The notes under the pieces are model-generated. The model saw only the letters and a program-made list of their open reading frames with translations, was not told where the DNA came from and did no database searches. A stretch of 64,000 nt of DNA, from sequence record NZ_CP064874.1; one strand, given 5' to 3'. This stretch comes from a plasmid. The translations under genes and the position numbers were made by a program. This document shows positions 1-64,000 of this stretch, piece after piece (positions within the stretch are counted from its first letter, which is position 1; each line of letters starts with the position of its first letter).

Positions 1-1098
1 GTGCCCGCGACGACGCGGGTGCGGATCGTATGGCGGCAGCGGGTCTGGCGGTGCGACGAGGTGGGATGCGCGCGGCGGACGTTCGTGGAGCAGCTCCCGG
101 GTCTGGTCGCCCGGCGCGGGTCGATCACCACGCGCGCCGTCGGCTGGGCGATCGGGCAGCTGCGCCGCGAGCACGCCACCGTGCACGGTATCGCCCGTCA
201 GCTCGGCACGTCGTGGAAGACGGTGTGGCGCGCTGTCGAGCCTGAGTTGGAGCGGCTCGCGGCCGACGAGTCCCGATTCGAGAACGTCACCACGCTCGGT
301 GTCGATGAGCACATCTGGCATCACGTCGACCCCCGCAAGCGCGGTCCGAAGGAGCTTACCGGGATGGTCGATCTGAGCCGCGACGCGGACGGGAAGACGC
401 GGGCCAGGCTGCTCGACCTGGTGCCGGGCCGCTCCGGGAAGGCCTACGCGTCCTGGCTCGCCGAACGCGGCGAAGCGTTCCGGCAGAACGTGAAAGTCGC
501 GGCTCTTGACCCGTTCGCCGGCTACAAGACCGCGATCGACGACCAGCTCGAAGACGCCACGGCCGTGCTGGACGCATTCCACGTCGTCAAGCTCGGCACC
601 GCCGCCGTCGACGAGGTCCGCCGCCGCGTCCAGCAGGACACCCTCGGGCATCGCGGTCGGACCGGCGACCCGCTCTACGGGATCCAGACCATCCTCCGCG
701 CCGGCGCCGAGAACCTCACCGAGAAGCAGCGGACCAGGCTCGCGGCAGCGATCGAGGCCGACCCCGCGCACGACGAGGTGTTCGTCGCATGGCAGTGCGC
801 CCAGCAACTGCGTTCCGCCTACCACCAGAAGGACCTCGCCGAGGGCCGCCAGATCGCGGAGAAGGTCGTCGACACATTCCACACCTGCCCGATCCCCGAG
901 ATCGCCCGCCTCGGCCGCACCCTCCGCCGCTGGCGAGCCGCGTTCCTGGCCTACTTCACGACCGGACGATCATCGAACGGCGGCACTGAGGCCGTGAACG
1001 GGATCATCGAGCTGCACCGCCGCCTCGCCCGCGGCTTCCGCAACCGCGACAACTACCGGCTCCGCATGCTCCTCGCCGCCGGCGGACTCACCCCATGA
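1..1098 (+). CDS. ISL3 family transposase, N-terminus cut by window edge
   Basis: Near-identical to the full-length 439-aa ISL3-type transposase at 20906..22225, sharing the VRIVWRQRVWRC...TLGVDEHIWHH...AYFTT motifs; the ORF starts at base 1 with no upstream start. Confidence 0.85.
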   Translation: MPATTRVRIVWRQRVWRCDEVGCARRTFVEQLPGLVARRGSITTRAVGWAIGQLRREHATVHGIARQLGTSWKTVWRAVEPELERLAADESRFENVTTLGVDEHIWHHVDPRKRGPKELTGMVDLSRDADGKTRARLLDLVPGRSGKAYASWLAERGEAFRQNVKVAALDPFAGYKTAIDDQLEDATAVLDAFHVVKLGTAAVDEVRRRVQQDTLGHRGRTGDPLYGIQTILRAGAENLTEKQRTRLAAAIEADPAHDEVFVAWQCAQQLRSAYHQKDLAEGRQIAEKVVDTFHTCPIPEIARLGRTLRRWRAAFLAYFTTGRSSNGGTEAVNGIIELHRRLARGFRNRDNYRLRMLLAAGGLTP

Positions 1099-1126
1099 CC
1101 CCCACCGAATGTCCGAAGAGCCAGTT
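1..1126 (+). mobile_element. ISL3 family IS, copy A (partial; right end GTCCGAAGAGCCAGTT at 1111-1126)
   Basis: The right terminus is shared with copy B (22240-22255); the sequences diverge immediately after CCAGTT in both copies. Confidence 0.7.
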
Positions 1127-1161
1127 GCCGGCACCGGGGGAGAGGGGCCCAGCGCTAGGGC

Positions 1162-1551
1162 GTGTTGATCAAGAAGGTGCGGGGTGGCCAGCCGCCGCGA
1201 GTTGCGCGGGAGAATGGGCGTGTGAAGATCCAGGTGCTGCATATCGAGGATTGCCCGAATTGGCAGGAGGCGGGCGATCGAGTACGGCTGGTGCTCGACT
1301 CGATCGGACGGGGCGATGTTCCGGTGGAGTTCGTGTTGATCCGCACCGAGGCTGAGGCGGTGAGCTCTGGTTTCGCGGGCTCGCCCACGATTCTTCTGGA
1401 CGGTCAGGACTTGTTCCCGTCCCAGGGGAACACTGCCGACTTGGCGTGCAGGGTCTATCTGACCGAGCGCGGCTTTGCGGGTGCGCCGACGGTGGGACAG
1501 CTTGAGCGCACGCTGCAGGAGCGCGAAGCGCTCAGCGGAGATCGGTCTTGA
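1162..1551 (+). CDS. thioredoxin/glutaredoxin-fold protein (passenger inside the IS5 element; true start may be GTG near 1222)
   Basis: IEDCPNW CxxC-like motif and GSPTILLDGQD, typical of the thioredoxin fold; lies wholly between the IS5 IRs. Confidence 0.4.
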   Translation: MLIKKVRGGQPPRVARENGRVKIQVLHIEDCPNWQEAGDRVRLVLDSIGRGDVPVEFVLIRTEAEAVSSGFAGSPTILLDGQDLFPSQGNTADLACRVYLTERGFAGAPTVGQLERTLQEREALSGDRS

Positions 1552-2284
1552 TCCAGATCAGCGCCGCGGCGAGGCTGACGGCGGCTCGGTAGTTGAGGGC
1601 GAGTTTGTCCGAGCGCATCGCGATGCCGCGCCACTGCTTGAGACGGTTGAAGCAGCGTTCTACGACGTTGCGTCCCTTGTAGCGTTCCTTCTGCTTGTCG
1701 CCGAAAGCGATCGGCCGGCCCGGCTTCTTGCGGCGGTGCGCGATCTGGTCGTCCCGCTCGGGGATGGTCGCCGCGATCCTCCGGTCGCGGAGCCAGGCGC
1801 GGTTCGCCCTTGAGGGGTACCCCTTGTCGGCGAGCACCCGGTCGGGGCGGGTGCGGGGGCGGCCCTTCCCGTCGCGGGGAACGCGGATGTTCTCCAGCAC
1901 CGCGCTCATCATCGTGGTGTCGTTGATGTTCCCGGCGGTGATCATCATGCTCAGCGGCCGGCCGCGGCCGTCGCAGACCAGGTGCAGTTTGGTCGTCAGC
2001 CCGCCGCGGGAGCGTCCGATCCCGTGATCAGGCGGCTCGGACCACGGATTCTTGTGATTCGGCACAGCCCCCTGTGTCCCGGGCGAGGGTCGCGCCGTGC
2101 TGATGCACGCGCGCGATCGTGGAGTCGATCGAGACGACCCAGTCGATTTCCCCAGCGGCGTCGGCCTGCTTCTGCACCTCGGTGAGCAGCTTCTGCCAGG
2201 TGCCGTCCCCGGCCCACCGGTTGAACCGCTTGTAGATCGAGTTCCACTTCCCGAACCGTTCCGGAACGTCACGCCACGGCGCAC
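1532..2284 (-). CDS. IS5 family transposase OrfB (DDE domain; expressed by -1 frameshift from orfA)
   Basis: GGLTTKLHLVCDGRGRPL...DKGYPSRANRAWLRDRRIAATIPERDDQ...NVVERCFNRLKQWRGIA; overlaps orfA in a different frame. Confidence 0.85.
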   Translation of the reverse strand: MRRGVTFRNGSGSGTRSTSGSTGGPGTAPGRSCSPRCRSRPTPLGKSTGSSRSTPRSRACISTARPSPGTQGAVPNHKNPWSEPPDHGIGRSRGGLTTKLHLVCDGRGRPLSMMITAGNINDTTMMSAVLENIRVPRDGKGRPRTRPDRVLADKGYPSRANRAWLRDRRIAATIPERDDQIAHRRKKPGRPIAFGDKQKERYKGRNVVERCFNRLKQWRGIAMRSDKLALNYRAAVSLAAALIWIKTDLR

Positions 2285-2417
2285 CGGTCCGGTACTTCCA
2301 CGCCATCCCCTCGATAGCGAGCCGGTGATCCGTCCACGGCCGCGACCGACCGGTCACCGTCGGCATCAACGGCTCCATCACGGCCCACACCTCGTCAGAG
2401 ATCTCCTGTCGCGTCAC
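2028..2417 (-). CDS. IS5 family transposase OrfA
   Basis: WRDVPERFGKWNSIYKRFNRWAGDGTW...HQHGATLARDTGG, the IS427-group orfA hallmark. Confidence 0.85.
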   Translation of the reverse strand: MTRQEISDEVWAVMEPLMPTVTGRSRPWTDHRLAIEGMAWKYRTGAPWRDVPERFGKWNSIYKRFNRWAGDGTWQKLLTEVQKQADAAGEIDWVVSIDSTIARVHQHGATLARDTGGCAESQESVVRAA

Positions 2418-2465
2418 CGTTCAAGACTCACCCACCGAGGAGCGGAACCTCTTGATCAACACGCC

Positions 2466-2861
2466 CTAGGCGGAGGCCTTCGCCTTGGCTTTCTCGATCT
2501 GATAAACCCGCTGCTTGCTGATCCCGAGTACGCGGCCGACGTCGGGGGCGGAGTACTTCTCGTTCCTGAGCGCGGTTACCACGGCGCGGCGACGCTCCGC
2601 GGCGCGGGCCTGAGCCCGACGCGCCTCAGCTTCGTCCTTCTCCGCCTGTGCCCACTCGTCGAGCAGCTGCTTAGGGGCGCGCACGTCGACGGTGACGGCC
2701 ACCTCGGCGGGGTCGACGTTGAGCCACATCGCAGCGACACCCTGGGCCTCGCGATCTACCTCGTCGAGAGAGGCTGCCTGCCCTCCGGTGCCGAGTTCGG
2801 GGATCTCGAACACCCACCAACGGCCTTCGCGCTCGACGCTGACGGCGAATGTCTGTGTCAT
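2466..2861 (-). CDS. hicB: HicB family antitoxin
   Basis: MTQTFAVSVEREGRWWVFEIPELGTGGQ (UPF0150 fold) plus a C-terminal HTH (RVLGISKQRVYQIEKA); directly downstream of hicA. Confidence 0.75.
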   Translation of the reverse strand: MTQTFAVSVEREGRWWVFEIPELGTGGQAASLDEVDREAQGVAAMWLNVDPAEVAVTVDVRAPKQLLDEWAQAEKDEAEARRAQARAAERRRAVVTALRNEKYSAPDVGRVLGISKQRVYQIEKAKAKASA

Positions 2862-2874
2862 CGCGTCCTCCCTC

Positions 2875-3084
2875 TCACTTCCAGGCCTGGGGGAGTGTCG
2901 CCCCGGCCCTCTCGATCTGTCGCAGCACGCCCGCTGAGACTTCCTTGTGCCCTGCCGGGATCGAGGCTTTCTGCGACTCGTCGGGCAGGCCCCATAGTTC
3001 GTGGCTACCCTGACCATCGCGCAGATAGACCCAGCCGATGCTCTTCAGGTGCTTCAGCACGTCTCGCGTTCGCTGTGCTTTCAT
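2875..3084 (-). CDS. hicA: HicA family toxin (mRNA interferase)
   Basis: 69-aa MKAQRTRDVLKHLKSIGWVYLRDGQGSHELWG, the YcfA/HicA signature; ATGA overlap with the upstream gene. Confidence 0.75.
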   Translation of the reverse strand: MKAQRTRDVLKHLKSIGWVYLRDGQGSHELWGLPDESQKASIPAGHKEVSAGVLRQIERAGATLPQAWK

Positions 3085-3770
3085 GAGTCTAGTCTAGACC
3101 CCCCTTGCCCGCAAGTCAAGGGGGTCTTGCCTTTTTGGTATTGTTCTTCGGTTTCAAACTCGGTGCCACACAGGCCGCAAAGGATCGGGCCCGCGTCGAT
3201 CACGGCGTTGGATGCGCGGATCTTGCGGCTGCAGCTGCACACGGCCGTGCGGCCGTTGTTGCTCTTGGTCTTGCCCTCCGCGTCAGGCGATTCGCTTCGA
3301 CGGTAGGCGGTGATCGCCGCCGTGAGCTGCGCAACCTCGGCCGCGTACGTCTCGGCGGTTCCCGTGGGCACGGTGGTGACTGACCATCCGATGCGGGGAT
3401 CTTTCTCGAGCGTCAGACCGAAGCTCTCTGCGATGCTCCGAAAAGCTGCGTTGTGGTAGCGGCCCTGTCTGCTGGTGTCTTTGATTCCTCGCGTGTTCGC
3501 GGCGCCGTGGGCGGCTTCGTGCAGAAGTGTGCCGAGCACGTCCACGCCGCCGCGTGAGAGTCCTTCACCGCCGATGAACAACTCGTGCACCACCTCGTCA
3601 CCACGCACCCACCGATCGGGGGCGAAGTGGCCGAGATTCACGCCCTTGACCGTGCGACCGGACGCGAGGGTAACGACGACCTCCGGCACGTCGCTGTGGC
3701 GCTGCTGAATCGCGGCCCAGGTGCGTTCGATCGCTGCGACCAGGGGAGCGGAGGTGCCCTCGCCCATCAC
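3081..3770 (-). CDS. HExxH zinc-metallopeptidase-like protein with C-terminal Cys4 cluster (hypothetical)
   Basis: LLHEAAHGAANTRG motif; C-terminal CSCS...CGLCG; its stop overlaps the hicA start (ATGA). Confidence 0.5.
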   Translation of the reverse strand: MMGEGTSAPLVAAIERTWAAIQQRHSDVPEVVVTLASGRTVKGVNLGHFAPDRWVRGDEVVHELFIGGEGLSRGGVDVLGTLLHEAAHGAANTRGIKDTSRQGRYHNAAFRSIAESFGLTLEKDPRIGWSVTTVPTGTAETYAAEVAQLTAAITAYRRSESPDAEGKTKSNNGRTAVCSCSRKIRASNAVIDAGPILCGLCGTEFETEEQYQKGKTPLTCGQGGSRLDS

Positions 3771-3789
3771 ACGGCCTCCGAGACCGGCG

Positions 3790-4930
3790 GAGAGTCAATA
3801 TTGAGGGTTGCGCTATTCGCAAGCACGCGTCGATCCGCTCATGCCTTTGAGCGACAGCTAGCTGTATGAGGCCATGACGTTGCTGACTCGCGTCGGTGTC
3901 GCAGAGGCGGGCGGTTGCCCGTCGTGAGCGCCGTGGGGACGGTGATAGTTGTAGTGCCGGTTCCACACTTCGAGCGCGGCAGCGCGTTCGGCTTCTGAGC
4001 GCCAGATGCGCGCGTAAAGAAACTCTTCGGCGAGGATCCGGTTGTAGCGCTCGACTTTGCCGTTGTGTCGAGGCGTGTATGGCGTGATGCGCTGGTGTCG
4101 ACTGTTCCCGACTGCGTCGTGGAAAGCTGCGGATCGGTAGCAGGAACCGTTGTCGGTCACGACCCGCTCGATCCCGGCGATGCCGTGCTTGGCGAACCAA
4201 GCTCTTGCACGTCCGAGGAACGCGACGGCAGTGGCGGCTTTCTCGTCCGGCAACGCTTCGGTGTACGCGAGTCGGGTGTGCCCGTCGATGGCCGAATGCA
4301 GGTAGACGTACCCAGTCTTCGTACCCCGGGTCTTCTGACGTGCGACAGCTTTGGCTTTCTCGCTGCCTTTGCCGTGCACACGCCACCCGCCGCCATCAGG
4401 GATACGACCGACCTTCTTCACGTCCAGGTGCACCATGTGGCCGGGACGTTTGGTGGTGATGCGTTGCGGTTCCCGATTCAACTCGCCGTTGGGGTCAATA
4501 TACTTGCGCTGGTTCAGGCCCAGCTGCGCGAGGAGCCGGGTGATGGTGCGACGACTGACCGGTGTTCCTGCTTGCTCGAGCTCGAATGCGATACGGGACG
4601 CTGGCCATTTCTGTTCTCGTCGCATTGACTCGATCTGCTCCACGAGGCGGCCAGGCGTTGCAGATGGTTGACGGATCGGCGACGACGAGCGGTCCTGTAG
4701 ACCGAGCTTCCCGAATCGTTTGTATCTGTTGACCCATTTCGAGGCGGTCGCGCGGGAGATCCCCATCTCTGCGGCAACATGAGAAATAGGTCGAGTCCGA
4801 CAGCGCGCGACGAGTCGACGACGACCTTCGACCGTCAGTGGCGAATTTGCGTGCGTCACTTGACCACCTCGCTCTCGACGGGTGCAATCAGCCGAATAAG
4901 CGGAACTGCGAGCAGCAGTGCCGTGGTGGT
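3790..4930 (-). mobile_element. IS481 family IS (boundaries approximate)
   Basis: Transposase 3858..4858. The start codon abuts the MFS gene stop at 4856, so the IS terminus probably lies inside the 3' end of the MFS gene. Confidence 0.5.
3858..4858 (-). CDS. IS481 family transposase
   Basis: GTG-start VTHANSPLTVEGRRRLV... (typical IS481 THANARLT N-terminus) followed by the rve integrase core HLDVKKVGRIPDGGGWR...DNGSCYRS...PYTPRHNGKVER. Confidence 0.85.
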
Positions 4931-6037
4931 CGCGAGCGCGGCTACCCAAACGGGTCCGAGCGCGCCCGGCATGACGCTGAGTGCGGCGGAGGCGAGCACG
5001 GGACCGGCGGCCGCGCCAACGTTGAGTGCCGCTGTCGCGTATGACCCTGCCATGGTGGGTGCACTCGCCGCGGCATAGAGCACTCGTGTGATCAGCGTGC
5101 TCCCGACGGCGAACCCCACCACACCCTGAGTGAATACGAGCCCGAGCAGGGCAACGGGGTTCGTTGCAAAGAGGGCCAGCGCGACCCACCCGAGCACCAG
5201 AACGCTGCCACCACCGACGATGACGATCCTGGGTCGGGCATCCGAGAGTCGTCCCGCAACGGTGACGCCGATGAAGGAGCCGACGCCGAAGAGCACAAGG
5301 GCCAGCGGTACCCACCACTGGCTCAGGCCGGCGGTGTCCGTAACGATCGGCGCGAGATAGGTGAGCGTGGCGAAGGTGCCGGCATTCACCAGGGCAGCGA
5401 GCAGCATCGTTAGAACGAGGCGCGGCGAGGACAGCTGCGCCAGTTCCACACGCAGCGAGGTCGAGGACGACTCCTCCCTTGACGAGTCGTGAACTTGAGT
5501 GTTGAAGCCCGCGGCAATGCCGATCGCAGCGGGGACGCAGAGAAGAGCGATCGCCCAGAACGTCGACTGCCAGCCGAGTGCCGTTCCAAGCAGTGCACCG
5601 GCGGGGACGCCGGCGACGGTGGCGACGGTGGTACCCGCCAGCAGAACCGCCACGGCCCGCCCTTTGGCATCGGGTGCTACGAGTCTCGTCGCCGCACCCA
5701 AAGCGACCGCCAGGAAGCCTGCATTCACGATCGCCGCGATCACGCGCGTGATGAACAGAACCGTGAAATCCGGCGTAAGTGCCCCGACGACGTGGGATAG
5801 CGCGAATACGATCGCGCAACCCAGGAGTGTCGCCTTCACGGGGAGGTGACGAGTGAGCGCGGCCATCGCCGGTGCACCGATCACCATCCCTGCGGCGAAC
5901 GCCGATGTCAGGAGACCAGCGGTCCCCACGGAAACGCTGAAGTATGTGGAGATGTCGGGCACGAGGCCGGCGAGCATGAATTCGGAAGTACCCATGGCGA
6001 AGACCACCAGGGCAAGAAGATAGAGAGCGAAAGGCAT
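4856..6037 (-). CDS. MFS efflux transporter, Cmx/CmrA-like (chloramphenicol exporter family)
   Basis: MPFALYLLALVVFAMGTSEFMLAGL... with 12 predicted TM helices. Recalled similarity to corynebacterial Cmx. The C-terminus abuts the IS481 insertion. Confidence 0.7.
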   Translation of the reverse strand: MPFALYLLALVVFAMGTSEFMLAGLVPDISTYFSVSVGTAGLLTSAFAAGMVIGAPAMAALTRHLPVKATLLGCAIVFALSHVVGALTPDFTVLFITRVIAAIVNAGFLAVALGAATRLVAPDAKGRAVAVLLAGTTVATVAGVPAGALLGTALGWQSTFWAIALLCVPAAIGIAAGFNTQVHDSSREESSSTSLRVELAQLSSPRLVLTMLLAALVNAGTFATLTYLAPIVTDTAGLSQWWVPLALVLFGVGSFIGVTVAGRLSDARPRIVIVGGGSVLVLGWVALALFATNPVALLGLVFTQGVVGFAVGSTLITRVLYAAASAPTMAGSYATAALNVGAAAGPVLASAALSVMPGALGPVWVAALATTTALLLAVPLIRLIAPVESEVVK

Positions 6038-6604
6038 CGAGATAGCTCCGAAGCGAGAGTACGAACAAGAGAACGTCTCGTCACCACGGTCAGCGCCCAG
6101 AGGGCACCCGGATGCCGTGCTGCGCGCAGCACTGGGCAACAGAGAGCTAAGGGCTCAGCGGAGGTGAGGGGCTGACGGCGTGACCGAAAGCCCCTGAGTG
6201 TCCGATTCAGGGCTCGACATACCGCTCACCTTACCTGGCTGCGCCGCCAGCCCCAAGAAGTGTCAACAACCTCCTGGCCAGCAACAGCTAGCAGATCGTC
6301 GTCCGCCGAGTGTGGTGGGCTTGTACCTCTCCTCTGTTGCGGAGATCTCCGGGCAGGCGCGTCCCGCTGACGAGAGCCACAAACTCCAGGCGGAGTCTCT
6401 TCGGTGGTTGCTCTGATCACGTCGTTCGATACACTCGGAATGTGCATTTGTACTTCCTGTGACGGCTGAGTAAGGCCTACCGCGCTCGTTGAGTCATCCG
6501 AGCCTGCGGCGGCCGCTCGTTCTCGACCCTGCACGGGTCGCCGTCACCTTGCGCACCCTCGCACGCTTCATAGCCGTGCGGTGCGTCGTTTCCGAAGGAT
6601 ACGA

Positions 6605-8245
6605 ATGCTCTCCCTCAACACCCCTCTACCAGCGCGCCATCGCGCGCAGCTCATCGCCTCCGACGTCTCCGTAACGCGCGGAGCCACCCCCGTCCTCAGC
6701 CACGTCGACCTCACGGTCACGGCCACCTCGCGAGTAGCGATCGTGGGCGAGAACGGCCGGGGGAAGTCGACGCTCCTGCACGTCCTCAGCGGCGCTCTCA
6801 CCCCGGACAGCGGAGTAGTGCAGCGACTCGGGACGGTCGGCATAGCCGAACAAGAGATGCCGACCGGCGGCAACCGCACAGTGGGCCAGGCGGTCGCGGA
6901 AGCGATCGCGCAGCCGCTCGCCGCCGTTGCGGCCCTCGATTCGGCCGCGGTGTCACTCGCCGCAGGCGTCCCCGGCGCCGAAGAACGATACGCCGCCGCA
7001 TTGGAACACGCCGAAGTCCTCGATGCGTGGGATGCCGAACGGCGGGTGCAGATCGCGTTGGAAGCACTCGACGCCGAAACGGAGCCATCCCGGCGCCTGG
7101 ACGACCTCTCCGTCGGGCAGCGCTATCGAGTCCGTCTGGCGTGCCTGCTCGGCGCCGACGACGATTTCCTGCTCCTCGACGAACCCACAAATCACCTCGA
7201 TCGAAGCGGCCTCGAGTTTCTGACCACGCAACTGCGGTCGCGAAACGGCGGCGTGGTCGTCGTCACCCATGATCGCGCGCTGCTCTCCGACGTCGCGGAG
7301 ACGATCGTGGACCTCGACCCGACCCCGGATGACCGGGTGCGCGTGTACGGCAACGGTTATGCCGGCTACCGCGAGGGCCGGCGCGCCGAGCGCGAACGGT
7401 GGGAGCACGAATTCGAGCGACAGCAGACCGAGCTCGCGCGGCTGCAGGACAGTCTCAGCTCGGCGCAGAACCGACTCGTCTCGGGGTGGCGACCAGAGAA
7501 GGGAACCAACAAGCACGGACGGGCCACGCGCGCGGGCGGGCTCGTGCAGAGCGTGCATCGCCGGCAGGAGCAACTCGAAGCGCACGCGGTGACTGTTCCC
7601 GAGCCGCCGCAAGTGTTTCGCTTCCCGGAGCTTGCGACCCGAACCGGAGCGGTGCTGTTGAGCGTGGAGGACGTGACCGTGACCGGCAGGCTTACGCGCC
7701 CGGCGGCGTTCTCTCTGTCACACCGCGGGCGTCTCGTAGTGACCGGACCCAACGGGGCCGGCAAGTCCACACTGCTGAGCGTCGCAGCGGGAGACCTCCG
7801 CCCGGACACCGGCACCGTTCGTCGCCCGCAGAACGTGCGGCTCGCTTTTCTGCGCCAAGAGTCGGAGCTGCCGCTGGATCGTCGCGCGAGCGAGTTCTAC
7901 GCAGCCCACGTCGACGCGCTCGTTCCATCGCGTGAGGCAGTCGGTCTCTCGCAGCTCGGGCTCCTGCGCGCCCGCGAATCGAGCAAGCGGATAGGTGAGC
8001 TGTCGATGGGCCAGCAACGGCGCCTCGAGCTGGCCCTGGTGCTCGCCACCAAGCCGCACGTGCTCTTGCTCGACGAACCGACCAACCACCTATCGATCGC
8101 GCTCGTCGACGAACTGACCGACGCGCTCAACGCCACCCAAGCGGCTGTTGTCGTATCCACCCACGACCGGCAGCTTCTCCGCGACGTCGAAGGCTGGCCG
8201 GCACTGCAACTGGAAGCTACGACCGAAAGCGAGGCGCTCGTATGA
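6605..8245 (+). CDS. ABC-F family ATPase (tandem ABC domains, no TMD; ARE-like)
   Basis: Two Walker A sites ([18 protein letters not shown]), two signature motifs ([16 protein letters not shown]) and two Walker B sites ([10 protein letters not shown]). RBS GAAGGA lies 8 nt upstream of ATG 6605. Confidence 0.8.
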
Positions 8246-9507
8246 CCCGCGAGACTCCCGACCGGCTGCGGGCGCTGCGCCCTCTCGCTACCCGCGACTA
8301 CCGGCTGCTGTTCGCGGCCGTCGGTATCGAAGTCTTCGGCACCGGCATGTGGACCATCGTCATGGTGTTTCAGGTGCTCGCACTCGACGACAGCCCCCTT
8401 GCCCTGTCAGCCGTCGCTACCGGGCTCAGCCTCGGCCTCTTCGCTTTCTCGGTCCTCGGCGGGGTGGTAGCCGATCGCTTCTCGAAGCGGCGGATCATCA
8501 TCACCGTGCAGGGACTCACCGCGGCGGTCATGGCCGCCGTCGCGGTGCTGTCCCTCACGGGCGCGATCGAGTTGTGGCATGTCGGGCTCGCCTCGTTCGC
8601 CATGGGCGCGGGTAGTGCGTTCTTCTACCCGGCCTACAGCGCCTACCTCCCCCAAGTACTACCGCCCGAACAACTGCTCGCCGCAAACGGGCTCGAAGGG
8701 GCTCTCCGGCCCTCGATGGGGCAGGGCCTCGGACCCGCCCTCGGAGGGATCATCGTCGGGGCGTTCTTCCCCGCCATCGGAGCGGTCATCGTCGCCGCGT
8801 CCTACGCAGTCGCGTTCGTCATCACACTGTTCCTCAGCCGCCGGGAGGAAACCACCGAACCGGAACAGTCGCAGCAACGCACGAGCGTGTGGGGCGACCT
8901 CAAAGCCGGGGTCCGCTACGTCGCCCGCACCCGCTGGCTGCTATGGACCCTGATCTTCGGATCATCCCTCGCGCTCATCATCCAGGGCCCAATCGAGGTA
9001 CTTCTCCCCTTCCTCACCCGCGACCGATTCGACGACGCCGAAGCAACGTTCGGACTACTACTCGCCGCCTACGGAATCGGAGGCGCCATCGGATCGCTCA
9101 TCGTGTCGTCACTCAAACTGCCCCGGCGATACCTGACACTGATGATCGGCCTCTGGGGCGGCGGTACCCTCCCGCTCGTGCGCATCGGCCTCGCCAACAA
9201 CCTAATAGTGATGCTCGCCACACTGTTCGCGGTCGGAGCTGCCACAGGAGCCGGCGTGGTGATCTGGGGCACACTGCTTCAACGCCTCGTGCCACCCGAA
9301 ATGATCGGCCGTGTCGCCAGTCTCGACTTCTTCGTCTCCATCGCGTTCATGCCCGTCTCGATCGCCATCGCCGGGCCCCTATCGCTGATCGTGCCGATAC
9401 CAGCCATCTTCATCGTGGCCGGCGTCGCGCCGACGCTGCTCGCCATCGTCGCGCTTCTAGCCGGACGCATGCGGGACGTCGAGACGAGACACCCCCTGGA
9501 CACTTGA
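8242..9507 (+). CDS. MFS efflux transporter (EntS/macrolide-efflux-like)
   Basis: 12-TM profile; ATGA start/stop overlap with the ABC-F gene implies an operon. Confidence 0.75.
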
Positions 9508-9608
9508 CCCAGCGCCGCACTGCGTCCCTGATTGTTAGCGTCCTGGAAGGAATTGACTCGGCTTGGAGTTCTCGGGCCGCGGCTGCCTGAACCCACTCCG
9601 ATGTGCCC

Positions 9609-19878: not shown

Positions 19879-20874
19879 AGGTGAACGCAGCGTTCATCGC
19901 CTCCGCTATCCGCGAAAGGCAATTTCATGACCTCCCTGCGTCCGCTCGAGCTCCCGAACAGTGCCATGCCCGCAAGGAAGTCGGCCAAGGGTGACTCGAC
20001 CGAAGACGCCCACCTCGAGCGCCGCGATGGCGCCTACGATGACCGTCCGTGCGAGCCAGAGCCACGTGATCTGTCGATCCCGGCGGTCAAGCGCTCGAAC
20101 GTTCCGCACGTCGATGTTCCGCTGGCGGGGGCGCCGGGGCAGCAGACACCGGTAACCAACGACGCGAAGAAGCCTGCCACGACGATGACGCCCGCAGCGC
20201 GGAACCAGAGGGCGGGGGCGACGCGCGAAACTGATCCTGCTCATGGCCCGATCAGACCGATGGCCACTCAGACGTGAAAGGGGAGACATCGCGCCCGGGC
20301 CGAACCGTCGCACGCTGACGTCCCCTCACCGCGCAGTGCCCGCAAGGGGATGGTAGATGGGCGAGCAGTTCTGGGACTCTGGTCGACGATTCTTCAGCTC
20401 GCCTGTGGAAGTCCCTGGGACAACGCCTGTCGGATTCTCCAAACAGGAAAACCGCTGAGCTGCGCAATCAAGTCCACATCGAACTCGTGCTCGAAGTAGG
20501 CCACCCGCACCGCCCGGATGCGCGACGGATTGTCACCGAAAGCCAGTGTGAACTCGGTGGCGTAGCGCTCCCAGACGCTGAACTCATACCCCGGTGCCGT
20601 CACGATGCATTCACCTCATCCCGGGTGCAACTCTCAGGAGTGGTCGCGGTGCTAATGCGATGCTACGACACCCGTGTTAACGCCAGGACACAAGGAGATT
20701 CCGGGAAAGCTCGCTACGCACGGTGTGCACCGATACGGGGATGGCCCGCCCGGGGTGCATGGTTCACACCGGGGTGACCAAGGGAATTGGGGGCTCTTCG
20801 GACATGCGGTGGGGGTGAGGCTCGCCGGGTGATGGTCGGCGGGTAGGGGTCGAGGTCCCCGAGGATCAGTAGCG

Positions 20875-22255
20875 CCAACTGCTGATCCATCACGAGGACC
20901 TCGACGTGCTTCACCCTACTTCGGGGTGCGCTGACGCGCGCTCTGCCGCTGATCCGTGTTACCGCTGCGATCTGCTGGTCGGTCTCGACGGCGTCCATGT
21001 CGAGCACGTTGACCGCCGCGACGGGCTGCTGATCGTCACCGTTTCGACACCGGCGGCGCCGACCGGGTGCCCGTTGTGCGGGGTCGTGGCGATCGGTCGA
21101 GGGCGCCGCCGTCGAGTGTTGCATGACGTGCCGGGCGTGACGCGGGTGCGGATCGTCTGGCGGCAACGGGTCTGGCGATGCGGCGACGTGGGCTGTGCCA
21201 AGAAGACGTTCGTGGAGCAGCTTCCCTCGCTGGTCGCTCGGCGCGGGTCGCTCACAAGGCGAGCCGTCGACTGGGCGATCGGGCAGCTGCGCCGCGAGCA
21301 CGCCACGATCGAAGGACTACGTCGTCAGCTCGGGACATCGTGGAAGACGGTGTGGCGGGCTGTTGAGCCTGAACTGGTGCGGTTGGCAGCCGACGAGTCC
21401 CGGTTCGAGAACGTGACCACGCTCGGCGTCGACGAGCACATCTGGCATCACGTCGACCACCGCAAGCGGGGCTCGAAGGAACTGACCGGCATGGTCGACC
21501 TCAGCCGCGACAGCACCGGGAAGACGCGGGCCAGGCTGCTCGACCTCGTGCCGGGCAGATCGGGGAAGGCATACGCGTCCTGGCTCAGCGAGCGGGGCGA
21601 AGCGTTCCGAAAGAACGTGAAGGTGGCGGCGCTGGACCCGTTCGCGGGCTACAAGACTGCGATCGATGACACGCTCGAAGACGCGGTCGCTGTGCTGGAC
21701 GCGTTCCATGTCGTCAAGCTCGGCACCGCCGCCGTCGACGAGGTCCGCCGCCGCGTCCAGCAAGACACCCTCGGGCATCGCGGTCGGAAGGGCGACCCGC
21801 TCTACGGGATTCAGACCATCCTCCGTGCCGGGGCCGAGAACCTCACCGACAAGCAGCGGATCCGGCTGACCGCGGCAATCGAGGCCGATCCTGCGCACGA
21901 CGAGGTGTTCGTCGCGTGGCAGTGCGCACAGCAGCTGCGCTCTGCCTACCACGCGAAGGACCTGACCGAGGGGCGGCGGATCGCCGAGAGGGTGGTCGAC
22001 ACGTTCCACACCTGCCCGATCCCCGAGATCGCCCGCCTCGGCCGCACCCTCCGCCGCTGGCGTTCAGCGTTCCTGGCGTACTTCACCACGAGCCGCGCGA
22101 ACAACGGCGGCACCGAGGCGATCAACGGGATCATCGAGCTCCACCGCCGCCTCGCCCGCGGCTATCGCAACCGCGAGAACTACCGCCTCCGCATGCTCCT
22201 CACCGCCGGCGGACTCACCCCATGACCCCCCCACCGGATGTCCGAAGAGCCAGTT
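20875..22255 (+). mobile_element. ISL3 family IS, copy B (left end approximate)
   Basis: Right end ...GTCCGAAGAGCCAGTT at 22240-22255 matches copy A; the left IR is imperfect near 20871-20893. Confidence 0.65.
20906..22225 (+). CDS. ISL3 family transposase (full length, 439 aa)
   Basis: Full-length paralogue of the 1..1098 ORF, with an N-terminal zinc-ribbon plus HTH and the ISL3 DDE region. Confidence 0.9.
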   Translation: MLHPTSGCADARSAADPCYRCDLLVGLDGVHVEHVDRRDGLLIVTVSTPAAPTGCPLCGVVAIGRGRRRRVLHDVPGVTRVRIVWRQRVWRCGDVGCAKKTFVEQLPSLVARRGSLTRRAVDWAIGQLRREHATIEGLRRQLGTSWKTVWRAVEPELVRLAADESRFENVTTLGVDEHIWHHVDHRKRGSKELTGMVDLSRDSTGKTRARLLDLVPGRSGKAYASWLSERGEAFRKNVKVAALDPFAGYKTAIDDTLEDAVAVLDAFHVVKLGTAAVDEVRRRVQQDTLGHRGRKGDPLYGIQTILRAGAENLTDKQRIRLTAAIEADPAHDEVFVAWQCAQQLRSAYHAKDLTEGRRIAERVVDTFHTCPIPEIARLGRTLRRWRSAFLAYFTTSRANNGGTEAINGIIELHRRLARGYRNRENYRLRMLLTAGGLTP

Positions 22256-22320
22256 AAGTGATATTGAGCCGGGAATGCCCATAAACGGCGTTCCCGGTTC
22301 ATGGACGTTCGGAAGTAGTA

Positions 22321-23193
22321 ATGGTGAGCAACGGAACCCTGGAAACGCAGTATCAGGATCGTGGGACTCTGACGGCGCGAATACGAGCACTTCGCCCATC
22401 CATGTCGCAAACGCAAGCGGCCGTGGCCAACGTTGTGTTGACGAACCCTGCCGGTGTATTGCACATGACGGTGAGTGAACTCGCGAGGGTGTCGCGCAGC
22501 TCCGTGGGGAGCGTGGTCCGGTTCTGCCAAGATCTGGGCCTCAAGGGGTATCAAGAATTCAAATTGCAGTTGGCCTCTGAAATTCCAGTTGGCGAAGAAT
22601 CCGGTGTCAGCCATACGGAAACGTCCGGGTCAATCGTGTCTGAAGTATTTCAATCGACGGCACGCGCTATTTCGGAAGGCGAAGCAAGTATTGATCCGAA
22701 CGAATTTCAACGTGCGGTGTCCGTGCTTGATAAGGCAGATCGGATTCTTCTGGTGGCTAGTGGCCAGTCCTCGCCAATTGCCCTTGATACTGCCCTCCGT
22801 TTCCGCAGCGTGGGGCTCGAGGTGAATCATCCGGGAGATCCGGTATCGCAACATATCGCATCCTCGATGCTGGGCCCGGGCGACGCTTGCCTGGCAATCA
22901 GCCACACCGGCCGCACCAAAGCAACGGTCGCGGCCGCGGAATCGGCGCGAGAGTCAGGGGCGGCGGTCGTTTCGGTGACCAGCTTCTATCGCTCCCCGCT
23001 GGTGGCCGCATCCACCGTGGCACTCGTTGCCGGATCAGGTGAGACGCGGTTTCAAATCGAGGCCATGATGAGCCGGTTTGTGCATCTCGCGGTGCTGGAT
23101 GCACTCTATTCTGCGATCACCGCCGAAAACCCCGAGCGCACCCTCAAGGGAGCGGCGCGGGCTGCGCAGGCTGAGGAAATGTTCCGCGACTGA
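22321..23193 (+). CDS. MurR/RpiR family transcriptional regulator
   Basis: N-terminal HTH_6 (LHMTVSELARVSRSSVGSVVRFCQDLGLKGY) plus a C-terminal SIS domain. Confidence 0.8.
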   Translation: MVSNGTLETQYQDRGTLTARIRALRPSMSQTQAAVANVVLTNPAGVLHMTVSELARVSRSSVGSVVRFCQDLGLKGYQEFKLQLASEIPVGEESGVSHTETSGSIVSEVFQSTARAISEGEASIDPNEFQRAVSVLDKADRILLVASGQSSPIALDTALRFRSVGLEVNHPGDPVSQHIASSMLGPGDACLAISHTGRTKATVAAAESARESGAAVVSVTSFYRSPLVAASTVALVAGSGETRFQIEAMMSRFVHLAVLDALYSAITAENPERTLKGAARAAQAEEMFRD

Positions 23194-23268
23194 TCATTTG
23201 ATAGTTCAACAACACGGCCCGGGCCCTCCTGGAGGAGAGAGGACCCGGGCCGTAGCTTTTGGTTCGAA

Positions 23269-24150
23269 TTATGCCCAGGCCGTCGGCTTGTCCAGCGCGT
23301 TCAGTTCAATCTCGGCGAGGACTCCGTAGTGGTCGCTTGCCGTCGGATACTCGTTGAACACAACCTTGCTCGAGTTGATGACACTCTCGACCGTGAGGTG
23401 GTTTACCGTCGAGCCGGCGAGTACATAATCGATGCGGCGGTGGTGGGGTTCCTGCACCACGTAGTTCGGAACAATTCCCTGACCGTCGGTCACGCTTCGG
23501 GCGACCCACGGGCTATCGGTGGTCCAGGTGTAGCCGGGGCCACCGTCTCCGGCAATTGCCCAGGTGTCGCGGAAGGCGGCGCTGCGGCCGTTGATGGCTG
23601 ATTTGCCGGTGTAGAACCGCATGCAGTCCTGGTCGGGAGCGGCGTCAAAGTCGCCCGCAATAATCGTGGGGGCCTCTTGACGGCGCTTTTCTTCAAGTTC
23701 AGTGACGAACAGCGCCTGCTCCACACGAGCGGCCTCGTCGGTGAAATTGAAGCTCGGGCGCGGGCCGAGGAAGAGCATGTCCACGCCGATGGGCAGTGAC
23801 AGCACGGCTTCCCATACATAGGGTCCGTCGGCTGCGGGAAGCTTGTGGGTGGTAATGCTCTTGGGTTCCCAGCGCGTACCAACGGCGGTTCCCCAGGCGG
23901 GCCACTCGAAGTCAGCGAAGTCGGATGCGTGGCGAGCGAAGTCGGATGCGTGGTGCCAGTGGAGGCTCGAGTTTTCCTTTACGAGCTGGAAGGCATCGCG
24001 CTCCGGGGTGCGGACGACTTCCTGCAGGAAGACAATGTCGGCGTCGTGCTCTTCGAGGCCTTTAAGTAGGAGCGCGTCGCGCTTTTGCTGATCGCGGGGG
24101 GCGAGCCAAATGTTCAGTGTCAGTACCCGTAGGTTCATTTTTTTGTTCAT
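23269..24150 (-). CDS. endonuclease/exonuclease/phosphatase (EEP) family protein
   Basis: VLTLNIW...DIVFLQEV...IAGDFD...SDHYGVLAEI motifs; contains a 21-bp in-frame tandem repeat (HHASDFARHASDFA). Flanked by an unusually AT-rich tract at 24150-24250. Confidence 0.75.
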   Translation of the reverse strand: MNKKMNLRVLTLNIWLAPRDQQKRDALLLKGLEEHDADIVFLQEVVRTPERDAFQLVKENSSLHWHHASDFARHASDFADFEWPAWGTAVGTRWEPKSITTHKLPAADGPYVWEAVLSLPIGVDMLFLGPRPSFNFTDEAARVEQALFVTELEEKRRQEAPTIIAGDFDAAPDQDCMRFYTGKSAINGRSAAFRDTWAIAGDGGPGYTWTTDSPWVARSVTDGQGIVPNYVVQEPHHRRIDYVLAGSTVNHLTVESVINSSKVVFNEYPTASDHYGVLAEIELNALDKPTAWA

Positions 24151-24395
24151 GCGGGAAAGCTATGCCGCCAAAGTGAACAAGGTTCCAAAAAAGAGTTAAC
24201 TTGCGGAACTAATTTTTCCCGTCGAGTCGTCAGCGCTTGGGGAAGGCGTCGAAATCAATGTCGAGTTCGACCTGGTCGGCGCGGAAGCGGGTGTTTGAAT
24301 ACTGCAGTGGCCGGCCCCCTGTGCGTCAGGATGGGGTGAGACACCAGCACTGCTGACCTTCGCACTGCACGGGGCGAGAACGGACCAATACTGAG

Positions 24396-24800
24396 ATGAC
24401 GATGACGGTTGCTGACGTCGGCACCGATGATGGGGCTATGGCTCCTCGTGCTGACCGGCCCAAGAGGCGGACGTTCACCGCCGAGTTCAAAGCGGCGATC
24501 CTGGCCGAGTACGACGCCGCGGACCGCTCTGGGCGTGGGGAGATCCTGCGCCGGGAGGGCCTGTACACCTCCCACATCATCGAGTGGCGCAAGGCCGCGG
24601 CCGCCGGCTCGCTGTCCGGGCTGGGCAGCAAGCCGCGGGACCGGCGCGAGCGGGAGCTGCAGGCGCTACGGGCCCGGGCGGAGAAGGCCGAGGCCGAGCT
24701 GGCCAAGACCAGGGCGGCGCTGGACCTGATGGGAAAAGCACACGCGCTCTTGGAGACGCTCTCCGAGAGCGCGGACAAGCCGCCGCGGTCGCCGCGGTGA
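24396..24800 (+). CDS. IS3 family transposase OrfA (HTH)
   Basis: RRTFTAEFKAAILAEY...leucine-zipper region. Confidence 0.8.
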   Translation: MTMTVADVGTDDGAMAPRADRPKRRTFTAEFKAAILAEYDAADRSGRGEILRREGLYTSHIIEWRKAAAAGSLSGLGSKPRDRRERELQALRARAEKAEAELAKTRAALDLMGKAHALLETLSESADKPPRSPR

Positions 24801-25798
24801 TCAACCCGGCCGTCGACGGGCTGGCCGAGCACGTCGGCACCGCGGCTGCGTGCGCGCTGCTGGGTCGCTCCCGCGCCAGTCACTACCGGGCCAAGAACCC
24901 GCCACCGCCACGTCCACGGACACCGCGGCCGGCACCGGCGAACAAGCTGTCCGCCGCCGAGCGGGCCCACGTGCTGGCCGTGTTGACCAGCCAGCGGTTC
25001 GCGGACAAGTCGGTCGCCCAGGTCTGGGCCACGCTGCTGGACGAGGGCACCTACCTGTGCTCGATGTCCACGATGCACCGGATCCTGCGCGAGCACGACA
25101 TGGCCGGGGAACGGCGCCGGCAGGCGAGCCACCCGCCCCGGACCCGGCCCGAGCTCGTCGCGACGGCGCCGGGGCAGGTGTGGAGTTGGGACATCACAAA
25201 GCTCAAGGGGCCGGAGCGGGGCGTGTACTACGACCTGTACGTCGTGCTCGACATCTTCTCCAGGTTCGTCGTGGGCTGGACCATCGCGGCCCGCGAGGAC
25301 GCCGAGATCGCCAAGAACCTGCTCGAGCACGCCATGGGCATCCATGGCGTGCCGGAGGCGATCCACGCCGACCGCGGGACCTCGATGACCTCCAAACCGG
25401 TCGCTCAGCTGCTCGTCGACCTCGGGGTGGCCAGGTCGCACTCCCGCCCGCACGTGTCGAACGACAACCCTTACAGCGAGGCGGCGTTCAAGACGCTGAA
25501 GTACGCCCCGGTCTTCCCCGAGCGCTTCGGGTCCCTGGCCGACGCCGGCGCGTTCGCCGAGCAGTTCTTCGCCTACTACAACCACGAGCACCGCCACTGC
25601 GGGATCGGGCTGCACACCCCCGCCAGCGTCCACTTCGGCACCGCCGGGCAGGTCCGCGCCCAGCGCCAGGCCACCCTGGACGCGGCCTACGCCGCCCGTC
25701 CCGAGCGCTTCGGCCACCGCCGACCCCAGGCGCCCAAGCTGCCCGAGGCCGCCTGGATCAACCAGCCCTCACAGGAGGCCCTCATACAGACCGCCTGA
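24740..25798 (+). CDS. IS3 family transposase OrfB (DDE integrase core), frameshift-fused to OrfA
   Basis: WSWDITKLKG...DLYVVLDIFSRFVVGW...HADRGTSMTS...YNHEHRHCGIG. Confidence 0.8.
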   Translation, partial: TRALGDALRERGQAAAVAAVINPAVDGLAEHVGTAAACALLGRSRASHYRAKNPPPPRPRTPRPAPANKLSAAERAHVLAVLTSQRFADKSVAQVWATLLDEGTYLCSMSTMHRILREHDMAGERRRQASHPPRTRPELVATAPGQVWSWDITKLKGPERGVYYDLYVVLDIFSRFVVGWTIAAREDAEIAKNLLEHAMGIHGVPEAIHADRGTSMTSKPVAQLLVDLGVARSHSRPHVSNDNPYSEAAFKTLKYAPVFPERFGSLADAGAFAEQFFAYYNHEHRHCGIGLHTPASVHFGTAGQVRAQRQATLDAAYAARPERFGHRRPQAPKLPEAAWINQPSQEALIQTA

Positions 25799-25889
25799 CG
25801 GAATCTGTCTCACCCGCCTTGACACTTTCCGCTTCGATTACAGCCCGATCACGGAGCGACCGACGATTTCGTGGCCGAATGGGGCCCGA

Positions 25890-26693
25890 GTGGCGTTCTA
25901 TGTCGGGCTGAACATCGAGCACTATCAGATCGACAAGCCCTCCACGAGCATCTTCGGCGGTACCGCGATGCTGCAGCCGGATCCACTCAATTACGGCTGG
26001 CGCGATTACGGTCCGCGGGTAGGCCTGTGGCGGATGATCGAGAGCCTCGACCGACATGGAGTGCCCGCAAGTGTGCTTCTCAACTCCGACGTTTGTCGGC
26101 ACTACCCCCAGATTCTCGAGGCAGGCCGGCAACGCGGCTGGGCGTGGCTCGCGCATGGCCGCGACAATTCCACCTTCCAAGCTGGAATGGGTGCTGACAC
26201 GGAGCGCGCCTACCTTCAAGACGTGACGGATACAATCGCCTCCGCCACCGGAGTACGGCCGCGGGGCTGGCTTGGCCCGGCGCTCACAGAGACGTTCGAG
26301 ACGCCGCGGATCCTTCGGGAGCTGGGGTATGACTACGTCCTGGACTGGACGAACGACGATCAGCCGTATCCGCTGAACGTCGACGGGATGTTCAGCGTTC
26401 CCTACACGATAGAACTCAACGATGTGACGATGTTCGTGAGTAAGAGCTATACCGGCCCGCAGTTCCTGGAAGCGGTGATCGACCAGTTCGATCAGCTCTA
26501 TTCAGACTCCGAGCACTCGGGTCGCGTCATGTCGCTGCCGTTGCACCCGTTCATCGTCGGCCAGCCGTTCCGCCACCGCTACCTTGATCGGGCCCTCGAG
26601 CACATCACGTCTCACGATGGTGTCTGGGTGACGACGAGCGATGCCATCGCGGCGCACTATCAGTCGACGGGGAACAGGAGAGCCGATTCGTGA
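25890..26693 (+). CDS. polysaccharide deacetylase family protein (PuuE-type allantoinase-like); 5' end abuts the IS3 terminus
   Basis: [18 protein letters not shown]...; in-frame homology (RFDYSPITERPTISWPNG) extends upstream to the IS3 end with no start codon. Confidence 0.65.
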
Positions 26694-27355
26694 CGAATAC
26701 GGAGCTGATCGATGAGTACGCACGGCTGCGCGACGAGTTCAAGGCCAAGGGATTGGGCGGCCGGATCGGCTACGGCGAGAAGCCGGCGCTGCTGATCGTC
26801 GACTTGATCACCGGATTCACGGACAGCCGTTCGCCCCTGTCAGGCGAACTGGAGTCACAGCTGGCCGCCACCAATGCCTTACTCGTCCCCGCCCGTGAAC
26901 TCGAGATCCCCATCTTCTTCTCGACGGTCGCGTACGACACCGAATTGCAGGAGGCGGGGCTCTGGATCAAGAAGATCCCGTCCAACCACCTGTTGGTGGA
27001 GGGCAGCGAATGGGTGGAGGTCGACAGCAGGCTGGGCCAGCTGCCCCACGAGATGACCCTGGTGAAGAAGTACGCATCCTGCTTCTTCGGAACTGATCTC
27101 GCCGCACGCTTGATCTCACGGGGTGTCGACACCATCATCATCGTCGGCTGCACCACCAGTGGGTGCGTGCGCGCCTCGGCGGTTGACGCCTGCTCCTACG
27201 GCTTCCACACCATCGTCGTCGAAGAGGCAGTCGGCGACCGGGCAGCCCTTCCGCACCTGGCCAGCCTCTTTGACATCGACGCGAAGTACGGCGATGTCGT
27301 CAGCCTCGACGACGCACGTGCTTACCTGCGGGGGCTTGCGCAACAGAACGATTGA
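26690..27355 (+). CDS. isochorismatase-family cysteine hydrolase
   Basis: [11 protein letters not shown]...[18 protein letters not shown] catalytic-Cys motif; GTGA overlap with the preceding gene. Confidence 0.8.
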
Positions 27356-27406
27356 CTGCAGTAACGCCGTGGGGCCAACTTCCTCTGTGCGGAATATTGA
27401 ACCGGC

Positions 27407-27799
27407 GTGCAGGCCGAGATCCCGCAGATGCTGGCGCAGGGCGGCGGATCCATCATCAACACCGCCTCGTCCCTCGGGCAGGTCGCCATCGCCCACCAGT
27501 CCGCCTACGTCACGTCGAAGCACGGCGTCATCGGCCTCACCCGAGCCGCCGCGGTGGAGTACTCCGACAAAGGCATCCGCGTGAACGCAGTGCTGCCCGG
27601 GGTGATCCAGACGCCAATGATAGACGCGCTGGAGGAGACCTACCCCGGCTTCAAGGACGCGCTGCTGACGAAGCACCCGATCGGCCGACTCGGCACGCCG
27701 CACGACATCGCCGAGATGGTCGCGTGGCTCGGTTCCGACGCGGCCGCCTTCGCGACCGGCGCGCAGTTCGCCGTCGACGGCGGGTACCTCGCGATTTAG
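27407..27799 (+). pseudogene. SDR oxidoreductase, C-terminal fragment only
   Basis: YVTSKHGVIGLTRAAAVEY...PGVIQTP catalytic YxxxK region present; N-terminal Rossmann TGxxxGIG missing. Confidence 0.6.
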
Positions 27800-27884
27800 A
27801 CGAGGTGGCCACGACGGACGGGAGGCACGGTGTCAGCTGACACCGTGCCTCACGTCCGTCACCGGTCGCGCCGCGACCCGCGTG

Positions 27885-28187
27885 TCAGCCGTTCTTCGCG
27901 GCCAGTCGGTCCGTCTCGCTGTCGTTCCGCCACCCGGCGGTCGCGCCGCCGTCGACGCTGTAGTTCTGTCCGGTCACCCAAGAGGACTCGTCGGAGGCCA
28001 GGTAGAGCGGCATGTACGCGATGTCCTCGCCCGTGCCGGGGCGTTGAATGAGCGCGTTGCCGACCTGCCAGGCCTTGCCCTCCGCATCCACCGCCTTGTC
28101 CGTCGCCGGGGTGCTGACGAAGCCAGGCGAGATCGAGTTCGCGCGGACGCCGTAGCGGGCGCCCTCCGCAGCGAGCGACTTCGTCAT
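27885..28187 (-). pseudogene. SDR oxidoreductase, C-terminal fragment only
   Basis: LAAEGARYGVRANSISPGFVSTP...GQNYSVDGG. Confidence 0.55.
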
Positions 28188-28248
28188 CGCGATGACGCCG
28201 CCCTTCGCGGTGGTGTGCGCGACCTGGCGAGCGGCTCGATCCCGCGAC

Positions 28249-28476
28249 CTTCGCGATCGACGGAAAGCAACTCGAGATCGATCTCGAGTTCGAGGCCTGG
28301 GCCAAGAGCGCGCGCCGCATCGGCGCAGCCACCCGGCGTCCGGCGAGGACGTCGCGGGGCGGACGGGCCGATCTCAACACGGTGCGTGAATGGGCCAGTC
28401 AGAACGGACACCAGGTCAGCGATCGCGGCAGGGTTCCCGCGTCCATCCTCGAGGCGTACGACGCGGCGCACTGACG
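28249..28476 (+). pseudogene. Lsr2 nucleoid-associated protein, C-terminal DNA-binding domain fragment
   Basis: Translation [18 protein letters not shown]...[12 protein letters not shown]...[30 protein letters not shown] matches the Lsr2 C-terminal AT-hook/DNA-binding domain; the N-terminal dimerisation domain is absent. Confidence 0.6.
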
Positions 28477-28479
28477 CGG

Positions 28480-29538
28480 TCACTCCTGGGCTGAGCCGCG
28501 CGCTGCGCGCCAGTGCTCCGTGACGGGATAACCGGAGCGCACGTGCGCGCGCACGTGGACCTCCCCCGAAGGGGATCCGCTGCCGCCCGGCTCCGGCGGC
28601 GGAGGGTTCTGTGTCCAGCCTGAGCCAGGGACCCAGACCGTCCCCGGTTGCACGGGCGCGTCGGCGAGCGCGGGATCGATCAGCTGACGCGCGAGAGCCA
28701 CGGCCTCACCCAGATCGGTGATCCCGCCGGCTGAGGGCGTGCCGGCCGCGAGCACCCGGTAGGGACCGTCCCAACCGTCCGGGACCGTGAACGTAGTGAA
28801 CGAGTCGAGCTTTGACAGTGCACGCTTCGCGTCGATGGCCATCTGCAGCTCGCGCAGGTCGACGCGCTGCGTGCGTGCAATGGTGACGATGTCCACCAGG
28901 TCTTTCGCGCGGCTGCTGGGGCGGCCGTTGTAGGTGCTCATCGTCGCAGTGACCTTCTCCGCGACCTGATCGGAGATCGGGAACAGCCGGTAGGGGTGCG
29001 ACGGGACCGGCCGCCCCAGCTGCAGCCGCGTCGACGGCTCGATCGTCTCGACGCGGCCGACCGGGGGAGGGCCGACGACCACGTCGATGGGGATGTCGGA
29101 GATCCTCCGGCCGGTGTTCGCGTCCAGACATGTGAACACCAGGCGCCGGGTCGCGACACCCGGCTGGTTCTCTCCTCGCCCGGTCGCACGGGCACGGGTG
29201 AGCTGGAACCGCACATGGTCGCCGAGATCACGCGCGGCTGCCTGCTCGAGCGCCTGCTGCGCGGCATCCAGATCGGCGGCGCCGGTCGAGGCCAGATCCA
29301 GGTCTTTCGTCGACCGTGACTTCGGCACCCGGGCGAGCATCGCCGTGCCGCCCTTGAGCAGCCACTCGGACTCTTCCCCCTCCGCAAAGACCCGGCTGAG
29401 GAAACGATCGTGCTGTGCCTGCACGATCTGCGCATTCACATCCAGCGCGCTCGCGCCGTCACCGGCTGCCTTCGTCGCGGCCGCCTTGATCGCCTGCGCA
29501 AGCCCCGTCCAGTCTTTGTAGCCGTCGGGCTCAGGCAT
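28480..29538 (-). CDS. nucleotidyltransferase AbiEii/AbiGii toxin family (type IV TA / abortive infection)
   Basis: DUF1814-like pattern ...LKGGTAMLAR...STKDLDL... Confidence 0.7.
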   Translation of the reverse strand: MPEPDGYKDWTGLAQAIKAAATKAAGDGASALDVNAQIVQAQHDRFLSRVFAEGEESEWLLKGGTAMLARVPKSRSTKDLDLASTGAADLDAAQQALEQAAARDLGDHVRFQLTRARATGRGENQPGVATRRLVFTCLDANTGRRISDIPIDVVVGPPPVGRVETIEPSTRLQLGRPVPSHPYRLFPISDQVAEKVTATMSTYNGRPSSRAKDLVDIVTIARTQRVDLRELQMAIDAKRALSKLDSFTTFTVPDGWDGPYRVLAAGTPSAGGITDLGEAVALARQLIDPALADAPVQPGTVWVPGSGWTQNPPPPEPGGSGSPSGEVHVRAHVRSGYPVTEHWRAARGSAQE

Positions 29539-30190
29539 CGGCCGGCACCACCGCGTCGACGCCCGCAAGAGCGAGCAGATCAGCCGCGAGCGCGGCACCC
29601 GAGGGGTACTTGTTGGGCTTGGCCAGCGGCTCCAGATACTCGGTCAGGCGGGCGGGGGAGAGCAGCTTTCCCGCGTCCGCGGCGTCGGCGAGCGCATCGG
29701 CGACGAGGGAGCGGTCGACCCACTGCTCGATCAGGTCGGCGATCGTGCGCTCGACGCTCATGGTCGGCATCCCGTCGACGGAGACCACCTCGGTGGGCGC
29801 GAGCTCGCGGGTGCGGAGCCGCACCCCGTCCAGGCGGGTACCGCGGCGGGTGGGAACGACGAACTCGAGTGGCCCGGGGAACCAGTCGCCGATGCCATGC
29901 AGCTGCGCGGCCGTCTGGCCTGCGGCGACGACGGGCGGGACGCCGGTGTCTGTGCGGGGACGGTCGGCGCCGCCGAGGGCGAGCCAGGTCGCGAGGATCG
30001 CCTCCTGCTCGTGCTCTGGCGCGCCGGCGAGGCGGTAGACGCCGCGCGCGACGCGGATGAGCGCGCCGCTGTTGGCGAGGCGCGTCAGGGTCGGGCGCGC
30101 CACGCCAGCCTCGAGCGCCTGGGCGGTGGTCACCAGGCCCCAACGCTGTGACGCGAGCTCGCCCAGACGAGCGAAAGTTGATCCTGCCAT
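29531..30190 (-). CDS. AbiEi antitoxin-like transcriptional regulator
   Basis: N-terminal wHTH (GLVTTAQALEAGVARPTLTRLANSGALIRVARGVY) plus a C-terminal AbiEi_3-like domain; overlaps the toxin gene. Confidence 0.7.
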   Translation of the reverse strand: MAGSTFARLGELASQRWGLVTTAQALEAGVARPTLTRLANSGALIRVARGVYRLAGAPEHEQEAILATWLALGGADRPRTDTGVPPVVAAGQTAAQLHGIGDWFPGPLEFVVPTRRGTRLDGVRLRTRELAPTEVVSVDGMPTMSVERTIADLIEQWVDRSLVADALADAADAGKLLSPARLTEYLEPLAKPNKYPSGAALAADLLALAGVDAVVPADA

Positions 30191-30302
30191 GCGCACAGTG
30201 TAGCGAGAAACCGCAACAAACGTTGTAGCTCGTTCAGATTGTCGACTTCGAGCCTCTGGGGCCACCCCTTAGCAGTGAGGGGGTTCCAAACCCTCGGGAA
30301 CG

Positions 30303-30324
30303 GGTTATATTCGGGAATATAACC
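30303..30324. promoter_or_regulatory. AT-rich palindromic operator GGTTATATTC-GG-GAATATAACC
   Basis: Perfect 10-bp inverted repeat 19 bp upstream of the 30343 ATG. The half-site AATATAACC recurs at 33559-33568 and 33938-33948. Confidence 0.6.
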
Positions 30325-30342
30325 ATCTGTGAGGAGGAGAAG

Positions 30343-31227
30343 ATGCGGACCCACACCTGCCCGCCGGACCACAAGCACGGGCTGACCTCCACCTGCTACG
30401 TCGTCCACCTCTGCGGGTGCCGCGCCTGCATGGACGGCAACGCGCGCCGCCGCCGCGACCGCTACCGTCTCCTGGCCTACGGGCGATACCAGGACGCGCA
30501 CCAACCCATCGAGCCGATCCGGCAGCACCTGCAGGCACTGGTCGACACCGGGATGATCCCCGAACGGATCGCCATCAGCGCCGGCGTCGGCGGCGCCACG
30601 GTCCGTCGCCTGCTCAACAGCGAGACGGCACGGTTCGTCACCGGCGCCACCGCCCGCAAACTCCTCGCAGTCACCCCCGACAGCAGCACTCTCGCCGCGC
30701 AGGGCCGAGTCAACGGCCGCGGCACCCGCCGGCGCCTCCAGGCTCTGGCCGCGATCGGATGGAACCACCACGAGATCGCACGCCGACTCGGCTACCCGCG
30801 CTGGAAGGTCAACAAGGCACTCGAAGGCGCCTACGTGGACATCCGTGTCCACGACGACATCGCCGCGCTCTACGACGAGCTCTGGGACCAGCAGCCCCCC
30901 ACCCACACCCGAGCGCAGCGGGTCGGCCGCTCCTACGCACTCACGGTCGCACGCCGGCACGGCTGGCTGCCGCCGCTGGCCTGGGACGACATCGACACCG
31001 ACCCGGCACCGCCCACAGCCGGGCAGGAACCCCTGCTCGACGAGATCGCGATCGAGCTCGCTCTCGCCGGCCAGAACGTCCGCCTCACCCGAGACGAGCG
31101 CCTCGAAGCCACCCGACGCGGGACCGAACGCGGACTCAGCCTCACCCAGCTCAGCGACCTGCTCGGCGTCGACGTCCGCACCATCGACCGCGACCGTGAC
31201 GACCTCGGACTCCGGCAGGCCGCCTGA
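30343..31227 (+). CDS. hypothetical Cys/His-rich DNA-binding protein (island 1, gene 1)
   Basis: N-terminal HKHGLTSTCYVVHLCGCRACMDG motif (shared with 31227 and 53846), HTH-like segments and good coding bias. Confidence 0.6.
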   Translation: MRTHTCPPDHKHGLTSTCYVVHLCGCRACMDGNARRRRDRYRLLAYGRYQDAHQPIEPIRQHLQALVDTGMIPERIAISAGVGGATVRRLLNSETARFVTGATARKLLAVTPDSSTLAAQGRVNGRGTRRRLQALAAIGWNHHEIARRLGYPRWKVNKALEGAYVDIRVHDDIAALYDELWDQQPPTHTRAQRVGRSYALTVARRHGWLPPLAWDDIDTDPAPPTAGQEPLLDEIAIELALAGQNVRLTRDERLEATRRGTERGLSLTQLSDLLGVDVRTIDRDRDDLGLRQAA

Positions 31228-31478
31228 TGAGCAAGACGCTCGACATCCTCGAAGCCGCCCTGCACGGCACCACCGCCGGCTACCTGGCCGGATGCCGCAG
31301 CAAGGGAGGATGCCCGAACCACGGCAACCGCCAGCTGCTCACCTGCACCGAAGCGGCCCGCGCCCGCCGCCACTACTTCTCGCTCGCCTCGCTCGAGGAG
31401 ACCGAGCCGATCACCCGGCAGATGCTCCGCGACGCCAAGAACAGCCCCTTCGCACCGAAAGAAGCCGCAGATGTCTGA
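31227..31478 (+). CDS. small Cys/His-motif protein (HGTTAGYLAGCRSKGGC)
   Basis: Overlapping start/stop with its neighbours; shares the HGT-x2-GY-x2-GCR motif. Confidence 0.55.
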   Translation: MSKTLDILEAALHGTTAGYLAGCRSKGGCPNHGNRQLLTCTEAARARRHYFSLASLEETEPITRQMLRDAKNSPFAPKEAADV

Positions 31479-31773
31479 CCAGCCGAACACCTTCACCATC
31501 GACTCCACCAAAGAGGGAGAGTGGCTGCGGGTCGTCCGCGCGCTCGGCGGCCATCGCTGGGCCCTGTCGCTGCGCTTCAACCCCCTCCCGCTGACTCAGC
31601 GAGGCGCCCGGCACACCCGGCCAACGCGGCAGCCCACACCCCACGCGGCAGCAGGCCACGGGCCGAACGCGAGACTGCACCTGCCCAGCTGCGCGATCTC
31701 CCCCCAGCTCGGCAACGGCCGCGGCGCCCACCTCAAGCAGATCCCCCACCTGGGCCGAACCGAGGAGCACTGA
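31471..31773 (+). CDS. hypothetical protein
   Basis: ATG overlapping the upstream stop; part of the operon. Confidence 0.45.
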   Translation: MSDQPNTFTIDSTKEGEWLRVVRALGGHRWALSLRFNPLPLTQRGARHTRPTRQPTPHAAAGHGPNARLHLPSCAISPQLGNGRGAHLKQIPHLGRTEEH

Positions 31774-32249
31774 TGACCGACATCGCCGTGCGCCTCCAGG
31801 AAGCCATGACCATCCAGACCGGCACACCCGTCACCGTCCGATGGAGCTTCCGCGAGTTCGCGCTCAACTGCACCCGCCGCGACGGCCGCCCCCTCACCCA
31901 ACGGATGCACAGGCTCTTCCAGACGCTGCTCAACCGTGAAGCGCTCCGCGAGCTCACTCCAGGAGAAGACCCAACGATGGGATCCCGCGCAACCCTCATC
32001 GAGATCATCGACGACCTCGCCGTCAGCGCCGACCACCAAGGCGCCCGCGCGGCCGCGCTCGCCGAGGTCCTCCTCAGTGCCGGCATGTTCCACCTCGGCG
32101 ACCAGCTCCGCCGCCAGAGCCACGCACTCTCAGAGCTCGACGCCGACGACGAAACCCTCGAGGTCATCGACGAGGCACGCACCCAGATCGCCCGAACCAT
32201 ACTGCTGCTCGACCAAGCCGACACCGCACAGGCAAAGGAGCGCAGATGA
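31773..32249 (+). CDS. hypothetical protein
   Basis: Start MTDIAVRLQEAM at 31773; the upstream low-complexity extension is not coding. Confidence 0.5.
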   Translation: MTDIAVRLQEAMTIQTGTPVTVRWSFREFALNCTRRDGRPLTQRMHRLFQTLLNREALRELTPGEDPTMGSRATLIEIIDDLAVSADHQGARAAALAEVLLSAGMFHLGDQLRRQSHALSELDADDETLEVIDEARTQIARTILLLDQADTAQAKERR

Positions 32250-32998
32250 ACCGACGCACCCGCCGCGCCAGCACAGCCCTCGCCGCGGTCGCAGCTCTCG
32301 CGCTCGGCTTCGGCGCCCACCAGCTGGGCATCACCTCCTGGATCGACACATGGACGCGCCCGCAGGCACCCGCCCCGGACCCGACCTACGACTACACCGC
32401 GCTCGCCGCAGTCGCGCAGGAGCTGCCGCTGATCGATCCCACCGAGGAGATTCCCGAGTATCGCCGCGCCACGTTCGGCGAGCGCTGGATCGACATCGAG
32501 GGAAACGGCTGCGATCAGCGAGACGATCTCCTCGCCGTCCAGCTGCAGGACGTCGTCCGTGACGGTTGCACGGTGCTCTCCGGCGTGCTCGACCCCGATC
32601 CGTACACGGGCACACGCATTGAGTTCGAGCACGACCGGATCGCCGCCCCTGGAGCCCCGGGAAGCTCCGGCGTCCAGATCGACCACATCGTCAGCCTTTC
32701 GGCGGCGCACGCCGGGGGCGCGTGGGCGTGGACCGAGCAGCAGCGCATTCAGTTCGCCAACTCGTTCGACAACATCGTCGCCGTCGATGGCAACACGAAT
32801 GCGGCCAAGAACGACCACGGGCCAGCCCTGTGGCTGCCATCGAACGCCGACTACGTGTGCACCTACGTCGCCCGCTACACGGAGATCGTCGACACCTGGC
32901 ACCTCGCGGTCGACGAAGCCGACCGCGGTGCGCTCGTGGACACGCTCTCAACCTGCGCTGCCCAGCAAGCCAGCGACGAGAGCGGGAGCATGTCGTGA
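32246..32998 (+). CDS. secreted DUF1524/HNH-like nuclease-domain protein
   Basis: N-terminal signal/TM (TALAAVAALALGF); ...GNGCDQRDDLL...QIDHIVSLSAAHAGGAW...NDHGP pattern of GmrSD C-terminal-type HNH. Confidence 0.55.
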   Translation: MNRRTRRASTALAAVAALALGFGAHQLGITSWIDTWTRPQAPAPDPTYDYTALAAVAQELPLIDPTEEIPEYRRATFGERWIDIEGNGCDQRDDLLAVQLQDVVRDGCTVLSGVLDPDPYTGTRIEFEHDRIAAPGAPGSSGVQIDHIVSLSAAHAGGAWAWTEQQRIQFANSFDNIVAVDGNTNAAKNDHGPALWLPSNADYVCTYVARYTEIVDTWHLAVDEADRGALVDTLSTCAAQQASDESGSMS

Positions 32999-33003
32999 AG
33001 CCG

Positions 33004-33537
33004 CTACGAACCCGCGTGGGATCTCGCCGCGCGCGCCTGACGCTTGGCCGCGCGAGCGCGGTCTACGACCTCGTTCGCATCCGTCGTGTCGACACCGAGG
33101 GTGCGCCTGATCACCTCGAGCTCGGCGTCGGTCCAGCGGGTGCGCCCTCGCATCCGCTCACCGAACGTGACGACGTTCAAGCCGAGCAGGTCGATCAGAG
33201 CCGCCTGCGTGGGAACCTCGGGCGCCCCCGCCCCGTCCGCGATCGCCGCCCGCAACCGCTCCGCGAAAGCCGCATCGCGCGCCAGTCCCGGCATCAGTCG
33301 CGGCCGGCGGCCGCGCTGCGAGGGCGCCCTGCGCGCGCGCTCCTGCGCGAATGCGTCGATCGCGGCCTCGTCGTAGAGCGGGGAGTTGCCTTCTATGGCA
33401 ACCGGCTCGGGGAGCAGAGGACCCTCCTGGCCGGCTCTGCGCAGCTTGTTGCTGATGGAGCGCATCTTGTAGACCGCGACGACGGACACGCCGAGCTTCT
33501 CGGCGACGTCCGCCGTGGTGAGGTGCCGTCCGGTCAT
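33004..33537 (-). CDS. MerR/excisionase-type HTH DNA-binding protein
   Basis: MTGRHLTTADVAEKLGVSVVAVYKM HTH_17-like N-terminus; divergent from 33634. Confidence 0.6.
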   Translation of the reverse strand: MTGRHLTTADVAEKLGVSVVAVYKMRSISNKLRRAGQEGPLLPEPVAIEGNSPLYDEAAIDAFAQERARRAPSQRGRRPRLMPGLARDAAFAERLRAAIADGAGAPEVPTQAALIDLLGLNVVTFGERMRGRTRWTDAELEVIRRTLGVDTTDANEVVDRARAAKRQARAARSHAGS

Positions 33538-33558
33538 CAGCGCTCCTCTCAGCTGGAT

Positions 33559-33568
33559 GAATATAACC
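33559..33568. promoter_or_regulatory. AT-rich operator half-site GAATATAACC in divergent intergenic region
   Basis: Same half-site as the 30303-30324 palindrome. Confidence 0.45.
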
Positions 33569-33633
33569 ACTTTCGCGGTTACGGCGCGCCGCGGCAACCA
33601 GACCCAACTTGGTTGGGGATGCTGGGGCGCATG

Positions 33634-33867
33634 GCTAACAAGGACGCGGACGCCATCCGTGAGGAGCTCCGTCGCATCGGCCAGCAGCTCGCGCAAGCGG
33701 ACGAGCTGCGCGAACGCCGCGGCAAAGTCGTCGACGAGGCGCGCGCGGCCGAGCTGACCCAGCGAGAGATCGCCCTCCTGCTGGGGATGACCGAGGAAGG
33801 GCTGCGGAAGGCGCAGAAGTCCTACCACGGACGCGGGCGCTCTTACGGCGGCCGCCTCGCGTCCTAG
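33634..33867 (+). CDS. small DNA-binding-like protein (77 aa)
   Basis: MANKDADAIREELRRIGQQ...LTQREIALLLGMTEEGLRKAQKSY (sigma-70 region-4-like HTH). Confidence 0.4.
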   Translation, partial: ANKDADAIREELRRIGQQLAQADELRERRGKVVDEARAAELTQREIALLLGMTEEGLRKAQKSYHGRGRSYGGRLAS

Positions 33868-33937
33868 CGACCCCGCCAGACCTTCATGGAGCGCCCGTCG
33901 ACTGCGAAATCTGATTGCAATTTTCAAGCACTCTTGA

Positions 33938-33948
33938 CTAATATAACC
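33938..33948 (+). promoter_or_regulatory. AT-rich operator half-site CTAATATAACC overlapping a TTGACT -35-like hexamer
   Basis: 20 bp upstream of ATG 33968. Confidence 0.45.
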
Positions 33949-33967
33949 TGACGAATGAGGGGGTGAG

Positions 33968-35596
33968 ATGGACGAGCTGAACTACCGACCCAAGCCGTGG
34001 ACGCCGAAGGACGTGCCCACGATCTGGGTCGACCAGACCACCGGGCAAGGCGTCACCGACGCCGGCACGCCCGTTCGCCCCGTCATCGGCGAGCGCCGCA
34101 AGAACCCCAACCTGACGGACCTGCTCGACACGGCTGCCTCGTACGGCGCTAACCGCATCATGCTGACCGGGAAGCGCCCCGAGCCTGCGCCTGGCGTGCG
34201 GCACTGGCTGTACGTCCAGACCCCGAACTGGAAGCCCGGAGCCCACTGGGTCAACAACGGCCCGCCCACCGGTCGGTTCGAGCACGCGGTCACCGGCTTC
34301 AAGATCGAAGTCCGCACCGCGGAGGAGTGGTTCGGCGACGGGCCGCTGACCCCTGCCCAGGCTCGTCTGGCCTGGAACGTCACCGCGTCGATCATTCGCC
34401 ACGCCGACGAGAACGCGCGCCTGTTCAACAGCCCTGCCGCCACCGGAACGAACCTGTGGGCGCTGTCGCTGCCGAAGAACATCAACCCCGTGCCGGTCGA
34501 AGACGACATCGCCCAGGAGATCCACTTCACCTCGGGCCTGCACCACTACGACCACCTGGTCGCGGGGGAGTCGTTCGCCAAGCACGAGGACTGCGTCCCG
34601 CTGATCGACCCGGCCAAGACGAAGAAGATCAGCGAGTTCGCCTACGTCGACGGCCGGTTCATGTTCGCCGGCGTCGGGCGCGAGCTCGGTATCGGCCCCG
34701 CGATCCGGCTGAACCAGGCCGCCGCGTACGAGCTGCTCGAGCAAGACCCCTACGCGCGCGCCCGCTTCCACGTGCGGTTCCGCGTCCCTCAGGGCTGGAA
34801 CCACGTTGGCCTGCTCGGTGTGAAGCACCTGGACGTTCGCGAAGGCTGGTTCTATCCGAACCGGCCCGGAGCGGTGCACGACACCTGGGCCGACGGCAGC
34901 GAGATCCACGTCGCCCTCAAGCACGGGTGGGAGATCCGCCCTCACGAGGCCGTGGTGTTCCGCAAGGCCAAGCCTCTAGACACCTTCACCGAGCGCATGA
35001 CGCGCGCCCGCGAGCGAGTCCAGCTGCAGGACGAGATGCACCCGGACCTGCGCCGCGCTGTGCTCGCCGCGCTGCGGAACATCATGCTGCACTCGATCGG
35101 TGCATTCGCCGCCGCGGGCCGCGACGAGACCCGCGTCGCCGCGTCGCCCGATGACGTCCCGCCCGAGTACAGGGCCAAGATGCTGCGACAGGGCAACCTC
35201 TGGATCTATCGCATCCCGTCGCGCCCGAACGACCGCACCCGAAGCTTCTACCACCCGGAGCTCGCCGCCCAGGTCTGGGGTCGCGCACGCGCTCGCGTCC
35301 TCCACGGCCCCAGCTCCCTCGGCGGCTACACCTCCGGTGCTCTCACGGTCGACCCCTCGACGCTCATCGGCATCCAGGGTGATGCGATCTACACGACCAA
35401 GCTGCCGGCGTGGTCCCTGCCGGACCGGTTCATCGGCGGCGGCGACGACGGCAAGACCGGGCGCCTGCGCCTGCAGGGCTACCTCAACGGATCCTTCATC
35501 ACGCCGGAGACGCTGCGGCAGCGTGACGCGCTGAAAGCACGTGCCGAGCGGGCCGGCATCGCCAAGGCGCTCGAGCAGGCAGAGGAGAAGGGCTGA
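33968..35596 (+). CDS. 542-aa hypothetical protein, candidate replication initiator of the element
   Basis: Long ORF with strong coding bias; preceded by a TTGACT promoter and the AATATAACC operator; first gene of a three-gene overlapping operon. No recognisable Walker or polymerase motifs. Confidence 0.45.
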   Translation: MDELNYRPKPWTPKDVPTIWVDQTTGQGVTDAGTPVRPVIGERRKNPNLTDLLDTAASYGANRIMLTGKRPEPAPGVRHWLYVQTPNWKPGAHWVNNGPPTGRFEHAVTGFKIEVRTAEEWFGDGPLTPAQARLAWNVTASIIRHADENARLFNSPAATGTNLWALSLPKNINPVPVEDDIAQEIHFTSGLHHYDHLVAGESFAKHEDCVPLIDPAKTKKISEFAYVDGRFMFAGVGRELGIGPAIRLNQAAAYELLEQDPYARARFHVRFRVPQGWNHVGLLGVKHLDVREGWFYPNRPGAVHDTWADGSEIHVALKHGWEIRPHEAVVFRKAKPLDTFTERMTRARERVQLQDEMHPDLRRAVLAALRNIMLHSIGAFAAAGRDETRVAASPDDVPPEYRAKMLRQGNLWIYRIPSRPNDRTRSFYHPELAAQVWGRARARVLHGPSSLGGYTSGALTVDPSTLIGIQGDAIYTTKLPAWSLPDRFIGGGDDGKTGRLRLQGYLNGSFITPETLRQRDALKARAERAGIAKALEQAEEKG

Positions 35597-36420
35597 TGGC
35601 TGACCAGCAGCGCACCGCCCAAGACCTCATCCGCGATCTGCGGCGCAAGGGCATCAGCACGGCCGAGATCGCCGAGGAGCTGCACCGCTCGCCTCGAATG
35701 GTCCGCAAGATCCTCAACGGCGAAACCAGCGGCGCCCTCTACCGCCAGGCGCTCCAGGAGCTCGCTGACACCGGACGCCTCACCCACGTCCCGCCGCGGC
35801 GCCGGCGCAAGGACGGCTCGATCGCCCCCGTGCGAGGCAAGGCCGGCGCCAAGCCCGTCATCCCCGAAGACCTCAGCGGCACCTACGTTGAGGGTCGCCA
35901 GGGTGGTCGGCTGCGCGTCGACGTGGCATACGCCACCGGGGGCGACCGGTACATCGAGATGCGCATCCCCAAGGGCCGCACCGCGAAGGGCCGCGAGCAG
36001 GCGAACGCCGAACTGATCAAGCAGGTCCGCAACGCCGCCAAGGGCCAGTCCCACGACAAGCAGAAGCAGATCACCGCCCACCTGACCTTCTCCAACGGCC
36101 GCGTGATGGAGGTCAACTCGTACAACGCCTCGACGATGCTCAAGCGCATCCACGAGAACGGCGGCGACGCCCTCGGCTGGTTCCGCGAAGAGTCGAAGAA
36201 CCGATACGTGAACCTCGACACCAGCCGCGACACCATCACCGGCGTCACCCTCAACGTCGTCAGCACGGCCAAGACGACCGAGTACCAGAGGCAGGCCGAG
36301 CGCGGCCGCACTCGCCGCCCCCGCTCGCTGTCGCCGGCGGAGCTCATCAGCATGGAAGAGAAGCGGCGCATCGAGGAGCGCCGCGCTCGCCGCCGTGGAA
36401 ACCGAGGAGGTGGTCAGTGA
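35596..36420 (+). CDS. HTH-containing hypothetical protein
   Basis: N-terminal GISTAEIAEELHRSPRMVRKIL HTH; ATGA overlap with upstream. Confidence 0.5.
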   Translation: MADQQRTAQDLIRDLRRKGISTAEIAEELHRSPRMVRKILNGETSGALYRQALQELADTGRLTHVPPRRRRKDGSIAPVRGKAGAKPVIPEDLSGTYVEGRQGGRLRVDVAYATGGDRYIEMRIPKGRTAKGREQANAELIKQVRNAAKGQSHDKQKQITAHLTFSNGRVMEVNSYNASTMLKRIHENGGDALGWFREESKNRYVNLDTSRDTITGVTLNVVSTAKTTEYQRQAERGRTRRPRSLSPAELISMEEKRRIEERRARRRGNRGGGQ

Positions 36421-36818
36421 CCATGGCCGCCCCGAAGAAGCCCACAGCTGCAGCGAAGCCCCGCGCACGCAAGGCCGCGCCCCCCGCTGAGGAAGTCACC
36501 AGCGACGTCGACCAGGCAGCGACGTCCGAAGCACCCGCACGCGCACCTCGCGCAAGCCAGAAGCCGGCAGCGGCGAGCGCGACGCCTCCTGAGTCGGCCG
36601 AGGCGGAGACGCCACCGCCGGCGAAGAAGAAGCGGGGGCCCTACAACGTCGTCTACGTCCAGAAGAAGCCCGTCTCGATCCGTCTCCCCGACGACGCGCT
36701 TGAACTGATGGACTGGGCCAAGCAGGATGCAGCCAGCCGCGGCGACCGCCTCACCAAGGACGAGATCGTCACCGTTGCGCTTCGCGCCTACTGGGGCCGC
36801 AAACGGCGCCGCGGGTAA
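36417..36818 (+). CDS. small basic DNA-binding-like protein (RHH/ParG-like), paralogue of 38620..38844
   Basis: KKKRGPYNVVYVQKKPVSIRLPDDALELMDWAKQDAASRGDRLTKDEIVTVALRAYWGRKRRRG aligns with the 38620 ORF. Confidence 0.5.
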   Translation: MTMAAPKKPTAAAKPRARKAAPPAEEVTSDVDQAATSEAPARAPRASQKPAAASATPPESAEAETPPPAKKKRGPYNVVYVQKKPVSIRLPDDALELMDWAKQDAASRGDRLTKDEIVTVALRAYWGRKRRRG

Positions 36819-36853
36819 TGACCGTCTCCTGAGCTGCTGGCAGGGAAGTCGAG

Positions 36854-37279
36854 ATGAGTGAAACTAACGGGCCGGCCGAGTTGCCGGTCTACTCGATCGC
36901 CGAGGCATTCGTGAAGCGATCCGGAATGTATATCGGGCAGCCCGTCACGTTCGAGCGAGTGCACACGTTCCTGCTCGGTTTCGAAACGGCGATGTTGTAC
37001 GTTCGCGACGAGCTCGCGCGCGATCGCAATGCGTTTCAGCCCGTGGGCGTGCTCGGTCAGTTCCGGGAGCAGCTGCGATCCGAGGGGCGGCTCAGGTGGG
37101 ACTCCTGGTCCCTGACGATCGTGGCGGAAGCGATCGGCTGGACTGGCGACGAGCCTCCGGCGATCGACGATCTGACCGAAGAGCAGCACCTCGAGGCAGT
37201 CCGGGACCTTCTCCCGTTGCTCGAGAAGGTCTTTGCCCTCCCCGCGGAGCTTGTCACCTCGCTCCGTGACTCCGCCTGA
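36854..37279 (+). CDS. hypothetical protein
   Basis: 141-aa ORF with coding bias and no recognisable motifs. Confidence 0.4.
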   Translation: MSETNGPAELPVYSIAEAFVKRSGMYIGQPVTFERVHTFLLGFETAMLYVRDELARDRNAFQPVGVLGQFREQLRSEGRLRWDSWSLTIVAEAIGWTGDEPPAIDDLTEEQHLEAVRDLLPLLEKVFALPAELVTSLRDSA

Positions 37280-37547
37280 GAAGGGTAGGCACCCCACCGC
37301 TGTCGGTGTGTCGTCCCGCCCATCGAGTTCGAGAACGCGTTCTATGCTGTGCGGCGATGATCAACCTGACCGCCACCGTCCCGCTTGGACCGCTGACAGA
37401 ACTTGTCGGACGATCCCTCTCGGCGACTGGGAGATGGGTCAACTCATCCGGTAGCGCCTACCTGTCATATCCATCACTCAGAGGATCCTGACCCGGACGA
37501 ACGATCGCAGTCGCTCGAGGGCAAAGGACCCGTGCGGATGTCGCGCG

Positions 37548-38600
37548 TCACACCTCGACCTCGAACGGCAACTTTCGCAGTGTCGTCGCGGAAATCCCGG
37601 TGCTCTTGTACATCCGGGCGTGGGCGTACTGGATCTCCGGCAGCAGATCGATGCGGCCGATCGCCTCCAGCATGATCTCGTCGGCCTGACCGGTGAGATG
37701 ACGCAGTTCGGGGATCGCGTACCCGCCCACGTACTTCCCGGAGTTGAGATCCCAGGAGCGCACGGCCGGCAGCGCCTCCTCGATCCTCTCGCCGAGCTCC
37801 ACCAGAGCATCGAACGTGTCCTGCCCGTAAGCGTGCGGGGAGAATGGGATCTGCGACATCGTGCCCTTGGTGACGTTGAAGCAGTCGCCCGTGAACGTCC
37901 ACCACAGGAACGCCAGCCGCGACGCCGCGATCGCGCTGGCCGCGAGCTGGTCCTTCCGGTTCTGAACGAACAGCTTCCCCTCGTTGAGGGGCACCGTGGC
38001 GTGCGTGGTCTTGTCGTAGGTGACCGGCGGCACCGTGTACGTGCTCAGGAAGTACGTGGCGGTCTTCTTGAAACCGACGGAGTAGTCGCTCACACGGACA
38101 AGCGGCGTCGAGGAGATCGTGCCCTTCGCAAGCAGCGTGTCGATCAGCTCGAACATCGCGTCGCTGCTGGCGCGCATCCAGTTCGGGGTCCGCGAGCCGG
38201 CGGGCCGAAGCGAATACCGCAGTGTCGCCATCAGATGCGGACGGAACGCCTCGATCCAGCTGTGGGTGAGCGTCGTGTGCAGCTCGGAGACGCTGCCATA
38301 CCCGGCGGCGGTGATGATCGTGCTGCGCACCTTCACCTGGAACAGGGCAGCCGGGCGTTCCTGGAAGGTGCTCACCCAGATCGCATCGAACCGCCGCTCG
38401 TAGAACTTCCGCAGTGACTCGTCGCGATCGGCGAACTGGCTGCGGATGGGAACGATCAGGCTGAGCCGGCCATCCGGGCGCGTGATCTGCGCCGAGCGCT
38501 CGCAGCAGGAGGCGTAGATGTCGTCGACGTTGTCTGTCTCGAAGCCGGTGATGCGGTAGCTGAGCTCGCGCCGGTTGACGTAGGGTGGGTTGCCGATGAC
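37548..38600 (-). pseudogene. N6-adenine DNA methyltransferase (Eco57I-like), N-terminal SAM-binding region missing
   Basis: Motif IV VVIGNPPYV lies near the start of the recognisable homology; no motif I. The upstream in-frame extension is antisense to the 38620 gene. Confidence 0.55.
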
Positions 38601-38619
38601 GACGTCGAAGCCGCCCTGA

Positions 38620-38844
38620 TTGGGGTGTGACACGTCGCCCCGCACCGGCAAGAAGCGCGGCCCGTACAATGTCCAGCGCATCGAAAAACACCCCGCGACC
38701 TTCCGACTACCTCCGGACGTCTTCGAGTACATCAACCAGGCACGCGACGAAGCCGCGGCCCGTGGTGATCGCCTCACCAAAGACGAAGCGATCACCATGG
38801 CAGTCCGCGCGTTCTGGGGCGGCAAGCGCCAGCGCCGCCGCTGA
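38620..38844 (+). CDS. small basic DNA-binding-like protein, paralogue of 36417..36818
   Basis: KKRGPYNVQRIEKHPATFRLPPDVFEYINQARDEAAARGDRLTKDEAITMAVRAFWGGKRQRRR. Confidence 0.5.
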   Translation: MGCDTSPRTGKKRGPYNVQRIEKHPATFRLPPDVFEYINQARDEAAARGDRLTKDEAITMAVRAFWGGKRQRRR

Positions 38845-39003
38845 TCACCACACCGACATAACCGACGAAAAGAACTCTGGAGGCATCTGATGAGCCGTCG
38901 ATCTATGCTCGAGCAGGAAACCGATCCGCTACACCCCGCGCGGATGCTACCGCGCACCTGAGACGAACGCGCGGTCCTTCACCGAGGATGGCTACATCTC
39001 GAC

Positions 39004-39411
39004 ATGATCAACCGAGGCAGCGAGAAGATTTCGTGCGAAGAGGTGGAGGACCTCGTCTACCGCTATGACAGCTTCGATCTAGCGGCCGCCGTCGCGATGC
39101 TCGACCCCGTGTTCAGCGAGCGGGTATGCGTCTACGTGAGTCTCAAGGAGGGCGGCCCGCTCGGGCTCGAACGGATCCGCGCCGCCATGGAGTCCGCCGG
39201 GGTGGCTAAGCATAAGCACCCCGAGCGGCTGATCGCCGTCGACGACATGCCCCTCACCAAGGTAGGCAAGATTGACAAGAGGGAGCGGAGAGGGCTTTGC
39301 CCGCCGCGACAGCGCCTAATGGGGCAGACGCTCAGCGCCCGCGCCGCCACGCGAGCCAGTGGCGGATGCTCTCCTCGAGCGCGTGCAATAGAGGCAACAT
39401 CACCCAGATGA
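39004..39411 (+). pseudogene. acyl-CoA synthetase (AMP-binding) C-terminal fragment
   Basis: AMP-binding_C pattern ...KISCEEVEDLVYRY...PLTKVGKIDKRE; the N-terminal ~400 aa are absent. Confidence 0.55.
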
Positions 39412-39886
39412 CGCACGCGACGGTCAGTGGCGTCGTACATAGGATCTGGAGGTACGGCGGCAGGCCGGTCAGGAGCGGAGCGATGAAGTAGGCGTTGAAC
39501 ATGGCAGGCGGTACCAGCGCGATCCACACTAAAATCGCCGTCCACCACCGCGGGCGCGCGGGACCGGCCGTCGGGATTGCACCGGTGAGGGCGTCCGGAG
39601 TCAGTGGACGGGCCTGCCCGATCGTGAGCGGCACGGCCTGTTGCAGGTGCGCCTGCCGCTCCTTACTGTCCTCCCACCGGATGAGGTCATGGGGGGAAGC
39701 GAACGTGATCTCGACGACAACCTGGCGCCGGTGCCGTTCCGAGACTCGGACCTTCGACTCCCGGTAGCCGGGGAACGACTGGGCCCGGCCGGTGAAACCA
39801 TGCGCCCACTCGGTGAGATCGTCCAGCCGCCCGGGGACGGCTGTGCGCGCCACCCGAGCCGTGACCGTGAGGTTATCTGGTTGCAT
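39332..39886 (-). CDS. hypothetical membrane protein
   Basis: C-terminal half has 3-4 predicted TM helices. Confidence 0.4.
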   Translation of the reverse strand: MQPDNLTVTARVARTAVPGRLDDLTEWAHGFTGRAQSFPGYRESKVRVSERHRRQVVVEITFASPHDLIRWEDSKERQAHLQQAVPLTIGQARPLTPDALTGAIPTAGPARPRWWTAILVWIALVPPAMFNAYFIAPLLTGLPPYLQILCTTPLTVACVIWVMLPLLHALEESIRHWLAWRRGR

Positions 39887-39899
39887 GGTGTCCTCCCGG

Positions 39900-40623
39900 G
39901 GCAGAGGAAGCCCCGTCTCCCAGCGTATTGCGCCGATGACGCGGCACTGAACAGCTTCCGACCATCGGGGTCCGGATCAATAGCGCGAAATAGTGCTCTT
40001 CCGAGCAGTGGAGTGTCACCGCCACTGCCGCCTCACGCAGGATGGAAAGTTGAAAGACCTGGATCGACGGGGAGGTCATTTGCACGAGGCGTTTCGCTTG
40101 CTGCGGGAAGAAAGGCTCAAACGAGGCCGATACCATCGCCGAGCGACGGTGTATCACCCGGACGTAGAAGAGGTCGACCAGCTCTACGGTGTCCGGCTTC
40201 AGCTGGAGTCCTTAGGCGCGCGCCGGACGGTGGACGGATGCTGCGCTCCGAGATCGGCGCTTCGCGCGAGTACGGGACGCTAATGGATGCGGCGCTGGCA
40301 GTCGGTGACATGGGCGCCTGGCTGGTGGCGCACCACGCGTTCCTCCGCTGCTGCGTCGCGCGTGCAGACATCCCGTTGGGGCGGGTAGTGGACTCCTACC
40401 CGGAACGCTGCTTACACATCTATCAGTTGTGGCACCCGCAGTCGTTCGCCATCGCTCATCGCGAGTACGAGGCCGTCCTCGAGTCGATCGTCAGGCGTCC
40501 GACGCCCAGGGGATCGATCTGTCGCCGCTGGCGACCCACGAGTTCGCCTTCGACGATGCCGCCGCCGCCTTCGAGCAGTCCCGCGACGCGTCCAGCAGCC
40601 TGAAGGTCCTGCTCCGACCGTAG
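39900..40623 (+). pseudogene. degraded region: GntR-family (FCD domain) regulator fragments plus a C-terminal remnant of an MDR alcohol dehydrogenase
   Basis: FCD-like peptides occur in two different frames; the terminal peptide LSPLATHEFAFDDAAAAFEQSRDASSSLKVLLRP is ADH-like. Confidence 0.4.
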
Positions 40624-40741
40624 AGCGCCTGGGCCGTCGGGGCCGTCACAGGGAGCCACGCGGGCGGCGTGGGGTGGCACGGGCTGCAGTGGCACCGCGG
40701 AGACGATCCTCCCGCCTGTCGGGTCGGCATCGGAGCGCGCG

Positions 40742-41566
40742 GTGCAGGAGGAGCGCGCCCACGTTGCAAGTAAGCTTTCTGCCGTGCAGAATCGACAGCT
40801 CGGGTCGCCGGGCGATCCACCCCAGTATCCGATCGAGTCGGTCGACAACGCGCTGAAGCTGATCCTGCTGCTGGGTGAGGAGCACGAGCTGCGGCTCACG
40901 GACGCCGGTGCCCTCCTCGGGGTGGCGACCTCGACCGCGCACCGACTTCTCGCGATGCTGGCATGGCGCGGCTTCGTGCGGCAGAACCCGGTGACCAAGG
41001 CTTACGGCCCTGGCCCGGCGCTGACGACGGTGGCCTTCTCGGTGCTGCGCAGGATGGATGTCCCGAGACTGGCGCAGCCGATCCTCGAGGACCTCAGCGC
41101 CGCCCTCGGTGAGACCTGCCACCTGGGCACGCTCGAGGGCAACCATGTCCGATTCTTCGCCGTTGCCGAGCCCGATGTGGCCGTGCGCGTGGTTTCGAGA
41201 CTGGGCAAGACCCTGCCGGCGCATTGCACCTCGACCGGCAAGGCGCTGCTTGCCGAGCTGAGCGACGAGCAGCTCTTCCGGCTGTACCCGGACGAGCAGC
41301 TCGAGATCGTCACACCGAACTCCATACGTTCCCGAGACGAACTCGTCGCCGAACTGGTTCGGACACGACTGGACGGTTATGCCGTGAATCGGCAGGAAAG
41401 CGAGGACGGCGTGGCGAGCGTCGCGGTCCCGGTCCACGTCTCGTCGGGACTGCGACTGGCGATCAACGCCTCCGCGCCCGTGCAGCGGTTACCGCCGGGC
41501 AAGGTCAAGTCCCTAGCGCGGTCACTGCAGGACGCCGCGATCCGCCTCGCCGAACTGTTGGGGTGA
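40742..41566 (+). CDS. IclR family transcriptional regulator
   Basis: N-terminal wHTH plus an IclR effector domain. Confidence 0.8.
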   Translation: MQEERAHVASKLSAVQNRQLGSPGDPPQYPIESVDNALKLILLLGEEHELRLTDAGALLGVATSTAHRLLAMLAWRGFVRQNPVTKAYGPGPALTTVAFSVLRRMDVPRLAQPILEDLSAALGETCHLGTLEGNHVRFFAVAEPDVAVRVVSRLGKTLPAHCTSTGKALLAELSDEQLFRLYPDEQLEIVTPNSIRSRDELVAELVRTRLDGYAVNRQESEDGVASVAVPVHVSSGLRLAINASAPVQRLPPGKVKSLARSLQDAAIRLAELLG

Positions 41567-41665
41567 ACCGGCCCGGGTCGTCGTAGCGCCCATGGATGCG
41601 CTGCGCACGCGAACACGCCGCTGATGAGCGTGGCTGCGGGAGCGACCGACCCGCCGCCGTGGGCC

Positions 41666-42505
41666 TCAGTGCCCGTTGGCCGGATCGTCCGGGTCGCGGG
41701 CGGCTTCTTCGCCTTGATCCAGCCCACTCAGCGTCGCCATATCCTCCGAGCTGAGCGTGAAATCGAAGACGTCGATGTTCTGCGCGAGATGCTTCTCATC
41801 GCCGGCGCGCGGGACGGGAACGATCCCTTCCTCGATGTGCCAGCGCAGTAGGACCTGTGCGGGCGACTTGTCATACTTCGACGCGATCGCGGTCACCGCG
41901 GGATCGGACAGCAGGGCTCCTCCGCGTCCGAGCGGGCTCCACGCCTCGGTCAGGATGCCGTGAGCGCGCTGGAAGCTGCGCTGTTCGACACGGGCGATGT
42001 CGACGCTGAGCTGGATCTGATCGACGTCGGGGACGACACCGGTCGCGTCGACGACGCGCTGAAGGTGGTGAGACTTGAAGTTGGAGACGCCGATCGCCTT
42101 CACTCGTCCCTCTTCGAGCAGTCTCACCAGACCCTTCCACGCTTCGACGTATCGGTCGAGGGCCGGAACCGGCCAATGGATCAGGAACAGATCGAGGTAG
42201 TCGACGCGAAGGGTCTTCAGCGATCGGTCGTACGCGCGCTGCACTCCCTCGACGCTGTGGTCCTCCTTGTTGAACTTGCTCGTGATGAAGACCTCGTCAC
42301 GAGGGATGCCCGATGCACGCAGACCGGCACCGACGGCCTCCTCATTCGCGTACTTGTACGCCGTATCGAACAGGCGGTAACCGTAGCCGACCGCCTTCTC
42401 GACCATCGTTGCGCACTCGTCTCCCGTGAGTGGCCACGTGCCCACCCCGATTCGCGGGATGCGGTGACCGTGCAGGAGGGGGAGGGTGGTGTCGTCAGCT
42501 CTCAT
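41666..42505 (-). CDS. aldo/keto reductase
   Basis: RLFDTAYKYANE...IGVSNF motifs. Confidence 0.8.
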   Translation of the reverse strand: MRADDTTLPLLHGHRIPRIGVGTWPLTGDECATMVEKAVGYGYRLFDTAYKYANEEAVGAGLRASGIPRDEVFITSKFNKEDHSVEGVQRAYDRSLKTLRVDYLDLFLIHWPVPALDRYVEAWKGLVRLLEEGRVKAIGVSNFKSHHLQRVVDATGVVPDVDQIQLSVDIARVEQRSFQRAHGILTEAWSPLGRGGALLSDPAVTAIASKYDKSPAQVLLRWHIEEGIVPVPRAGDEKHLAQNIDVFDFTLSSEDMATLSGLDQGEEAARDPDDPANGH

Positions 42506-43738
42506 CGGGCGGCCGCCTTCGCCGGAGCCGTGCTCGAGGGCTCGAGGAGGGCGCGCAGCCGATGTATCAGCTCGTCCGCCTTCGCTCGCGAGGCGACCGA
42601 GCGGCGGGCGTCGACGAGGGCACGCGGCCAGTTCACGATGACGGCACCTTCGGCCTGCCCTTGGCTCTCGCCGTACACGACGGCGAAGCGGTCCTGCGCA
42701 GGGTCGCCCACCATCGTCCAGTGATCAGATCCGGTATGCCCGACGATCTGGATCTTCCAGTCGTACTGGTCGCTCCAGACATACTCGGTCGTGTCGTAGT
42801 CCTCGCAATCATCAGGGTGGACGATGTTGTGTGCGACGACGCGAGCCTGATCAACGGCATTGGTCCAATGTTCGAGGCGCAGCGAGACGTTGCGCGACGC
42901 ACTCGCCCAACGTGCGATATCGCCGACGGCAAAGATCTCAGGATGCCCGATGGCCCGCAGCCCAGAGTCGCAGGTCACCCCGTTGTCGAGTTCGATGCCG
43001 GAACCCTCGAGCCACTCTGTGTTGACCACAGCTCCGATACCGACGAGAGCTGCATCGGCCTCGATGATCTCGCCGCCATCGAGCACCACGCGCACCCCGT
43101 CTGCCGTCTGTTCGACGCCTTCGACTGTCCTTCCGAAGTACTCCTCGACGCCCTCCTGGGCATACTTGCGGCTGAAGATCTGGCCGACTTCGGCATTGAG
43201 CACCCGCGACATCGGCGCCGGGAACGGGTCAACCATGCTGACCCGTACGCCCGCCGTGATCGCCGTTGCGGCAGCCTCCCCCCCGATGAAGCCTGCGCCG
43301 ATGACCACAAGGTGCCGCGCTGTGGCCAGCTCATCCCGCAAGCGCTCGGCATCGCCGCTGGTACGCAGCAAGTGAATATGCTCACCTTCACCCCACGGAG
43401 AGCGACGGGCGCGTGACCCGGTGGCGATCACGAGTGTGTCGTATGAGACGGCTGTACCGTCCTCGAGCGTCACAACCTGGCCTTCGAGGTTGAGGGATGC
43501 CGCGGGCGTGCCGAAGATTGAGATGGCTCCGATCCCCCGCGTCTCGTGCTCGGAGAGAAGCTCGATCTCGTGTCGCGCCGTCTCACCGGTGAGGTACTTC
43601 TTCGAGAGCGGAGGTTTGTCGTAGGTGGGATGGCGTTCCTGGTCAATCAGGACGATCTCGCCCTCGAATCCCTCGCTTCGAAGGGCTTGGGCGGTCTTGA
43701 GCCCACCAACAGAGGCGCCGACGATGACGACCCGCGAC
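42502..43738 (-). CDS. FAD-dependent ferredoxin--NAD(P)+ reductase
   Basis: VVIVGASVGG and VVIGAGFIGGE dinucleotide-binding motifs; the GTG start overlaps the ferredoxin stop. Confidence 0.8.
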
Positions 43739-43741
43739 ACG

Positions 43742-43936
43742 TCAGTCCTCCACAACCAAGGCGGAGACGGGGCAGCTGCGCGCCGCCTCCTCTACTCGCT
43801 TGCGGTCACTGTCGGGCAGGTCCTCGCGCAGAACGATCACTAGGGCGTCGTCATCTAGGTCGAAGTAGTCGCCCGCGGCGACAACGCAATTGGCGTAGCC
43901 CTGGCAGGCGCTGCGGTCGGCGATGATCCGTGCCAT
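43742..43936 (-). CDS. ferredoxin (small [3Fe-4S]/[4Fe-4S] type)
   Basis: 64 aa with CQGYANCV...CPVSAL cysteine pattern. Confidence 0.7.
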   Translation of the reverse strand: MARIIADRSACQGYANCVVAAGDYFDLDDDALVIVLREDLPDSDRKRVEEAARSCPVSALVVED

Positions 43937-43950
43937 CGGTCTCTCCTTTT

Positions 43951-44265
43951 CTACTGCGGTCGCATTTCGGGAAACATCGGCTGGTCAGGCCGCGCGATCA
44001 TCTCGGAGAACGTCTGCGTGGTCTGCCAGGTCAGGGCCTCGAGTTCCATGGGGTCGATCGCGATCCACTGGCCAGTTTTCGGGGCGTCGATCAGTAGCCT
44101 CGTGCCGTTGTGAGTTTCCACGCGGCGCACTTCGATCTCCGAAAACTCGTTGGCGATGACGAGCGGCTCTCCGACGGTGCGGGCAATAAGACGCTCGCGC
44201 TCCGCCGCCGCAGCCGCCGCGGCATCACGATCGACGTCGGCACCCTCCCAGTCGAGGCCGCTCAC
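43951..44265 (-). CDS. hypothetical protein in the dioxygenase operon
   Basis: Lies between the ferredoxin and the dioxygenase beta subunit; overlaps the beta-subunit stop. Confidence 0.4.
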   Translation of the reverse strand: MSGLDWEGADVDRDAAAAAAAERERLIARTVGEPLVIANEFSEIEVRRVETHNGTRLLIDAPKTGQWIAIDPMELEALTWQTTQTFSEMIARPDQPMFPEMRPQ

Positions 44266-44855
44266 AGGAAGATCGCCAGGTTCTGGGTGCGGAGCACCGA
44301 CTCGTCCACCATGATCACCCGACGTGCCAACTGCAGGTCGTCACCGACGCGACGCAATACGTCCTCGCGGTGAGCGGAGATGATTGACGGCTCGTTGACG
44401 TCTCCCCGGCTGCGGAACAGCAGGACGGCGGAGTCGACGATGAGCTCGTCCTCGACCGAGGACAGGAACACGCGCACGTTCGTCACGTAGTGACGCAGGC
44501 GTGAGGGAGGGTCCTCCGTCCAAGCGTGTTCAGTCAGGAATCGCGCGACCCGGCGGCTGAGCGAGTACTTATTCTCGTCCCAGTGCGACATCCCCCTCGC
44601 CGTCGTGAAGGAAGACCCGAGAGCCGTCGTCTGACGCACCGGCATGATGTAGTGAATATCCTCTGTAAGCGTCTCAAGCCAGTGCTCGTACCGTTGCTCG
44701 TCGAGGGTGTAAGCCTCTTCAATCAACCAACGATGCGCCTCGAGATGCAGTTCGTCGGAGAACAGTAGGGACCGCCCGACTCGATCGGCGCGCGTGGCGT
44801 GGGCGCCGAGAGGCGATTGCTCGGATATCTGGACACCGGTCTCGGTGTTCATCAT
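44262..44855 (-). CDS. aromatic ring-hydroxylating dioxygenase, beta subunit
   Basis: SnoaL-like beta-subunit pattern; overlaps the alpha-subunit stop. Confidence 0.75.
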   Translation of the reverse strand: MMNTETGVQISEQSPLGAHATRADRVGRSLLFSDELHLEAHRWLIEEAYTLDEQRYEHWLETLTEDIHYIMPVRQTTALGSSFTTARGMSHWDENKYSLSRRVARFLTEHAWTEDPPSRLRHYVTNVRVFLSSVEDELIVDSAVLLFRSRGDVNEPSIISAHREDVLRRVGDDLQLARRVIMVDESVLRTQNLAIFL

Positions 44856-46246
44856 GCGGGTGCCTCCCCGTTGTTGGTGATGCCTGTACCGATGCTCGCG
44901 ACCTGCACCTCGACTTCGTCATCGGTGTCGAGGTAGTCGGCCCAGCGATCGAGCAGATGACGCTGGTTGTACTCGCCGTAACCAACGTGCGCGACGCCTG
45001 GACCGGCGAACTGTTCAGGCGTCAGCGCAGCGACGACCGGAGTGTCGTCTTTGAGAGTCCCCATCCGACTGTTGAGCAGGAGCCGTCGAGCCATCGAACC
45101 CTTGGCAGTCGTGGTCAGCGAGACCCAGTTCTCGACATCGTCCTGCTCGAACATTCCCGTGCTACCGAAGCACATAAGGTAGGCCTTGTACGAGAGCTCC
45201 TTGAACTCCTCCGGCGCCTCGGCATCGACCGCGAACCAGGAGTAGACCTCCGTCTCGTTCTCGCTAATGGGCTGCCACGAACGGATCGAGATGAAGGGCA
45301 GCACGTCGTCCCCGTCCTCCACCTTCGGCCAGTTGTGCACGAAACTCATGTTCGGGAAGAGCGATGCCGCTGAGATCATAAACCCGTCACGGCCAATCAC
45401 ATCGAGCTGCTCAGGCGACCATTGCTCCTTCATCCGCTCGATCATCGCGTCGGGATATCCGACGTAGCGCAGCCGCTCCTCGAGGCTGCCCGGCGGGAGC
45501 TTGTAGGTCGTGCCGCCGCCGTTGCCGGCCCAGTACGTGTTGCCGTCCTTGCGCTTCTCCGCCTTCGGCTCACGGAACAACCCGATCTCGACGACCGAGG
45601 TGTGGGTCTGGGGCGTGTGATACATGTCGCCGGCGAAGTTCTCGGCGCCGATCTTCCAGTTCGCGTTGACGCGCCACCGCTGCGGGCCACGCAGCTCGAT
45701 GCCCTTGGCGCTCTGCCCGGTGTAGTAGTCGAGGTAGAACGCGAAGTCGCCGATGTATTCCCGCAGGGTCGGCGCGTTCGGGTCCATGCTGATGAAGATC
45801 AGACCGTTGTATGTGTCCAGGTTCGGCGCCGGGAGCAGTCGTGCACCCTTCTTGTTGAACCCTGCCTCACCCCCGTAGGCCTCCTCGTGGAACGGGAGGC
45901 CCATAATCCGGCCGTCGTTGCGGTATGACCACCCGTGGTAGGGGCAACGGAAGTGGGAGGCGTTGCCGACCTCGGCGCGGCACACCTGCATCCCGCGGTG
46001 CAGGCACATGTTGAAGTGCGCCCGAATCTCACCACTCTCATCGCGCACGACGATAAACGAGTCGTCGAGCACATGCCGCACCACGTAGTCACCGGGCTGA
46101 GGGATCTCGGATTCATGTCCGACGAAAATCCACGCGCGGCTGAAGAGCTTGCTCTTCTCCTGCTCGAAGATCTCCTCGTCGTTATAGATGTGCGCCGGGA
46201 TCATGCCGCGCCGCACGTCCTCGAAGATCGTCGTCTTGCTCGCCAT
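44852..46246 (-). CDS. Rieske-type aromatic ring-hydroxylating dioxygenase, alpha subunit
   Basis: Rieske CLHRG...CPYHGW plus a catalytic non-haem Fe domain. Confidence 0.8.
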   Translation of the reverse strand: MASKTTIFEDVRRGMIPAHIYNDEEIFEQEKSKLFSRAWIFVGHESEIPQPGDYVVRHVLDDSFIVVRDESGEIRAHFNMCLHRGMQVCRAEVGNASHFRCPYHGWSYRNDGRIMGLPFHEEAYGGEAGFNKKGARLLPAPNLDTYNGLIFISMDPNAPTLREYIGDFAFYLDYYTGQSAKGIELRGPQRWRVNANWKIGAENFAGDMYHTPQTHTSVVEIGLFREPKAEKRKDGNTYWAGNGGGTTYKLPPGSLEERLRYVGYPDAMIERMKEQWSPEQLDVIGRDGFMISAASLFPNMSFVHNWPKVEDGDDVLPFISIRSWQPISENETEVYSWFAVDAEAPEEFKELSYKAYLMCFGSTGMFEQDDVENWVSLTTTAKGSMARRLLLNSRMGTLKDDTPVVAALTPEQFAGPGVAHVGYGEYNQRHLLDRWADYLDTDDEVEVQVASIGTGITNNGEAPA

Positions 46247-46391
46247 TGGGTCGCTGCTTCCTGATGTCAGAGTCCTATTCCGCGCCTTGAAGATGATGTC
46301 GGTCGAGACCGGTTTTCTTTAAGACAGAATCTGATTCTGCTAGATTTTCCAGGAATTCGCAATCGGAGATCACGCCTCGAAGGAGAAGTGG

Positions 46392-47120
46392 ATGATGAAC
46401 GACTACGTCGACGAACGCATGCTCGTCGCCAATGCTTGCCGCGTGCTCGCGGTCCGGGGGCTCGTGGACGACATCCTCGGGCACGTCAGCCTGCGGGTCG
46501 ACGACGACACCGTCCTCATCCGAGCCCGCGGACCGCAGGAGCGGGGGCTGCGGTTCACCACCGCCGACGACATCCTCGCCGTGCCCCTTGAGGGATCGTT
46601 CGAGCTCGCCGGCGGGTACCGGGCGCCGAACGAGCTGTCTCTGCATCTTGAGCTGCTGCGCCGCAATCCTGCGGCTCGATCCGTCGTCCACGCGCATCCG
46701 CCGGCTGTCGTCGCGTTCTCGCTGACCGGACGGACGTTGCTACCGATTGTCGGTGCCTTCAACATCCCCGCTATGCGGATGGCGCGCGGCGGCATCCCCG
46801 CGCACCCCTCGTCTGCGCTGATCCGCAACCACGCACGCGCGACGGCCATGGCGGACGATTTCGGCACGCGGCCGGTCGGCATCCTGCGCGGTCACGGCCT
46901 CACGGCCGTCGGCGAGAGCGTCCCGCAGGCCGTCATCCGCGCGATCAATGTCGACAGCCTGGCTCGCGTGCACCTCGCCGTTCTGCAGGCAGGGGCCGAG
47001 CCTATGCCGATCGATGACGACGATCTCGCCGACCTGCCCGACCTGGGTGACGCATTCAACGACGGGCATCTCTGGCGATTCCTGCTGCAGGAACTTGCTG
47101 AGCAACGGCTCCTGCTGTAG
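46392..47120 (+). CDS. class II aldolase/adducin family protein
   Basis: Zn-binding H..HAHP and G.H..T motifs. Confidence 0.75.
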   Translation: MMNDYVDERMLVANACRVLAVRGLVDDILGHVSLRVDDDTVLIRARGPQERGLRFTTADDILAVPLEGSFELAGGYRAPNELSLHLELLRRNPAARSVVHAHPPAVVAFSLTGRTLLPIVGAFNIPAMRMARGGIPAHPSSALIRNHARATAMADDFGTRPVGILRGHGLTAVGESVPQAVIRAINVDSLARVHLAVLQAGAEPMPIDDDDLADLPDLGDAFNDGHLWRFLLQELAEQRLLL

Positions 47121-47171
47121 TCGGGCCATCACAGATGTCCGGAGCCCGGGTCGCGATCAGCTGCACCATCC

Positions 47172-48085
47172 TCACCGCCGCGGGCGTACATTTGGACCGA
47201 GCCACTCCGTCACCAGGGTGAGTACCGCATCGCTGTTCGACTCCTGCATCAGCATGTGGCCGTTGCCAGCCACGTTCGCTGCCGTCAACGCGACGAACCT
47301 GACATCGCCGCCTCGCTCGGCGAGCCAGTCTGCAGTCGCGCGGTCCGACTCGATCGGATGATCGGTGTCGTGGGTACCGACCATCACGAGGGTCGGTAGG
47401 CCGTCCAACTCCCTGTCGCCGATATGGACCTGCGCACCGCGGACGTTCTGCCGCTCGAGGAGGAGCCCGGCTGGGATTGGCGCCAGCTGTGAACGGAGCT
47501 CGTCCAGGTGACCGGGTGGGAACTGCTCGCTTGCACCGACCAGCTTCGCCTCGATGAACTCTGGTCCGGGATGCCACCAGCCGCGACGGGGAAGCCTCCA
47601 GGTGAGCGGGCGTCCCTGGACGACGATGTGATCGGCGTCCTCTTCCAGCACGGCGGGCTCGGGCTGGATGTCCCCGGGGGGAGCGGGTGCCAGCGCGACT
47701 AGGGCGATCAGTGAATCCCGATGGTGGAAAGCGACCCGATAGCCGAAAGCGGCGGACATGGAGTGGACCACGAGGACGACCGGGCCGCCGAGCGCAGCGA
47801 TTAGCTCGACGATCGCGCCGGCGACCGCCGCCCCATCCAGCCGCGTGTCGGGGTCCCATGCGCCGCCAGCCGACAACCCAGGCCACGTCATCACGACCGC
47901 GCGGTATCCGGCTTCGGCGAGACGGGGTGCCCACCCGGGTCGCCCGCCGATCGCTCGACTCCAGCCATCGGGGCCCACCCCCCGCCGTGAACGAGCAGCA
48001 CCGTCGCACGGGCGGGGCCGCCGGGCAGCCATTCGGCGTAAGCGACGGTCCCAGCGGAAGTCGCGAAAGAGCGAAACGTCGTCAC
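47172..48085 (-). pseudogene. alpha/beta hydrolase, apparently frameshifted near 47930-47990
   Basis: N-terminal MTTFRSF...VLLVHGGGW is in one frame and the remainder (GYRAVVMTWPGLS...VVHSMSAAFG) in another. Confidence 0.45.
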
Positions 48086-48795
48086 GACATGACGGAGACG
48101 ATGGCTGCTGCCAGTTCCACAGGGCGCGTCAACATTGCCTGGTGGCTCCCCGGCGAGCTCGCGGTCGTGGGGTTCGTGAGCCGGTCTGCTGATGCGCGGT
48201 ACAACTCCTGCGGCACAGCCCGATCCTCTTGCAGGAAGATGTAGCCGCTCGGCACGTCACCGGTGCCGGCCGTCCGAAGACGGATCGGCTCGTCGAGCCA
48301 ACCGCCAGGCGACGGCACCAGACGAGGCTCGACCTGCGCGTGAAGCTCCTCCGATCCGTCCTGCAAGAAAGCCGTCATGAATAGCTGCGGCGGGATCGGC
48401 ACGCTCTGGTCGGGCGAGGACGCGGCTGTGCCACGGGCGAAATTCGCCAACTCGGCGGGGAGGATCGCATTGATCGACTCGCCGTCGGCGAGTACCCACG
48501 CGTCGATGAAGATCGCCTGCTCCACCTGCTCCGGCATCGCCTCAGCTACGAGTTGGATGAGCGGGCCGCCGCCACTGTGGCCGACTACGACGAACCGGTC
48601 CCACCCCTTGTCGGCGATCCGGCCGATGAGATTGTCCGCCATGGTCGAGAGCGTGACACCTGCACGGTCGTCGTTGTCACCGTGACCCTGCAAGGTTGGG
48701 GCCCATACCTCGTGGCCTGCCTTCGTGAGCTCAGCGACAACGCCGTCCCACGCCCAACCACCCTGCCAACCTCCATGAACCAAGACGATGCGCAT
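48082..48795 (-). CDS. alpha/beta hydrolase
   Basis: MRIVLVHGG...VVVGHSGGG nucleophile elbow. Confidence 0.75.
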   Translation of the reverse strand: MRIVLVHGGWQGGWAWDGVVAELTKAGHEVWAPTLQGHGDNDDRAGVTLSTMADNLIGRIADKGWDRFVVVGHSGGGPLIQLVAEAMPEQVEQAIFIDAWVLADGESINAILPAELANFARGTAASSPDQSVPIPPQLFMTAFLQDGSEELHAQVEPRLVPSPGGWLDEPIRLRTAGTGDVPSGYIFLQEDRAVPQELYRASADRLTNPTTASSPGSHQAMLTRPVELAAAIVSVMS

Positions 48796-48899
48796 TCTGG
48801 AACTCCTTTGTTCACCGACGGCGGGTTCCGTCGGATGGAATCCCACTCTACCTAGCAGAATCTGTGCAGAACAACAGTCCTGTTCAATCCCTTCAGAAA

Positions 48900-49452
48900 G
48901 GGTCATTCGTACTCGTCGAGCTTCCGGAGGACGGTCTATCTGAGCGGCGTCTCACGGAGGTCCTGCAGCATGATCGCCCGGTTCAGGGGCGAGATGCATT
49001 GCGGGACCTCTCTGGCCAGCGTGACCGCCACTGCGCCGAGCGGGGTGCCGGATCCATGTGAGTCGCGTCGACACGAATCCGGAGATTGTGCCGGCGCCCA
49101 GCACGATGAGGGAGTTGACGATCATCCTGACGATGATCTGAACTCCGCCGAGAACGAATCCCTGAGCGGTCGTGTTTCCCTGCCCGTGATCTATGAACTG
49201 CGGGATGATCGCGAGTTACATGACAGCGGCCTTGGGGTTGAGCAGGTTGGTGACGAGCCCCATCCGGAACAGCTTCGACCGGGAGTCGCGCGCGTGGGAT
49301 TGTGTCTCGAATAGCCCGTTGCCGCCGGGGCGCAGGGTTGCGGACGCCAGCCACGCGAGATAGAGCACTCCAGCGGCTGTCCCGGTCCAGCTCACCTTGA
49401 CAGGGCTCTCAGGGGTGAGTGCTCGACCGGACGATCCCCGCGGACTCGCCAT
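48900..49452 (-). pseudogene. LysE/RhtB-type translocator remnants (interrupted by stop/frameshift)
   Basis: Peptides ...LFRMGLVTNLLNPKAAVM* and ...GFVLGGVQIIVRMIVNSLIVLGAGTISGF occur in adjacent frames. Confidence 0.35.
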
Positions 49453-49854
49453 GGAGCCACGGCCAAGGAATGCGGAGATCGAGGACGCCGGTCGCGCTGA
49501 GCAACACCGGGATGAGGAGAAGAGTGAGCCGCCCCGTCGGCGATCGCCCTCGCCTCTGAACGGCGCGGCTGCTCACTCGTTAACACACTCTAGGTCGATC
49601 TGCCTGCCGCAAGCGGGCATCTGAGTTGAGTCGGACCAACTGTAGGAAAATGCCATTTCGCGTGGAATCCTGGCCCTGAAACCGTTGCCAACTACCGTGG
49701 AATCGCGAGGGGTTCATGCCATCTCGAGCGGGAACCTACAATGCCGCTTTCCTCGAGGAGGATGCGACCGTGAGGATCCTCGCGGTCGGTACAGACGACT
49801 ATGAGGTGTTCCCCTCGGCGCTGGCGCACGAGATCGCCCGAGGTCTCTGACGCG

Positions 49855-51258
49855 CTAGAGGAGCGCGGTGTCCACGCGGCAGCACTTCTGCTGCGCGTAG
49901 GGACGGTCACTCAACGGGATCCAGCCCTCTTCTCCTCGGCGGAGGAGGCGCGGGTGTCCGGGCTCGGTCTCAGCAGTCATGTGTGGGCCAGCGTTGGTCC
50001 AGCAGTTCTGTGCGCGCGTCTCGCACCACAGCGCGAGTCGCGCTTCGCGGGGGAGACATGCCCGGTGCGTCCACCAGGCGCGCTTCTCCCCGTAGGGGCC
50101 GAATTGGTGCCCTTCACTGTGGGCGATTGCGTCGTGGACAGCGCGGAACACGTCGTTGGCGAGCATCGGCGCGCGCTCTCCCGAGGGGAGGGTGACGGTC
50201 ACGGTGCGTGCCATCGGGTGGTCCGGCGGTAGAGCGCCTTCGGTGTGCTGCGAGACCTCGGTGCGGAAGTAGAACAGATGCTTGTTCTGTCGCAGATCGT
50301 CGAGCATCGCGGCGGAGTCGGCATAGGGCTGCTCGGCCTCTCCGTGCCAGGGCTCGAAGGTGTAGCCGGCTTCCGTGAGCATGTCCCACTGCGCGCCGAT
50401 GTGCTGGCGCAGGCTTCGGTAAGACCGGGCGACCTGTGGGTGGGTGGGTTCGTGCGCTGCGGCCGCGTAGGCTCGCGCTGCAGCGATGTCGTCGAGCTCG
50501 GTCAGCCGGGGGATGGGTTTGCGTTGCGGGAACCCGTGCGCGTCGGCGTATCGCTCTCTGAGCGATTGGATCTCCTTGATGGGCTGGTGGCGCTGGTAGC
50601 TGTCGGTGCCTGGCACGAACGCGACGTGCGCTCGAGCGAAGGTGGGCGACGTGCCGAGACGTGCGGCGATCGCGTTCACGGCGGATGCCGGCAGCGGGTA
50701 CTCGGCGGGTTCGGCGATCTCGAGCTTGCCGTCGTAGAGCCTGCCACCTGGTGCGCCGGCGGCGCGGAGGATGTCGAGAGTCTCCTGGACTTGCAGCTGC
50801 GAGCCGGTGTCGGCGGCGAAGCTGTAAACCCGGTCAGGTCCGTCCGGGTCGAAGTACCCGGCCATGATGCTGTCCTGCTCATACCGTCCTGCGAGCTCTC
50901 CCGCCCAGTCGGTGACCTGCTCGAAGCTGTCCGCACGGACGATGTAGGCGCCGGCTGGTTCAGATGCGCCTTCCCAGAGCCCGTCTGCGTGCTGCAGTTC
51001 CGAGATCTCGATGCCGTGGCGTTCCGCGGCGGCGCGGAGGGTGTCTTCGTACTCGATCCACTCGTCGGTGTCGTAGTAGCTGGGGCGGGAGCTCATTCGC
51101 ATCAGCTCGCCAGAGACCGGCCGGAACGGGGTTGCCCCGATGAAGGCCTCGAGCTGCTTCTCGGCGTTCTGCTCACGCTTCTCCGCACGCCGACGCCGCT
51201 GCCCTGCGGCTGTCGACGACGGGCACCGTCGCCCTCCGTGGTCGATGTCGTCGCACAT
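49855..51258 (-). CDS. 468-aa hypothetical protein (first long gene of island 2)
   Basis: Start MCDDIDHGGRRC with RBS GGGAGAGG; driven by the class-B promoter at 51280-51313. Confidence 0.55.
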   Translation of the reverse strand: MCDDIDHGGRRCPSSTAAGQRRRRAEKREQNAEKQLEAFIGATPFRPVSGELMRMSSRPSYYDTDEWIEYEDTLRAAAERHGIEISELQHADGLWEGASEPAGAYIVRADSFEQVTDWAGELAGRYEQDSIMAGYFDPDGPDRVYSFAADTGSQLQVQETLDILRAAGAPGGRLYDGKLEIAEPAEYPLPASAVNAIAARLGTSPTFARAHVAFVPGTDSYQRHQPIKEIQSLRERYADAHGFPQRKPIPRLTELDDIAAARAYAAAAHEPTHPQVARSYRSLRQHIGAQWDMLTEAGYTFEPWHGEAEQPYADSAAMLDDLRQNKHLFYFRTEVSQHTEGALPPDHPMARTVTVTLPSGERAPMLANDVFRAVHDAIAHSEGHQFGPYGEKRAWWTHRACLPREARLALWCETRAQNCWTNAGPHMTAETEPGHPRLLRRGEEGWIPLSDRPYAQQKCCRVDTALL

Positions 51259-51279
51259 GGCCTCTCCCGTTCGTCTGCT

Positions 51280-51313
51280 GGGTATAGGCCGGTGTTGGGG
51301 GTGTTCGCGGACA
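51280..51313 (-). promoter_or_regulatory. class-B conserved promoter TGTCCGCGAA-N12-CGGCCTATACCC (copy 1)
   Basis: Followed by CAGACGAAC-GGAG RBS and ATG 51258. Confidence 0.5.
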
Positions 51314-51367
51314 GAAATCGGGCCCCGCCGGTGAGCGGGGCCCCGAGGAGTGCGGTCGAGGTCTGGG

Positions 51368-51496
51368 TCAGCCGTTGAGCTCCTCCCAGACCTGGTACGC
51401 GCGGTGGAACTCGGGGCTGTCATCGTTCCCCTCATTGATGAGCTGGTCGAGGTACTCGTCGAGCTCGGCCTGCGAGAGCTGGCGTGGATCCTTCAT
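51368..51496 (-). CDS. small acidic protein (42 aa)
   Basis: ATGA coupling with the upstream gene. Confidence 0.35.
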   Translation of the reverse strand: MKDPRQLSQAELDEYLDQLINEGNDDSPEFHRAYQVWEELNG

Positions 51497-51777
51497 GACA
51501 CGGACCCATCCGCTACCGGCGGGCAGCTGCATCGGGCGCGTGGCTGCTGGCCTTTCCAATTGCCGGTGTAGAACAGCGCGCACGGCCACTCATGCTCGCC
51601 GCGGCGCCGCGGCCTCGGGACGGCGACCGTGAGCTCACTGCCCAGGTTCAGCGCGTCCATGATGTCGTCGGCGATGAAACCTGCCTCTTCGTCAGGCTCG
51701 TCGGTGTGCTGCTGGATTATTCGCACGATCGTCGCGCGCACATCCAGAGTGACGGACGACGGCGCAGCCCCGGTCAT
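51493..51777 (-). CDS. hypothetical protein
   Basis: Translationally coupled chain. Confidence 0.45.
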   Translation of the reverse strand: MTGAAPSSVTLDVRATIVRIIQQHTDEPDEEAGFIADDIMDALNLGSELTVAVPRPRRRGEHEWPCALFYTGNWKGQQPRARCSCPPVADGSVS

Positions 51778-52214
51778 CGGGTGTACTCGCTCGGTGAGGG
51801 GATCGGCAGGTCGGGGTCGCGCAGCTCGTACTGCCGGTCCTCCACGTAGGCGGCGTACTCGTCGGCGAACTCACGCGCCTCGGCCTCGTTGTGTCCGTCC
51901 TGGCGGGCGTGATCGAACGCCGCCCGCCACTGCTCCCCCACTGCGCGATCGCGCAGCGCCGCGCTGACACCATCCATCAGCTGACCGGCCCGCACGGACG
52001 CGAACCGCAGATCCCCTTCGGCGAGGGCGAACAGGATCTTCTCGATGCCTTCGATGGCGGGTGCGGGGATGGTCAGGGTGATGTCGTCGCCGGCGTCGTG
52101 CTGGCCGGTGCGGAGGCGCCAGAGTGCGTCGGAGAGGGTGAGTGCGCGTTGGCGCTGGATGGGGGTAAGGAGGGAGCTGTCGGTGCCGGTCGTGGTGGGG
52201 GCGGGGTTAGGCAT
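51774..52214 (-). CDS. hypothetical protein
   Basis: RBS GGAGG before ATG 52214. Confidence 0.5.
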   Translation of the reverse strand: MPNPAPTTTGTDSSLLTPIQRQRALTLSDALWRLRTGQHDAGDDITLTIPAPAIEGIEKILFALAEGDLRFASVRAGQLMDGVSAALRDRAVGEQWRAAFDHARQDGHNEAEAREFADEYAAYVEDRQYELRDPDLPIPSPSEYTR

Positions 52215-52428
52215 GCTCGGCCTCCTCTGTGGGCGGATTCATGATGATGAACCCTGTGCCGGTGGGCGGCTGGTCCTGGCGCAGTCCGATGATCTCGGTG
52301 TCGTTCGCGTCGGTGTCGTTGAGGGTCTGCGTGAGCAGGTCGGCGTACTCGTCCGGGGTGAGTGCCTGGACGGCCGCGGCGTCGGTGACGTCGACGGGCT
52401 TGCCGTTGACGTGGAAGATGCGGGTCAT
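52207..52428 (-). CDS. hypothetical protein (73 aa)
   Basis: RBS GGGAG before MTRIFHVNG. Confidence 0.45.
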   Translation of the reverse strand: MTRIFHVNGKPVDVTDAAAVQALTPDEYADLLTQTLNDTDANDTEIIGLRQDQPPTGTGFIIMNPPTEEAEHA

Positions 52429-52473
52429 GGTGCTCCCTGGTAGTGCGTCGGTGGTGTCCATCTTCGTCGCGGG

Positions 52474-52773
52474 TCAGTGGAGGTCGAGTTCGACGCTGTC
52501 GGCTTCGAGGTCGGGGATGGTCTGGTCAGGGTGGCTGAACGTGGCGGCGGGGGCGTGGACGGTGACGCGGTCCCCGCGGTGCGTTGTCAGTCGGAGCAGC
52601 TCGGCGAGGGCGCCGTTGGCGTGGACGTTGTAGGGGCCGGCGTCGGTGTCGACGCGGAACCCTACTCGTGCTCGGCGGTCGGGGAGGCGGCGGACGAGGG
52701 TGAGCGGGGTGCGGATGGTTCCTGTGATGGTGACCGCGGTGCCCGTGGGGGCGGCGGTCTGGGTGATGGTCAT
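52474..52773 (-). CDS. hypothetical protein (start MTITQTAAP)
   Basis: First gene downstream of palindrome 1; the apparent MNVTFT N-terminus is an artefact of the palindrome. Confidence 0.5.
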   Translation of the reverse strand: MTITQTAAPTGTAVTITGTIRTPLTLVRRLPDRRARVGFRVDTDAGPYNVHANGALAELLRLTTHRGDRVTVHAPAATFSHPDQTIPDLEADSVELDLH

Positions 52774-52795
52774 GGCGTTTCTCCTCAATCGAACA

Positions 52796-52812
52796 GTGAA
52801 TGTGACATTCAC
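52796..52812 (-). promoter_or_regulatory. 17-bp palindromic operator GTGAATGTGACATTCAC (copy 1; extended CAGTGAATGTGACATTCACTG)
   Basis: Lies between the -10 TATAGT and the RBS of gene 52474..52773. Confidence 0.6.
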
Positions 52813-52879
52813 TGACTATACGCCTGCATGCCCGGTGGGGGAACCCCCGTGCATGGTGTTGCTGCAGGCCCTTCTTGCT

Positions 52880-52913
52880 GGGTATAGGCCGATGTTGGGG
52901 GTGTTCGCGGACA
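52880..52913 (-). promoter_or_regulatory. class-B promoter copy 2
   Basis: Same 34-bp motif; followed by a GGGGGAACCCCC hairpin, then palindrome 1. Confidence 0.45.
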
Positions 52914-52937
52914 TCCGGGTTGTGGAGGTCGGTGCGG

Positions 52938-53378
52938 TCAGTCGTCGGGGCCGCTGTCGGGTTCGTCGCACGCGCCGCTGTTGATGGCGTCGACGCCGAC
53001 TTTCGTGAGCACCCAGCCGGGTTCGACCCACGAGTAGCGTTCGATCAGTCCTCGCCTGCGGAGGGACTGGATGGTGCCGCCGGGGATCCCCAGGCCTGTC
53101 GTGTCGAGGTAGCTGGCGCCGCCGGAGAGTGATCGGCCATCGGCGATCATCCGCATGGTGACTCGTTGGGACCAGTTCAGCGGCCGGGCGTTCTGGCGGC
53201 GCTTGAGCTCGGTGGTGGCGCATCGCGTGGCGTCGGCCTCGGTGGTGTGATGGTGGGCGCAGCGCCACACTCGTTCGCCGGACTGGTGGGTGTCTTTGTC
53301 GGCGACGTCGTCGATGACGCCGCGCAGCGCGCCTCCTGGGCGTCCGGGAGTCCATGATGACCAGCTGGCGGTCAGCAT
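52938..53378 (-). CDS. hypothetical protein
   Basis: 146-aa ORF with coding bias. Confidence 0.45.
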   Translation of the reverse strand: MLTASWSSWTPGRPGGALRGVIDDVADKDTHQSGERVWRCAHHHTTEADATRCATTELKRRQNARPLNWSQRVTMRMIADGRSLSGGASYLDTTGLGIPGGTIQSLRRRGLIERYSWVEPGWVLTKVGVDAINSGACDEPDSGPDD

Positions 53379-53563
53379 GCGATCGCCGCGGTCAGCTCGG
53401 GGGTGAGGATGCCGGCTTGCTGGTCTGCACGCACGGCTGCGCCGCAGTCTTTGCAGGTCACGTCGGCGATCGTGGTGGCTGCCGATGACGTCTTGCGTCC
53501 GCAGTAGCCGCGTTGCCCTGTGGCGGTGGCAAGGCAGGTTCGGGCGGTGCTTTCCTGTGTCAT
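53372..53563 (-). CDS. small Cys-rich protein (63 aa)
   Basis: C..C...C.DC pattern. Confidence 0.4.
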   Translation of the reverse strand: MTQESTARTCLATATGQRGYCGRKTSSAATTIADVTCKDCGAAVRADQQAGILTPELTAAIAC

Positions 53564-53823
53564 TGGTGGGGCCTGTCCTCGCAGCTCGAGCAGAGGTCGG
53601 GGGTGCCGTCGTCGTTGACCCACCAGCAGCCGCCGAAGCATGCTCGCTCGTCGGTGCAGCCGCAGACGTGACAGGTGCGCACGAGCTCGAGGAGCACCTG
53701 GTCGATTCCGCCTTGGGCGCCGAGCTCCGCGCCGAGCGCGGTGACTCGTGAGATCACGTCCTCGGGTGCGGTGCTGGGCACTTGGATCGTGATGGTGGTG
53801 GTAGGTGTGGTGCGGTCGTTCAT
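53560..53823 (-). CDS. small zinc-ribbon protein (87 aa)
   Basis: CHVCGC...CFGGCWW...CSSCE; RBS AGGAAGG. Confidence 0.5.
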   Translation of the reverse strand: MNDRTTPTTTITIQVPSTAPEDVISRVTALGAELGAQGGIDQVLLELVRTCHVCGCTDERACFGGCWWVNDDGTPDLCSSCEDRPHQ

Positions 53824-53845
53824 GGTGGCCTTCCTGATGTTGGTG

Positions 53846-55141
53846 TCAGGCGGAGCGGGCGAACTTCGTGGCTGCGGTAGTCGGCTGCAGGGCGAGCAGT
53901 CGTCGTGCTTTCTCTGCTTCGATCTCGCGGGGCAGCTCTCCTTTGCGGGTGCCTGAGCGGCCGTAGAGGAGGATCTTCACGCCGGTCTTGGACACCTGTG
54001 CCTGGTCGGCGATCTCGAGGACGGTCATGCCGGATGCCATGAGCTGGCGGACGTGCTGTCGGATCGGCTCGGCGGGCACGCGCGGGGCCTGCGGGGCGAT
54101 GCCGGCCTCCCGGCGTCGGCGCCGTTCCTCAGCCAGTGACGCATCGGCGCACGAGATCTCCGCGGGGCAGTGGTCGCGGTCCTTGCAGCCGAGCTGGTAG
54201 CCGTAGGCGGTCCCGTGGTGCTCGAGCGGGATGCTCTGCGCCTTCCGGTTCGCCATCCACTGCCGGTGATACTCGCGGCCGGCTTCGATGCACTCGGGGC
54301 GGTCGCAGCCGCGCGCTCGGCATGCGTTGGTGCCGTGCGGCTGCAGCTGCCTCGGCTGCGAGGTTCGGGCAGCACGCGCGGTCCGAAGTCGCGGTGTGCG
54401 TGGCCTGGCCGGTGGGGAAGGGCGATCGTGGTCTGCGAGGGCGTCGACGGCGGACTGGTGCCGCAGGGTTGCCTCCTGCAGCGCTCTCTCGATCACCCCT
54501 CCGACGGAGAGGCCGGTGCCGGCGGCGATGGTGGCCGTCTTGAGGGTCTCGGCCGCGGCGCGCAGCTGGCCGCGCAGCTCTCGGTGGTCTTTGCGCCACT
54601 GCTCGAGCTCGTCGACGTGACGATCGAGGTCCGCTTCGTAGCCGTCGAGTGCCTCTGAGAACGCGCTGGCGAGCTCTGCGGGGAGCTTCTCGGCGTCGCT
54701 GCGTGCCTTGTCGAGCCACTGGTAGCCGGGATGGGTGCGCGGCCGCGGCGTCGACGGGCGAGGCCGTGCGGTCGGCGCCGGCGCCGGCGCCTCCTTCGGC
54801 ATGCGCGGGGGTTTGGGTGTGTTGGCGCGCGCCGGCTTCGGTTTGGGGGTCGGCTTGGGTCGACGGGGGCGTGTGGCTTCGACGGCGGCACGGCGCTCTT
54901 CTCGAGCGGCGATCTTGTCCCGTTGCCGCGACTCGGCACGCGCGGCCTCGTCGCGCTCGAGGATCTCGGCGAGCGGTGTGCCGGCGTCGATGAGCTTCGC
55001 GAAGGAGTAGTCGCCCACGTAGCGGGTGTGGACGGTGCGGCAGGGGATCAGCGCGGGGCACGCGGCAGTGCGGCATCCGTGGCGGTACCCGTCCGGGGTA
55101 CCGTGCGGGAAGCGGTCGTCGAGGAGATCGAGGGTGGACAT
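53846..55141 (-). CDS. 431-aa protein with three HGT-x2-GY-x2-GC Cys/His modules and a Pro/Lys-rich linker
   Basis: HGTPDGYRHGCRTAAC, HGTNACRARGCDRPEC and HGTAYGYQLGCKDRDHC; C-terminal HTH-like LEIADQAQVSKTGVKILLYG. Confidence 0.55.
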   Translation of the reverse strand: MSTLDLLDDRFPHGTPDGYRHGCRTAACPALIPCRTVHTRYVGDYSFAKLIDAGTPLAEILERDEAARAESRQRDKIAAREERRAAVEATRPRRPKPTPKPKPARANTPKPPRMPKEAPAPAPTARPRPSTPRPRTHPGYQWLDKARSDAEKLPAELASAFSEALDGYEADLDRHVDELEQWRKDHRELRGQLRAAAETLKTATIAAGTGLSVGGVIERALQEATLRHQSAVDALADHDRPSPPARPRTPRLRTARAARTSQPRQLQPHGTNACRARGCDRPECIEAGREYHRQWMANRKAQSIPLEHHGTAYGYQLGCKDRDHCPAEISCADASLAEERRRRREAGIAPQAPRVPAEPIRQHVRQLMASGMTVLEIADQAQVSKTGVKILLYGRSGTRKGELPREIEAEKARRLLALQPTTAATKFARSA

Positions 55142-55152
55142 GACGGTCGACC

Positions 55153-55614
55153 TCAGTAGCGGAGGAGCTTCGCGGTGACCAGGGTCAACAGTGCTGCCCG
55201 CTGCGGGGCGTTGAGCCGTGAGAAGTGCGCACCAACGGTGTCTAGCGCCGTGGTGAACTCCTCGGGCAGACCGTCGAGATCCCGCTTGATGCGCCGCTCA
55301 TTCGCATCCCGCTGCGCCTCCGCTTGATCGGCCACGCGCCACTCGTCGGTGGCGGCTGTGTCGGCGTATCTGCCGGTGATCCGTGGCGTGTACTGTCCGC
55401 CCGTGTAGAGCACGGTCGGCTCGCCGGCGGGGCGGGTGATCGTGATGATCGCGCCCACCGGAGCCGACGTGTACGGCTTGTACGAGCCGAGCTCCTTGCT
55501 GGTGAGCTCACCGTCGTCGAGCGTCCGATACCAGTGCGCGAGCTTTCCATTACTCGCGGCCTTGCGGCCGACGTAGACGACTTCCTCGGTGACGGTCGCT
55601 GCCTCTTCGCTCAT
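55153..55614 (-). CDS. hypothetical protein
   Basis: RBS GAGGAG; palindrome 2 lies 33 bp upstream. Confidence 0.5.
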   Translation of the reverse strand: MSEEAATVTEEVVYVGRKAASNGKLAHWYRTLDDGELTSKELGSYKPYTSAPVGAIITITRPAGEPTVLYTGGQYTPRITGRYADTAATDEWRVADQAEAQRDANERRIKRDLDGLPEEFTTALDTVGAHFSRLNAPQRAALLTLVTAKLLRY

Positions 55615-55646
55615 TGGGGAGCACTCCTCGGATCAGTAAGAAAGTA

Positions 55647-55663
55647 GTGAATGTGACATTCAC
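55647..55663 (-). promoter_or_regulatory. palindromic operator copy 2
   Basis: GTGAATGTGACATTCAC, 33 bp upstream of ATG 55614; TAGTAT -10-like hexamer adjacent. Confidence 0.6.
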
Positions 55664-55668
55664 TGATA

Positions 55669-55878
55669 CTAGAGAGGTTGCAGGGTCTTCGCAACCGTCG
55701 TCGTCGTCACGTCGACGGGCCGCTCTCGACGCTCGTTGACGGGAATCATCCGCACGGGCTCGTCGCGGGGAGCTTCGATCTCGAAGCCGCACGCGCCGCA
55801 GCTGTGCAGCCCGATCCCGTCGACGTCGTCGGAGGGGATGTACATGGTGGTCGGCTCTTCGCACATAAGGCAGCGCAT
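55669..55878 (-). CDS. small zinc-ribbon protein (69 aa)
   Basis: MRCLMCEE...HSCGACGF. Confidence 0.45.
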   Translation of the reverse strand: MRCLMCEEPTTMYIPSDDVDGIGLHSCGACGFEIEAPRDEPVRMIPVNERRERPVDVTTTTVAKTLQPL

Positions 55879-55920
55879 GGTGATCTCCGTTCGCGTGGTC
55901 AGGCGCTTGTTGCCGGGGTG

Positions 55921-56365
55921 ATCGGTTGGACGGTGGCGGAGTAGCCGCGGTGGGAACCCCAGGCGGCGGCGATGCGGTCGGCGACGTCGCGGTCCTCTCC
56001 GAGGTACGGGCGGTATCGCTTGCCGCGGGGGTCTGTGATGACGACCTGGACGACGCCGGATGGCTCGCGCACGGTGACTCTGGCTGCGGGGATCGGATAC
56101 GCCTGGACGTGGCCGGCGATGATGAAGATCGGGTACAGGTCGCGTGCGAGCTCGGGGGTGCGGAACACGTCGTGAACCCATGCCGTGATGGCGAGCGCGC
56201 CGGCGGGGCTGAATCCGATGAGTCGTGCGGGGAGCTGCTCGAGCCCGGCGCGCACGAAGTAGTGCTCGTCGACGAGGATCGGCGTCGGTGGGAGCAGAGA
56301 CTTCTCGTCGTGGGCGGGGTAGATGGTCAGGCTGGTGCGGCTGTTCATGAGGCGCTCGTTCATGC
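55921..56365 (-). CDS. hypothetical protein (148 aa)
   Basis: ATGA coupling with 56360..57130. Confidence 0.45.
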
Positions 56366-57130
56366 GGTGCGGCGGATGCCGGCGGCGATGATGTGTGCCT
56401 TGGTGGGCCGGGAGTAGAAGCCGAAGCTGTCGTCGTCGTCGGAAGCGGAGACGGTGGCGGTGAACGCGACGACGTCGCCGCGGGCGGCGGTGGAGATCTC
56501 GGAGGGCTTGGTGCCCCATACGCGCCAGCCTTCGCCCTGGACGAGGATCTTGACGGTGATTCCCCACTGAGTGTCGGTGGTCTTGGTCGCGAGGATCTCG
56601 CCCTGGATGAGGGTGCGCCCGGTGGGGACGGGGCGGCGCGCGGCCAGCTCGAGCTCGTACTGCTCGAGCAGCTCGTGGGCGGTGCGGACCTCGTCGTCGT
56701 CGAGGGTGCCGGTGTAGTCCTCGAGGGAGTCGAGGATGTAGCCGATCTTCTCGCGCAGCGGGTTGCCCTCCCGGATGCTCAGATGAGCTTCGGTGAGCTG
56801 GTCGCGGAGGCCGGGGTGCTCGGCCTCGAAGGCGGCGCGGCGGGCGGTGATCGCCCGTGTTGTGTCGATGTGCTCGGCGTGTGCCTTCGCGTGGGCTCGT
56901 GCGGTGGCGCGGGCGCTGCTGACGAGGCGGCTGCGGGTGCCGGTGCCGTGGCAGTCGAAGCAGATCGGGCGCCCGTGGCCATCGGTGAAGTGGGTGGGCC
57001 CGGTGTACAGGCCGGTGCCGATGCACTTGCCGCAGGTGTCGGTGATCCGCTCGGAGCCCTTGCGGCCGGGGAAGGGGTCGACGTAGAAGTCGTGCCAATC
57101 GGCCGGTGCGGTGGTGTCGATGCTGTCCAT
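56360..57130 (-). CDS. hypothetical protein with DnaJ-type CxxCxGxG zinc-finger pair
   Basis: CGKCIGTG...CFDCHGTG; RBS GGAGGA; class-B promoter at 57152-57185. Confidence 0.55.
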   Translation of the reverse strand: MDSIDTTAPADWHDFYVDPFPGRKGSERITDTCGKCIGTGLYTGPTHFTDGHGRPICFDCHGTGTRSRLVSSARATARAHAKAHAEHIDTTRAITARRAAFEAEHPGLRDQLTEAHLSIREGNPLREKIGYILDSLEDYTGTLDDDEVRTAHELLEQYELELAARRPVPTGRTLIQGEILATKTTDTQWGITVKILVQGEGWRVWGTKPSEISTAARGDVVAFTATVSASDDDDSFGFYSRPTKAHIIAAGIRRTA

Positions 57131-57151
57131 GGGATCCTCCGGTTCGTCTGT

Positions 57152-57185
57152 GGGTATAGGCCGCGGATCGTTCTCTTCGCGGACA
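57152..57185 (-). promoter_or_regulatory. class-B promoter copy 3
   Basis: Drives gene 56360..57130. Confidence 0.5.
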
Positions 57186-57200
57186 TGAAGGGGAAGGGGC

Positions 57201-57229
57201 GGGGGCGGCTGTGTCACGGAGCCGCCCCC
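57201..57229 (-). terminator. GC-rich hairpin (10-bp stem)
   Basis: GGGGGCGGCT-GTGTCACGG-AGCCGCCCCC, in the untranslated gap between the 43-aa ORF and the class-B promoter. Confidence 0.45.
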
Positions 57230-57396
57230 GCGGCGGCGACCTGGTTGGGAGGACGGCGGGTCGCCGGGAGGGACATGGCGGCGAGCGCGGCGAGCGCTCG
57301 TCAGGCTGCGGTGTGGCGCCTGTCCCTGGGAGGGGAACGGCGTTGCGCGGTTCCCCTGGTTGTGGGTCTGTGGGTTCTCCCTCTACTCAGTTAGTA

Positions 57397-57413
57397 GTGA
57401 ATGTGACATTTAC
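57397..57413 (-). promoter_or_regulatory. palindromic operator copy 3 (variant GTGAATGTGACATTTAC)
   Basis: Preceded by TTGACC -35-like and TACCCT -10-like hexamers. Confidence 0.5.
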
Positions 57414-57470
57414 TAGGGTAGGTGTTTCCTGCCCGGAGGTCAAGTGGCGATCTGGCCTGCATCTGCTGGA

Positions 57471-57602
57471 TCAGCTCGCGGGTGCGCGGTCCTCGTCGGC
57501 GGGGCCGAGCCCTTCCCAAAGGTCGGGGCGGTTCTCGTGGATCCAGGCGCAGATGGTGGCCCAGTCCGCGACGCCGGACGGGTGCTGGTTGATGGTTGCC
57601 AT
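57471..57602 (-). CDS. very small protein (43 aa)
   Basis: MATINQHPSGVADWATICAWIHENRPDLWEGL; RBS GGAGGACACC and palindrome 4 upstream; GC hairpins downstream. Confidence 0.3.
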   Translation of the reverse strand: MATINQHPSGVADWATICAWIHENRPDLWEGLGPADEDRAPAS

Positions 57603-57624
57603 GGTGTCCTCCCGGATCGTCGGC

Positions 57625-57641
57625 TAGTGAATGTGACATTC
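57625..57641 (-). promoter_or_regulatory. palindromic operator copy 4 with TGTCCGAC-N8-TAAGCT promoter
   Basis: Upstream of the 43-aa ORF. Confidence 0.55.
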
Positions 57642-57729
57642 ACAGCTTAGGGAGGGGGTCGGACATCGCTGGGGGACATCGCGAGTGCGTCACTGAGGGC
57701 GGCGGAGTTGCCGCCGCCCTCAGCTCGGT

Positions 57730-57975
57730 CTATTGCATCTGTCTGGCGATGCCGGCTGCGGCGCTGACGACTCGACGGGGGATGCCGAAGATTTCGGGAG
57801 GGCCGGACGCGACGCCGTTGCTCCACACCTTTCCGACGCGCCATCCGATGGGGAACCGGAGGGTGGTCGTGGTGTAGGTGGCCCCGGATTCGAGGGGGCC
57901 GGCGATCACACCGAGGGGGCTGACCTCGACGTACCACCGGCCAACGGTCTTGGAGCCGCCTTCGTGGCCGTTCAT
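57730..57975 (-). CDS. hypothetical protein (81 aa)
   Basis: Start MNGHEGGSK; overlaps the stop of 57972..58261. Confidence 0.4.
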   Translation of the reverse strand: MNGHEGGSKTVGRWYVEVSPLGVIAGPLESGATYTTTTLRFPIGWRVGKVWSNGVASGPPEIFGIPRRVVSAAAGIARQMQ

Positions 57976-58261
57976 GCGCCGGCGTTCTCGAGCGGCTGCG
58001 CGACGTGTGCCGGCAGGGCGCGTAGCGCGGCGCGGGTCACCCACTCGTCGGCGGTCTCGTCGAACTGGCCGAGCTCGATGATCGGCCCCTGGTCGTCGTG
58101 GTGGATGAACAGCGACCCGTACTCGCGGCCGTCGACGTACAGGTAGATGTTCCCGGCGTAGGCGCCGATCTCGCCGTTGTCGAACAGCCCGTCGCGGGCG
58201 TCGGGTTCACCCAGGTCGATCTCTTCCTGGCGGTGCCCGAAGTTGAGGGTGAGCTTCATGG
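57972..58261 (-). CDS. hypothetical protein (96 aa)
   Basis: RBS GGAGGACACC; palindrome 5 upstream. Confidence 0.5.
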
Positions 58262-58279
58262 TGTCCTCCGTAGTAGGTG

Positions 58280-58296
58280 GTGAATGTGACATTCAT
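58280..58296 (-). promoter_or_regulatory. palindromic operator copy 5 (..CAT variant) with TGTCGGAC-N8-TAGCCT promoter
   Basis: Upstream of ATG 58261; shares an intergenic region with the divergent class-B promoter. Confidence 0.55.
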
Positions 58297-58347
58297 AGGC
58301 TACGGTGGGGGTCCGACATTGCGCCGGCGAGCGAGCGATGCACTCTG

Positions 58348-58382
58348 TGTCCGCGAAGCAGCCGGGATGCGGCCTATACCCC
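58348..58382 (+). promoter_or_regulatory. class-B promoter copy 4 (plus orientation)
   Basis: Drives 58419..59860. Confidence 0.5.
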
Positions 58383-58418
58383 TCAGACGGGCACAAGCCC
58401 GCGACGAGAGGAGGAGCG

Positions 58419-58679
58419 ATGCCGAGTCGCGAAGAGGTAGACGACGTCCTGCAGCGCGTGGGGCTGGCGGCGATCTCGTACTACCCAGAGATTCACATCG
58501 ACGAGCCGGACTACACCGTCGACACCGACGTTGATTGGTGCCTCGAGCCGGTGACCGACCTGACCGATGAGCAACGCGCCCCGCTGCGAGAGGCGGTCGG
58601 CCTGGCGATCACCAACCCGACAGCTCACCGGTACGCCCTGTTCCAGACGTTGCTCGAGCTGGCGCCAGCGGAGTCGTAA
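58419..58679 (+). CDS. small acidic protein (86 aa)
   Basis: RBS GAGGAGGAG; class-B promoter in plus orientation at 58348-58382. Confidence 0.5.
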   Translation: MPSREEVDDVLQRVGLAAISYYPEIHIDEPDYTVDTDVDWCLEPVTDLTDEQRAPLREAVGLAITNPTAHRYALFQTLLELAPAES

Positions 58680-59860
58680 TGTCCGCCGGCGTCGACGACT
58701 CGTCGGCGCGACCGGTTGGCGGACCAACCGACCCTCACGCGGCATGGCTGCGAGCGGGTCAGGCACGCCAGCAGGCGAAGCGCGCCGAGCAGGAGCAGTC
58801 GGCTGCGGCGAGCGCTGCGGCCGATCCGAAGCGGGACTACGCGAAGCGGTATCGCGAGGAGCATCGCGAGGAGATCCGCGCGTACCGGGCGAAGTATCAC
58901 GCGGAGAACCGTGACGAAGTGAACCGGAAGAACCGGGAGTACATGCGGGAGCGGTCGCGGAAGATGCGAGCGCAGAAGGAGCGGCGCGAGAAGGACCGCG
59001 AGCGGGTGCGGCGGTGGACCGAGGCTAACCGTGAGCGCAAGCGCGAGACGATCAGGCGGTGGCACGCGGAGCACCCAGAGAAGACGGCGGAGTACTCGCG
59101 GCGCTACTACGAGCGCAACCGTGACGCGGTGCTGGCCAGGGCGAGACAGCGTCGAGATCAGAGCCCGGAGAAGGTGAAGGCGTCGTCGCGGGACTGGCAG
59201 CAGCGCAACCGGGAACACCTGACCGAGTGGCAGCGGCAGTATCGGGCTGAGAACCCGGATGTGTATGAGCGGGCGCTGCAGTCCAACCGTGAGTCGAAGC
59301 GGCTGGCTCGCCGCCTCAAGTCGTTGGGGTTGCCGGCAAAGCGCGTGCGTCGGTCCCCGGCAGCAGAGCGGCGAGCGCATGAGGCGGAGTCGCGGGAGTT
59401 CTTCGAGCGGGACCGGGCGGTGAGCGCGCGGAAGCGGGTCATGGCGGAGTACACACCGCTGGATCAGGCGGCGCTCGAGGCGTGGCGGGCGAGGTCGCCA
59501 TTGGCGCGTCGACGGGATGCGCAGCTGTCGCGGTTCCGGCGGCAGCTGCGCACGGGCGCGGGCAGGATATCGGAGATCCGTGAAGAGGTTCGGATGGATG
59601 CCGTTGCACGGCGACTGCGGGGAGACAGCCTCGACGCGCCCGCGGAGCTGCGTCAGCGGGTCTTCGACGCCGCGGGAGGCCAGGAGTACCTCGCGGCGGG
59701 TGGCGATCGCCATACGGCGGCGCTGATGCTCGAGGAGTCCCTAGATGGGCTGGTCAAGCCTGTCGCGCTCCCGGATGGGCGGGGGATGGTGTGGGTGCCG
59801 GAGCACACGCGCGCAGGACGGGAGATCGCCGGTCACTGGCGCCGGCGCCCCGGCGCGTGA
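58679..59860 (+). CDS. Arg/Glu-rich tandem-repeat (coiled-coil) protein
   Basis: About six ~26-aa repeats with core [KR]-x-[YW]-R-E-x-[HN]-R-[ED] (KRYREEHREEIRAYRAKYHAENRDEV...); TAATG coupling with the preceding gene. Confidence 0.55.
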   Translation: MSAGVDDSSARPVGGPTDPHAAWLRAGQARQQAKRAEQEQSAAASAAADPKRDYAKRYREEHREEIRAYRAKYHAENRDEVNRKNREYMRERSRKMRAQKERREKDRERVRRWTEANRERKRETIRRWHAEHPEKTAEYSRRYYERNRDAVLARARQRRDQSPEKVKASSRDWQQRNREHLTEWQRQYRAENPDVYERALQSNRESKRLARRLKSLGLPAKRVRRSPAAERRAHEAESREFFERDRAVSARKRVMAEYTPLDQAALEAWRARSPLARRRDAQLSRFRRQLRTGAGRISEIREEVRMDAVARRLRGDSLDAPAELRQRVFDAAGGQEYLAAGGDRHTAALMLEESLDGLVKPVALPDGRGMVWVPEHTRAGREIAGHWRRRPGA

Positions 59861-59915
59861 GCAGCTGCGCGGTGAGGACTGCGGGGCGTCCCTGTGTGGG
59901 GCGCCCCGCACTCGC

Positions 59916-60500
59916 TCAGCTGGCTGCGGCGAGCGCGTAGCTGCGTGCCCGCCAGCGGGGGATGCGCACGCGCACGCCGTGGTGGTCGATCACGCGGAGC
60001 ACGTCGCGCCCTTCGACCTCGAAGACGGTCTCCGTGGTGGTCTGCAGCCCTCCTCCGAAGGTGAACGGCTCTGCGAAGCGGATGTGGTCGCCGCGGCGGA
60101 CGCGGGGCTTGGCTTCCTCGAGCTCGAGGTTCGCCCAGCAGGCGGCGCGCCACTGGTTGGCGTACTCGTGGTCGGTCGGGGTGAGGGCCTCGAGCACCCG
60201 GCGGGGTGCGTGGACTGCGCCGGGGCCGACCGTCTCGTCCATGTCCTTGTACGTGAAGTTGTAGTAGCTGGACGGGGCGACGGAGTAGAGCACGACGAAC
60301 GCGAAGACCTCCCCGGCGTGGGGGTGGCCGTCGTTGTAGCGCACCGCGGCGTAGAACTCGTAGGGCCAGTCGTAGCTCCCGCCGATGTAGTCGGGGTCGC
60401 GGCGGGTGCCGCTGGCGATGATCGTGGCGTTGGTGAAGTAGTCCGCGAAGTAGTCGCTGACGCTGACGCCGGCCGTCTTGTGAGTGGATGTGGCACCCAT
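59916..60500 (-). CDS. hypothetical protein (194 aa)
   Basis: RBS GAGGAGGA; palindrome 6 upstream. Confidence 0.5.
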   Translation of the reverse strand: MGATSTHKTAGVSVSDYFADYFTNATIIASGTRRDPDYIGGSYDWPYEFYAAVRYNDGHPHAGEVFAFVVLYSVAPSSYYNFTYKDMDETVGPGAVHAPRRVLEALTPTDHEYANQWRAACWANLELEEAKPRVRRGDHIRFAEPFTFGGGLQTTTETVFEVEGRDVLRVIDHHGVRVRIPRWRARSYALAAAS

Positions 60501-60520
60501 GGTGTCCTCCTCGGTTGCTA

Positions 60521-60537
60521 GTGAATGTGACATTCAC
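60521..60537 (-). promoter_or_regulatory. palindromic operator copy 6 with TGTCGGAG-N8-TAGCCT promoter
   Basis: Upstream of ATG 60500. Confidence 0.6.
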
Positions 60538-60639
60538 AGGCTAAGGGAGGCCTCCGACATCGCCGACGTGACAGCAACAACGACGGCGGCGGGATGGCGA
60601 GCGCGAGCGCGGGGCCGAGCTCGGGGGAGAGCGAAGGGG

Positions 60640-61284
60640 CTACCAGGCCTCGGGGTCAAGAAGTTCGTCAGCGACATCGACGAAGTAGTCGTCGTCTTCA
60701 CTCCATGCGTAGAGGCCCTCGAAGACCACGCCGATTGCAAACGTCATCACGACGAGTCCGCCCCAACGGCCGATGAACTCCGAGTAGGAGTCGAAAGCTC
60801 TGTGCTCTCTGGCTCGCTCGAAGATCTCGTACATGATCTTGCTTGACTCCTCGTCCCAGCGTTCGGTGAAGGATGGGCGCGCGATTGCCCCGGTGAGAAC
60901 CTCGTCCTCGAACCAGGAATCCAGGAGGCTGAGCGTCGTCCCGATGATCTGCGCGGGGGTTGGTTCTTCGTCGGGGGTCATCCCGGTGAGGAAGTCGGAG
61001 AAGTCTTCGTAGTCGGCCTCCCACAAGTACTCTGCAGCGAGCCGTATCGCGCGGAACGCCTCTTTTCGAGCCTCACCTGTAGGCACCGCCATGATGAAGT
61101 TGTGACGTTGGATCGCCACCTGTAGGCCATCGTTGATCTCGTCGATTGTGTAGGCCTTGCCGCTGTCGAGGTCGATGTCACTTTCGAGAAGCAGCGGCTT
61201 GAGCTGCTTGAAGAGTTCAGCTGCCAGCCCTGTCTCTACACGCCGCCCGAAACTGTCGCGGCCGCTGCTGTCTACGTTGGGCAT
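60640..61284 (-). CDS. hypothetical protein with C-terminal TM helix
   Basis: 214-aa ORF; no palindrome upstream. Confidence 0.45.
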   Translation of the reverse strand: MPNVDSSGRDSFGRRVETGLAAELFKQLKPLLLESDIDLDSGKAYTIDEINDGLQVAIQRHNFIMAVPTGEARKEAFRAIRLAAEYLWEADYEDFSDFLTGMTPDEEPTPAQIIGTTLSLLDSWFEDEVLTGAIARPSFTERWDEESSKIMYEIFERAREHRAFDSYSEFIGRWGGLVVMTFAIGVVFEGLYAWSEDDDYFVDVADELLDPEAW

Positions 61285-61385
61285 GAACGAGTCTCCTCAT
61301 CAGGCGTCTGTAGCTCAGACCATAGCCGAGGGGTCTGTTGCCCGGAGCCGGGACATCGCCTGTGGTGCCGTGAGACGATGCGTCG

Positions 61386-61892
61386 ATGAAGACGACCCAT
61401 CGCGACGGCGAGGCGGGTGGGCTGCGGATGCCGGCCGTGTGGGATCGGGCCTCGCTCGAGGCGGTCGGGTTCGTGGGGTTCGTTCGATTCGCGGATCTTG
61501 CGGCCGCGAGGGTGCCGACTGAGGCGGGGATCTACGTGGTGCTGCGTCCGGCGGCGACGTCGCCGGAGCTGCTCGAGCTGACGCGAGCGCGGGCGGGATC
61601 CGCCTACCCTTTGGATGACCTCGCGGCTCGGTGGGTGTCGGGGACGCCGGTGCTGTACATCGGCAAGGCAGAGGCGAAAGTGGGCGGGCTGCGCAAGCGG
61701 CTGGGGCAGTTCGCGCGGAAGGGTGCCAGCCACCAGGGCGGGCGTTCGATCTGGCAGCTGGCCGATCAAGACGAGCTGCTCGTTGCGTGGGTGACGACGC
61801 CGGAGGAGTCCGCGGAGGACGTGGAGGTTCGCTACCGCGCCGCGTTCGCTGACGTGTTCGGTCGCTGGCCGTTCGCGAACCGGAAGCGATGA
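61386..61892 (+). CDS. hypothetical protein with weak GIY-YIG/T5orf172-like features
   Basis: GIYVVL...VLYIGKA...LRKRLGQF, but the motif spacing is atypical. Confidence 0.35.
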   Translation: MKTTHRDGEAGGLRMPAVWDRASLEAVGFVGFVRFADLAAARVPTEAGIYVVLRPAATSPELLELTRARAGSAYPLDDLAARWVSGTPVLYIGKAEAKVGGLRKRLGQFARKGASHQGGRSIWQLADQDELLVAWVTTPEESAEDVEVRYRAAFADVFGRWPFANRKR

Positions 61893-61965
61893 GGGCAGGC
61901 GGTTGATGAGAGGGGTTTCGCCGGGGATCTAGGTTGCTACCGCGGGCCTGTGTACGCTCTCGGCC

Positions 61966-62550
61966 ATGAGGGCAGACAGGTTTGAGGACGTGGAACTTGG
62001 CGCGTTTGAGCGCTTCTATGACGAGCGACCCTTCGAGGGGCGCAGCTATCCCGGCCCATACTTCGAGACCGAGATCGCGTCGGGCATGAAGCGCGGGTTA
62101 GCGGTGTCCGTGGAGGGGCCTACGGTCGATGACGCGCGGGCGCTCATGGATCAGGTGAGGGCCATTATCGCCCGCCCGCTGCCCACCCACGAGATGTACT
62201 CTGCGCTGCTCGAGACATTCCCCAAGGCGTTCCCCTGGAATACCCCAAGACAGATGAGCTATGCCGTCACGCCGAGTGCCATTTGCGTCGGAAGGGAGGG
62301 AGACTACTCAGTCCACTTCGACGTCGACTCGGAAGACGACACTCAAGTCGACTATTGGCCTGTCGTGTGGCTTGACCGTGACGGCAACATTCTGAGCGCT
62401 CACGCCGATGGCGGACGTGGCGAATATCCCGGAGGTCGGGACTACACCCTCCCGGAGGCGACCGAGGCGTTGGTGCGATCCTGGCCGTCGAAGAACATTT
62501 GGGCAGAGGACATCGCGACCCGTCTGGACAAACTGGACGGGCTGGGCTGA
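61966..62550 (+). CDS. hypothetical protein
   Basis: 194-aa ORF with coding bias. Confidence 0.4.
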   Translation: MRADRFEDVELGAFERFYDERPFEGRSYPGPYFETEIASGMKRGLAVSVEGPTVDDARALMDQVRAIIARPLPTHEMYSALLETFPKAFPWNTPRQMSYAVTPSAICVGREGDYSVHFDVDSEDDTQVDYWPVVWLDRDGNILSAHADGGRGEYPGGRDYTLPEATEALVRSWPSKNIWAEDIATRLDKLDGLG

Positions 62551-62586
62551 GCCCCGCGTTCGTCGACGGGGCCCAGCGCGGCGGTG

Positions 62587-62952
62587 TCAGCCTCGTGCGG
62601 CTGCCAGCTCAGCGTCGATCCGGCGCCGCTCGCCGCCGGGGTGAGTGCTGCCCAGCAGCACGACGCGGCGATCCCATGCGACCTCACCCGTGAGCGAGTC
62701 GACCCAGTCGGTGACGTCGGCGCGCTGCGCCTCGGTCAGCTGGTCGACGGCCAGGCCGGGCAGGATCGTATCGGGCAGGGTGAGGGTCTTGCGCAGGTAC
62801 TCGAAGTCAACCTCGTTGCGCCAGGCGCGCTCCGACTCGATGAACCGGTCGATCTGCGCGTTGTCGGGGTGCCACTGGCATCCGCCGATGCAGGCCTCCT
62901 CGGGGTCGACGGACTGAAACCAGACGGCGTGTACGGTGCGGTTGGTGGTCAT
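62587..62952 (-). CDS. hypothetical protein (121 aa)
   Basis: Palindrome 7 upstream; RBS GGGAGGA. Confidence 0.5.
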   Translation of the reverse strand: MTTNRTVHAVWFQSVDPEEACIGGCQWHPDNAQIDRFIESERAWRNEVDFEYLRKTLTLPDTILPGLAVDQLTEAQRADVTDWVDSLTGEVAWDRRVVLLGSTHPGGERRRIDAELAAARG

Positions 62953-62972
62953 GGCATCCTCCCGGATTGCTA

Positions 62973-62989
62973 GTGAATGTGACATTCAT
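62973..62989 (-). promoter_or_regulatory. palindromic operator copy 7 (..CAT variant) with TGTCGGAG-N8-TAGCCT promoter
   Basis: Upstream of ATG 62952. Confidence 0.6.
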
Positions 62990-63033
62990 AGGCTACGGGG
63001 GGCCTCCGACATTGGCAGCGGCGAGCGCCGCGA

Positions 63034-63064
63034 GGGGCGGGGCGGGCGGTGTGCCCGCCCCGCC
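63034..63064 (-). terminator. GC-rich hairpin downstream of gene 63073..63588
   Basis: GGGGCGGGGCGGGC-GGTGT-GCCCGCCCCGCC. Confidence 0.5.
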
Positions 63065-63072
63065 GGGTTGGG

Positions 63073-63588
63073 TTACTCGCGCTCCCAGTCGGTGACTTCC
63101 GCGTCGATCGAGTCGGCGACGTAGTTGTCGGATCGGAGCGACTCGATCACGTCTTCGACGGTGTACGCCTCGATCGCGAGGTCTTCCGCTTCGTCCGACG
63201 TGCGGGCGGTGACCGAGACGGTAACGCGCTGGGTCAGTGTGACGGAGAGGGTCACCCGGAAGTCGCGCTCGCGCGGGGTGCCGCCGATCGCTTCCACGAG
63301 CCGGTCGTACTCGGAGCAGAAGCCCTCATCGTTGGCGATCTGCTCACCCTTCTCCCAGATCGCCGCGAGCCGGTCGTCGGCGGCGTCGGTGATCGGCAGT
63401 CGCAGCCTGTCGATCTCGCGCTGCTGCCGTTCGACGGTCAGCGCGAGATCCGCGGCCTGCGCCTGGGCGGCGACGAGATCGGCCTGCGTGCGGGCCATCT
63501 CCCCGACGTAGGCGCCGCGCCGCTCGGTGACCGGGGCGGGCATGTCGAGCTGGCCCTGAGCGAACTCGATGTTGGTGGTGGTTGCCAT
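63073..63588 (-). CDS. hypothetical protein (171 aa)
   Basis: RBS AGGAGGA; palindrome 8 upstream; terminator hairpin downstream at 63034-63064. Confidence 0.5.
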   Translation of the reverse strand: MATTTNIEFAQGQLDMPAPVTERRGAYVGEMARTQADLVAAQAQAADLALTVERQQREIDRLRLPITDAADDRLAAIWEKGEQIANDEGFCSEYDRLVEAIGGTPRERDFRVTLSVTLTQRVTVSVTARTSDEAEDLAIEAYTVEDVIESLRSDNYVADSIDAEVTDWERE

Positions 63589-63612
63589 GGTGTCCTCCTT
63601 GGAACGTAGGCG

Positions 63613-63629
63613 GTGAATGTGACATTCAC
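63613..63629 (-). promoter_or_regulatory. palindromic operator copy 8 with TGTCGGAG-N8-TAGCCT promoter
   Basis: Upstream of ATG 63588. Confidence 0.6.
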
Positions 63630-63661
63630 AGGCTACGGGGGGCCTCCGACATTGCTGCGGC

Positions 63662-63691
63662 GAGCGCGGCAGTGCCCCGCCGGTAGATCCC
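63662..63691 (-). terminator. GC-rich hairpin (12-bp perfect stem, 6-nt loop)
   Basis: GTGCCCCGCCGG-TAGATC-CCGGCGGGGCAC, 20 bp downstream of the stop of 63712..63951. No U-tract, so an I-shaped actinobacterial-style terminator. Confidence 0.5.
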
Positions 63692-63711
63692 GGCGGGGCA
63701 CTGGGGGAGGT

Positions 63712-63951
63712 TCAGCTGGCGGGTGGTGTGAGTGCCGCGAGGAGTGCTCTGAGGGCGTCCACAGCCCCGTCACGGGCCTCGAAGACGGCATCCATGGTAT
63801 CGGCCTCTGTGGAGCGCTCGGCCTCCTCGATCGCCGCCTGTGCGGCGCCGGTCAGCTCGCGCAGGCGGGCGGTGTCTGCGGCGAGCGCGAGGGGTGCTCC
63901 GTGCTCGGTGATGTGCAGCGTCCATCCGTCGCCGGTCGGGGTCGCCCACAC
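63712..63951 (-). CDS. hypothetical protein (79 aa)
   Basis: ORF followed by a perfect 12-bp-stem hairpin at 63662-63691. Confidence 0.4.
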   Translation of the reverse strand: MWATPTGDGWTLHITEHGAPLALAADTARLRELTGAAQAAIEEAERSTEADTMDAVFEARDGAVDALRALLAALTPPAS

Positions 63952-64000
63952 GGTGGCGATCGCCTGTCCTTCGGCGTTGTCGAAGTCGACCTTGCCGAAG

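Follow-up and report, generated by a model that had tools for sequence, protein, structure and literature searches.

A probable transporter insertion sequence of the IS427 type carrying a thioredoxin-fold gene on plasmid NZ_CP064874.1

In the window, the stretch of 64,000 nucleotides of plasmid NZ_CP064874.1 analysed here, a gene for a thioredoxin-fold protein lies beside an IS5-type transposase between inverted repeats, and the question is whether the two form a single mobile element carrying a gene unrelated to transposition or whether the gene was trapped next to a shorter insertion sequence (IS). Elements of the former kind are known as transporter IS (tIS), and those defined in ISfinder include ISKpn21, ISKpn65, ISRel10 (IS1202 family), and ISDsp3 (IS6 family) (PMC10132070, PMC7986276, PMC9330008). 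The reading that very probably applies is that 1158-2466 is an intact tIS of the IS5 family, IS427-type, in which mobility as a unit, an old capture, and a thiol cargo of benefit to the host go together. A tIS had already been suggested in an earlier note on this DNA, and the suggestion is borne out: the cargo is enclosed by the repeats, and it accompanies the element at many sites.

The region 1155-2469 is one intact element of 1315 bp counting the flanking bases, bounded by inverted repeats as the earlier note had it, with a core of 1309 bp (1158-2466, GGGCGTG...CACGCCC). The two repeat arms, 1155-1181 and 2443-2469, measure 27 nt each with 89% complementarity, and their outer 20 nt, CTAGGGCGTGTTGATCAAGA, match at 20 of 20 positions when the flanking CTA is counted; this stretch occurs in the window at two places only, both of them tips of the element, with 0 occurrences expected by chance. 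The transposase-distal terminal inverted repeat, IRR by the ISfinder convention, occupies 1158-1181 on the plus strand, at the left of the copy in the window, and is kept in all copies, and the transposase-proximal one (IRL by convention) occupies 2443-2466 on the minus strand. Copies of a duplicated TA stand at 1156-1157, inside a CTAG (1155-1158), and at 2467-2468. All full copies with readable flanks follow the pattern C-TA-[GGGCGTG..CACGCCC]-TA-G; one insertion site reads ..CCC-TA-[IS]-TA-C.., which fits a 2-bp TA or a 3-bp CTA duplication and not a 4-bp CTAG one. Duplication of TA (possibly CTA) in CTAG-like targets is seen at no fewer than 10 sites, and a pre-insertion site for the copZ-adjacent insertion was found neither in the JGI metagenomes with a gapped pattern nor among plasmids with megablast. 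The CTA at 2466-2468 doubles as the TAG stop codon of a minus-strand neighbour gene (2466-3017).

The transposase is encoded on the minus strand (1532-2417) in two overlapping frames, orfA from 2417 to 2028 (DUF4096) and the orfB frame from 2284 to 1532 (DDE_Tnp_1), with matches to Pfam PF13340 (E = 7e-26) and PF01609 (E = 1e-23); a DDE_Tnp_1-type protein with an N-terminal DUF4096 region is that expected of an IS5/IS427-type element. In the IS427-type group, the transposase is produced from two overlapping frames by a programmed frameshift, a group feature in ISfinder. The orfA/orfB overlap conforms to this arrangement and the equivalent RefSeq gene on an M. sediminis plasmid, named 'IS5 family transposase' and annotated at 1532-2378 with a frameshift, has a CDS of 847 nt, which is not a multiple of 3 and thus implies a frameshift join. 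The slip site itself is likely within 2060-2085 (minus strand, ...ACAGGGGGCTG..., with a run of five G at 2068-2072), a candidate programmed -1 frameshift region inside the overlap, where CCCCCTGTGTCCCGGG is identical in the shorter IS of the same window despite an overall identity of 63-73%. The repeats, which begin GGGCGTGTTGATCAAGA..., also agree with the IS427-type group, characterized by short repeats starting with GG and a target duplication of 2-4 bp. The length of 1309 bp, in contrast, exceeds the ~800-1000 bp of the group, and the excess is due exactly to a cargo of 368 bp, the cargo-free relatives measuring ~941 bp; the element is for this reason a tIS rather than a plain IS.

The cargo segment (1174-1541, plus strand) separates the transposase stop from the transposase-distal repeat and is absent from the closest cargo-free relatives. 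An ORF between the repeat and the 3' end of the transposase gene had been recognised before, within an estimated ~380 extra bp that become 368 bp by comparison with these empty relatives. In five of them (L052, L054, L055, L056, and L057) CTAGGSCGTGTTGATCAAG is joined directly to TCGGTCTTGATCCAGATCAG, while the window reads ...ATCAAG, then AAGGTGCGG..., the cargo, ...AGCGGAGA, and then TCGGTCTTGATCCAGATCAG; in other words, a 19-nt repeat that abuts TCGGTCTTGATCC in the cargo-free relatives is separated from the same TCGG... by the cargo in the long element. Before this TCGG, near 1540 (..AGCGGAGA), comparison with the empty relatives reveals no repeat remnant and no similarity to the repeat.

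Cargo-free relatives at 70-87% identity measure ~941 bp and have the exact empty junction and the two repeats; those with annotation also have a transposase CDS. In particular, IS5/IS427-type elements of Actinomycetota on plasmids of Microbacterium sp. NIBRBAC000506063, Leifsonia shinshuensis, Paenarthrobacter ureafaciens, and Rhodococcus sp. USK13 are 80-87% identical in DNA to the long element over the whole transposase module and share with it the repeats (CTAGGSCGTGTTGATCAAG), the CTAG flanks, and the two-frame transposase; they lack the 368-bp cargo, and their transposase ORF reads through the distal repeat to the TAG in the terminal CTAG (...IWIKTDLINTA and stop), whereas in the long element those final codons are displaced by the cargo (...IWIKTDLR and stop). 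The cargo occupies the stretch from the transposase stop codon to the distal repeat, the one part that an IS this compact can spare.

The same group is represented a second time in the window, on the minus strand at 13362-14309 (948 bp including CTAG at both ends), by an IS that has no cargo and whose transposase ORF ends at the stop in the terminal CTAG. The earlier note took it for the canonical form of the long element, bounded by the same repeat; the short IS does have inverted repeats, CTAGGGCGTGTCTCTTAAAG and CTAGGGCGTGTCTCCCAAAGG, but these are its own, with only the first 11 nt shared. Since the DNA identity is 63-73% and no more than these 11 nt of repeat are common to both, the short IS is, judged by alignment, a different IS species and not an empty form of the long element. 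The nrdH/glutaredoxin-like ORF reported beside it is indeed present 45 bp outside (13012-13317, minus strand, with a CVQC motif; NCBIfam E = 1e-18, score below the curated cut-offs), but the suggested link with the cargo does not hold, as comparison of the two genes gives no significant similarity. A capture of a redox gene in progress at the short IS was also considered and rejected, the nrdH-like gene being outside this IS and not homologous to the cargo.

The product of the cargo gene (1222-1551, plus strand) is a 109-aa protein of the DF family with a thioredoxin fold; the gene is convergent with the transposase gene, whose 3' end it overlaps by 20 bp (1532-1551), and a convergent 3' overlap of 8-20 bp is kept among the variants. 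Its start had been placed at 1162 and is corrected here to 1222, where the window has GTG and the Curtobacterium copies and variants B and C have ATG; a Shine-Dalgarno-like GGGAGAA (1208-1214, plus strand) is located 7 nt upstream, and GAGAATG is invariant among the tIS-borne copies and one chromosomal homologue. The window and 18 of the 18 other copies examined all have an intact ORF, Shine-Dalgarno sequence, and start codon. The last three codons and the stop are IS backbone sequence, which the cargo ORF borrows. A promoter/terminator scan of 1050-2600, in which an actinobacterial promoter could go unrecognised, found no sigma-70-like promoter upstream of the cargo, a result that points to expression probably dependent on read-in transcription or on such an unrecognised promoter.

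The sole NCBIfam family matched by the cargo protein is NF049942, 'DF family (seleno)protein' (E = 8e-18, profile positions 1-93 of 96), with 64.2 bits against a curated cut-off of 70; no Pfam domain is found at E <= 0.01, and the identical 109-aa protein of RefSeq, WP_026095586.1, is named 'hypothetical protein'. To our knowledge, the DF family has no experimentally established function, and a literature search for it returned nothing specific. The residues invariant in the alignment of homologues are C11, G53-S-P-T56, D63, and C76, with Cys11 in DCPNW and Cys76, 65 residues on, in LACRVY. The product had been described as a CxxC thioredoxin-like protein, and the fold is retained by the present analysis while the motif is not: it reads C-P-N-W, the fourth position is W, S, or T in the aligned homologues and never C, and the protein is therefore without the CxxC of the thioredoxin/glutaredoxin/NrdH-type redox proteins. 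The AlphaFold2 model (mean pLDDT 89.9) has the element order beta-alpha-beta-alpha-beta-beta-beta-alpha, and its best PDB matches in Foldseek are thioredoxins, SelW/Rdx-like proteins, and MtH895. With Thioredoxin_3/MtH895-type and SelW/Rdx proteins the cargo shares the predicted fold, the Cys at the start of helix 1, and an SPT loop of the cis-Pro type; unlike them, it has no CxxC or CxxU pair and its second invariant Cys is in a conserved insert (DG-D-FP...LACRVY), and the sequence similarity to these proteins is marginal (best PDB E-value 1.4e-3). Cys11 would correspond to the classical active-site position of thioredoxins, with Cys76 as its likely partner.

Chromosomal homologues are found in two contexts. 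One is an ArsR / P-type ATPase / DF operon with a 4-bp gene overlap, adjoining an ars cluster that includes thioredoxin and thioredoxin reductase; the other is an FMN reductase / DF / hydrolase-OsmC arrangement. From the fold and this gene neighbourhood, we infer that the cargo protein has a part in thiol-redox or metal(loid)-stress handling, to the benefit of the host, and such a benefit would favour retention of the element.

The search for copies with or without the passenger proposed in the earlier note was productive on both sides, giving at least 12 sites with the cargo beside the empty relatives at 70-87% identity. The complete 1315-bp unit recurs at 98.9-99.9% identity with differing flanks (L001-3/L008, L006, L011, L012, L010/L015, L017, L018/L021, and L019), and further distinct flanks are seen at one element end (L004, L023, L033, L034, and L035), so that the sites of the near-identical unit, counted as distinct flank pairs or ends, are at least 12 in at least four genera, Microbacterium, Curtobacterium, Janibacter, and Arachnia. 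The hosts include more than 10 Microbacterium species, two Curtobacterium species, Janibacter, and one Arachnia MAG, and plasmid NZ_CP038257.1 of M. sediminis also has a copy. Contigs of 1315-1317 bp that stand alone (L009, L014, and L016) are typical of collapsed repeats. The multiple sites indicate that transposition moves the element and its cargo together as a unit.

Diverged variants with equal layout and the same cargo/backbone junction, L005 (95%), L043-45 (85%), and L046 (78% identity), are also found, and the outer repeat is present in L005, L045, and L046. Between variants, the dN/dS of the cargo is 0.14-0.21 with dS up to 0.8, values showing, at the level of sequence, that the cargo was kept under purifying selection during the diversification of the element. 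The recent capture of a redox gene proposed earlier is contradicted by the junction, which is common to variants diverged to 72-80% protein identity and for this reason points to an old capture; what is recent is only the spread of the window variant between genera. The distant relatives, such as the short IS of the window and L057, are cargo-free, and the empty form is therefore taken as the ancestral state. In the neighbour-joining tree of DF proteins, the tIS-borne ones group together, apart from the chromosomal ones, with weak bootstrap; the chromosomal homologues (at most 75% identity) have neither a transposase nor the IS-derived junction. The cargo was probably captured once, long ago, from a chromosomal gene of Microbacteriaceae. 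The neighbour-joining tree of transposases mixes elements with and without cargo, the nodes that matter having bootstraps of 6-42%; a single capture thus needs a later loss of cargo or its transfer by recombination, unless the mixing is simply an effect of the low support. L049 and L036 were considered as donor loci and rejected, because IS-derived TCGGTCTCGATCCAGATC... downstream of the gene identifies them as tIS relics.

A sibling element on plasmid pMspBDGP8A of Microbacterium sp. BDGP8 (39073-40727), with metagenome relatives L069-L072, has been found with three different flanks; its backbone is 87-88% identical to that of the window element and its cargo is in the identical slot, between the distal repeat and the 3' end of the transposase gene. 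This cargo is a gene for an unrelated DUF6226 protein of 224 aa, which has the same direction as the transposase gene and runs outward across the repeat. A wider reading, which we regard as unlikely, is that the IS427-type lineage has a reusable slot in which unrelated genes are swapped by recombination between IS variants and in which the DF cargo acts as an antisense brake. If so, the convergent DF and co-directional DUF6226 genes would be exchangeable inserts, recombination swaps would account for the mixing of cargo-bearing and empty elements among the transposases, the DF cargo, with read-in from the surroundings as its sole source of transcription, would additionally brake the transposase, and the element would be a minimal gene-shuttling platform whose activity is set by the insertion context.

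Other explanations differ in what they make of the extra gene. It could be a function of the element itself, as a small thiol protein with a regulatory or auxiliary part in transposition, for instance by redox coupling, or as the source of an antisense brake transcript, since the gene converges on the transposase with a conserved overlap of 8-20 bp, has been retained by purifying selection in all variants, and has no promoter of its own, so that external read-in transcripts would be antisense to the transposase. This explanation is rather improbable, because the cargo-free relatives at 70-87% identity appear complete, so that this transposase type would not need the gene, the chromosomal homologues are in metal/redox operons unrelated to transposition, and the sibling has the unrelated DUF6226 gene in the same slot in the opposite orientation. 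Still less probable is a neutral hitch-hiker, a gene fragment fixed by chance in a successful IS lineage, unexpressed, and useful neither to the host nor to the element. The missing recognisable promoter, the native C-terminus and stop codon lost at capture, and insertion contexts unrelated to each other would fit it; the low dN/dS across the variants, the retention of all family-invariant residues, and an ORF, Shine-Dalgarno sequence, and start that are intact in the window and 18 copies, with a change from GTG to ATG in one sublineage, argue against it.

The possibility with which the locus was introduced, namely that there is no single element, that 1155-1177 is a solo repeat remnant of another insertion, and that the true end of a ~940-bp IS lies degraded near 1540, with a redox-fold gene trapped between the two, has a probability close to nil. 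The transposase stop at 1532 and the ~940 bp of canonical relatives, the short IS among them, are what it would predict. However, the 20-nt tips match perfectly and differ from the short IS after nucleotide 11, the repeat abuts TCGGTCTTGATCC in the empty relatives with nothing similar to it before the TCGG of the window, and the complete unit with both ends and cargo is present at at least 12 differently flanked sites; the scenario, which the earlier note had named as its own refutation, is excluded by the empty-relative junction. A composite transposon or a one-ended mobilisation (TMo/ISCR-like) was rejected as well, given a single transposase, two fixed ends, and cargo boundaries identical in all copies and variants.

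The intact tIS thus preferred is a further example of the known tIS class and not a new class of element. As in the known tIS, it is IS-sized, with one transposase, terminal repeats, and one extra ORF not related to transposition, whose function is often unknown (PMC10132070, PMC7986276, PMC9330008); it differs from them in the IS5/IS427-type backbone and in the DF-family thioredoxin-fold cargo, convergent and overlapping with the transposase, and it is multi-copy and cross-genus while ISDsp3 is single-copy. No description of the element or its cargo type was found in the literature searched (tIS in the IS427 group; Microbacterium IS with thioredoxin), a search that did not extend to ISfinder.

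With this element, the spread of a host-type gene between genera by an IS-sized unit is well documented, and it offers an unusually full comparative series of empty relatives with the exact junction, diverged cargo variants, decayed relics, and a sibling with a different cargo. For annotation, it explains the recurrent 'hypothetical protein' WP_026095586.1 adjoining IS5 transposases. The selection acting on the mobile copy, together with the metal/redox contexts of the chromosomal genes, suggests a biological role for the DF thioredoxin-fold family, for which stress-phenotype tests in Microbacteriaceae would be reasonable.

The DNA at 1155-2469 is bounded by inverted-repeat arms of 27 nt (1155-1181 and 2443-2469, 89% complementary), whose outer 20 nt (CTAGGGCGTGTTGATCAAGA) match perfectly and have no further occurrence in the 64-kb window, with 0 expected by chance. 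The single repeat-bounded element described in the earlier note is real and well beyond chance. Its transposase is encoded on the minus strand by two overlapping frames, orfA (2417-2028; DUF4096, PF13340, E=7e-26) and orfB (2284-1532; DDE_Tnp_1, PF01609, E=1e-23), the usual arrangement of the IS427 type in the IS5 family; RefSeq labels the equivalent gene of a Microbacterium sediminis plasmid as "IS5 family transposase" with 847 nt, and this length implies joining by a frameshift. The A at 1596 is private to the window copy, C being present in the other near-identical copies (18/18), and changes DKLARNY to DKLALNY in the transposase; the change is probably tolerated because L is also present there in the short IS, the 948-bp cargo-free element at 13362-14309.

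The target reads C-TA-[GGGCGTG...CACGCCC]-TA-G at nearly all sites, and the single deviating one (CCCC-TA-[IS]-TA-CGAACC) fits a duplication of TA, or of a 3-bp CTA, and not of a 4-bp CTAG; since this site rules out a CTAG duplication, the core is placed at 1158-2466 (1309 bp). An uninterrupted target, sought for a copZ-adjacent insertion in JGI metagenomes and plasmids, was not recovered. In the window the insertion point is located 23 bp past the end of an ISL3-family element (transposase at 1-1098, end near 1131, read from the sequence alone) and coincides exactly with the stop codon of a 183-aa minus-strand gene (2466-3017), whose TAG is preserved and reused by the element because TA is duplicated. 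This gene occupies the place where a HicB antitoxin would be expected, overlapping a HicA-toxin gene (2875-3084, Pfam), and its own Pfam matches are weak HTH ones, all under cut-off. Mobile DNA is dense in the surroundings (1-1131, 2466-3084, 3858-6068, and 11773-12990) and includes a putative IS481-like integrase domain within a long ORF (3858-6068) and a putative tyrosine recombinase (11773-12990), both read from translation only.

A plus-strand ORF, the cargo, fills the space that separates the left repeat from the 3' end of the transposase. Its start is placed at GTG 1222, with GGGAGAA ahead of it; the Curtobacterium copies and diverged variants have ATG at this codon, and the identical 109-aa product is called by RefSeq (WP_026095586.1). 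The ORF ends at 1551 with a 20-bp overlap with the convergent transposase gene, and a scan of 1050-2600 found no sigma-70-type promoter upstream of it. Cargo-free relatives on actinobacterial plasmids, from Microbacterium sp. NIBRBAC000506063 (87% identity), Leifsonia shinshuensis (85%), Paenarthrobacter (82%), Rhodococcus (80%), and Frondihabitans (71%), align to query positions 388-1315 only. In every one found, the 19-nt repeat is directly followed by TCGGTCTTGATCCAGATCAG, whereas in the window the matching TCGG... comes after ...AGCGGAGA, at 1542; therefore, the cargo segment corresponds to 1174-1541. The extra DNA does encode an ORF between repeat and transposase, as had been proposed, but measures 368 bp and not ~380 bp. 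The IS backbone supplies the final three codons and the stop of the cargo ORF; the transposase of the empty elements passes through the repeat into the TAG within the terminal CTAG (...IWIKTDLINTA, stop), whereas that of the window element terminates as ...IWIKTDLR. The alternative that 1155-1177 is a solo repeat remnant, accompanied by a degraded true repeat near 1540, is excluded, as the comparison with the empty relatives reveals no trace of a repeat there.

No Pfam family matched the cargo, while NCBIfam NF049942, "DF family (seleno)protein", matches it at full length (E=8e-18, 64 bits versus a cut-off of 70). The invariant residues in 54 aligned homologues are C11 (in D-C-P-N-W), G53-S-P-T56, G61, D63, L74, C76-R77, and P89; the CxxC motif initially attributed to the protein is absent from all of them. 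The thioredoxin fold is supported by AlphaFold2 on the same alignment (mean pLDDT 89.9; predicted order beta1, alpha1, beta2, alpha2, beta3, beta4/4', alpha3), by Foldseek matches in the PDB to thioredoxins, SelW/Rdx-like proteins, and MtH895 (probability about 1, TM 0.5-0.7), and by a profile search of PDB sequences (thioredoxin 1fo5, E=1.4e-3); in the predicted model Cys11 occupies the classical active-site position. In one chromosomal context the homologue is the last gene of an ArsR/P-type ATPase operon (4-bp overlap), adjoining an ars cluster in which thioredoxin and thioredoxin reductase are also encoded; in another it has an FMN reductase on one side and a hydrolase-OsmC fusion on the other. 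Fold and neighbourhood suggest that the cargo may act in thiol-redox or metal(loid) stress.

A search with the cargo protein gave near-identical proteins with many member sequences, and look-ups, together with a scan covering a single genome for each species, recovered the 1315-bp unit in full (98.9-99.9% identity) from more than 10 Microbacterium species, Curtobacterium citri, Curtobacterium sp. 1P10AnD (three copies), and an Arachnia MAG. Janibacter hoylei has a truncated copy, and stand-alone contigs of 1315-1317 bp, typical of collapsed repeats, were also found. At least 12 distinct insertion sites or ends were counted, with flanks varying between sites, which argues that the element moves as a unit, cargo included, and bears out its reading as a transporter IS (tIS). 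This is a recognised ISfinder category in several families (PMC9330008, PMC10132070, PMC7986276), to which the window element belongs by structure and by its multiple sites; in the searchable literature neither this element nor an IS427-type tIS or a DF-family cargo was found described.

On contig_2 of Curtobacterium sp. 1P10AnD (L019, 3934-6559) a head-to-tail tandem dimer with one CTAG at the junction (..CACGCC CTAG GGCGTG..) is an assembly artefact or else an intermediate or product of transposition. On the M. sediminis plasmid NZ_CP038257.1 (L053, 4524-8790) the tIS lies between two inverted IS110-family elements of ~1.45 kb (arms 4595-5975 and 7338-8718, 93% complementary) that abut its termini symmetrically (..ATATCA/GGGCGTG.. 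and ..CACGCCC/TGATAT..), as if an IS110-type element targeted the CTAG at tIS ends. Identical actinobacterial tIS copies on 1.4-1.6-kb contigs binned into Bacteroidota (L010, Proteiniphilum-labelled) and Planctomycetota (L017, Gemmata-labelled) MAGs most likely reflect binning error rather than cross-phylum transfer.

The capture had been supposed to be recent. However, the order repeat, cargo, convergent transposase is kept, with a common cargo/backbone junction, in variants diverged to 95% (L005; cargo protein 88%, OrfB 92%), 85% (L043-45; 80% and 83-87%), and 78% (L046; 72% and 77%) in overall DNA identity; L005, L045, and L046 have the outer repeat, and the relics L036 and L049 have the identical junction, with most or all of the transposase gone. 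The cargo dN/dS between variants is 0.14-0.21, and the ORF is intact in the window copy and in 18/18 others examined. In a neighbour-joining tree tIS-borne cargo proteins cluster, with weak bootstrap support, separately from chromosomal homologues (at most 75% identity), which are without transposase or IS-derived junction. In the 594-nt transposase tree, empty and cargo-bearing elements are interleaved, support being weak except at two nodes, A+L005 (100%) and A+DUF6226 element (80%); cargo loss, or recombinational cargo transfer between backbones, may account for this. The empty state is ancestral, since cargo is lacking in the relatives at greater distance. Overall, the capture is old and the spread recent. 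Two cargo homologues of ~70% identity from JGI contigs (P0008 and P0010) are probably further tIS variants: they end in ...TRGRS, matching the IS-backbone-encoded C-terminus of tIS-borne proteins (..DRS / ..DRY), and group with variant C (80% bootstrap).

The short IS had been taken as the canonical form of the long element, but the two are 63-73% identical in DNA, their repeats agree only in the first 11 nt, and the short IS is a distinct IS species within the same group. Its target is palindromic (GAAGGCGA-CTAG ... CTAG-TCGCTTTC), giving a 36-nt inverted repeat including flanks (13354-13389 and 14282-14317). The adjacent minus-strand nrdH-like ORF (13012-13317, CVQC motif; glutaredoxin/NrdH-like, E=1e-18, under curated cut-offs) lies outside the short IS and on comparison has no significant similarity to the cargo; the proposed link falls, and the juxtaposition is treated as coincidence. 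Being located 45 bp upstream and co-oriented, the short IS may affect the expression of this gene.

In a sibling IS whose transposase module is 87-88% identical, the same slot, between distal repeat and transposase, holds an unrelated 224-aa DUF6226 gene (L051, 777-2431 = NZ_CP120713.1, 39073-40727, Microbacterium sp. BDGP8 plasmid; also L069 and L070-L072), which has the same direction as the transposase and is read outward through the repeat. Since it has three different flanks, at 85-90% identity, this sibling also appears to be a mobile tIS, and it hints that the IS lineage has a cargo site that can be reused.

Follow-up and report, generated by a model that had tools for sequence, protein, structure and literature searches.

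What controls the array of small genes at one end of this plasmid sequence, and what might these genes do? By "the window" we mean the whole stretch of DNA that was analysed (64,000 nucleotides of record NZ_CP064874.1). Positions 49855-59265 are 99.8% identical to positions 90319-99729 of the conjugative plasmid pYJNG, and the remainder of the array, past 59265, is syntenic with pYJNG at about 134.8-138.3 kb. pYJNG encodes a MobF relaxase, a VirB4-like ATPase, FtsK/SpoIIIE, Tad pili, ParA and T4SS-type genes. Judged by this sequence comparison, 49855-64000 is a backbone part of a large Microbacterium conjugative plasmid. The array and the plus-strand genes that lie within it are as follows.

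49855..64000, minus strand: small-gene array of about 26 ORFs, 22 of them on the minus strand; continues past the window's right end
58419..59860, plus strand: two genes (86 aa and a 393-aa Arg/Glu-repeat protein) inside the array, transcribed divergently from the 58280 cassette
61386..62550, plus strand: two genes (168 and 194 aa) inside the array, with no operator upstream

On pYJNG an IS256 interrupts the counterpart of the 393-aa Arg/Glu-repeat gene, at the site that corresponds to 59266.

An earlier note on this DNA had described a 17-nt palindrome that occurs eight times, always in the same place just past a -10-like hexamer, and a scan of the window bears this out. The copies lie at 52796, 55647, 57397, 57627, 58280, 60521, 62973 and 63613 (five exact, three with one mismatch). 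They amount to 16 strand-hits against 0.12 expected, a count reached in none of 100 shuffles, and the remaining ~50 kb of the window, outside 52.8-63.6 kb, has none. On the minus (coding) strand all eight read GTGAATGT-C-ACATTCAC and begin 0-2 nt past a TANNNT hexamer. The RBS begins 8-17 nt after the palindrome, not the 15-25 bp previously given, and a start codon follows 20-32 nt after it in seven of the eight units; at 57397 there is an RBS-like sequence with no ensuing start codon. The spacing to the -10 is fixed, while that to the RBS is variable. Each site consists of symmetric 6-bp arms, GTGAAT and ATTCAC, flanking a directional centre, GTCAC. On pYJNG, 25 of 25 operator sites stand before minus-strand genes of the small-gene array, on their sense strand, and none lies in the cargo; the placement is non-random and tied to promoters. 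The centre and right arm of these 25 operators are invariant and the left arm is variable, which would not be expected if the operator were purely symmetric. The plasmid backbone and the placement of the pYJNG sites support the proposal of a kil/kor-type plasmid regulon, and we consider a regulon with a shared operator on the plasmid backbone very probable.

Within each cassette the -10 hexamer is followed immediately by the operator and then by a short 5'UTR that is conserved and contains a strong RBS. Two classes of promoter can be distinguished by what lies upstream of the -10. In five copies (57627, 58280, 60521, 62973 and 63613), TGTC[CG]G-N10-TA[AG][GC]CT abuts the palindrome directly (class 1); the looser pattern TGTCNG-N10-TANNNT has six matches in the window where 0.47 would be expected, and five of these six abut a palindrome. 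The other three promoters have a sigma-70-type -35 at 17 bp (class 2): TTCCCC, which is weak, at 52796, and two good ones, TTGCGA at 55647 and TTGACC at 57397. The longer conserved unit with a PafBC-like half, which the earlier note had described for five copies, is present at the class-1 copies and not at these three.

63613..63651, minus strand: class-1 cassette; TGTCGG 63646-63651, TAGCCT 63630-63635, palindrome 63613-63629; leads to gene 63073-63588
62973..63011, minus strand: class-1 cassette; TGTCGG 63006-63011, TAGCCT 62990-62995, palindrome ATGAATGTCACATTCAC 62973-62989; leads to gene 62587-62952
60521..60559, minus strand: class-1 cassette; TGTCGG 60554-60559, TAGCCT 60538-60543, palindrome 60521-60537; leads to 59916-60500 (DUF6927)
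58280..58318, minus strand: class-1 cassette; TGTCGG 58313-58318, TAGCCT 58297-58302, palindrome ATGAATGTCACATTCAC 58280-58296; leads to 57972-58259 and 57730-57975
57627..57665, minus strand: class-1 cassette; TGTCCG 57660-57665, TAAGCT 57644-57649, palindrome 57627-57643; leads to a 43-aa ORF, 57471-57602
57397..57443, minus strand: class-2 (sigma-70-type) cassette; -35 TTGACC 57438-57443, 17-bp spacer, -10 TACCCT 57415-57420, palindrome GTAAATGTCACATTCAC 57397-57413; leads to a non-coding leader
55647..55694, minus strand: class-2 cassette; -35 TTGCGA 55689-55694, 17-bp spacer, -10 TAGTAT 55666-55671, palindrome 55647-55663; leads to operon 55153-55614, 53846-55141, 53560-53823, 53372-53563, 52938-53378
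52796..52843, minus strand: class-2-like cassette with weak -35; TTCCCC 52838-52843, -10 TATAGT 52815-52820, palindrome 52796-52812; leads to operon 52474-52773 (SSB fold), 52207-52428, 51774-52214, 51493-51777, 51368-51496, with 49855-51258 downstream

The picture of independently terminated units, each set off by a perfect GC hairpin, applies to some of these units and not to others: such a hairpin is present in three of the eight, and three of the eight promoters lead into operons of three to six genes. The operator at 57397 is followed by a leader that is conserved across plasmids with operator types A, B and C.

63670..63703, minus strand: perfect 14-bp GC hairpin (dG -33.7) without a T-run, ending the preceding unit
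63036..63064, minus strand: perfect 12-bp GC hairpin (dG -30.6) after gene 63073-63588
57693..57723, minus strand: perfect 13-bp GC hairpin (dG -28.3) after gene 57730-57975
57199..57396, minus strand: structured and conserved leader, or small RNA, downstream of the 57397 operator; RBS-like GGGAGAAC without start codon, hairpin 57332-57356, GTCCTCCC at 57247-57254, invariant GC hairpin 57199-57231

What reads the upstream element of the class-1 promoters? The ChIP-derived in vivo consensus of PafBC is tGTCgg(N10)tA(N3)T, with the element at -28..-23 and no -35, and PafB residues R46 and R50 read the GTC triplet (PMC8635444). PafBC is activated by ssDNA (PMC11804915). In the literature covered, PafBC is documented only in other Micrococcales, Arthrobacter and Kocuria. 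The class-1 element, TGTCSG-N10-TANNNT, agrees with the PafBC motif at every conserved position, with exact spacing and at -28..-23. In a survey that drew 109 non-redundant cassettes out of many contigs, a GTC at the -26 position, spaced exactly N10 from the -10, was present in 63, and a -35 of the form TTGACN or TTGCGA at 17-18 bp in 27. Information across the 109 cassettes is highest at ATGTC-G and TA...T; the 10-nt spacer between them is less conserved. The same design recurs on Microbacterium sp. No.7 plasmid A, where the operator is GTGTATGTCAGATACAC (10 sites) and the -10 is TANTGT, with TGTCSG-N10 kept; a third operator type, ATGAATGTCAGATTCAC, occurs in contigs L111 and L112. Within a plasmid the operator variants are uniform and between plasmids they differ, and arm positions 4 and 14 covary between plasmid types (A:T to T:A), so that symmetry is preserved. 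Throughout, the -26 element keeps its spacing in plasmids in which operator, -10 and spacer have diverged. The motif match and this retention support the suggestion that the upstream half is PafBC/RecA-NDp-like, and we lean toward PafBC as the protein that would read it.

The principal alternative is that TGTCSG is not read by host PafBC, and is instead the site of another host or plasmid activator or a passenger of duplication or gene conversion, the -10 alone sufficing; the operator model would be kept. Cassettes share the 5'UTR and even the first codons, which indicates that they are related by duplication and that conservation partly reflects common descent; the near-identity of whole cassettes would be expected of a passenger. 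Promoters with a good -35 as well also occur: of the 63 class-1 promoters, about 10 have a fair -35 too, and several of the type-C promoters are hybrids that combine both elements as TTGACG-A-TGTCGG. These suggest that PafBC may boost expression and not be required. Against the alternative, GTC and the exact N10 persist where operator, -10 and spacer have diverged, and the same element precedes a damage gene, umuD on plasmid A (AATGTCGG-N10-CATACT, without a full operator). As for a plasmid activator, no WYL-domain protein was found by Pfam among 43 proteins of the window and the pYJNG array, which cover part of the array. We regard this alternative as unlikely, and the PafBC reading is retained below.

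The proteins encoded behind the operators bear on what the regulon might do. That none of them is recognisable, as had been stated, is too strong.

52474..52773, minus strand: 99-aa SSB-like OB-fold protein, first gene behind the operator at 52796
59916..60500, minus strand: DUF6927 protein (Pfam E 4e-16), behind the class-1 cassette at 60521
63073..63588, minus strand: 171-aa product of the class-1 unit at 63613; its C-terminus weakly resembles DpnD/PcfM (E 0.0023, short of Pfam's cut-off)
53846..55141, minus strand: 431-aa protein; three HGT..GY..GC modules, and a helix-turn-helix-like region at the C-terminus (phrog_1590 match, residues 335-423)
52938..53378, minus strand: 146-aa protein; the conserved C-terminal ~75 aa give a weak winged-helix model

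The 52474-52773 product has no Pfam match and no PDB sequence match. Its AlphaFold2 model (pLDDT 85.7) has the SSBs of S. coelicolor and M. tuberculosis as best Foldseek matches (TM 0.73-0.76, probability 1.00), and the protein is thus modelled as an SSB OB-fold. Distant homologues of the 431-aa protein have Pfam matches to HTH_23/HTH_7/GerE, and homologues on Microbacterium sp. No.7 plasmid A are 66% identical to it and 41% identical to the 63073-63588 product. Four window proteins, the 431-aa protein included, have a homologue in the compared parts of the type-B plasmid or pAL1. On pYJNG and its relatives, ArdC-like, Mom-family and DUF3846 genes lie directly behind operators, a DUF3560 gene lies within an operator-controlled operon, and in or beside the array are genes for an HNH protein, an SOS-response-associated peptidase, a 5-kb CHC2 primase, a DUF4192 protein and an orphan methyltransferase. 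This gene content fits establishment functions.

Regulons of this kind are known elsewhere. On the Bacillus plasmid p576, the repressor Reg576 controls its own promoter and the strong establishment promoters (PMC8708921 section 4.1); expression after transfer is a transient burst because the DNA enters without repressor, and a conserved regulatory sequence is repeated before several establishment operons, including ardC (PMC8708921). The EGeRS2 sequences of the pLS20 family belong with this system. The p576 promoters are ordinary sigma-A promoters, whereas most of those described here lack a -35 and have a PafBC-type -26 element; the p576 repressor is a known ribbon-helix-helix protein, whereas here there are candidates only. 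On IncN pKM101, CUP elements, each with a promoter and a repressor site, precede the leading-region genes ardA, ardB, ardK and repA, and ArdK is autoregulated (PMC6289460). These too are conserved upstream repeats before several genes. Similar regulons are those of ArdK on IncW R388 and the kil-kor regulon of IncP-1 with KorA, KorB and KorC. The IncN, IncW and IncP-1 systems belong to proteobacterial plasmids, have no sequence kinship with ours and have far fewer sites, about 3-9 against 25 in pYJNG; no host-activator-dependent promoter class is known in them. Frpo-type ssDNA promoters in the leading regions of F and ColIb-P9 serve the purpose proposed here: they express ssb, anti-restriction and similar genes at entry with ssDNA as the cue. 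In those, the promoter is formed by folding of the ssDNA itself, whereas here the promoters are ordinary duplex ones, no long promoter-forming hairpins are present, and the cue would pass through a host sensor protein. PafBC-dependent (RecA-NDp) promoters share tGTCgg at -28..-23, 10 nt to a tAnnnT -10 and the usual lack of a -35 (PMC8635444). Those known serve chromosomal repair genes and are damage-activated, whereas the class-1 promoters lie on a conjugative plasmid, before orphan or anti-restriction-type genes, with a putative repressor site overlaid.

From the sequence we infer repressor binding, PafBC dependence, start site and timing as follows. Transcription is predicted to start at the G of GTCAC, so that a dimeric repressor on the arms would span -6 to +11 and block initiation. 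At the class-2 minority (TTGACN -35, 17-18 bp spacer), the housekeeping holoenzyme would fire whenever the repressor is absent. The class-1 majority, with no -35 and TGTCSG at -28..-23 in "sigma adaptation" geometry, would also need host PafBC, and these genes would be on only if the repressor is absent and ssDNA is present, a state expected just after conjugative entry. Expression would stop as a plasmid-encoded repressor builds up. Such an entry-triggered burst is a possibility that we put forward tentatively.

Which protein would bind the operator? Five candidates for the cognate repressor were examined and none was convincing. The claim that the window holds no candidate repressor cannot be affirmed, as it encodes two helix-turn-helix-like proteins (53846-55141 and 52938-53378); neither passed tests as the cognate repressor, and for the latter Foldseek gave weak MarR-family matches only, none at E <= 0.001. 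The palindrome also occurs on chromosomes. An exact 22-nt block, AGTGAATGTSACATTCACTGTA, is the sole long conserved block in the diverged intergenic region from a TnsA-like gene to a winged-helix gene, at no fewer than 11 Microbacterium genome loci in two variants. This identical palindrome beside a chromosomal winged-helix gene that the plasmids lack suggests that the binding protein may not be plasmid-encoded. Possible binders would be a host factor and the 106-aa winged-helix protein encoded by the TnsA-like elements; the host or another mobile element would then silence the array, or the plasmid would borrow the factor. Plasmid cassettes and that winged-helix gene occur together on one contig (L032), and the search for a repressor encoded on the plasmid found none. 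The gene for the 106-aa protein is, however, absent from pYJNG and from the compared parts of No.7 plasmid A, and the whole plasmid collection has no copy of it; the uniformity of operator variants within plasmids and their difference between plasmids fit a plasmid-specific partner, and known analogues have plasmid-encoded repressors. A binder that the plasmid lacks is doubtful, somewhat more so than a class-1 element not read by PafBC.

Much less probable is that the palindrome is a 5'-terminal RNA feature for stability or translation and not a DNA operator. The part predicted to be transcribed, centre plus right arm, is the part invariant in all 25 pYJNG copies, in every plasmid copy the centre points the same way relative to the gene, and the 5'UTR is conserved. 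Yet the site keeps a fixed distance from the -10 but not from the RBS or the start codon, a start at G7 would leave the left arm untranscribed and make a hairpin impossible, the arms vary symmetrically between plasmid types, one chromosomal TnsA-like variant has the centre reversed with respect to its flanking genes, and there is no Rfam match. Least probable of all is that the array belongs to a temperate phage or phage-plasmid, as its early region, with the palindrome as immunity operator; the phage-inducible regulon that the earlier note offered as an alternative is not supported either. An array of small orphan genes whose conserved promoters carry a repeated 17-bp inverted repeat does recall the stoperators of cluster A mycobacteriophages and the CIRs of Streptomyces phage phiC31 (a 17-bp inverted repeat in many intergenic copies next to conserved early promoters, bound by the phage's own repressor), and several proteins match PHROG families of unknown function, but phiC31 is a phage, no phage genes were found here, nothing meaningful matched among 50,697 phage records, and the complete relative pYJNG is a plasmid with no virion genes annotated.

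Taken as a whole, the sequence data are best explained by a repressor-controlled establishment regulon whose promoters would mostly be of PafBC type, a reading that we favour with moderate confidence. Promoters of PafBC form in an establishment circuit would be a new twist on a known kind of plasmid circuit.

The earlier note had reported eight shared copies of one palindrome in the island of small genes at 49855-64000. A motif scan bore this out: the 17-mer gave 16 strand-hits against 0.12 expected from dinucleotide-preserving shuffles, with five of the eight copies being exact and three carrying one mismatch, and zero copies were found in the remaining ~50 kb of the window. On the minus strand the sequence of all eight copies is GTGAATGT-C-ACATTCAC, and in all eight a TANNNT hexamer ends 0-2 nt before the palindrome, so that as far as the -10-like hexamer is concerned the placement claimed for the palindrome holds. 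In the window units, 8-17 nt separate the palindrome from the beginning of the RBS, and a start codon lies 20-32 nt past the palindrome in seven units, with none at 57397. The further claim that five copies are embedded in a longer TGTC...TA unit was also confirmed. These five carry TGTC[CG]G, 10 nt and TA[AG][GC]CT abutting the palindrome, and five of the six matches to TGTCNG-N10-TANNNT in the window (0.47 expected) are the palindrome-abutting copies.

Copies of the 17-mer in the window from the motif scan, with promoter class (class 1, TGTCSG element near -26; class 2, sigma-70-type with a -35)
52796, minus strand, class 2 with a weak -35
55647, minus strand, class 2
57397, minus strand, class 2
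57627, minus strand, class 1
58280, minus strand, class 1
60521, minus strand, class 1
62973, minus strand, class 1
63613, minus strand, class 1

The replicon context of the island is given by pYJNG, the conjugative plasmid of Microbacterium sp. YJN-G, which is 99.8% identical to the window over 49855-59265; the remainder of the island is syntenic with pYJNG ~134.8-138.3 kb. At window 59265/59266 the pYJNG array is split by IS256 and ~35 kb of catabolic cargo (pYJNG 99730-134796), and the IS256 insertion truncates a 393-aa Arg/Glu-repeat gene that is intact in the window (58679-59860). This 148.6-kb plasmid encodes a MobF relaxase at ~65.6 kb, a VirB4-like ATPase, FtsK/SpoIIIE, an M23 peptidase, ParA and two Tad pilus clusters. 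A genome-wide scan for the motif had been proposed in the earlier note, and across the whole of pYJNG it located 25 operator sites, in one orientation, all at the starts of minus-strand genes of the small-gene array, which occupies three segments:

pYJNG 79.8-99.7 kb, small-gene array, operator-bearing genes on the minus strand
pYJNG 134.8-148.6 kb, small-gene array, operator-bearing genes on the minus strand
pYJNG 1-14.5 kb, small-gene array, operator-bearing genes on the minus strand

No operator site was found in the cargo of either the window or pYJNG. The operator is thus located on the conjugative-plasmid backbone, the exception being single copies in chromosomal TnsA-like elements. Window positions 1-49800 are mosaic cargo shared with plasmids of Microbacterium, Gordonia and Rhodococcus, with segments 97-99.8% identical to plasmids of Gordonia, Microbacterium sediminis and M. 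proteolyticum. This cargo includes ABC-F and Cmx-type resistance genes, IS5/ISL3, Rieske dioxygenases and alpha/beta hydrolases.

Alignment of the 25 pYJNG sites revealed a conserved 5'UTR after the operator, TAGCCAACGATCCGGGAGGACACCATG. As this UTR is common to them, the cassettes must have arisen from one another through duplication or gene conversion. In all eight window palindromes and all 25 pYJNG copies the right arm and central base are constant, with substitutions (G1A, G3A, T6C, G7A and others) confined to the promoter-proximal left arm, a pattern not accounted for by a purely symmetric operator. With the -10 at -12 to -7, the predicted transcription start is the G of the central GTCAC. 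The operator is repeated at separate transcription units (8 in the window, 25 in pYJNG), and three of the window promoters drive operons of 3 to 6 genes. The perfect GC hairpin said to precede each unit did not generalize: a perfect hairpin of at least 7 bp is present before only three of the eight units, so the stable hairpin ahead of each promoter that would mark independent, intrinsic-terminator-bounded units was not found.

The same alignment resolved two promoter classes ahead of one operator. Class 1 has the form CAATGTCSGA-N8-TAGNCT without a -35, and class 2 consists of TTGACN, a spacer of 17-18 bp and TANNNT. We then pooled 109 non-redundant cassettes, selecting class 1 by the presence of GTC at the -26 position. 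Class 1 accounted for 63 of the 109, all with exactly N10 to the -10, and class 2 for 27; the remainder mostly have a weak -35. Within the 63 GTC-selected cassettes, the flanking A-T and the G two bases past the C are near-invariant (1.5-1.9 bits). Class 1 lacks a -35 consensus: 53 of the 63 promoters match TTGACA at three or fewer of six positions; about ten are hybrids with a -35.

The ChIP-seq consensus of PafBC is tGTCgg(N10)tA(N3)T, with the element at -23 to -28 in promoters without a -35, and its GTC triplet is read by PafB residues R46 and R50 (PMC8635444). In the papers examined, PafBC is documented only in Arthrobacter and Kocuria, which like Microbacterium are Micrococcales. The class-1 promoters agree with this consensus at every conserved position and in the exact spacing, and a tGTCgg-type element at -28 to -23, its GTC invariant, is present in five of the eight window promoters. 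The description of the island promoters as PafBC/RecA-NDp-like therefore stands for those five units, the other three being of another promoter type. By sequence, the class-1 promoters have PafBC geometry, from which we infer that they are PafBC-dependent. A literature search returned no treatment of PafBC in relation to conjugative plasmids (one review names each term once), and a search for the palindrome core found no relevant context.

We compared these cassettes with those of diverged relatives. Plasmid A of Microbacterium sp. No.7, whose homologue of the window's 431-aa protein (53846-55141, minus strand) is 66% identical, carries ten sites of a different operator (type B), GTGTATGTCAGATACAC, with symmetric flanks GTGTTGTGTAT-GTCAG-ATACACAACAC. 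These sites lie directly after a -10 (TANTGT) and ahead of an RBS, and both promoter classes are found there; a -26-type element is upstream of seven of the ten, and five fit TGTCSG-N10 exactly. The type-B operator is also found on one more contig, and a third operator (type C), ATGAATGTCAGATTCAC, is present on two further contigs, L111 and L112. Across type A (the window and pYJNG), B and C, the symmetric 6-bp arms are either GTGAAT/ATTCAC or GTGTAT/ATACAC, such that positions 4 and 14 co-vary, and the centre GTCA[C/G] is directional. The N10 between the -26 element and the -10 is kept in types B and C despite different -10 sequences. Because this position is kept while operator, -10 and spacer change, the comparison argues for selection on the -26 element, not mere inheritance.

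The umuD/Y-family polymerase operon of plasmid A (L108 ~11212-11260, minus strand) has a PafBC-type promoter, AATGTCGG-N10-CATACT, and a cassette-like 5'UTR, GCGATCCGGGAGG, with the operator only degenerate; no convincing LexA box was seen at this promoter. This damage-gene promoter gives indirect support to the idea that a Microbacterium host may have PafBC and use the motif at its repair genes. Aside from umuD, the extended motif almost never occurs without the operator in these plasmids. With these plasmids the linear Arthrobacter plasmid pAL1 shares some genes in its right half, from which both the operator and the -26 motif are absent, so related Micrococcales plasmids do not all have this design.

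Several type-C promoters and at least one of type A are hybrids of the form TTGACG-A-TGTCGG-N10-TANNNT. Those noted at L111 7727, 16038 and 17457, L112 7851 and 15274, and L117 14507 have a consensus -35, TTGACG, at 17-bp spacing that abuts the -26 element (TTGACG-A-TGTCSG). From their sequence, hybrid promoters should be usable both with and without PafBC.

To what extent is the operator found beyond these plasmids? An exact-match scan of 185,579 species genomes returned, among the matches listed, chance singletons in unrelated phyla, multi-copy operators on Microbacterium and Leucobacter contigs, near-identical cassettes on contigs of MAGs assigned to other phyla, and a conserved single copy in Microbacterium chromosomes. 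The MAG contigs assigned to other phyla are probably mis-binned. The chromosomal copy lies in an exact block, AGTGAATGT[C/G]ACATTCACTGTA, whose loci, no fewer than 11 in Microbacterium genomes, fall into two diverged variants:

L031 2160-2260 (Microbacterium sp. CJ88 chromosome), first variant
L030, L038, L047, L054 and L067, first variant
L037, L049, L058, L060 and L090, second variant

Between a TnsA-like endonuclease gene and a gene for a 106-aa winged-helix-like protein, in an intergenic region that has otherwise diverged, the block is the one long conserved stretch (AGTGAATGTSACATTCACTGTA). Close to it is another conserved motif, ACGTCAGATAGAYAAC, which looks like the central part and right half of the type-B operator, and a ThiF/E2-type gene adjoins one of the loci. 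Contig L032 carries both plasmid cassettes and the 106-aa winged-helix gene. One possible reading is that the transposon-like element formerly belonged to such plasmids and has retained a binding site for the plasmid repressor.

We next asked which genes the operator would control. The earlier note had found none of the encoded proteins recognizable, and sequence searches of Pfam, PHROGs, NCBIfam and the PDB indeed left most window proteins without assignment; the note's statement was nonetheless too sweeping. A Pfam search identified 59916-60500 as DUF6927, and 63073-63588 has a weak DpnD/PcfM match. The 431-aa protein has a helix-turn-helix-like sequence at its C-terminus, with HTH_23/HTH_7 Pfam matches in more distant homologues. 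The 99-aa product of the first gene behind the 52796 operator (52474-52773, minus strand) was modelled as an SSB OB-fold (pLDDT 85.7), its best structural matches being actinobacterial SSBs (TM ~0.75). Elsewhere in the family, operators in pYJNG, L111, L112 and L117 directly precede ArdC-like, Mom-family and DUF3846 genes, DUF3560 lies inside an operator-controlled operon in pYJNG and family members, and HNH, an SOS-response-associated peptidase, DUF4192, a 5-kb CHC2 primase and an orphan methyltransferase are in or beside the array. Genes for SSB, ArdC-type proteins, primases and anti-restriction functions are classic content of leading and establishment regions. Judging from annotation and modelling, the regulated genes appear to include establishment and anti-restriction functions, with most products having no assigned function. 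The pattern GIY...YIGKA, spotted by eye in a 168-aa protein encoded at 61386-61892 (plus strand), hints at a GIY-YIG nuclease; comparing the protein sequence with Pfam, NCBIfam and the PDB gave no match.

Two further conserved elements were noted in the island, the first being a leader behind the 57397 operator and the second a repeated cassette, TGTCCGCGAA-N13-GGCCTATACCC:

57199-57396, minus strand, non-coding leader of ~200 nt, conserved in plasmid types A, B and C
51280-51313, minus strand, second repeated cassette
52880-52913, minus strand, second repeated cassette
57152-57185, minus strand, second repeated cassette
58348-58381, plus strand, second repeated cassette

In the leader an RBS-like sequence has no start codon after it, and there are two hairpins, one covarying (57332-57356) and the other an invariant 11-bp GC hairpin (57199-57231), as well as an anti-Shine-Dalgarno-like GTCCTCC (57247-57254); the leader may be a separate small RNA. 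A search of the island, leader included, against Rfam gave no match at E <= 1. At ~57261-57290 (minus strand) the leader contains CGCTCGCCGCCATGTCCCTCCCGGCGACCC, whose sequence suggests a class-1 cassette reduced to its upstream half by loss of the -10 and operator. The 11-mer of the second cassette occurs four times in the window against 0.34 expected. This cassette lies 20-50 nt ahead of the start codons of three genes and once ahead of the 52796 promoter, and it has no operator; at 51280 and 57152 it is preceded by a strong hairpin.

A search for a cognate, plasmid-encoded repressor singled out none of the candidates considered. The candidate whose rejection is least firm is a 236-aa helix-turn-helix protein (pYJNG 3161-3871) whose gene, in A-type contigs, follows an operator that has a sigma-70-type promoter. 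Its operon follows the operator variant in the B-type plasmid, and it would be autoregulated by position; we set it aside because its recognition helix, EGTIRRW, is the same in types A and B. For an Xre-like 191-aa protein encoded after the 5-kb CHC2 primase, comparison of types A and B does show a G-to-R change in the recognition helix. Its gene lacks its own operator, however, and the protein belongs to a replication-like conserved trio:

pYJNG 3161-10150, conserved trio
L108 13480-20753, conserved trio on Microbacterium sp. No.7 plasmid A
L110 42989-49398, conserved trio on pAL1

The trio comprises a ~5-kb CHC2-primase-like, an Xre-like ~190-aa and a ~236-aa protein, the two smaller ones sharing a GVSxGTxxRWIxG helix-turn-helix. 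On pAL1, a linear plasmid, the large protein is annotated as telomere-associated; given this neighbour, the Xre-like protein may function in replication. Many Rhodococcus plasmid records have a homologue of the 236-aa protein close to their ends, and some of these plasmids are linear. For the 431-aa protein, the pattern of the helix-turn-helix region (A equal to B, C differing) is at odds with that of the operator arms (A equal to C, B differing). The 146-aa winged-helix-like protein (52938-53378, minus strand) has homologues also on contigs with no operator within 10 kb, and its fold match is weak. A GntR-family gene in an operator-led operon (pYJNG 2229-2741) is absent, or represented by its C-terminus only, in related operator-bearing contigs. 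Finally, the chromosomal 106-aa winged-helix protein was rejected, as neither its gene nor a homologue is present on pYJNG, the fetched parts of plasmid A or the plasmid collection. We consider it improbable that the palindrome-binding protein is not plasmid-encoded.

The best-supported reading of the sequence anatomy, and of its analogy to known systems, is that the cassettes would form a repressor-controlled plasmid establishment regulon. The earlier note's suggestion of a kil/kor-type plasmid regulon thus describes a real finding, and its interpretation was largely right. Its alternative, a phage-inducible regulon, fares worse, as does a temperate-phage immunity regulon of the phiC31 CIR or cluster A stoperator kind: the phage record collection contained no relevant match to the window, and no structural phage genes are annotated on the complete relative pYJNG, a conjugative plasmid. 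The operator arms resemble those of the Rex operator, TTGTGAA-N4-TTCACAA, and Rex was dismissed because the spacing here is N7.

Reasoning from anatomy and comparative conservation to an establishment regulon, we infer the following circuit. PafBC is activated by ssDNA (PMC11804915), so class-1 genes would need both the absence of the repressor and an ssDNA signal. A cell newly entered by the plasmid would be in this state, with ssDNA present and no repressor; for class-2 operons, absence of the repressor alone would suffice. We put forward as a tentative proposal, possible though somewhat doubtful, that the host ssDNA sensor PafBC serves as an arrival detector for actinobacterial conjugative plasmids. 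Class-1 promoters would then be AND gates, firing only without the plasmid's repressor and with PafBC carrying the ssDNA of conjugative entry. Operator types A, B and C would mark immunity-like plasmid groups, and TnsA-like elements of the chromosome, which have this operator too, may eavesdrop on the circuit or disturb it. Such a circuit would be the protein-mediated counterpart of the ssDNA promoters of F-like plasmids.

Repressor-controlled establishment logic, common to our proposal, has been demonstrated for p576/Reg576 (PMC8708921) and for IncN ArdK and its CUP elements (PMC6289460). What appears to be new, in the sequences compared here, is the PafBC geometry of most of the promoters, which makes this a previously undescribed variant in which PafBC-type hybrid promoters are overlaid by a plasmid-type-specific operator in ~25 copies per plasmid.

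The family offers a compact and very regular system, with 25 near-identical cassettes per plasmid. To our knowledge, it is only for a few proteobacterial plasmids and the Bacillus pLS20 family that the timing with which conjugative plasmids express their establishment and anti-defence genes is well understood, and we know of nothing comparable described for actinobacterial T4SS-type plasmids. The finding opens the questions of whether a mobile element has recruited a host DNA-damage activator, whether a classical operator can work together with sigma-adaptation promoters, and what roles the dozens of co-regulated orphan proteins play. It would widen the PafBC regulon past chromosomal repair genes, and would provide a simple sequence signature for establishment genes, and hence for anti-defence candidates, in Actinobacteria.
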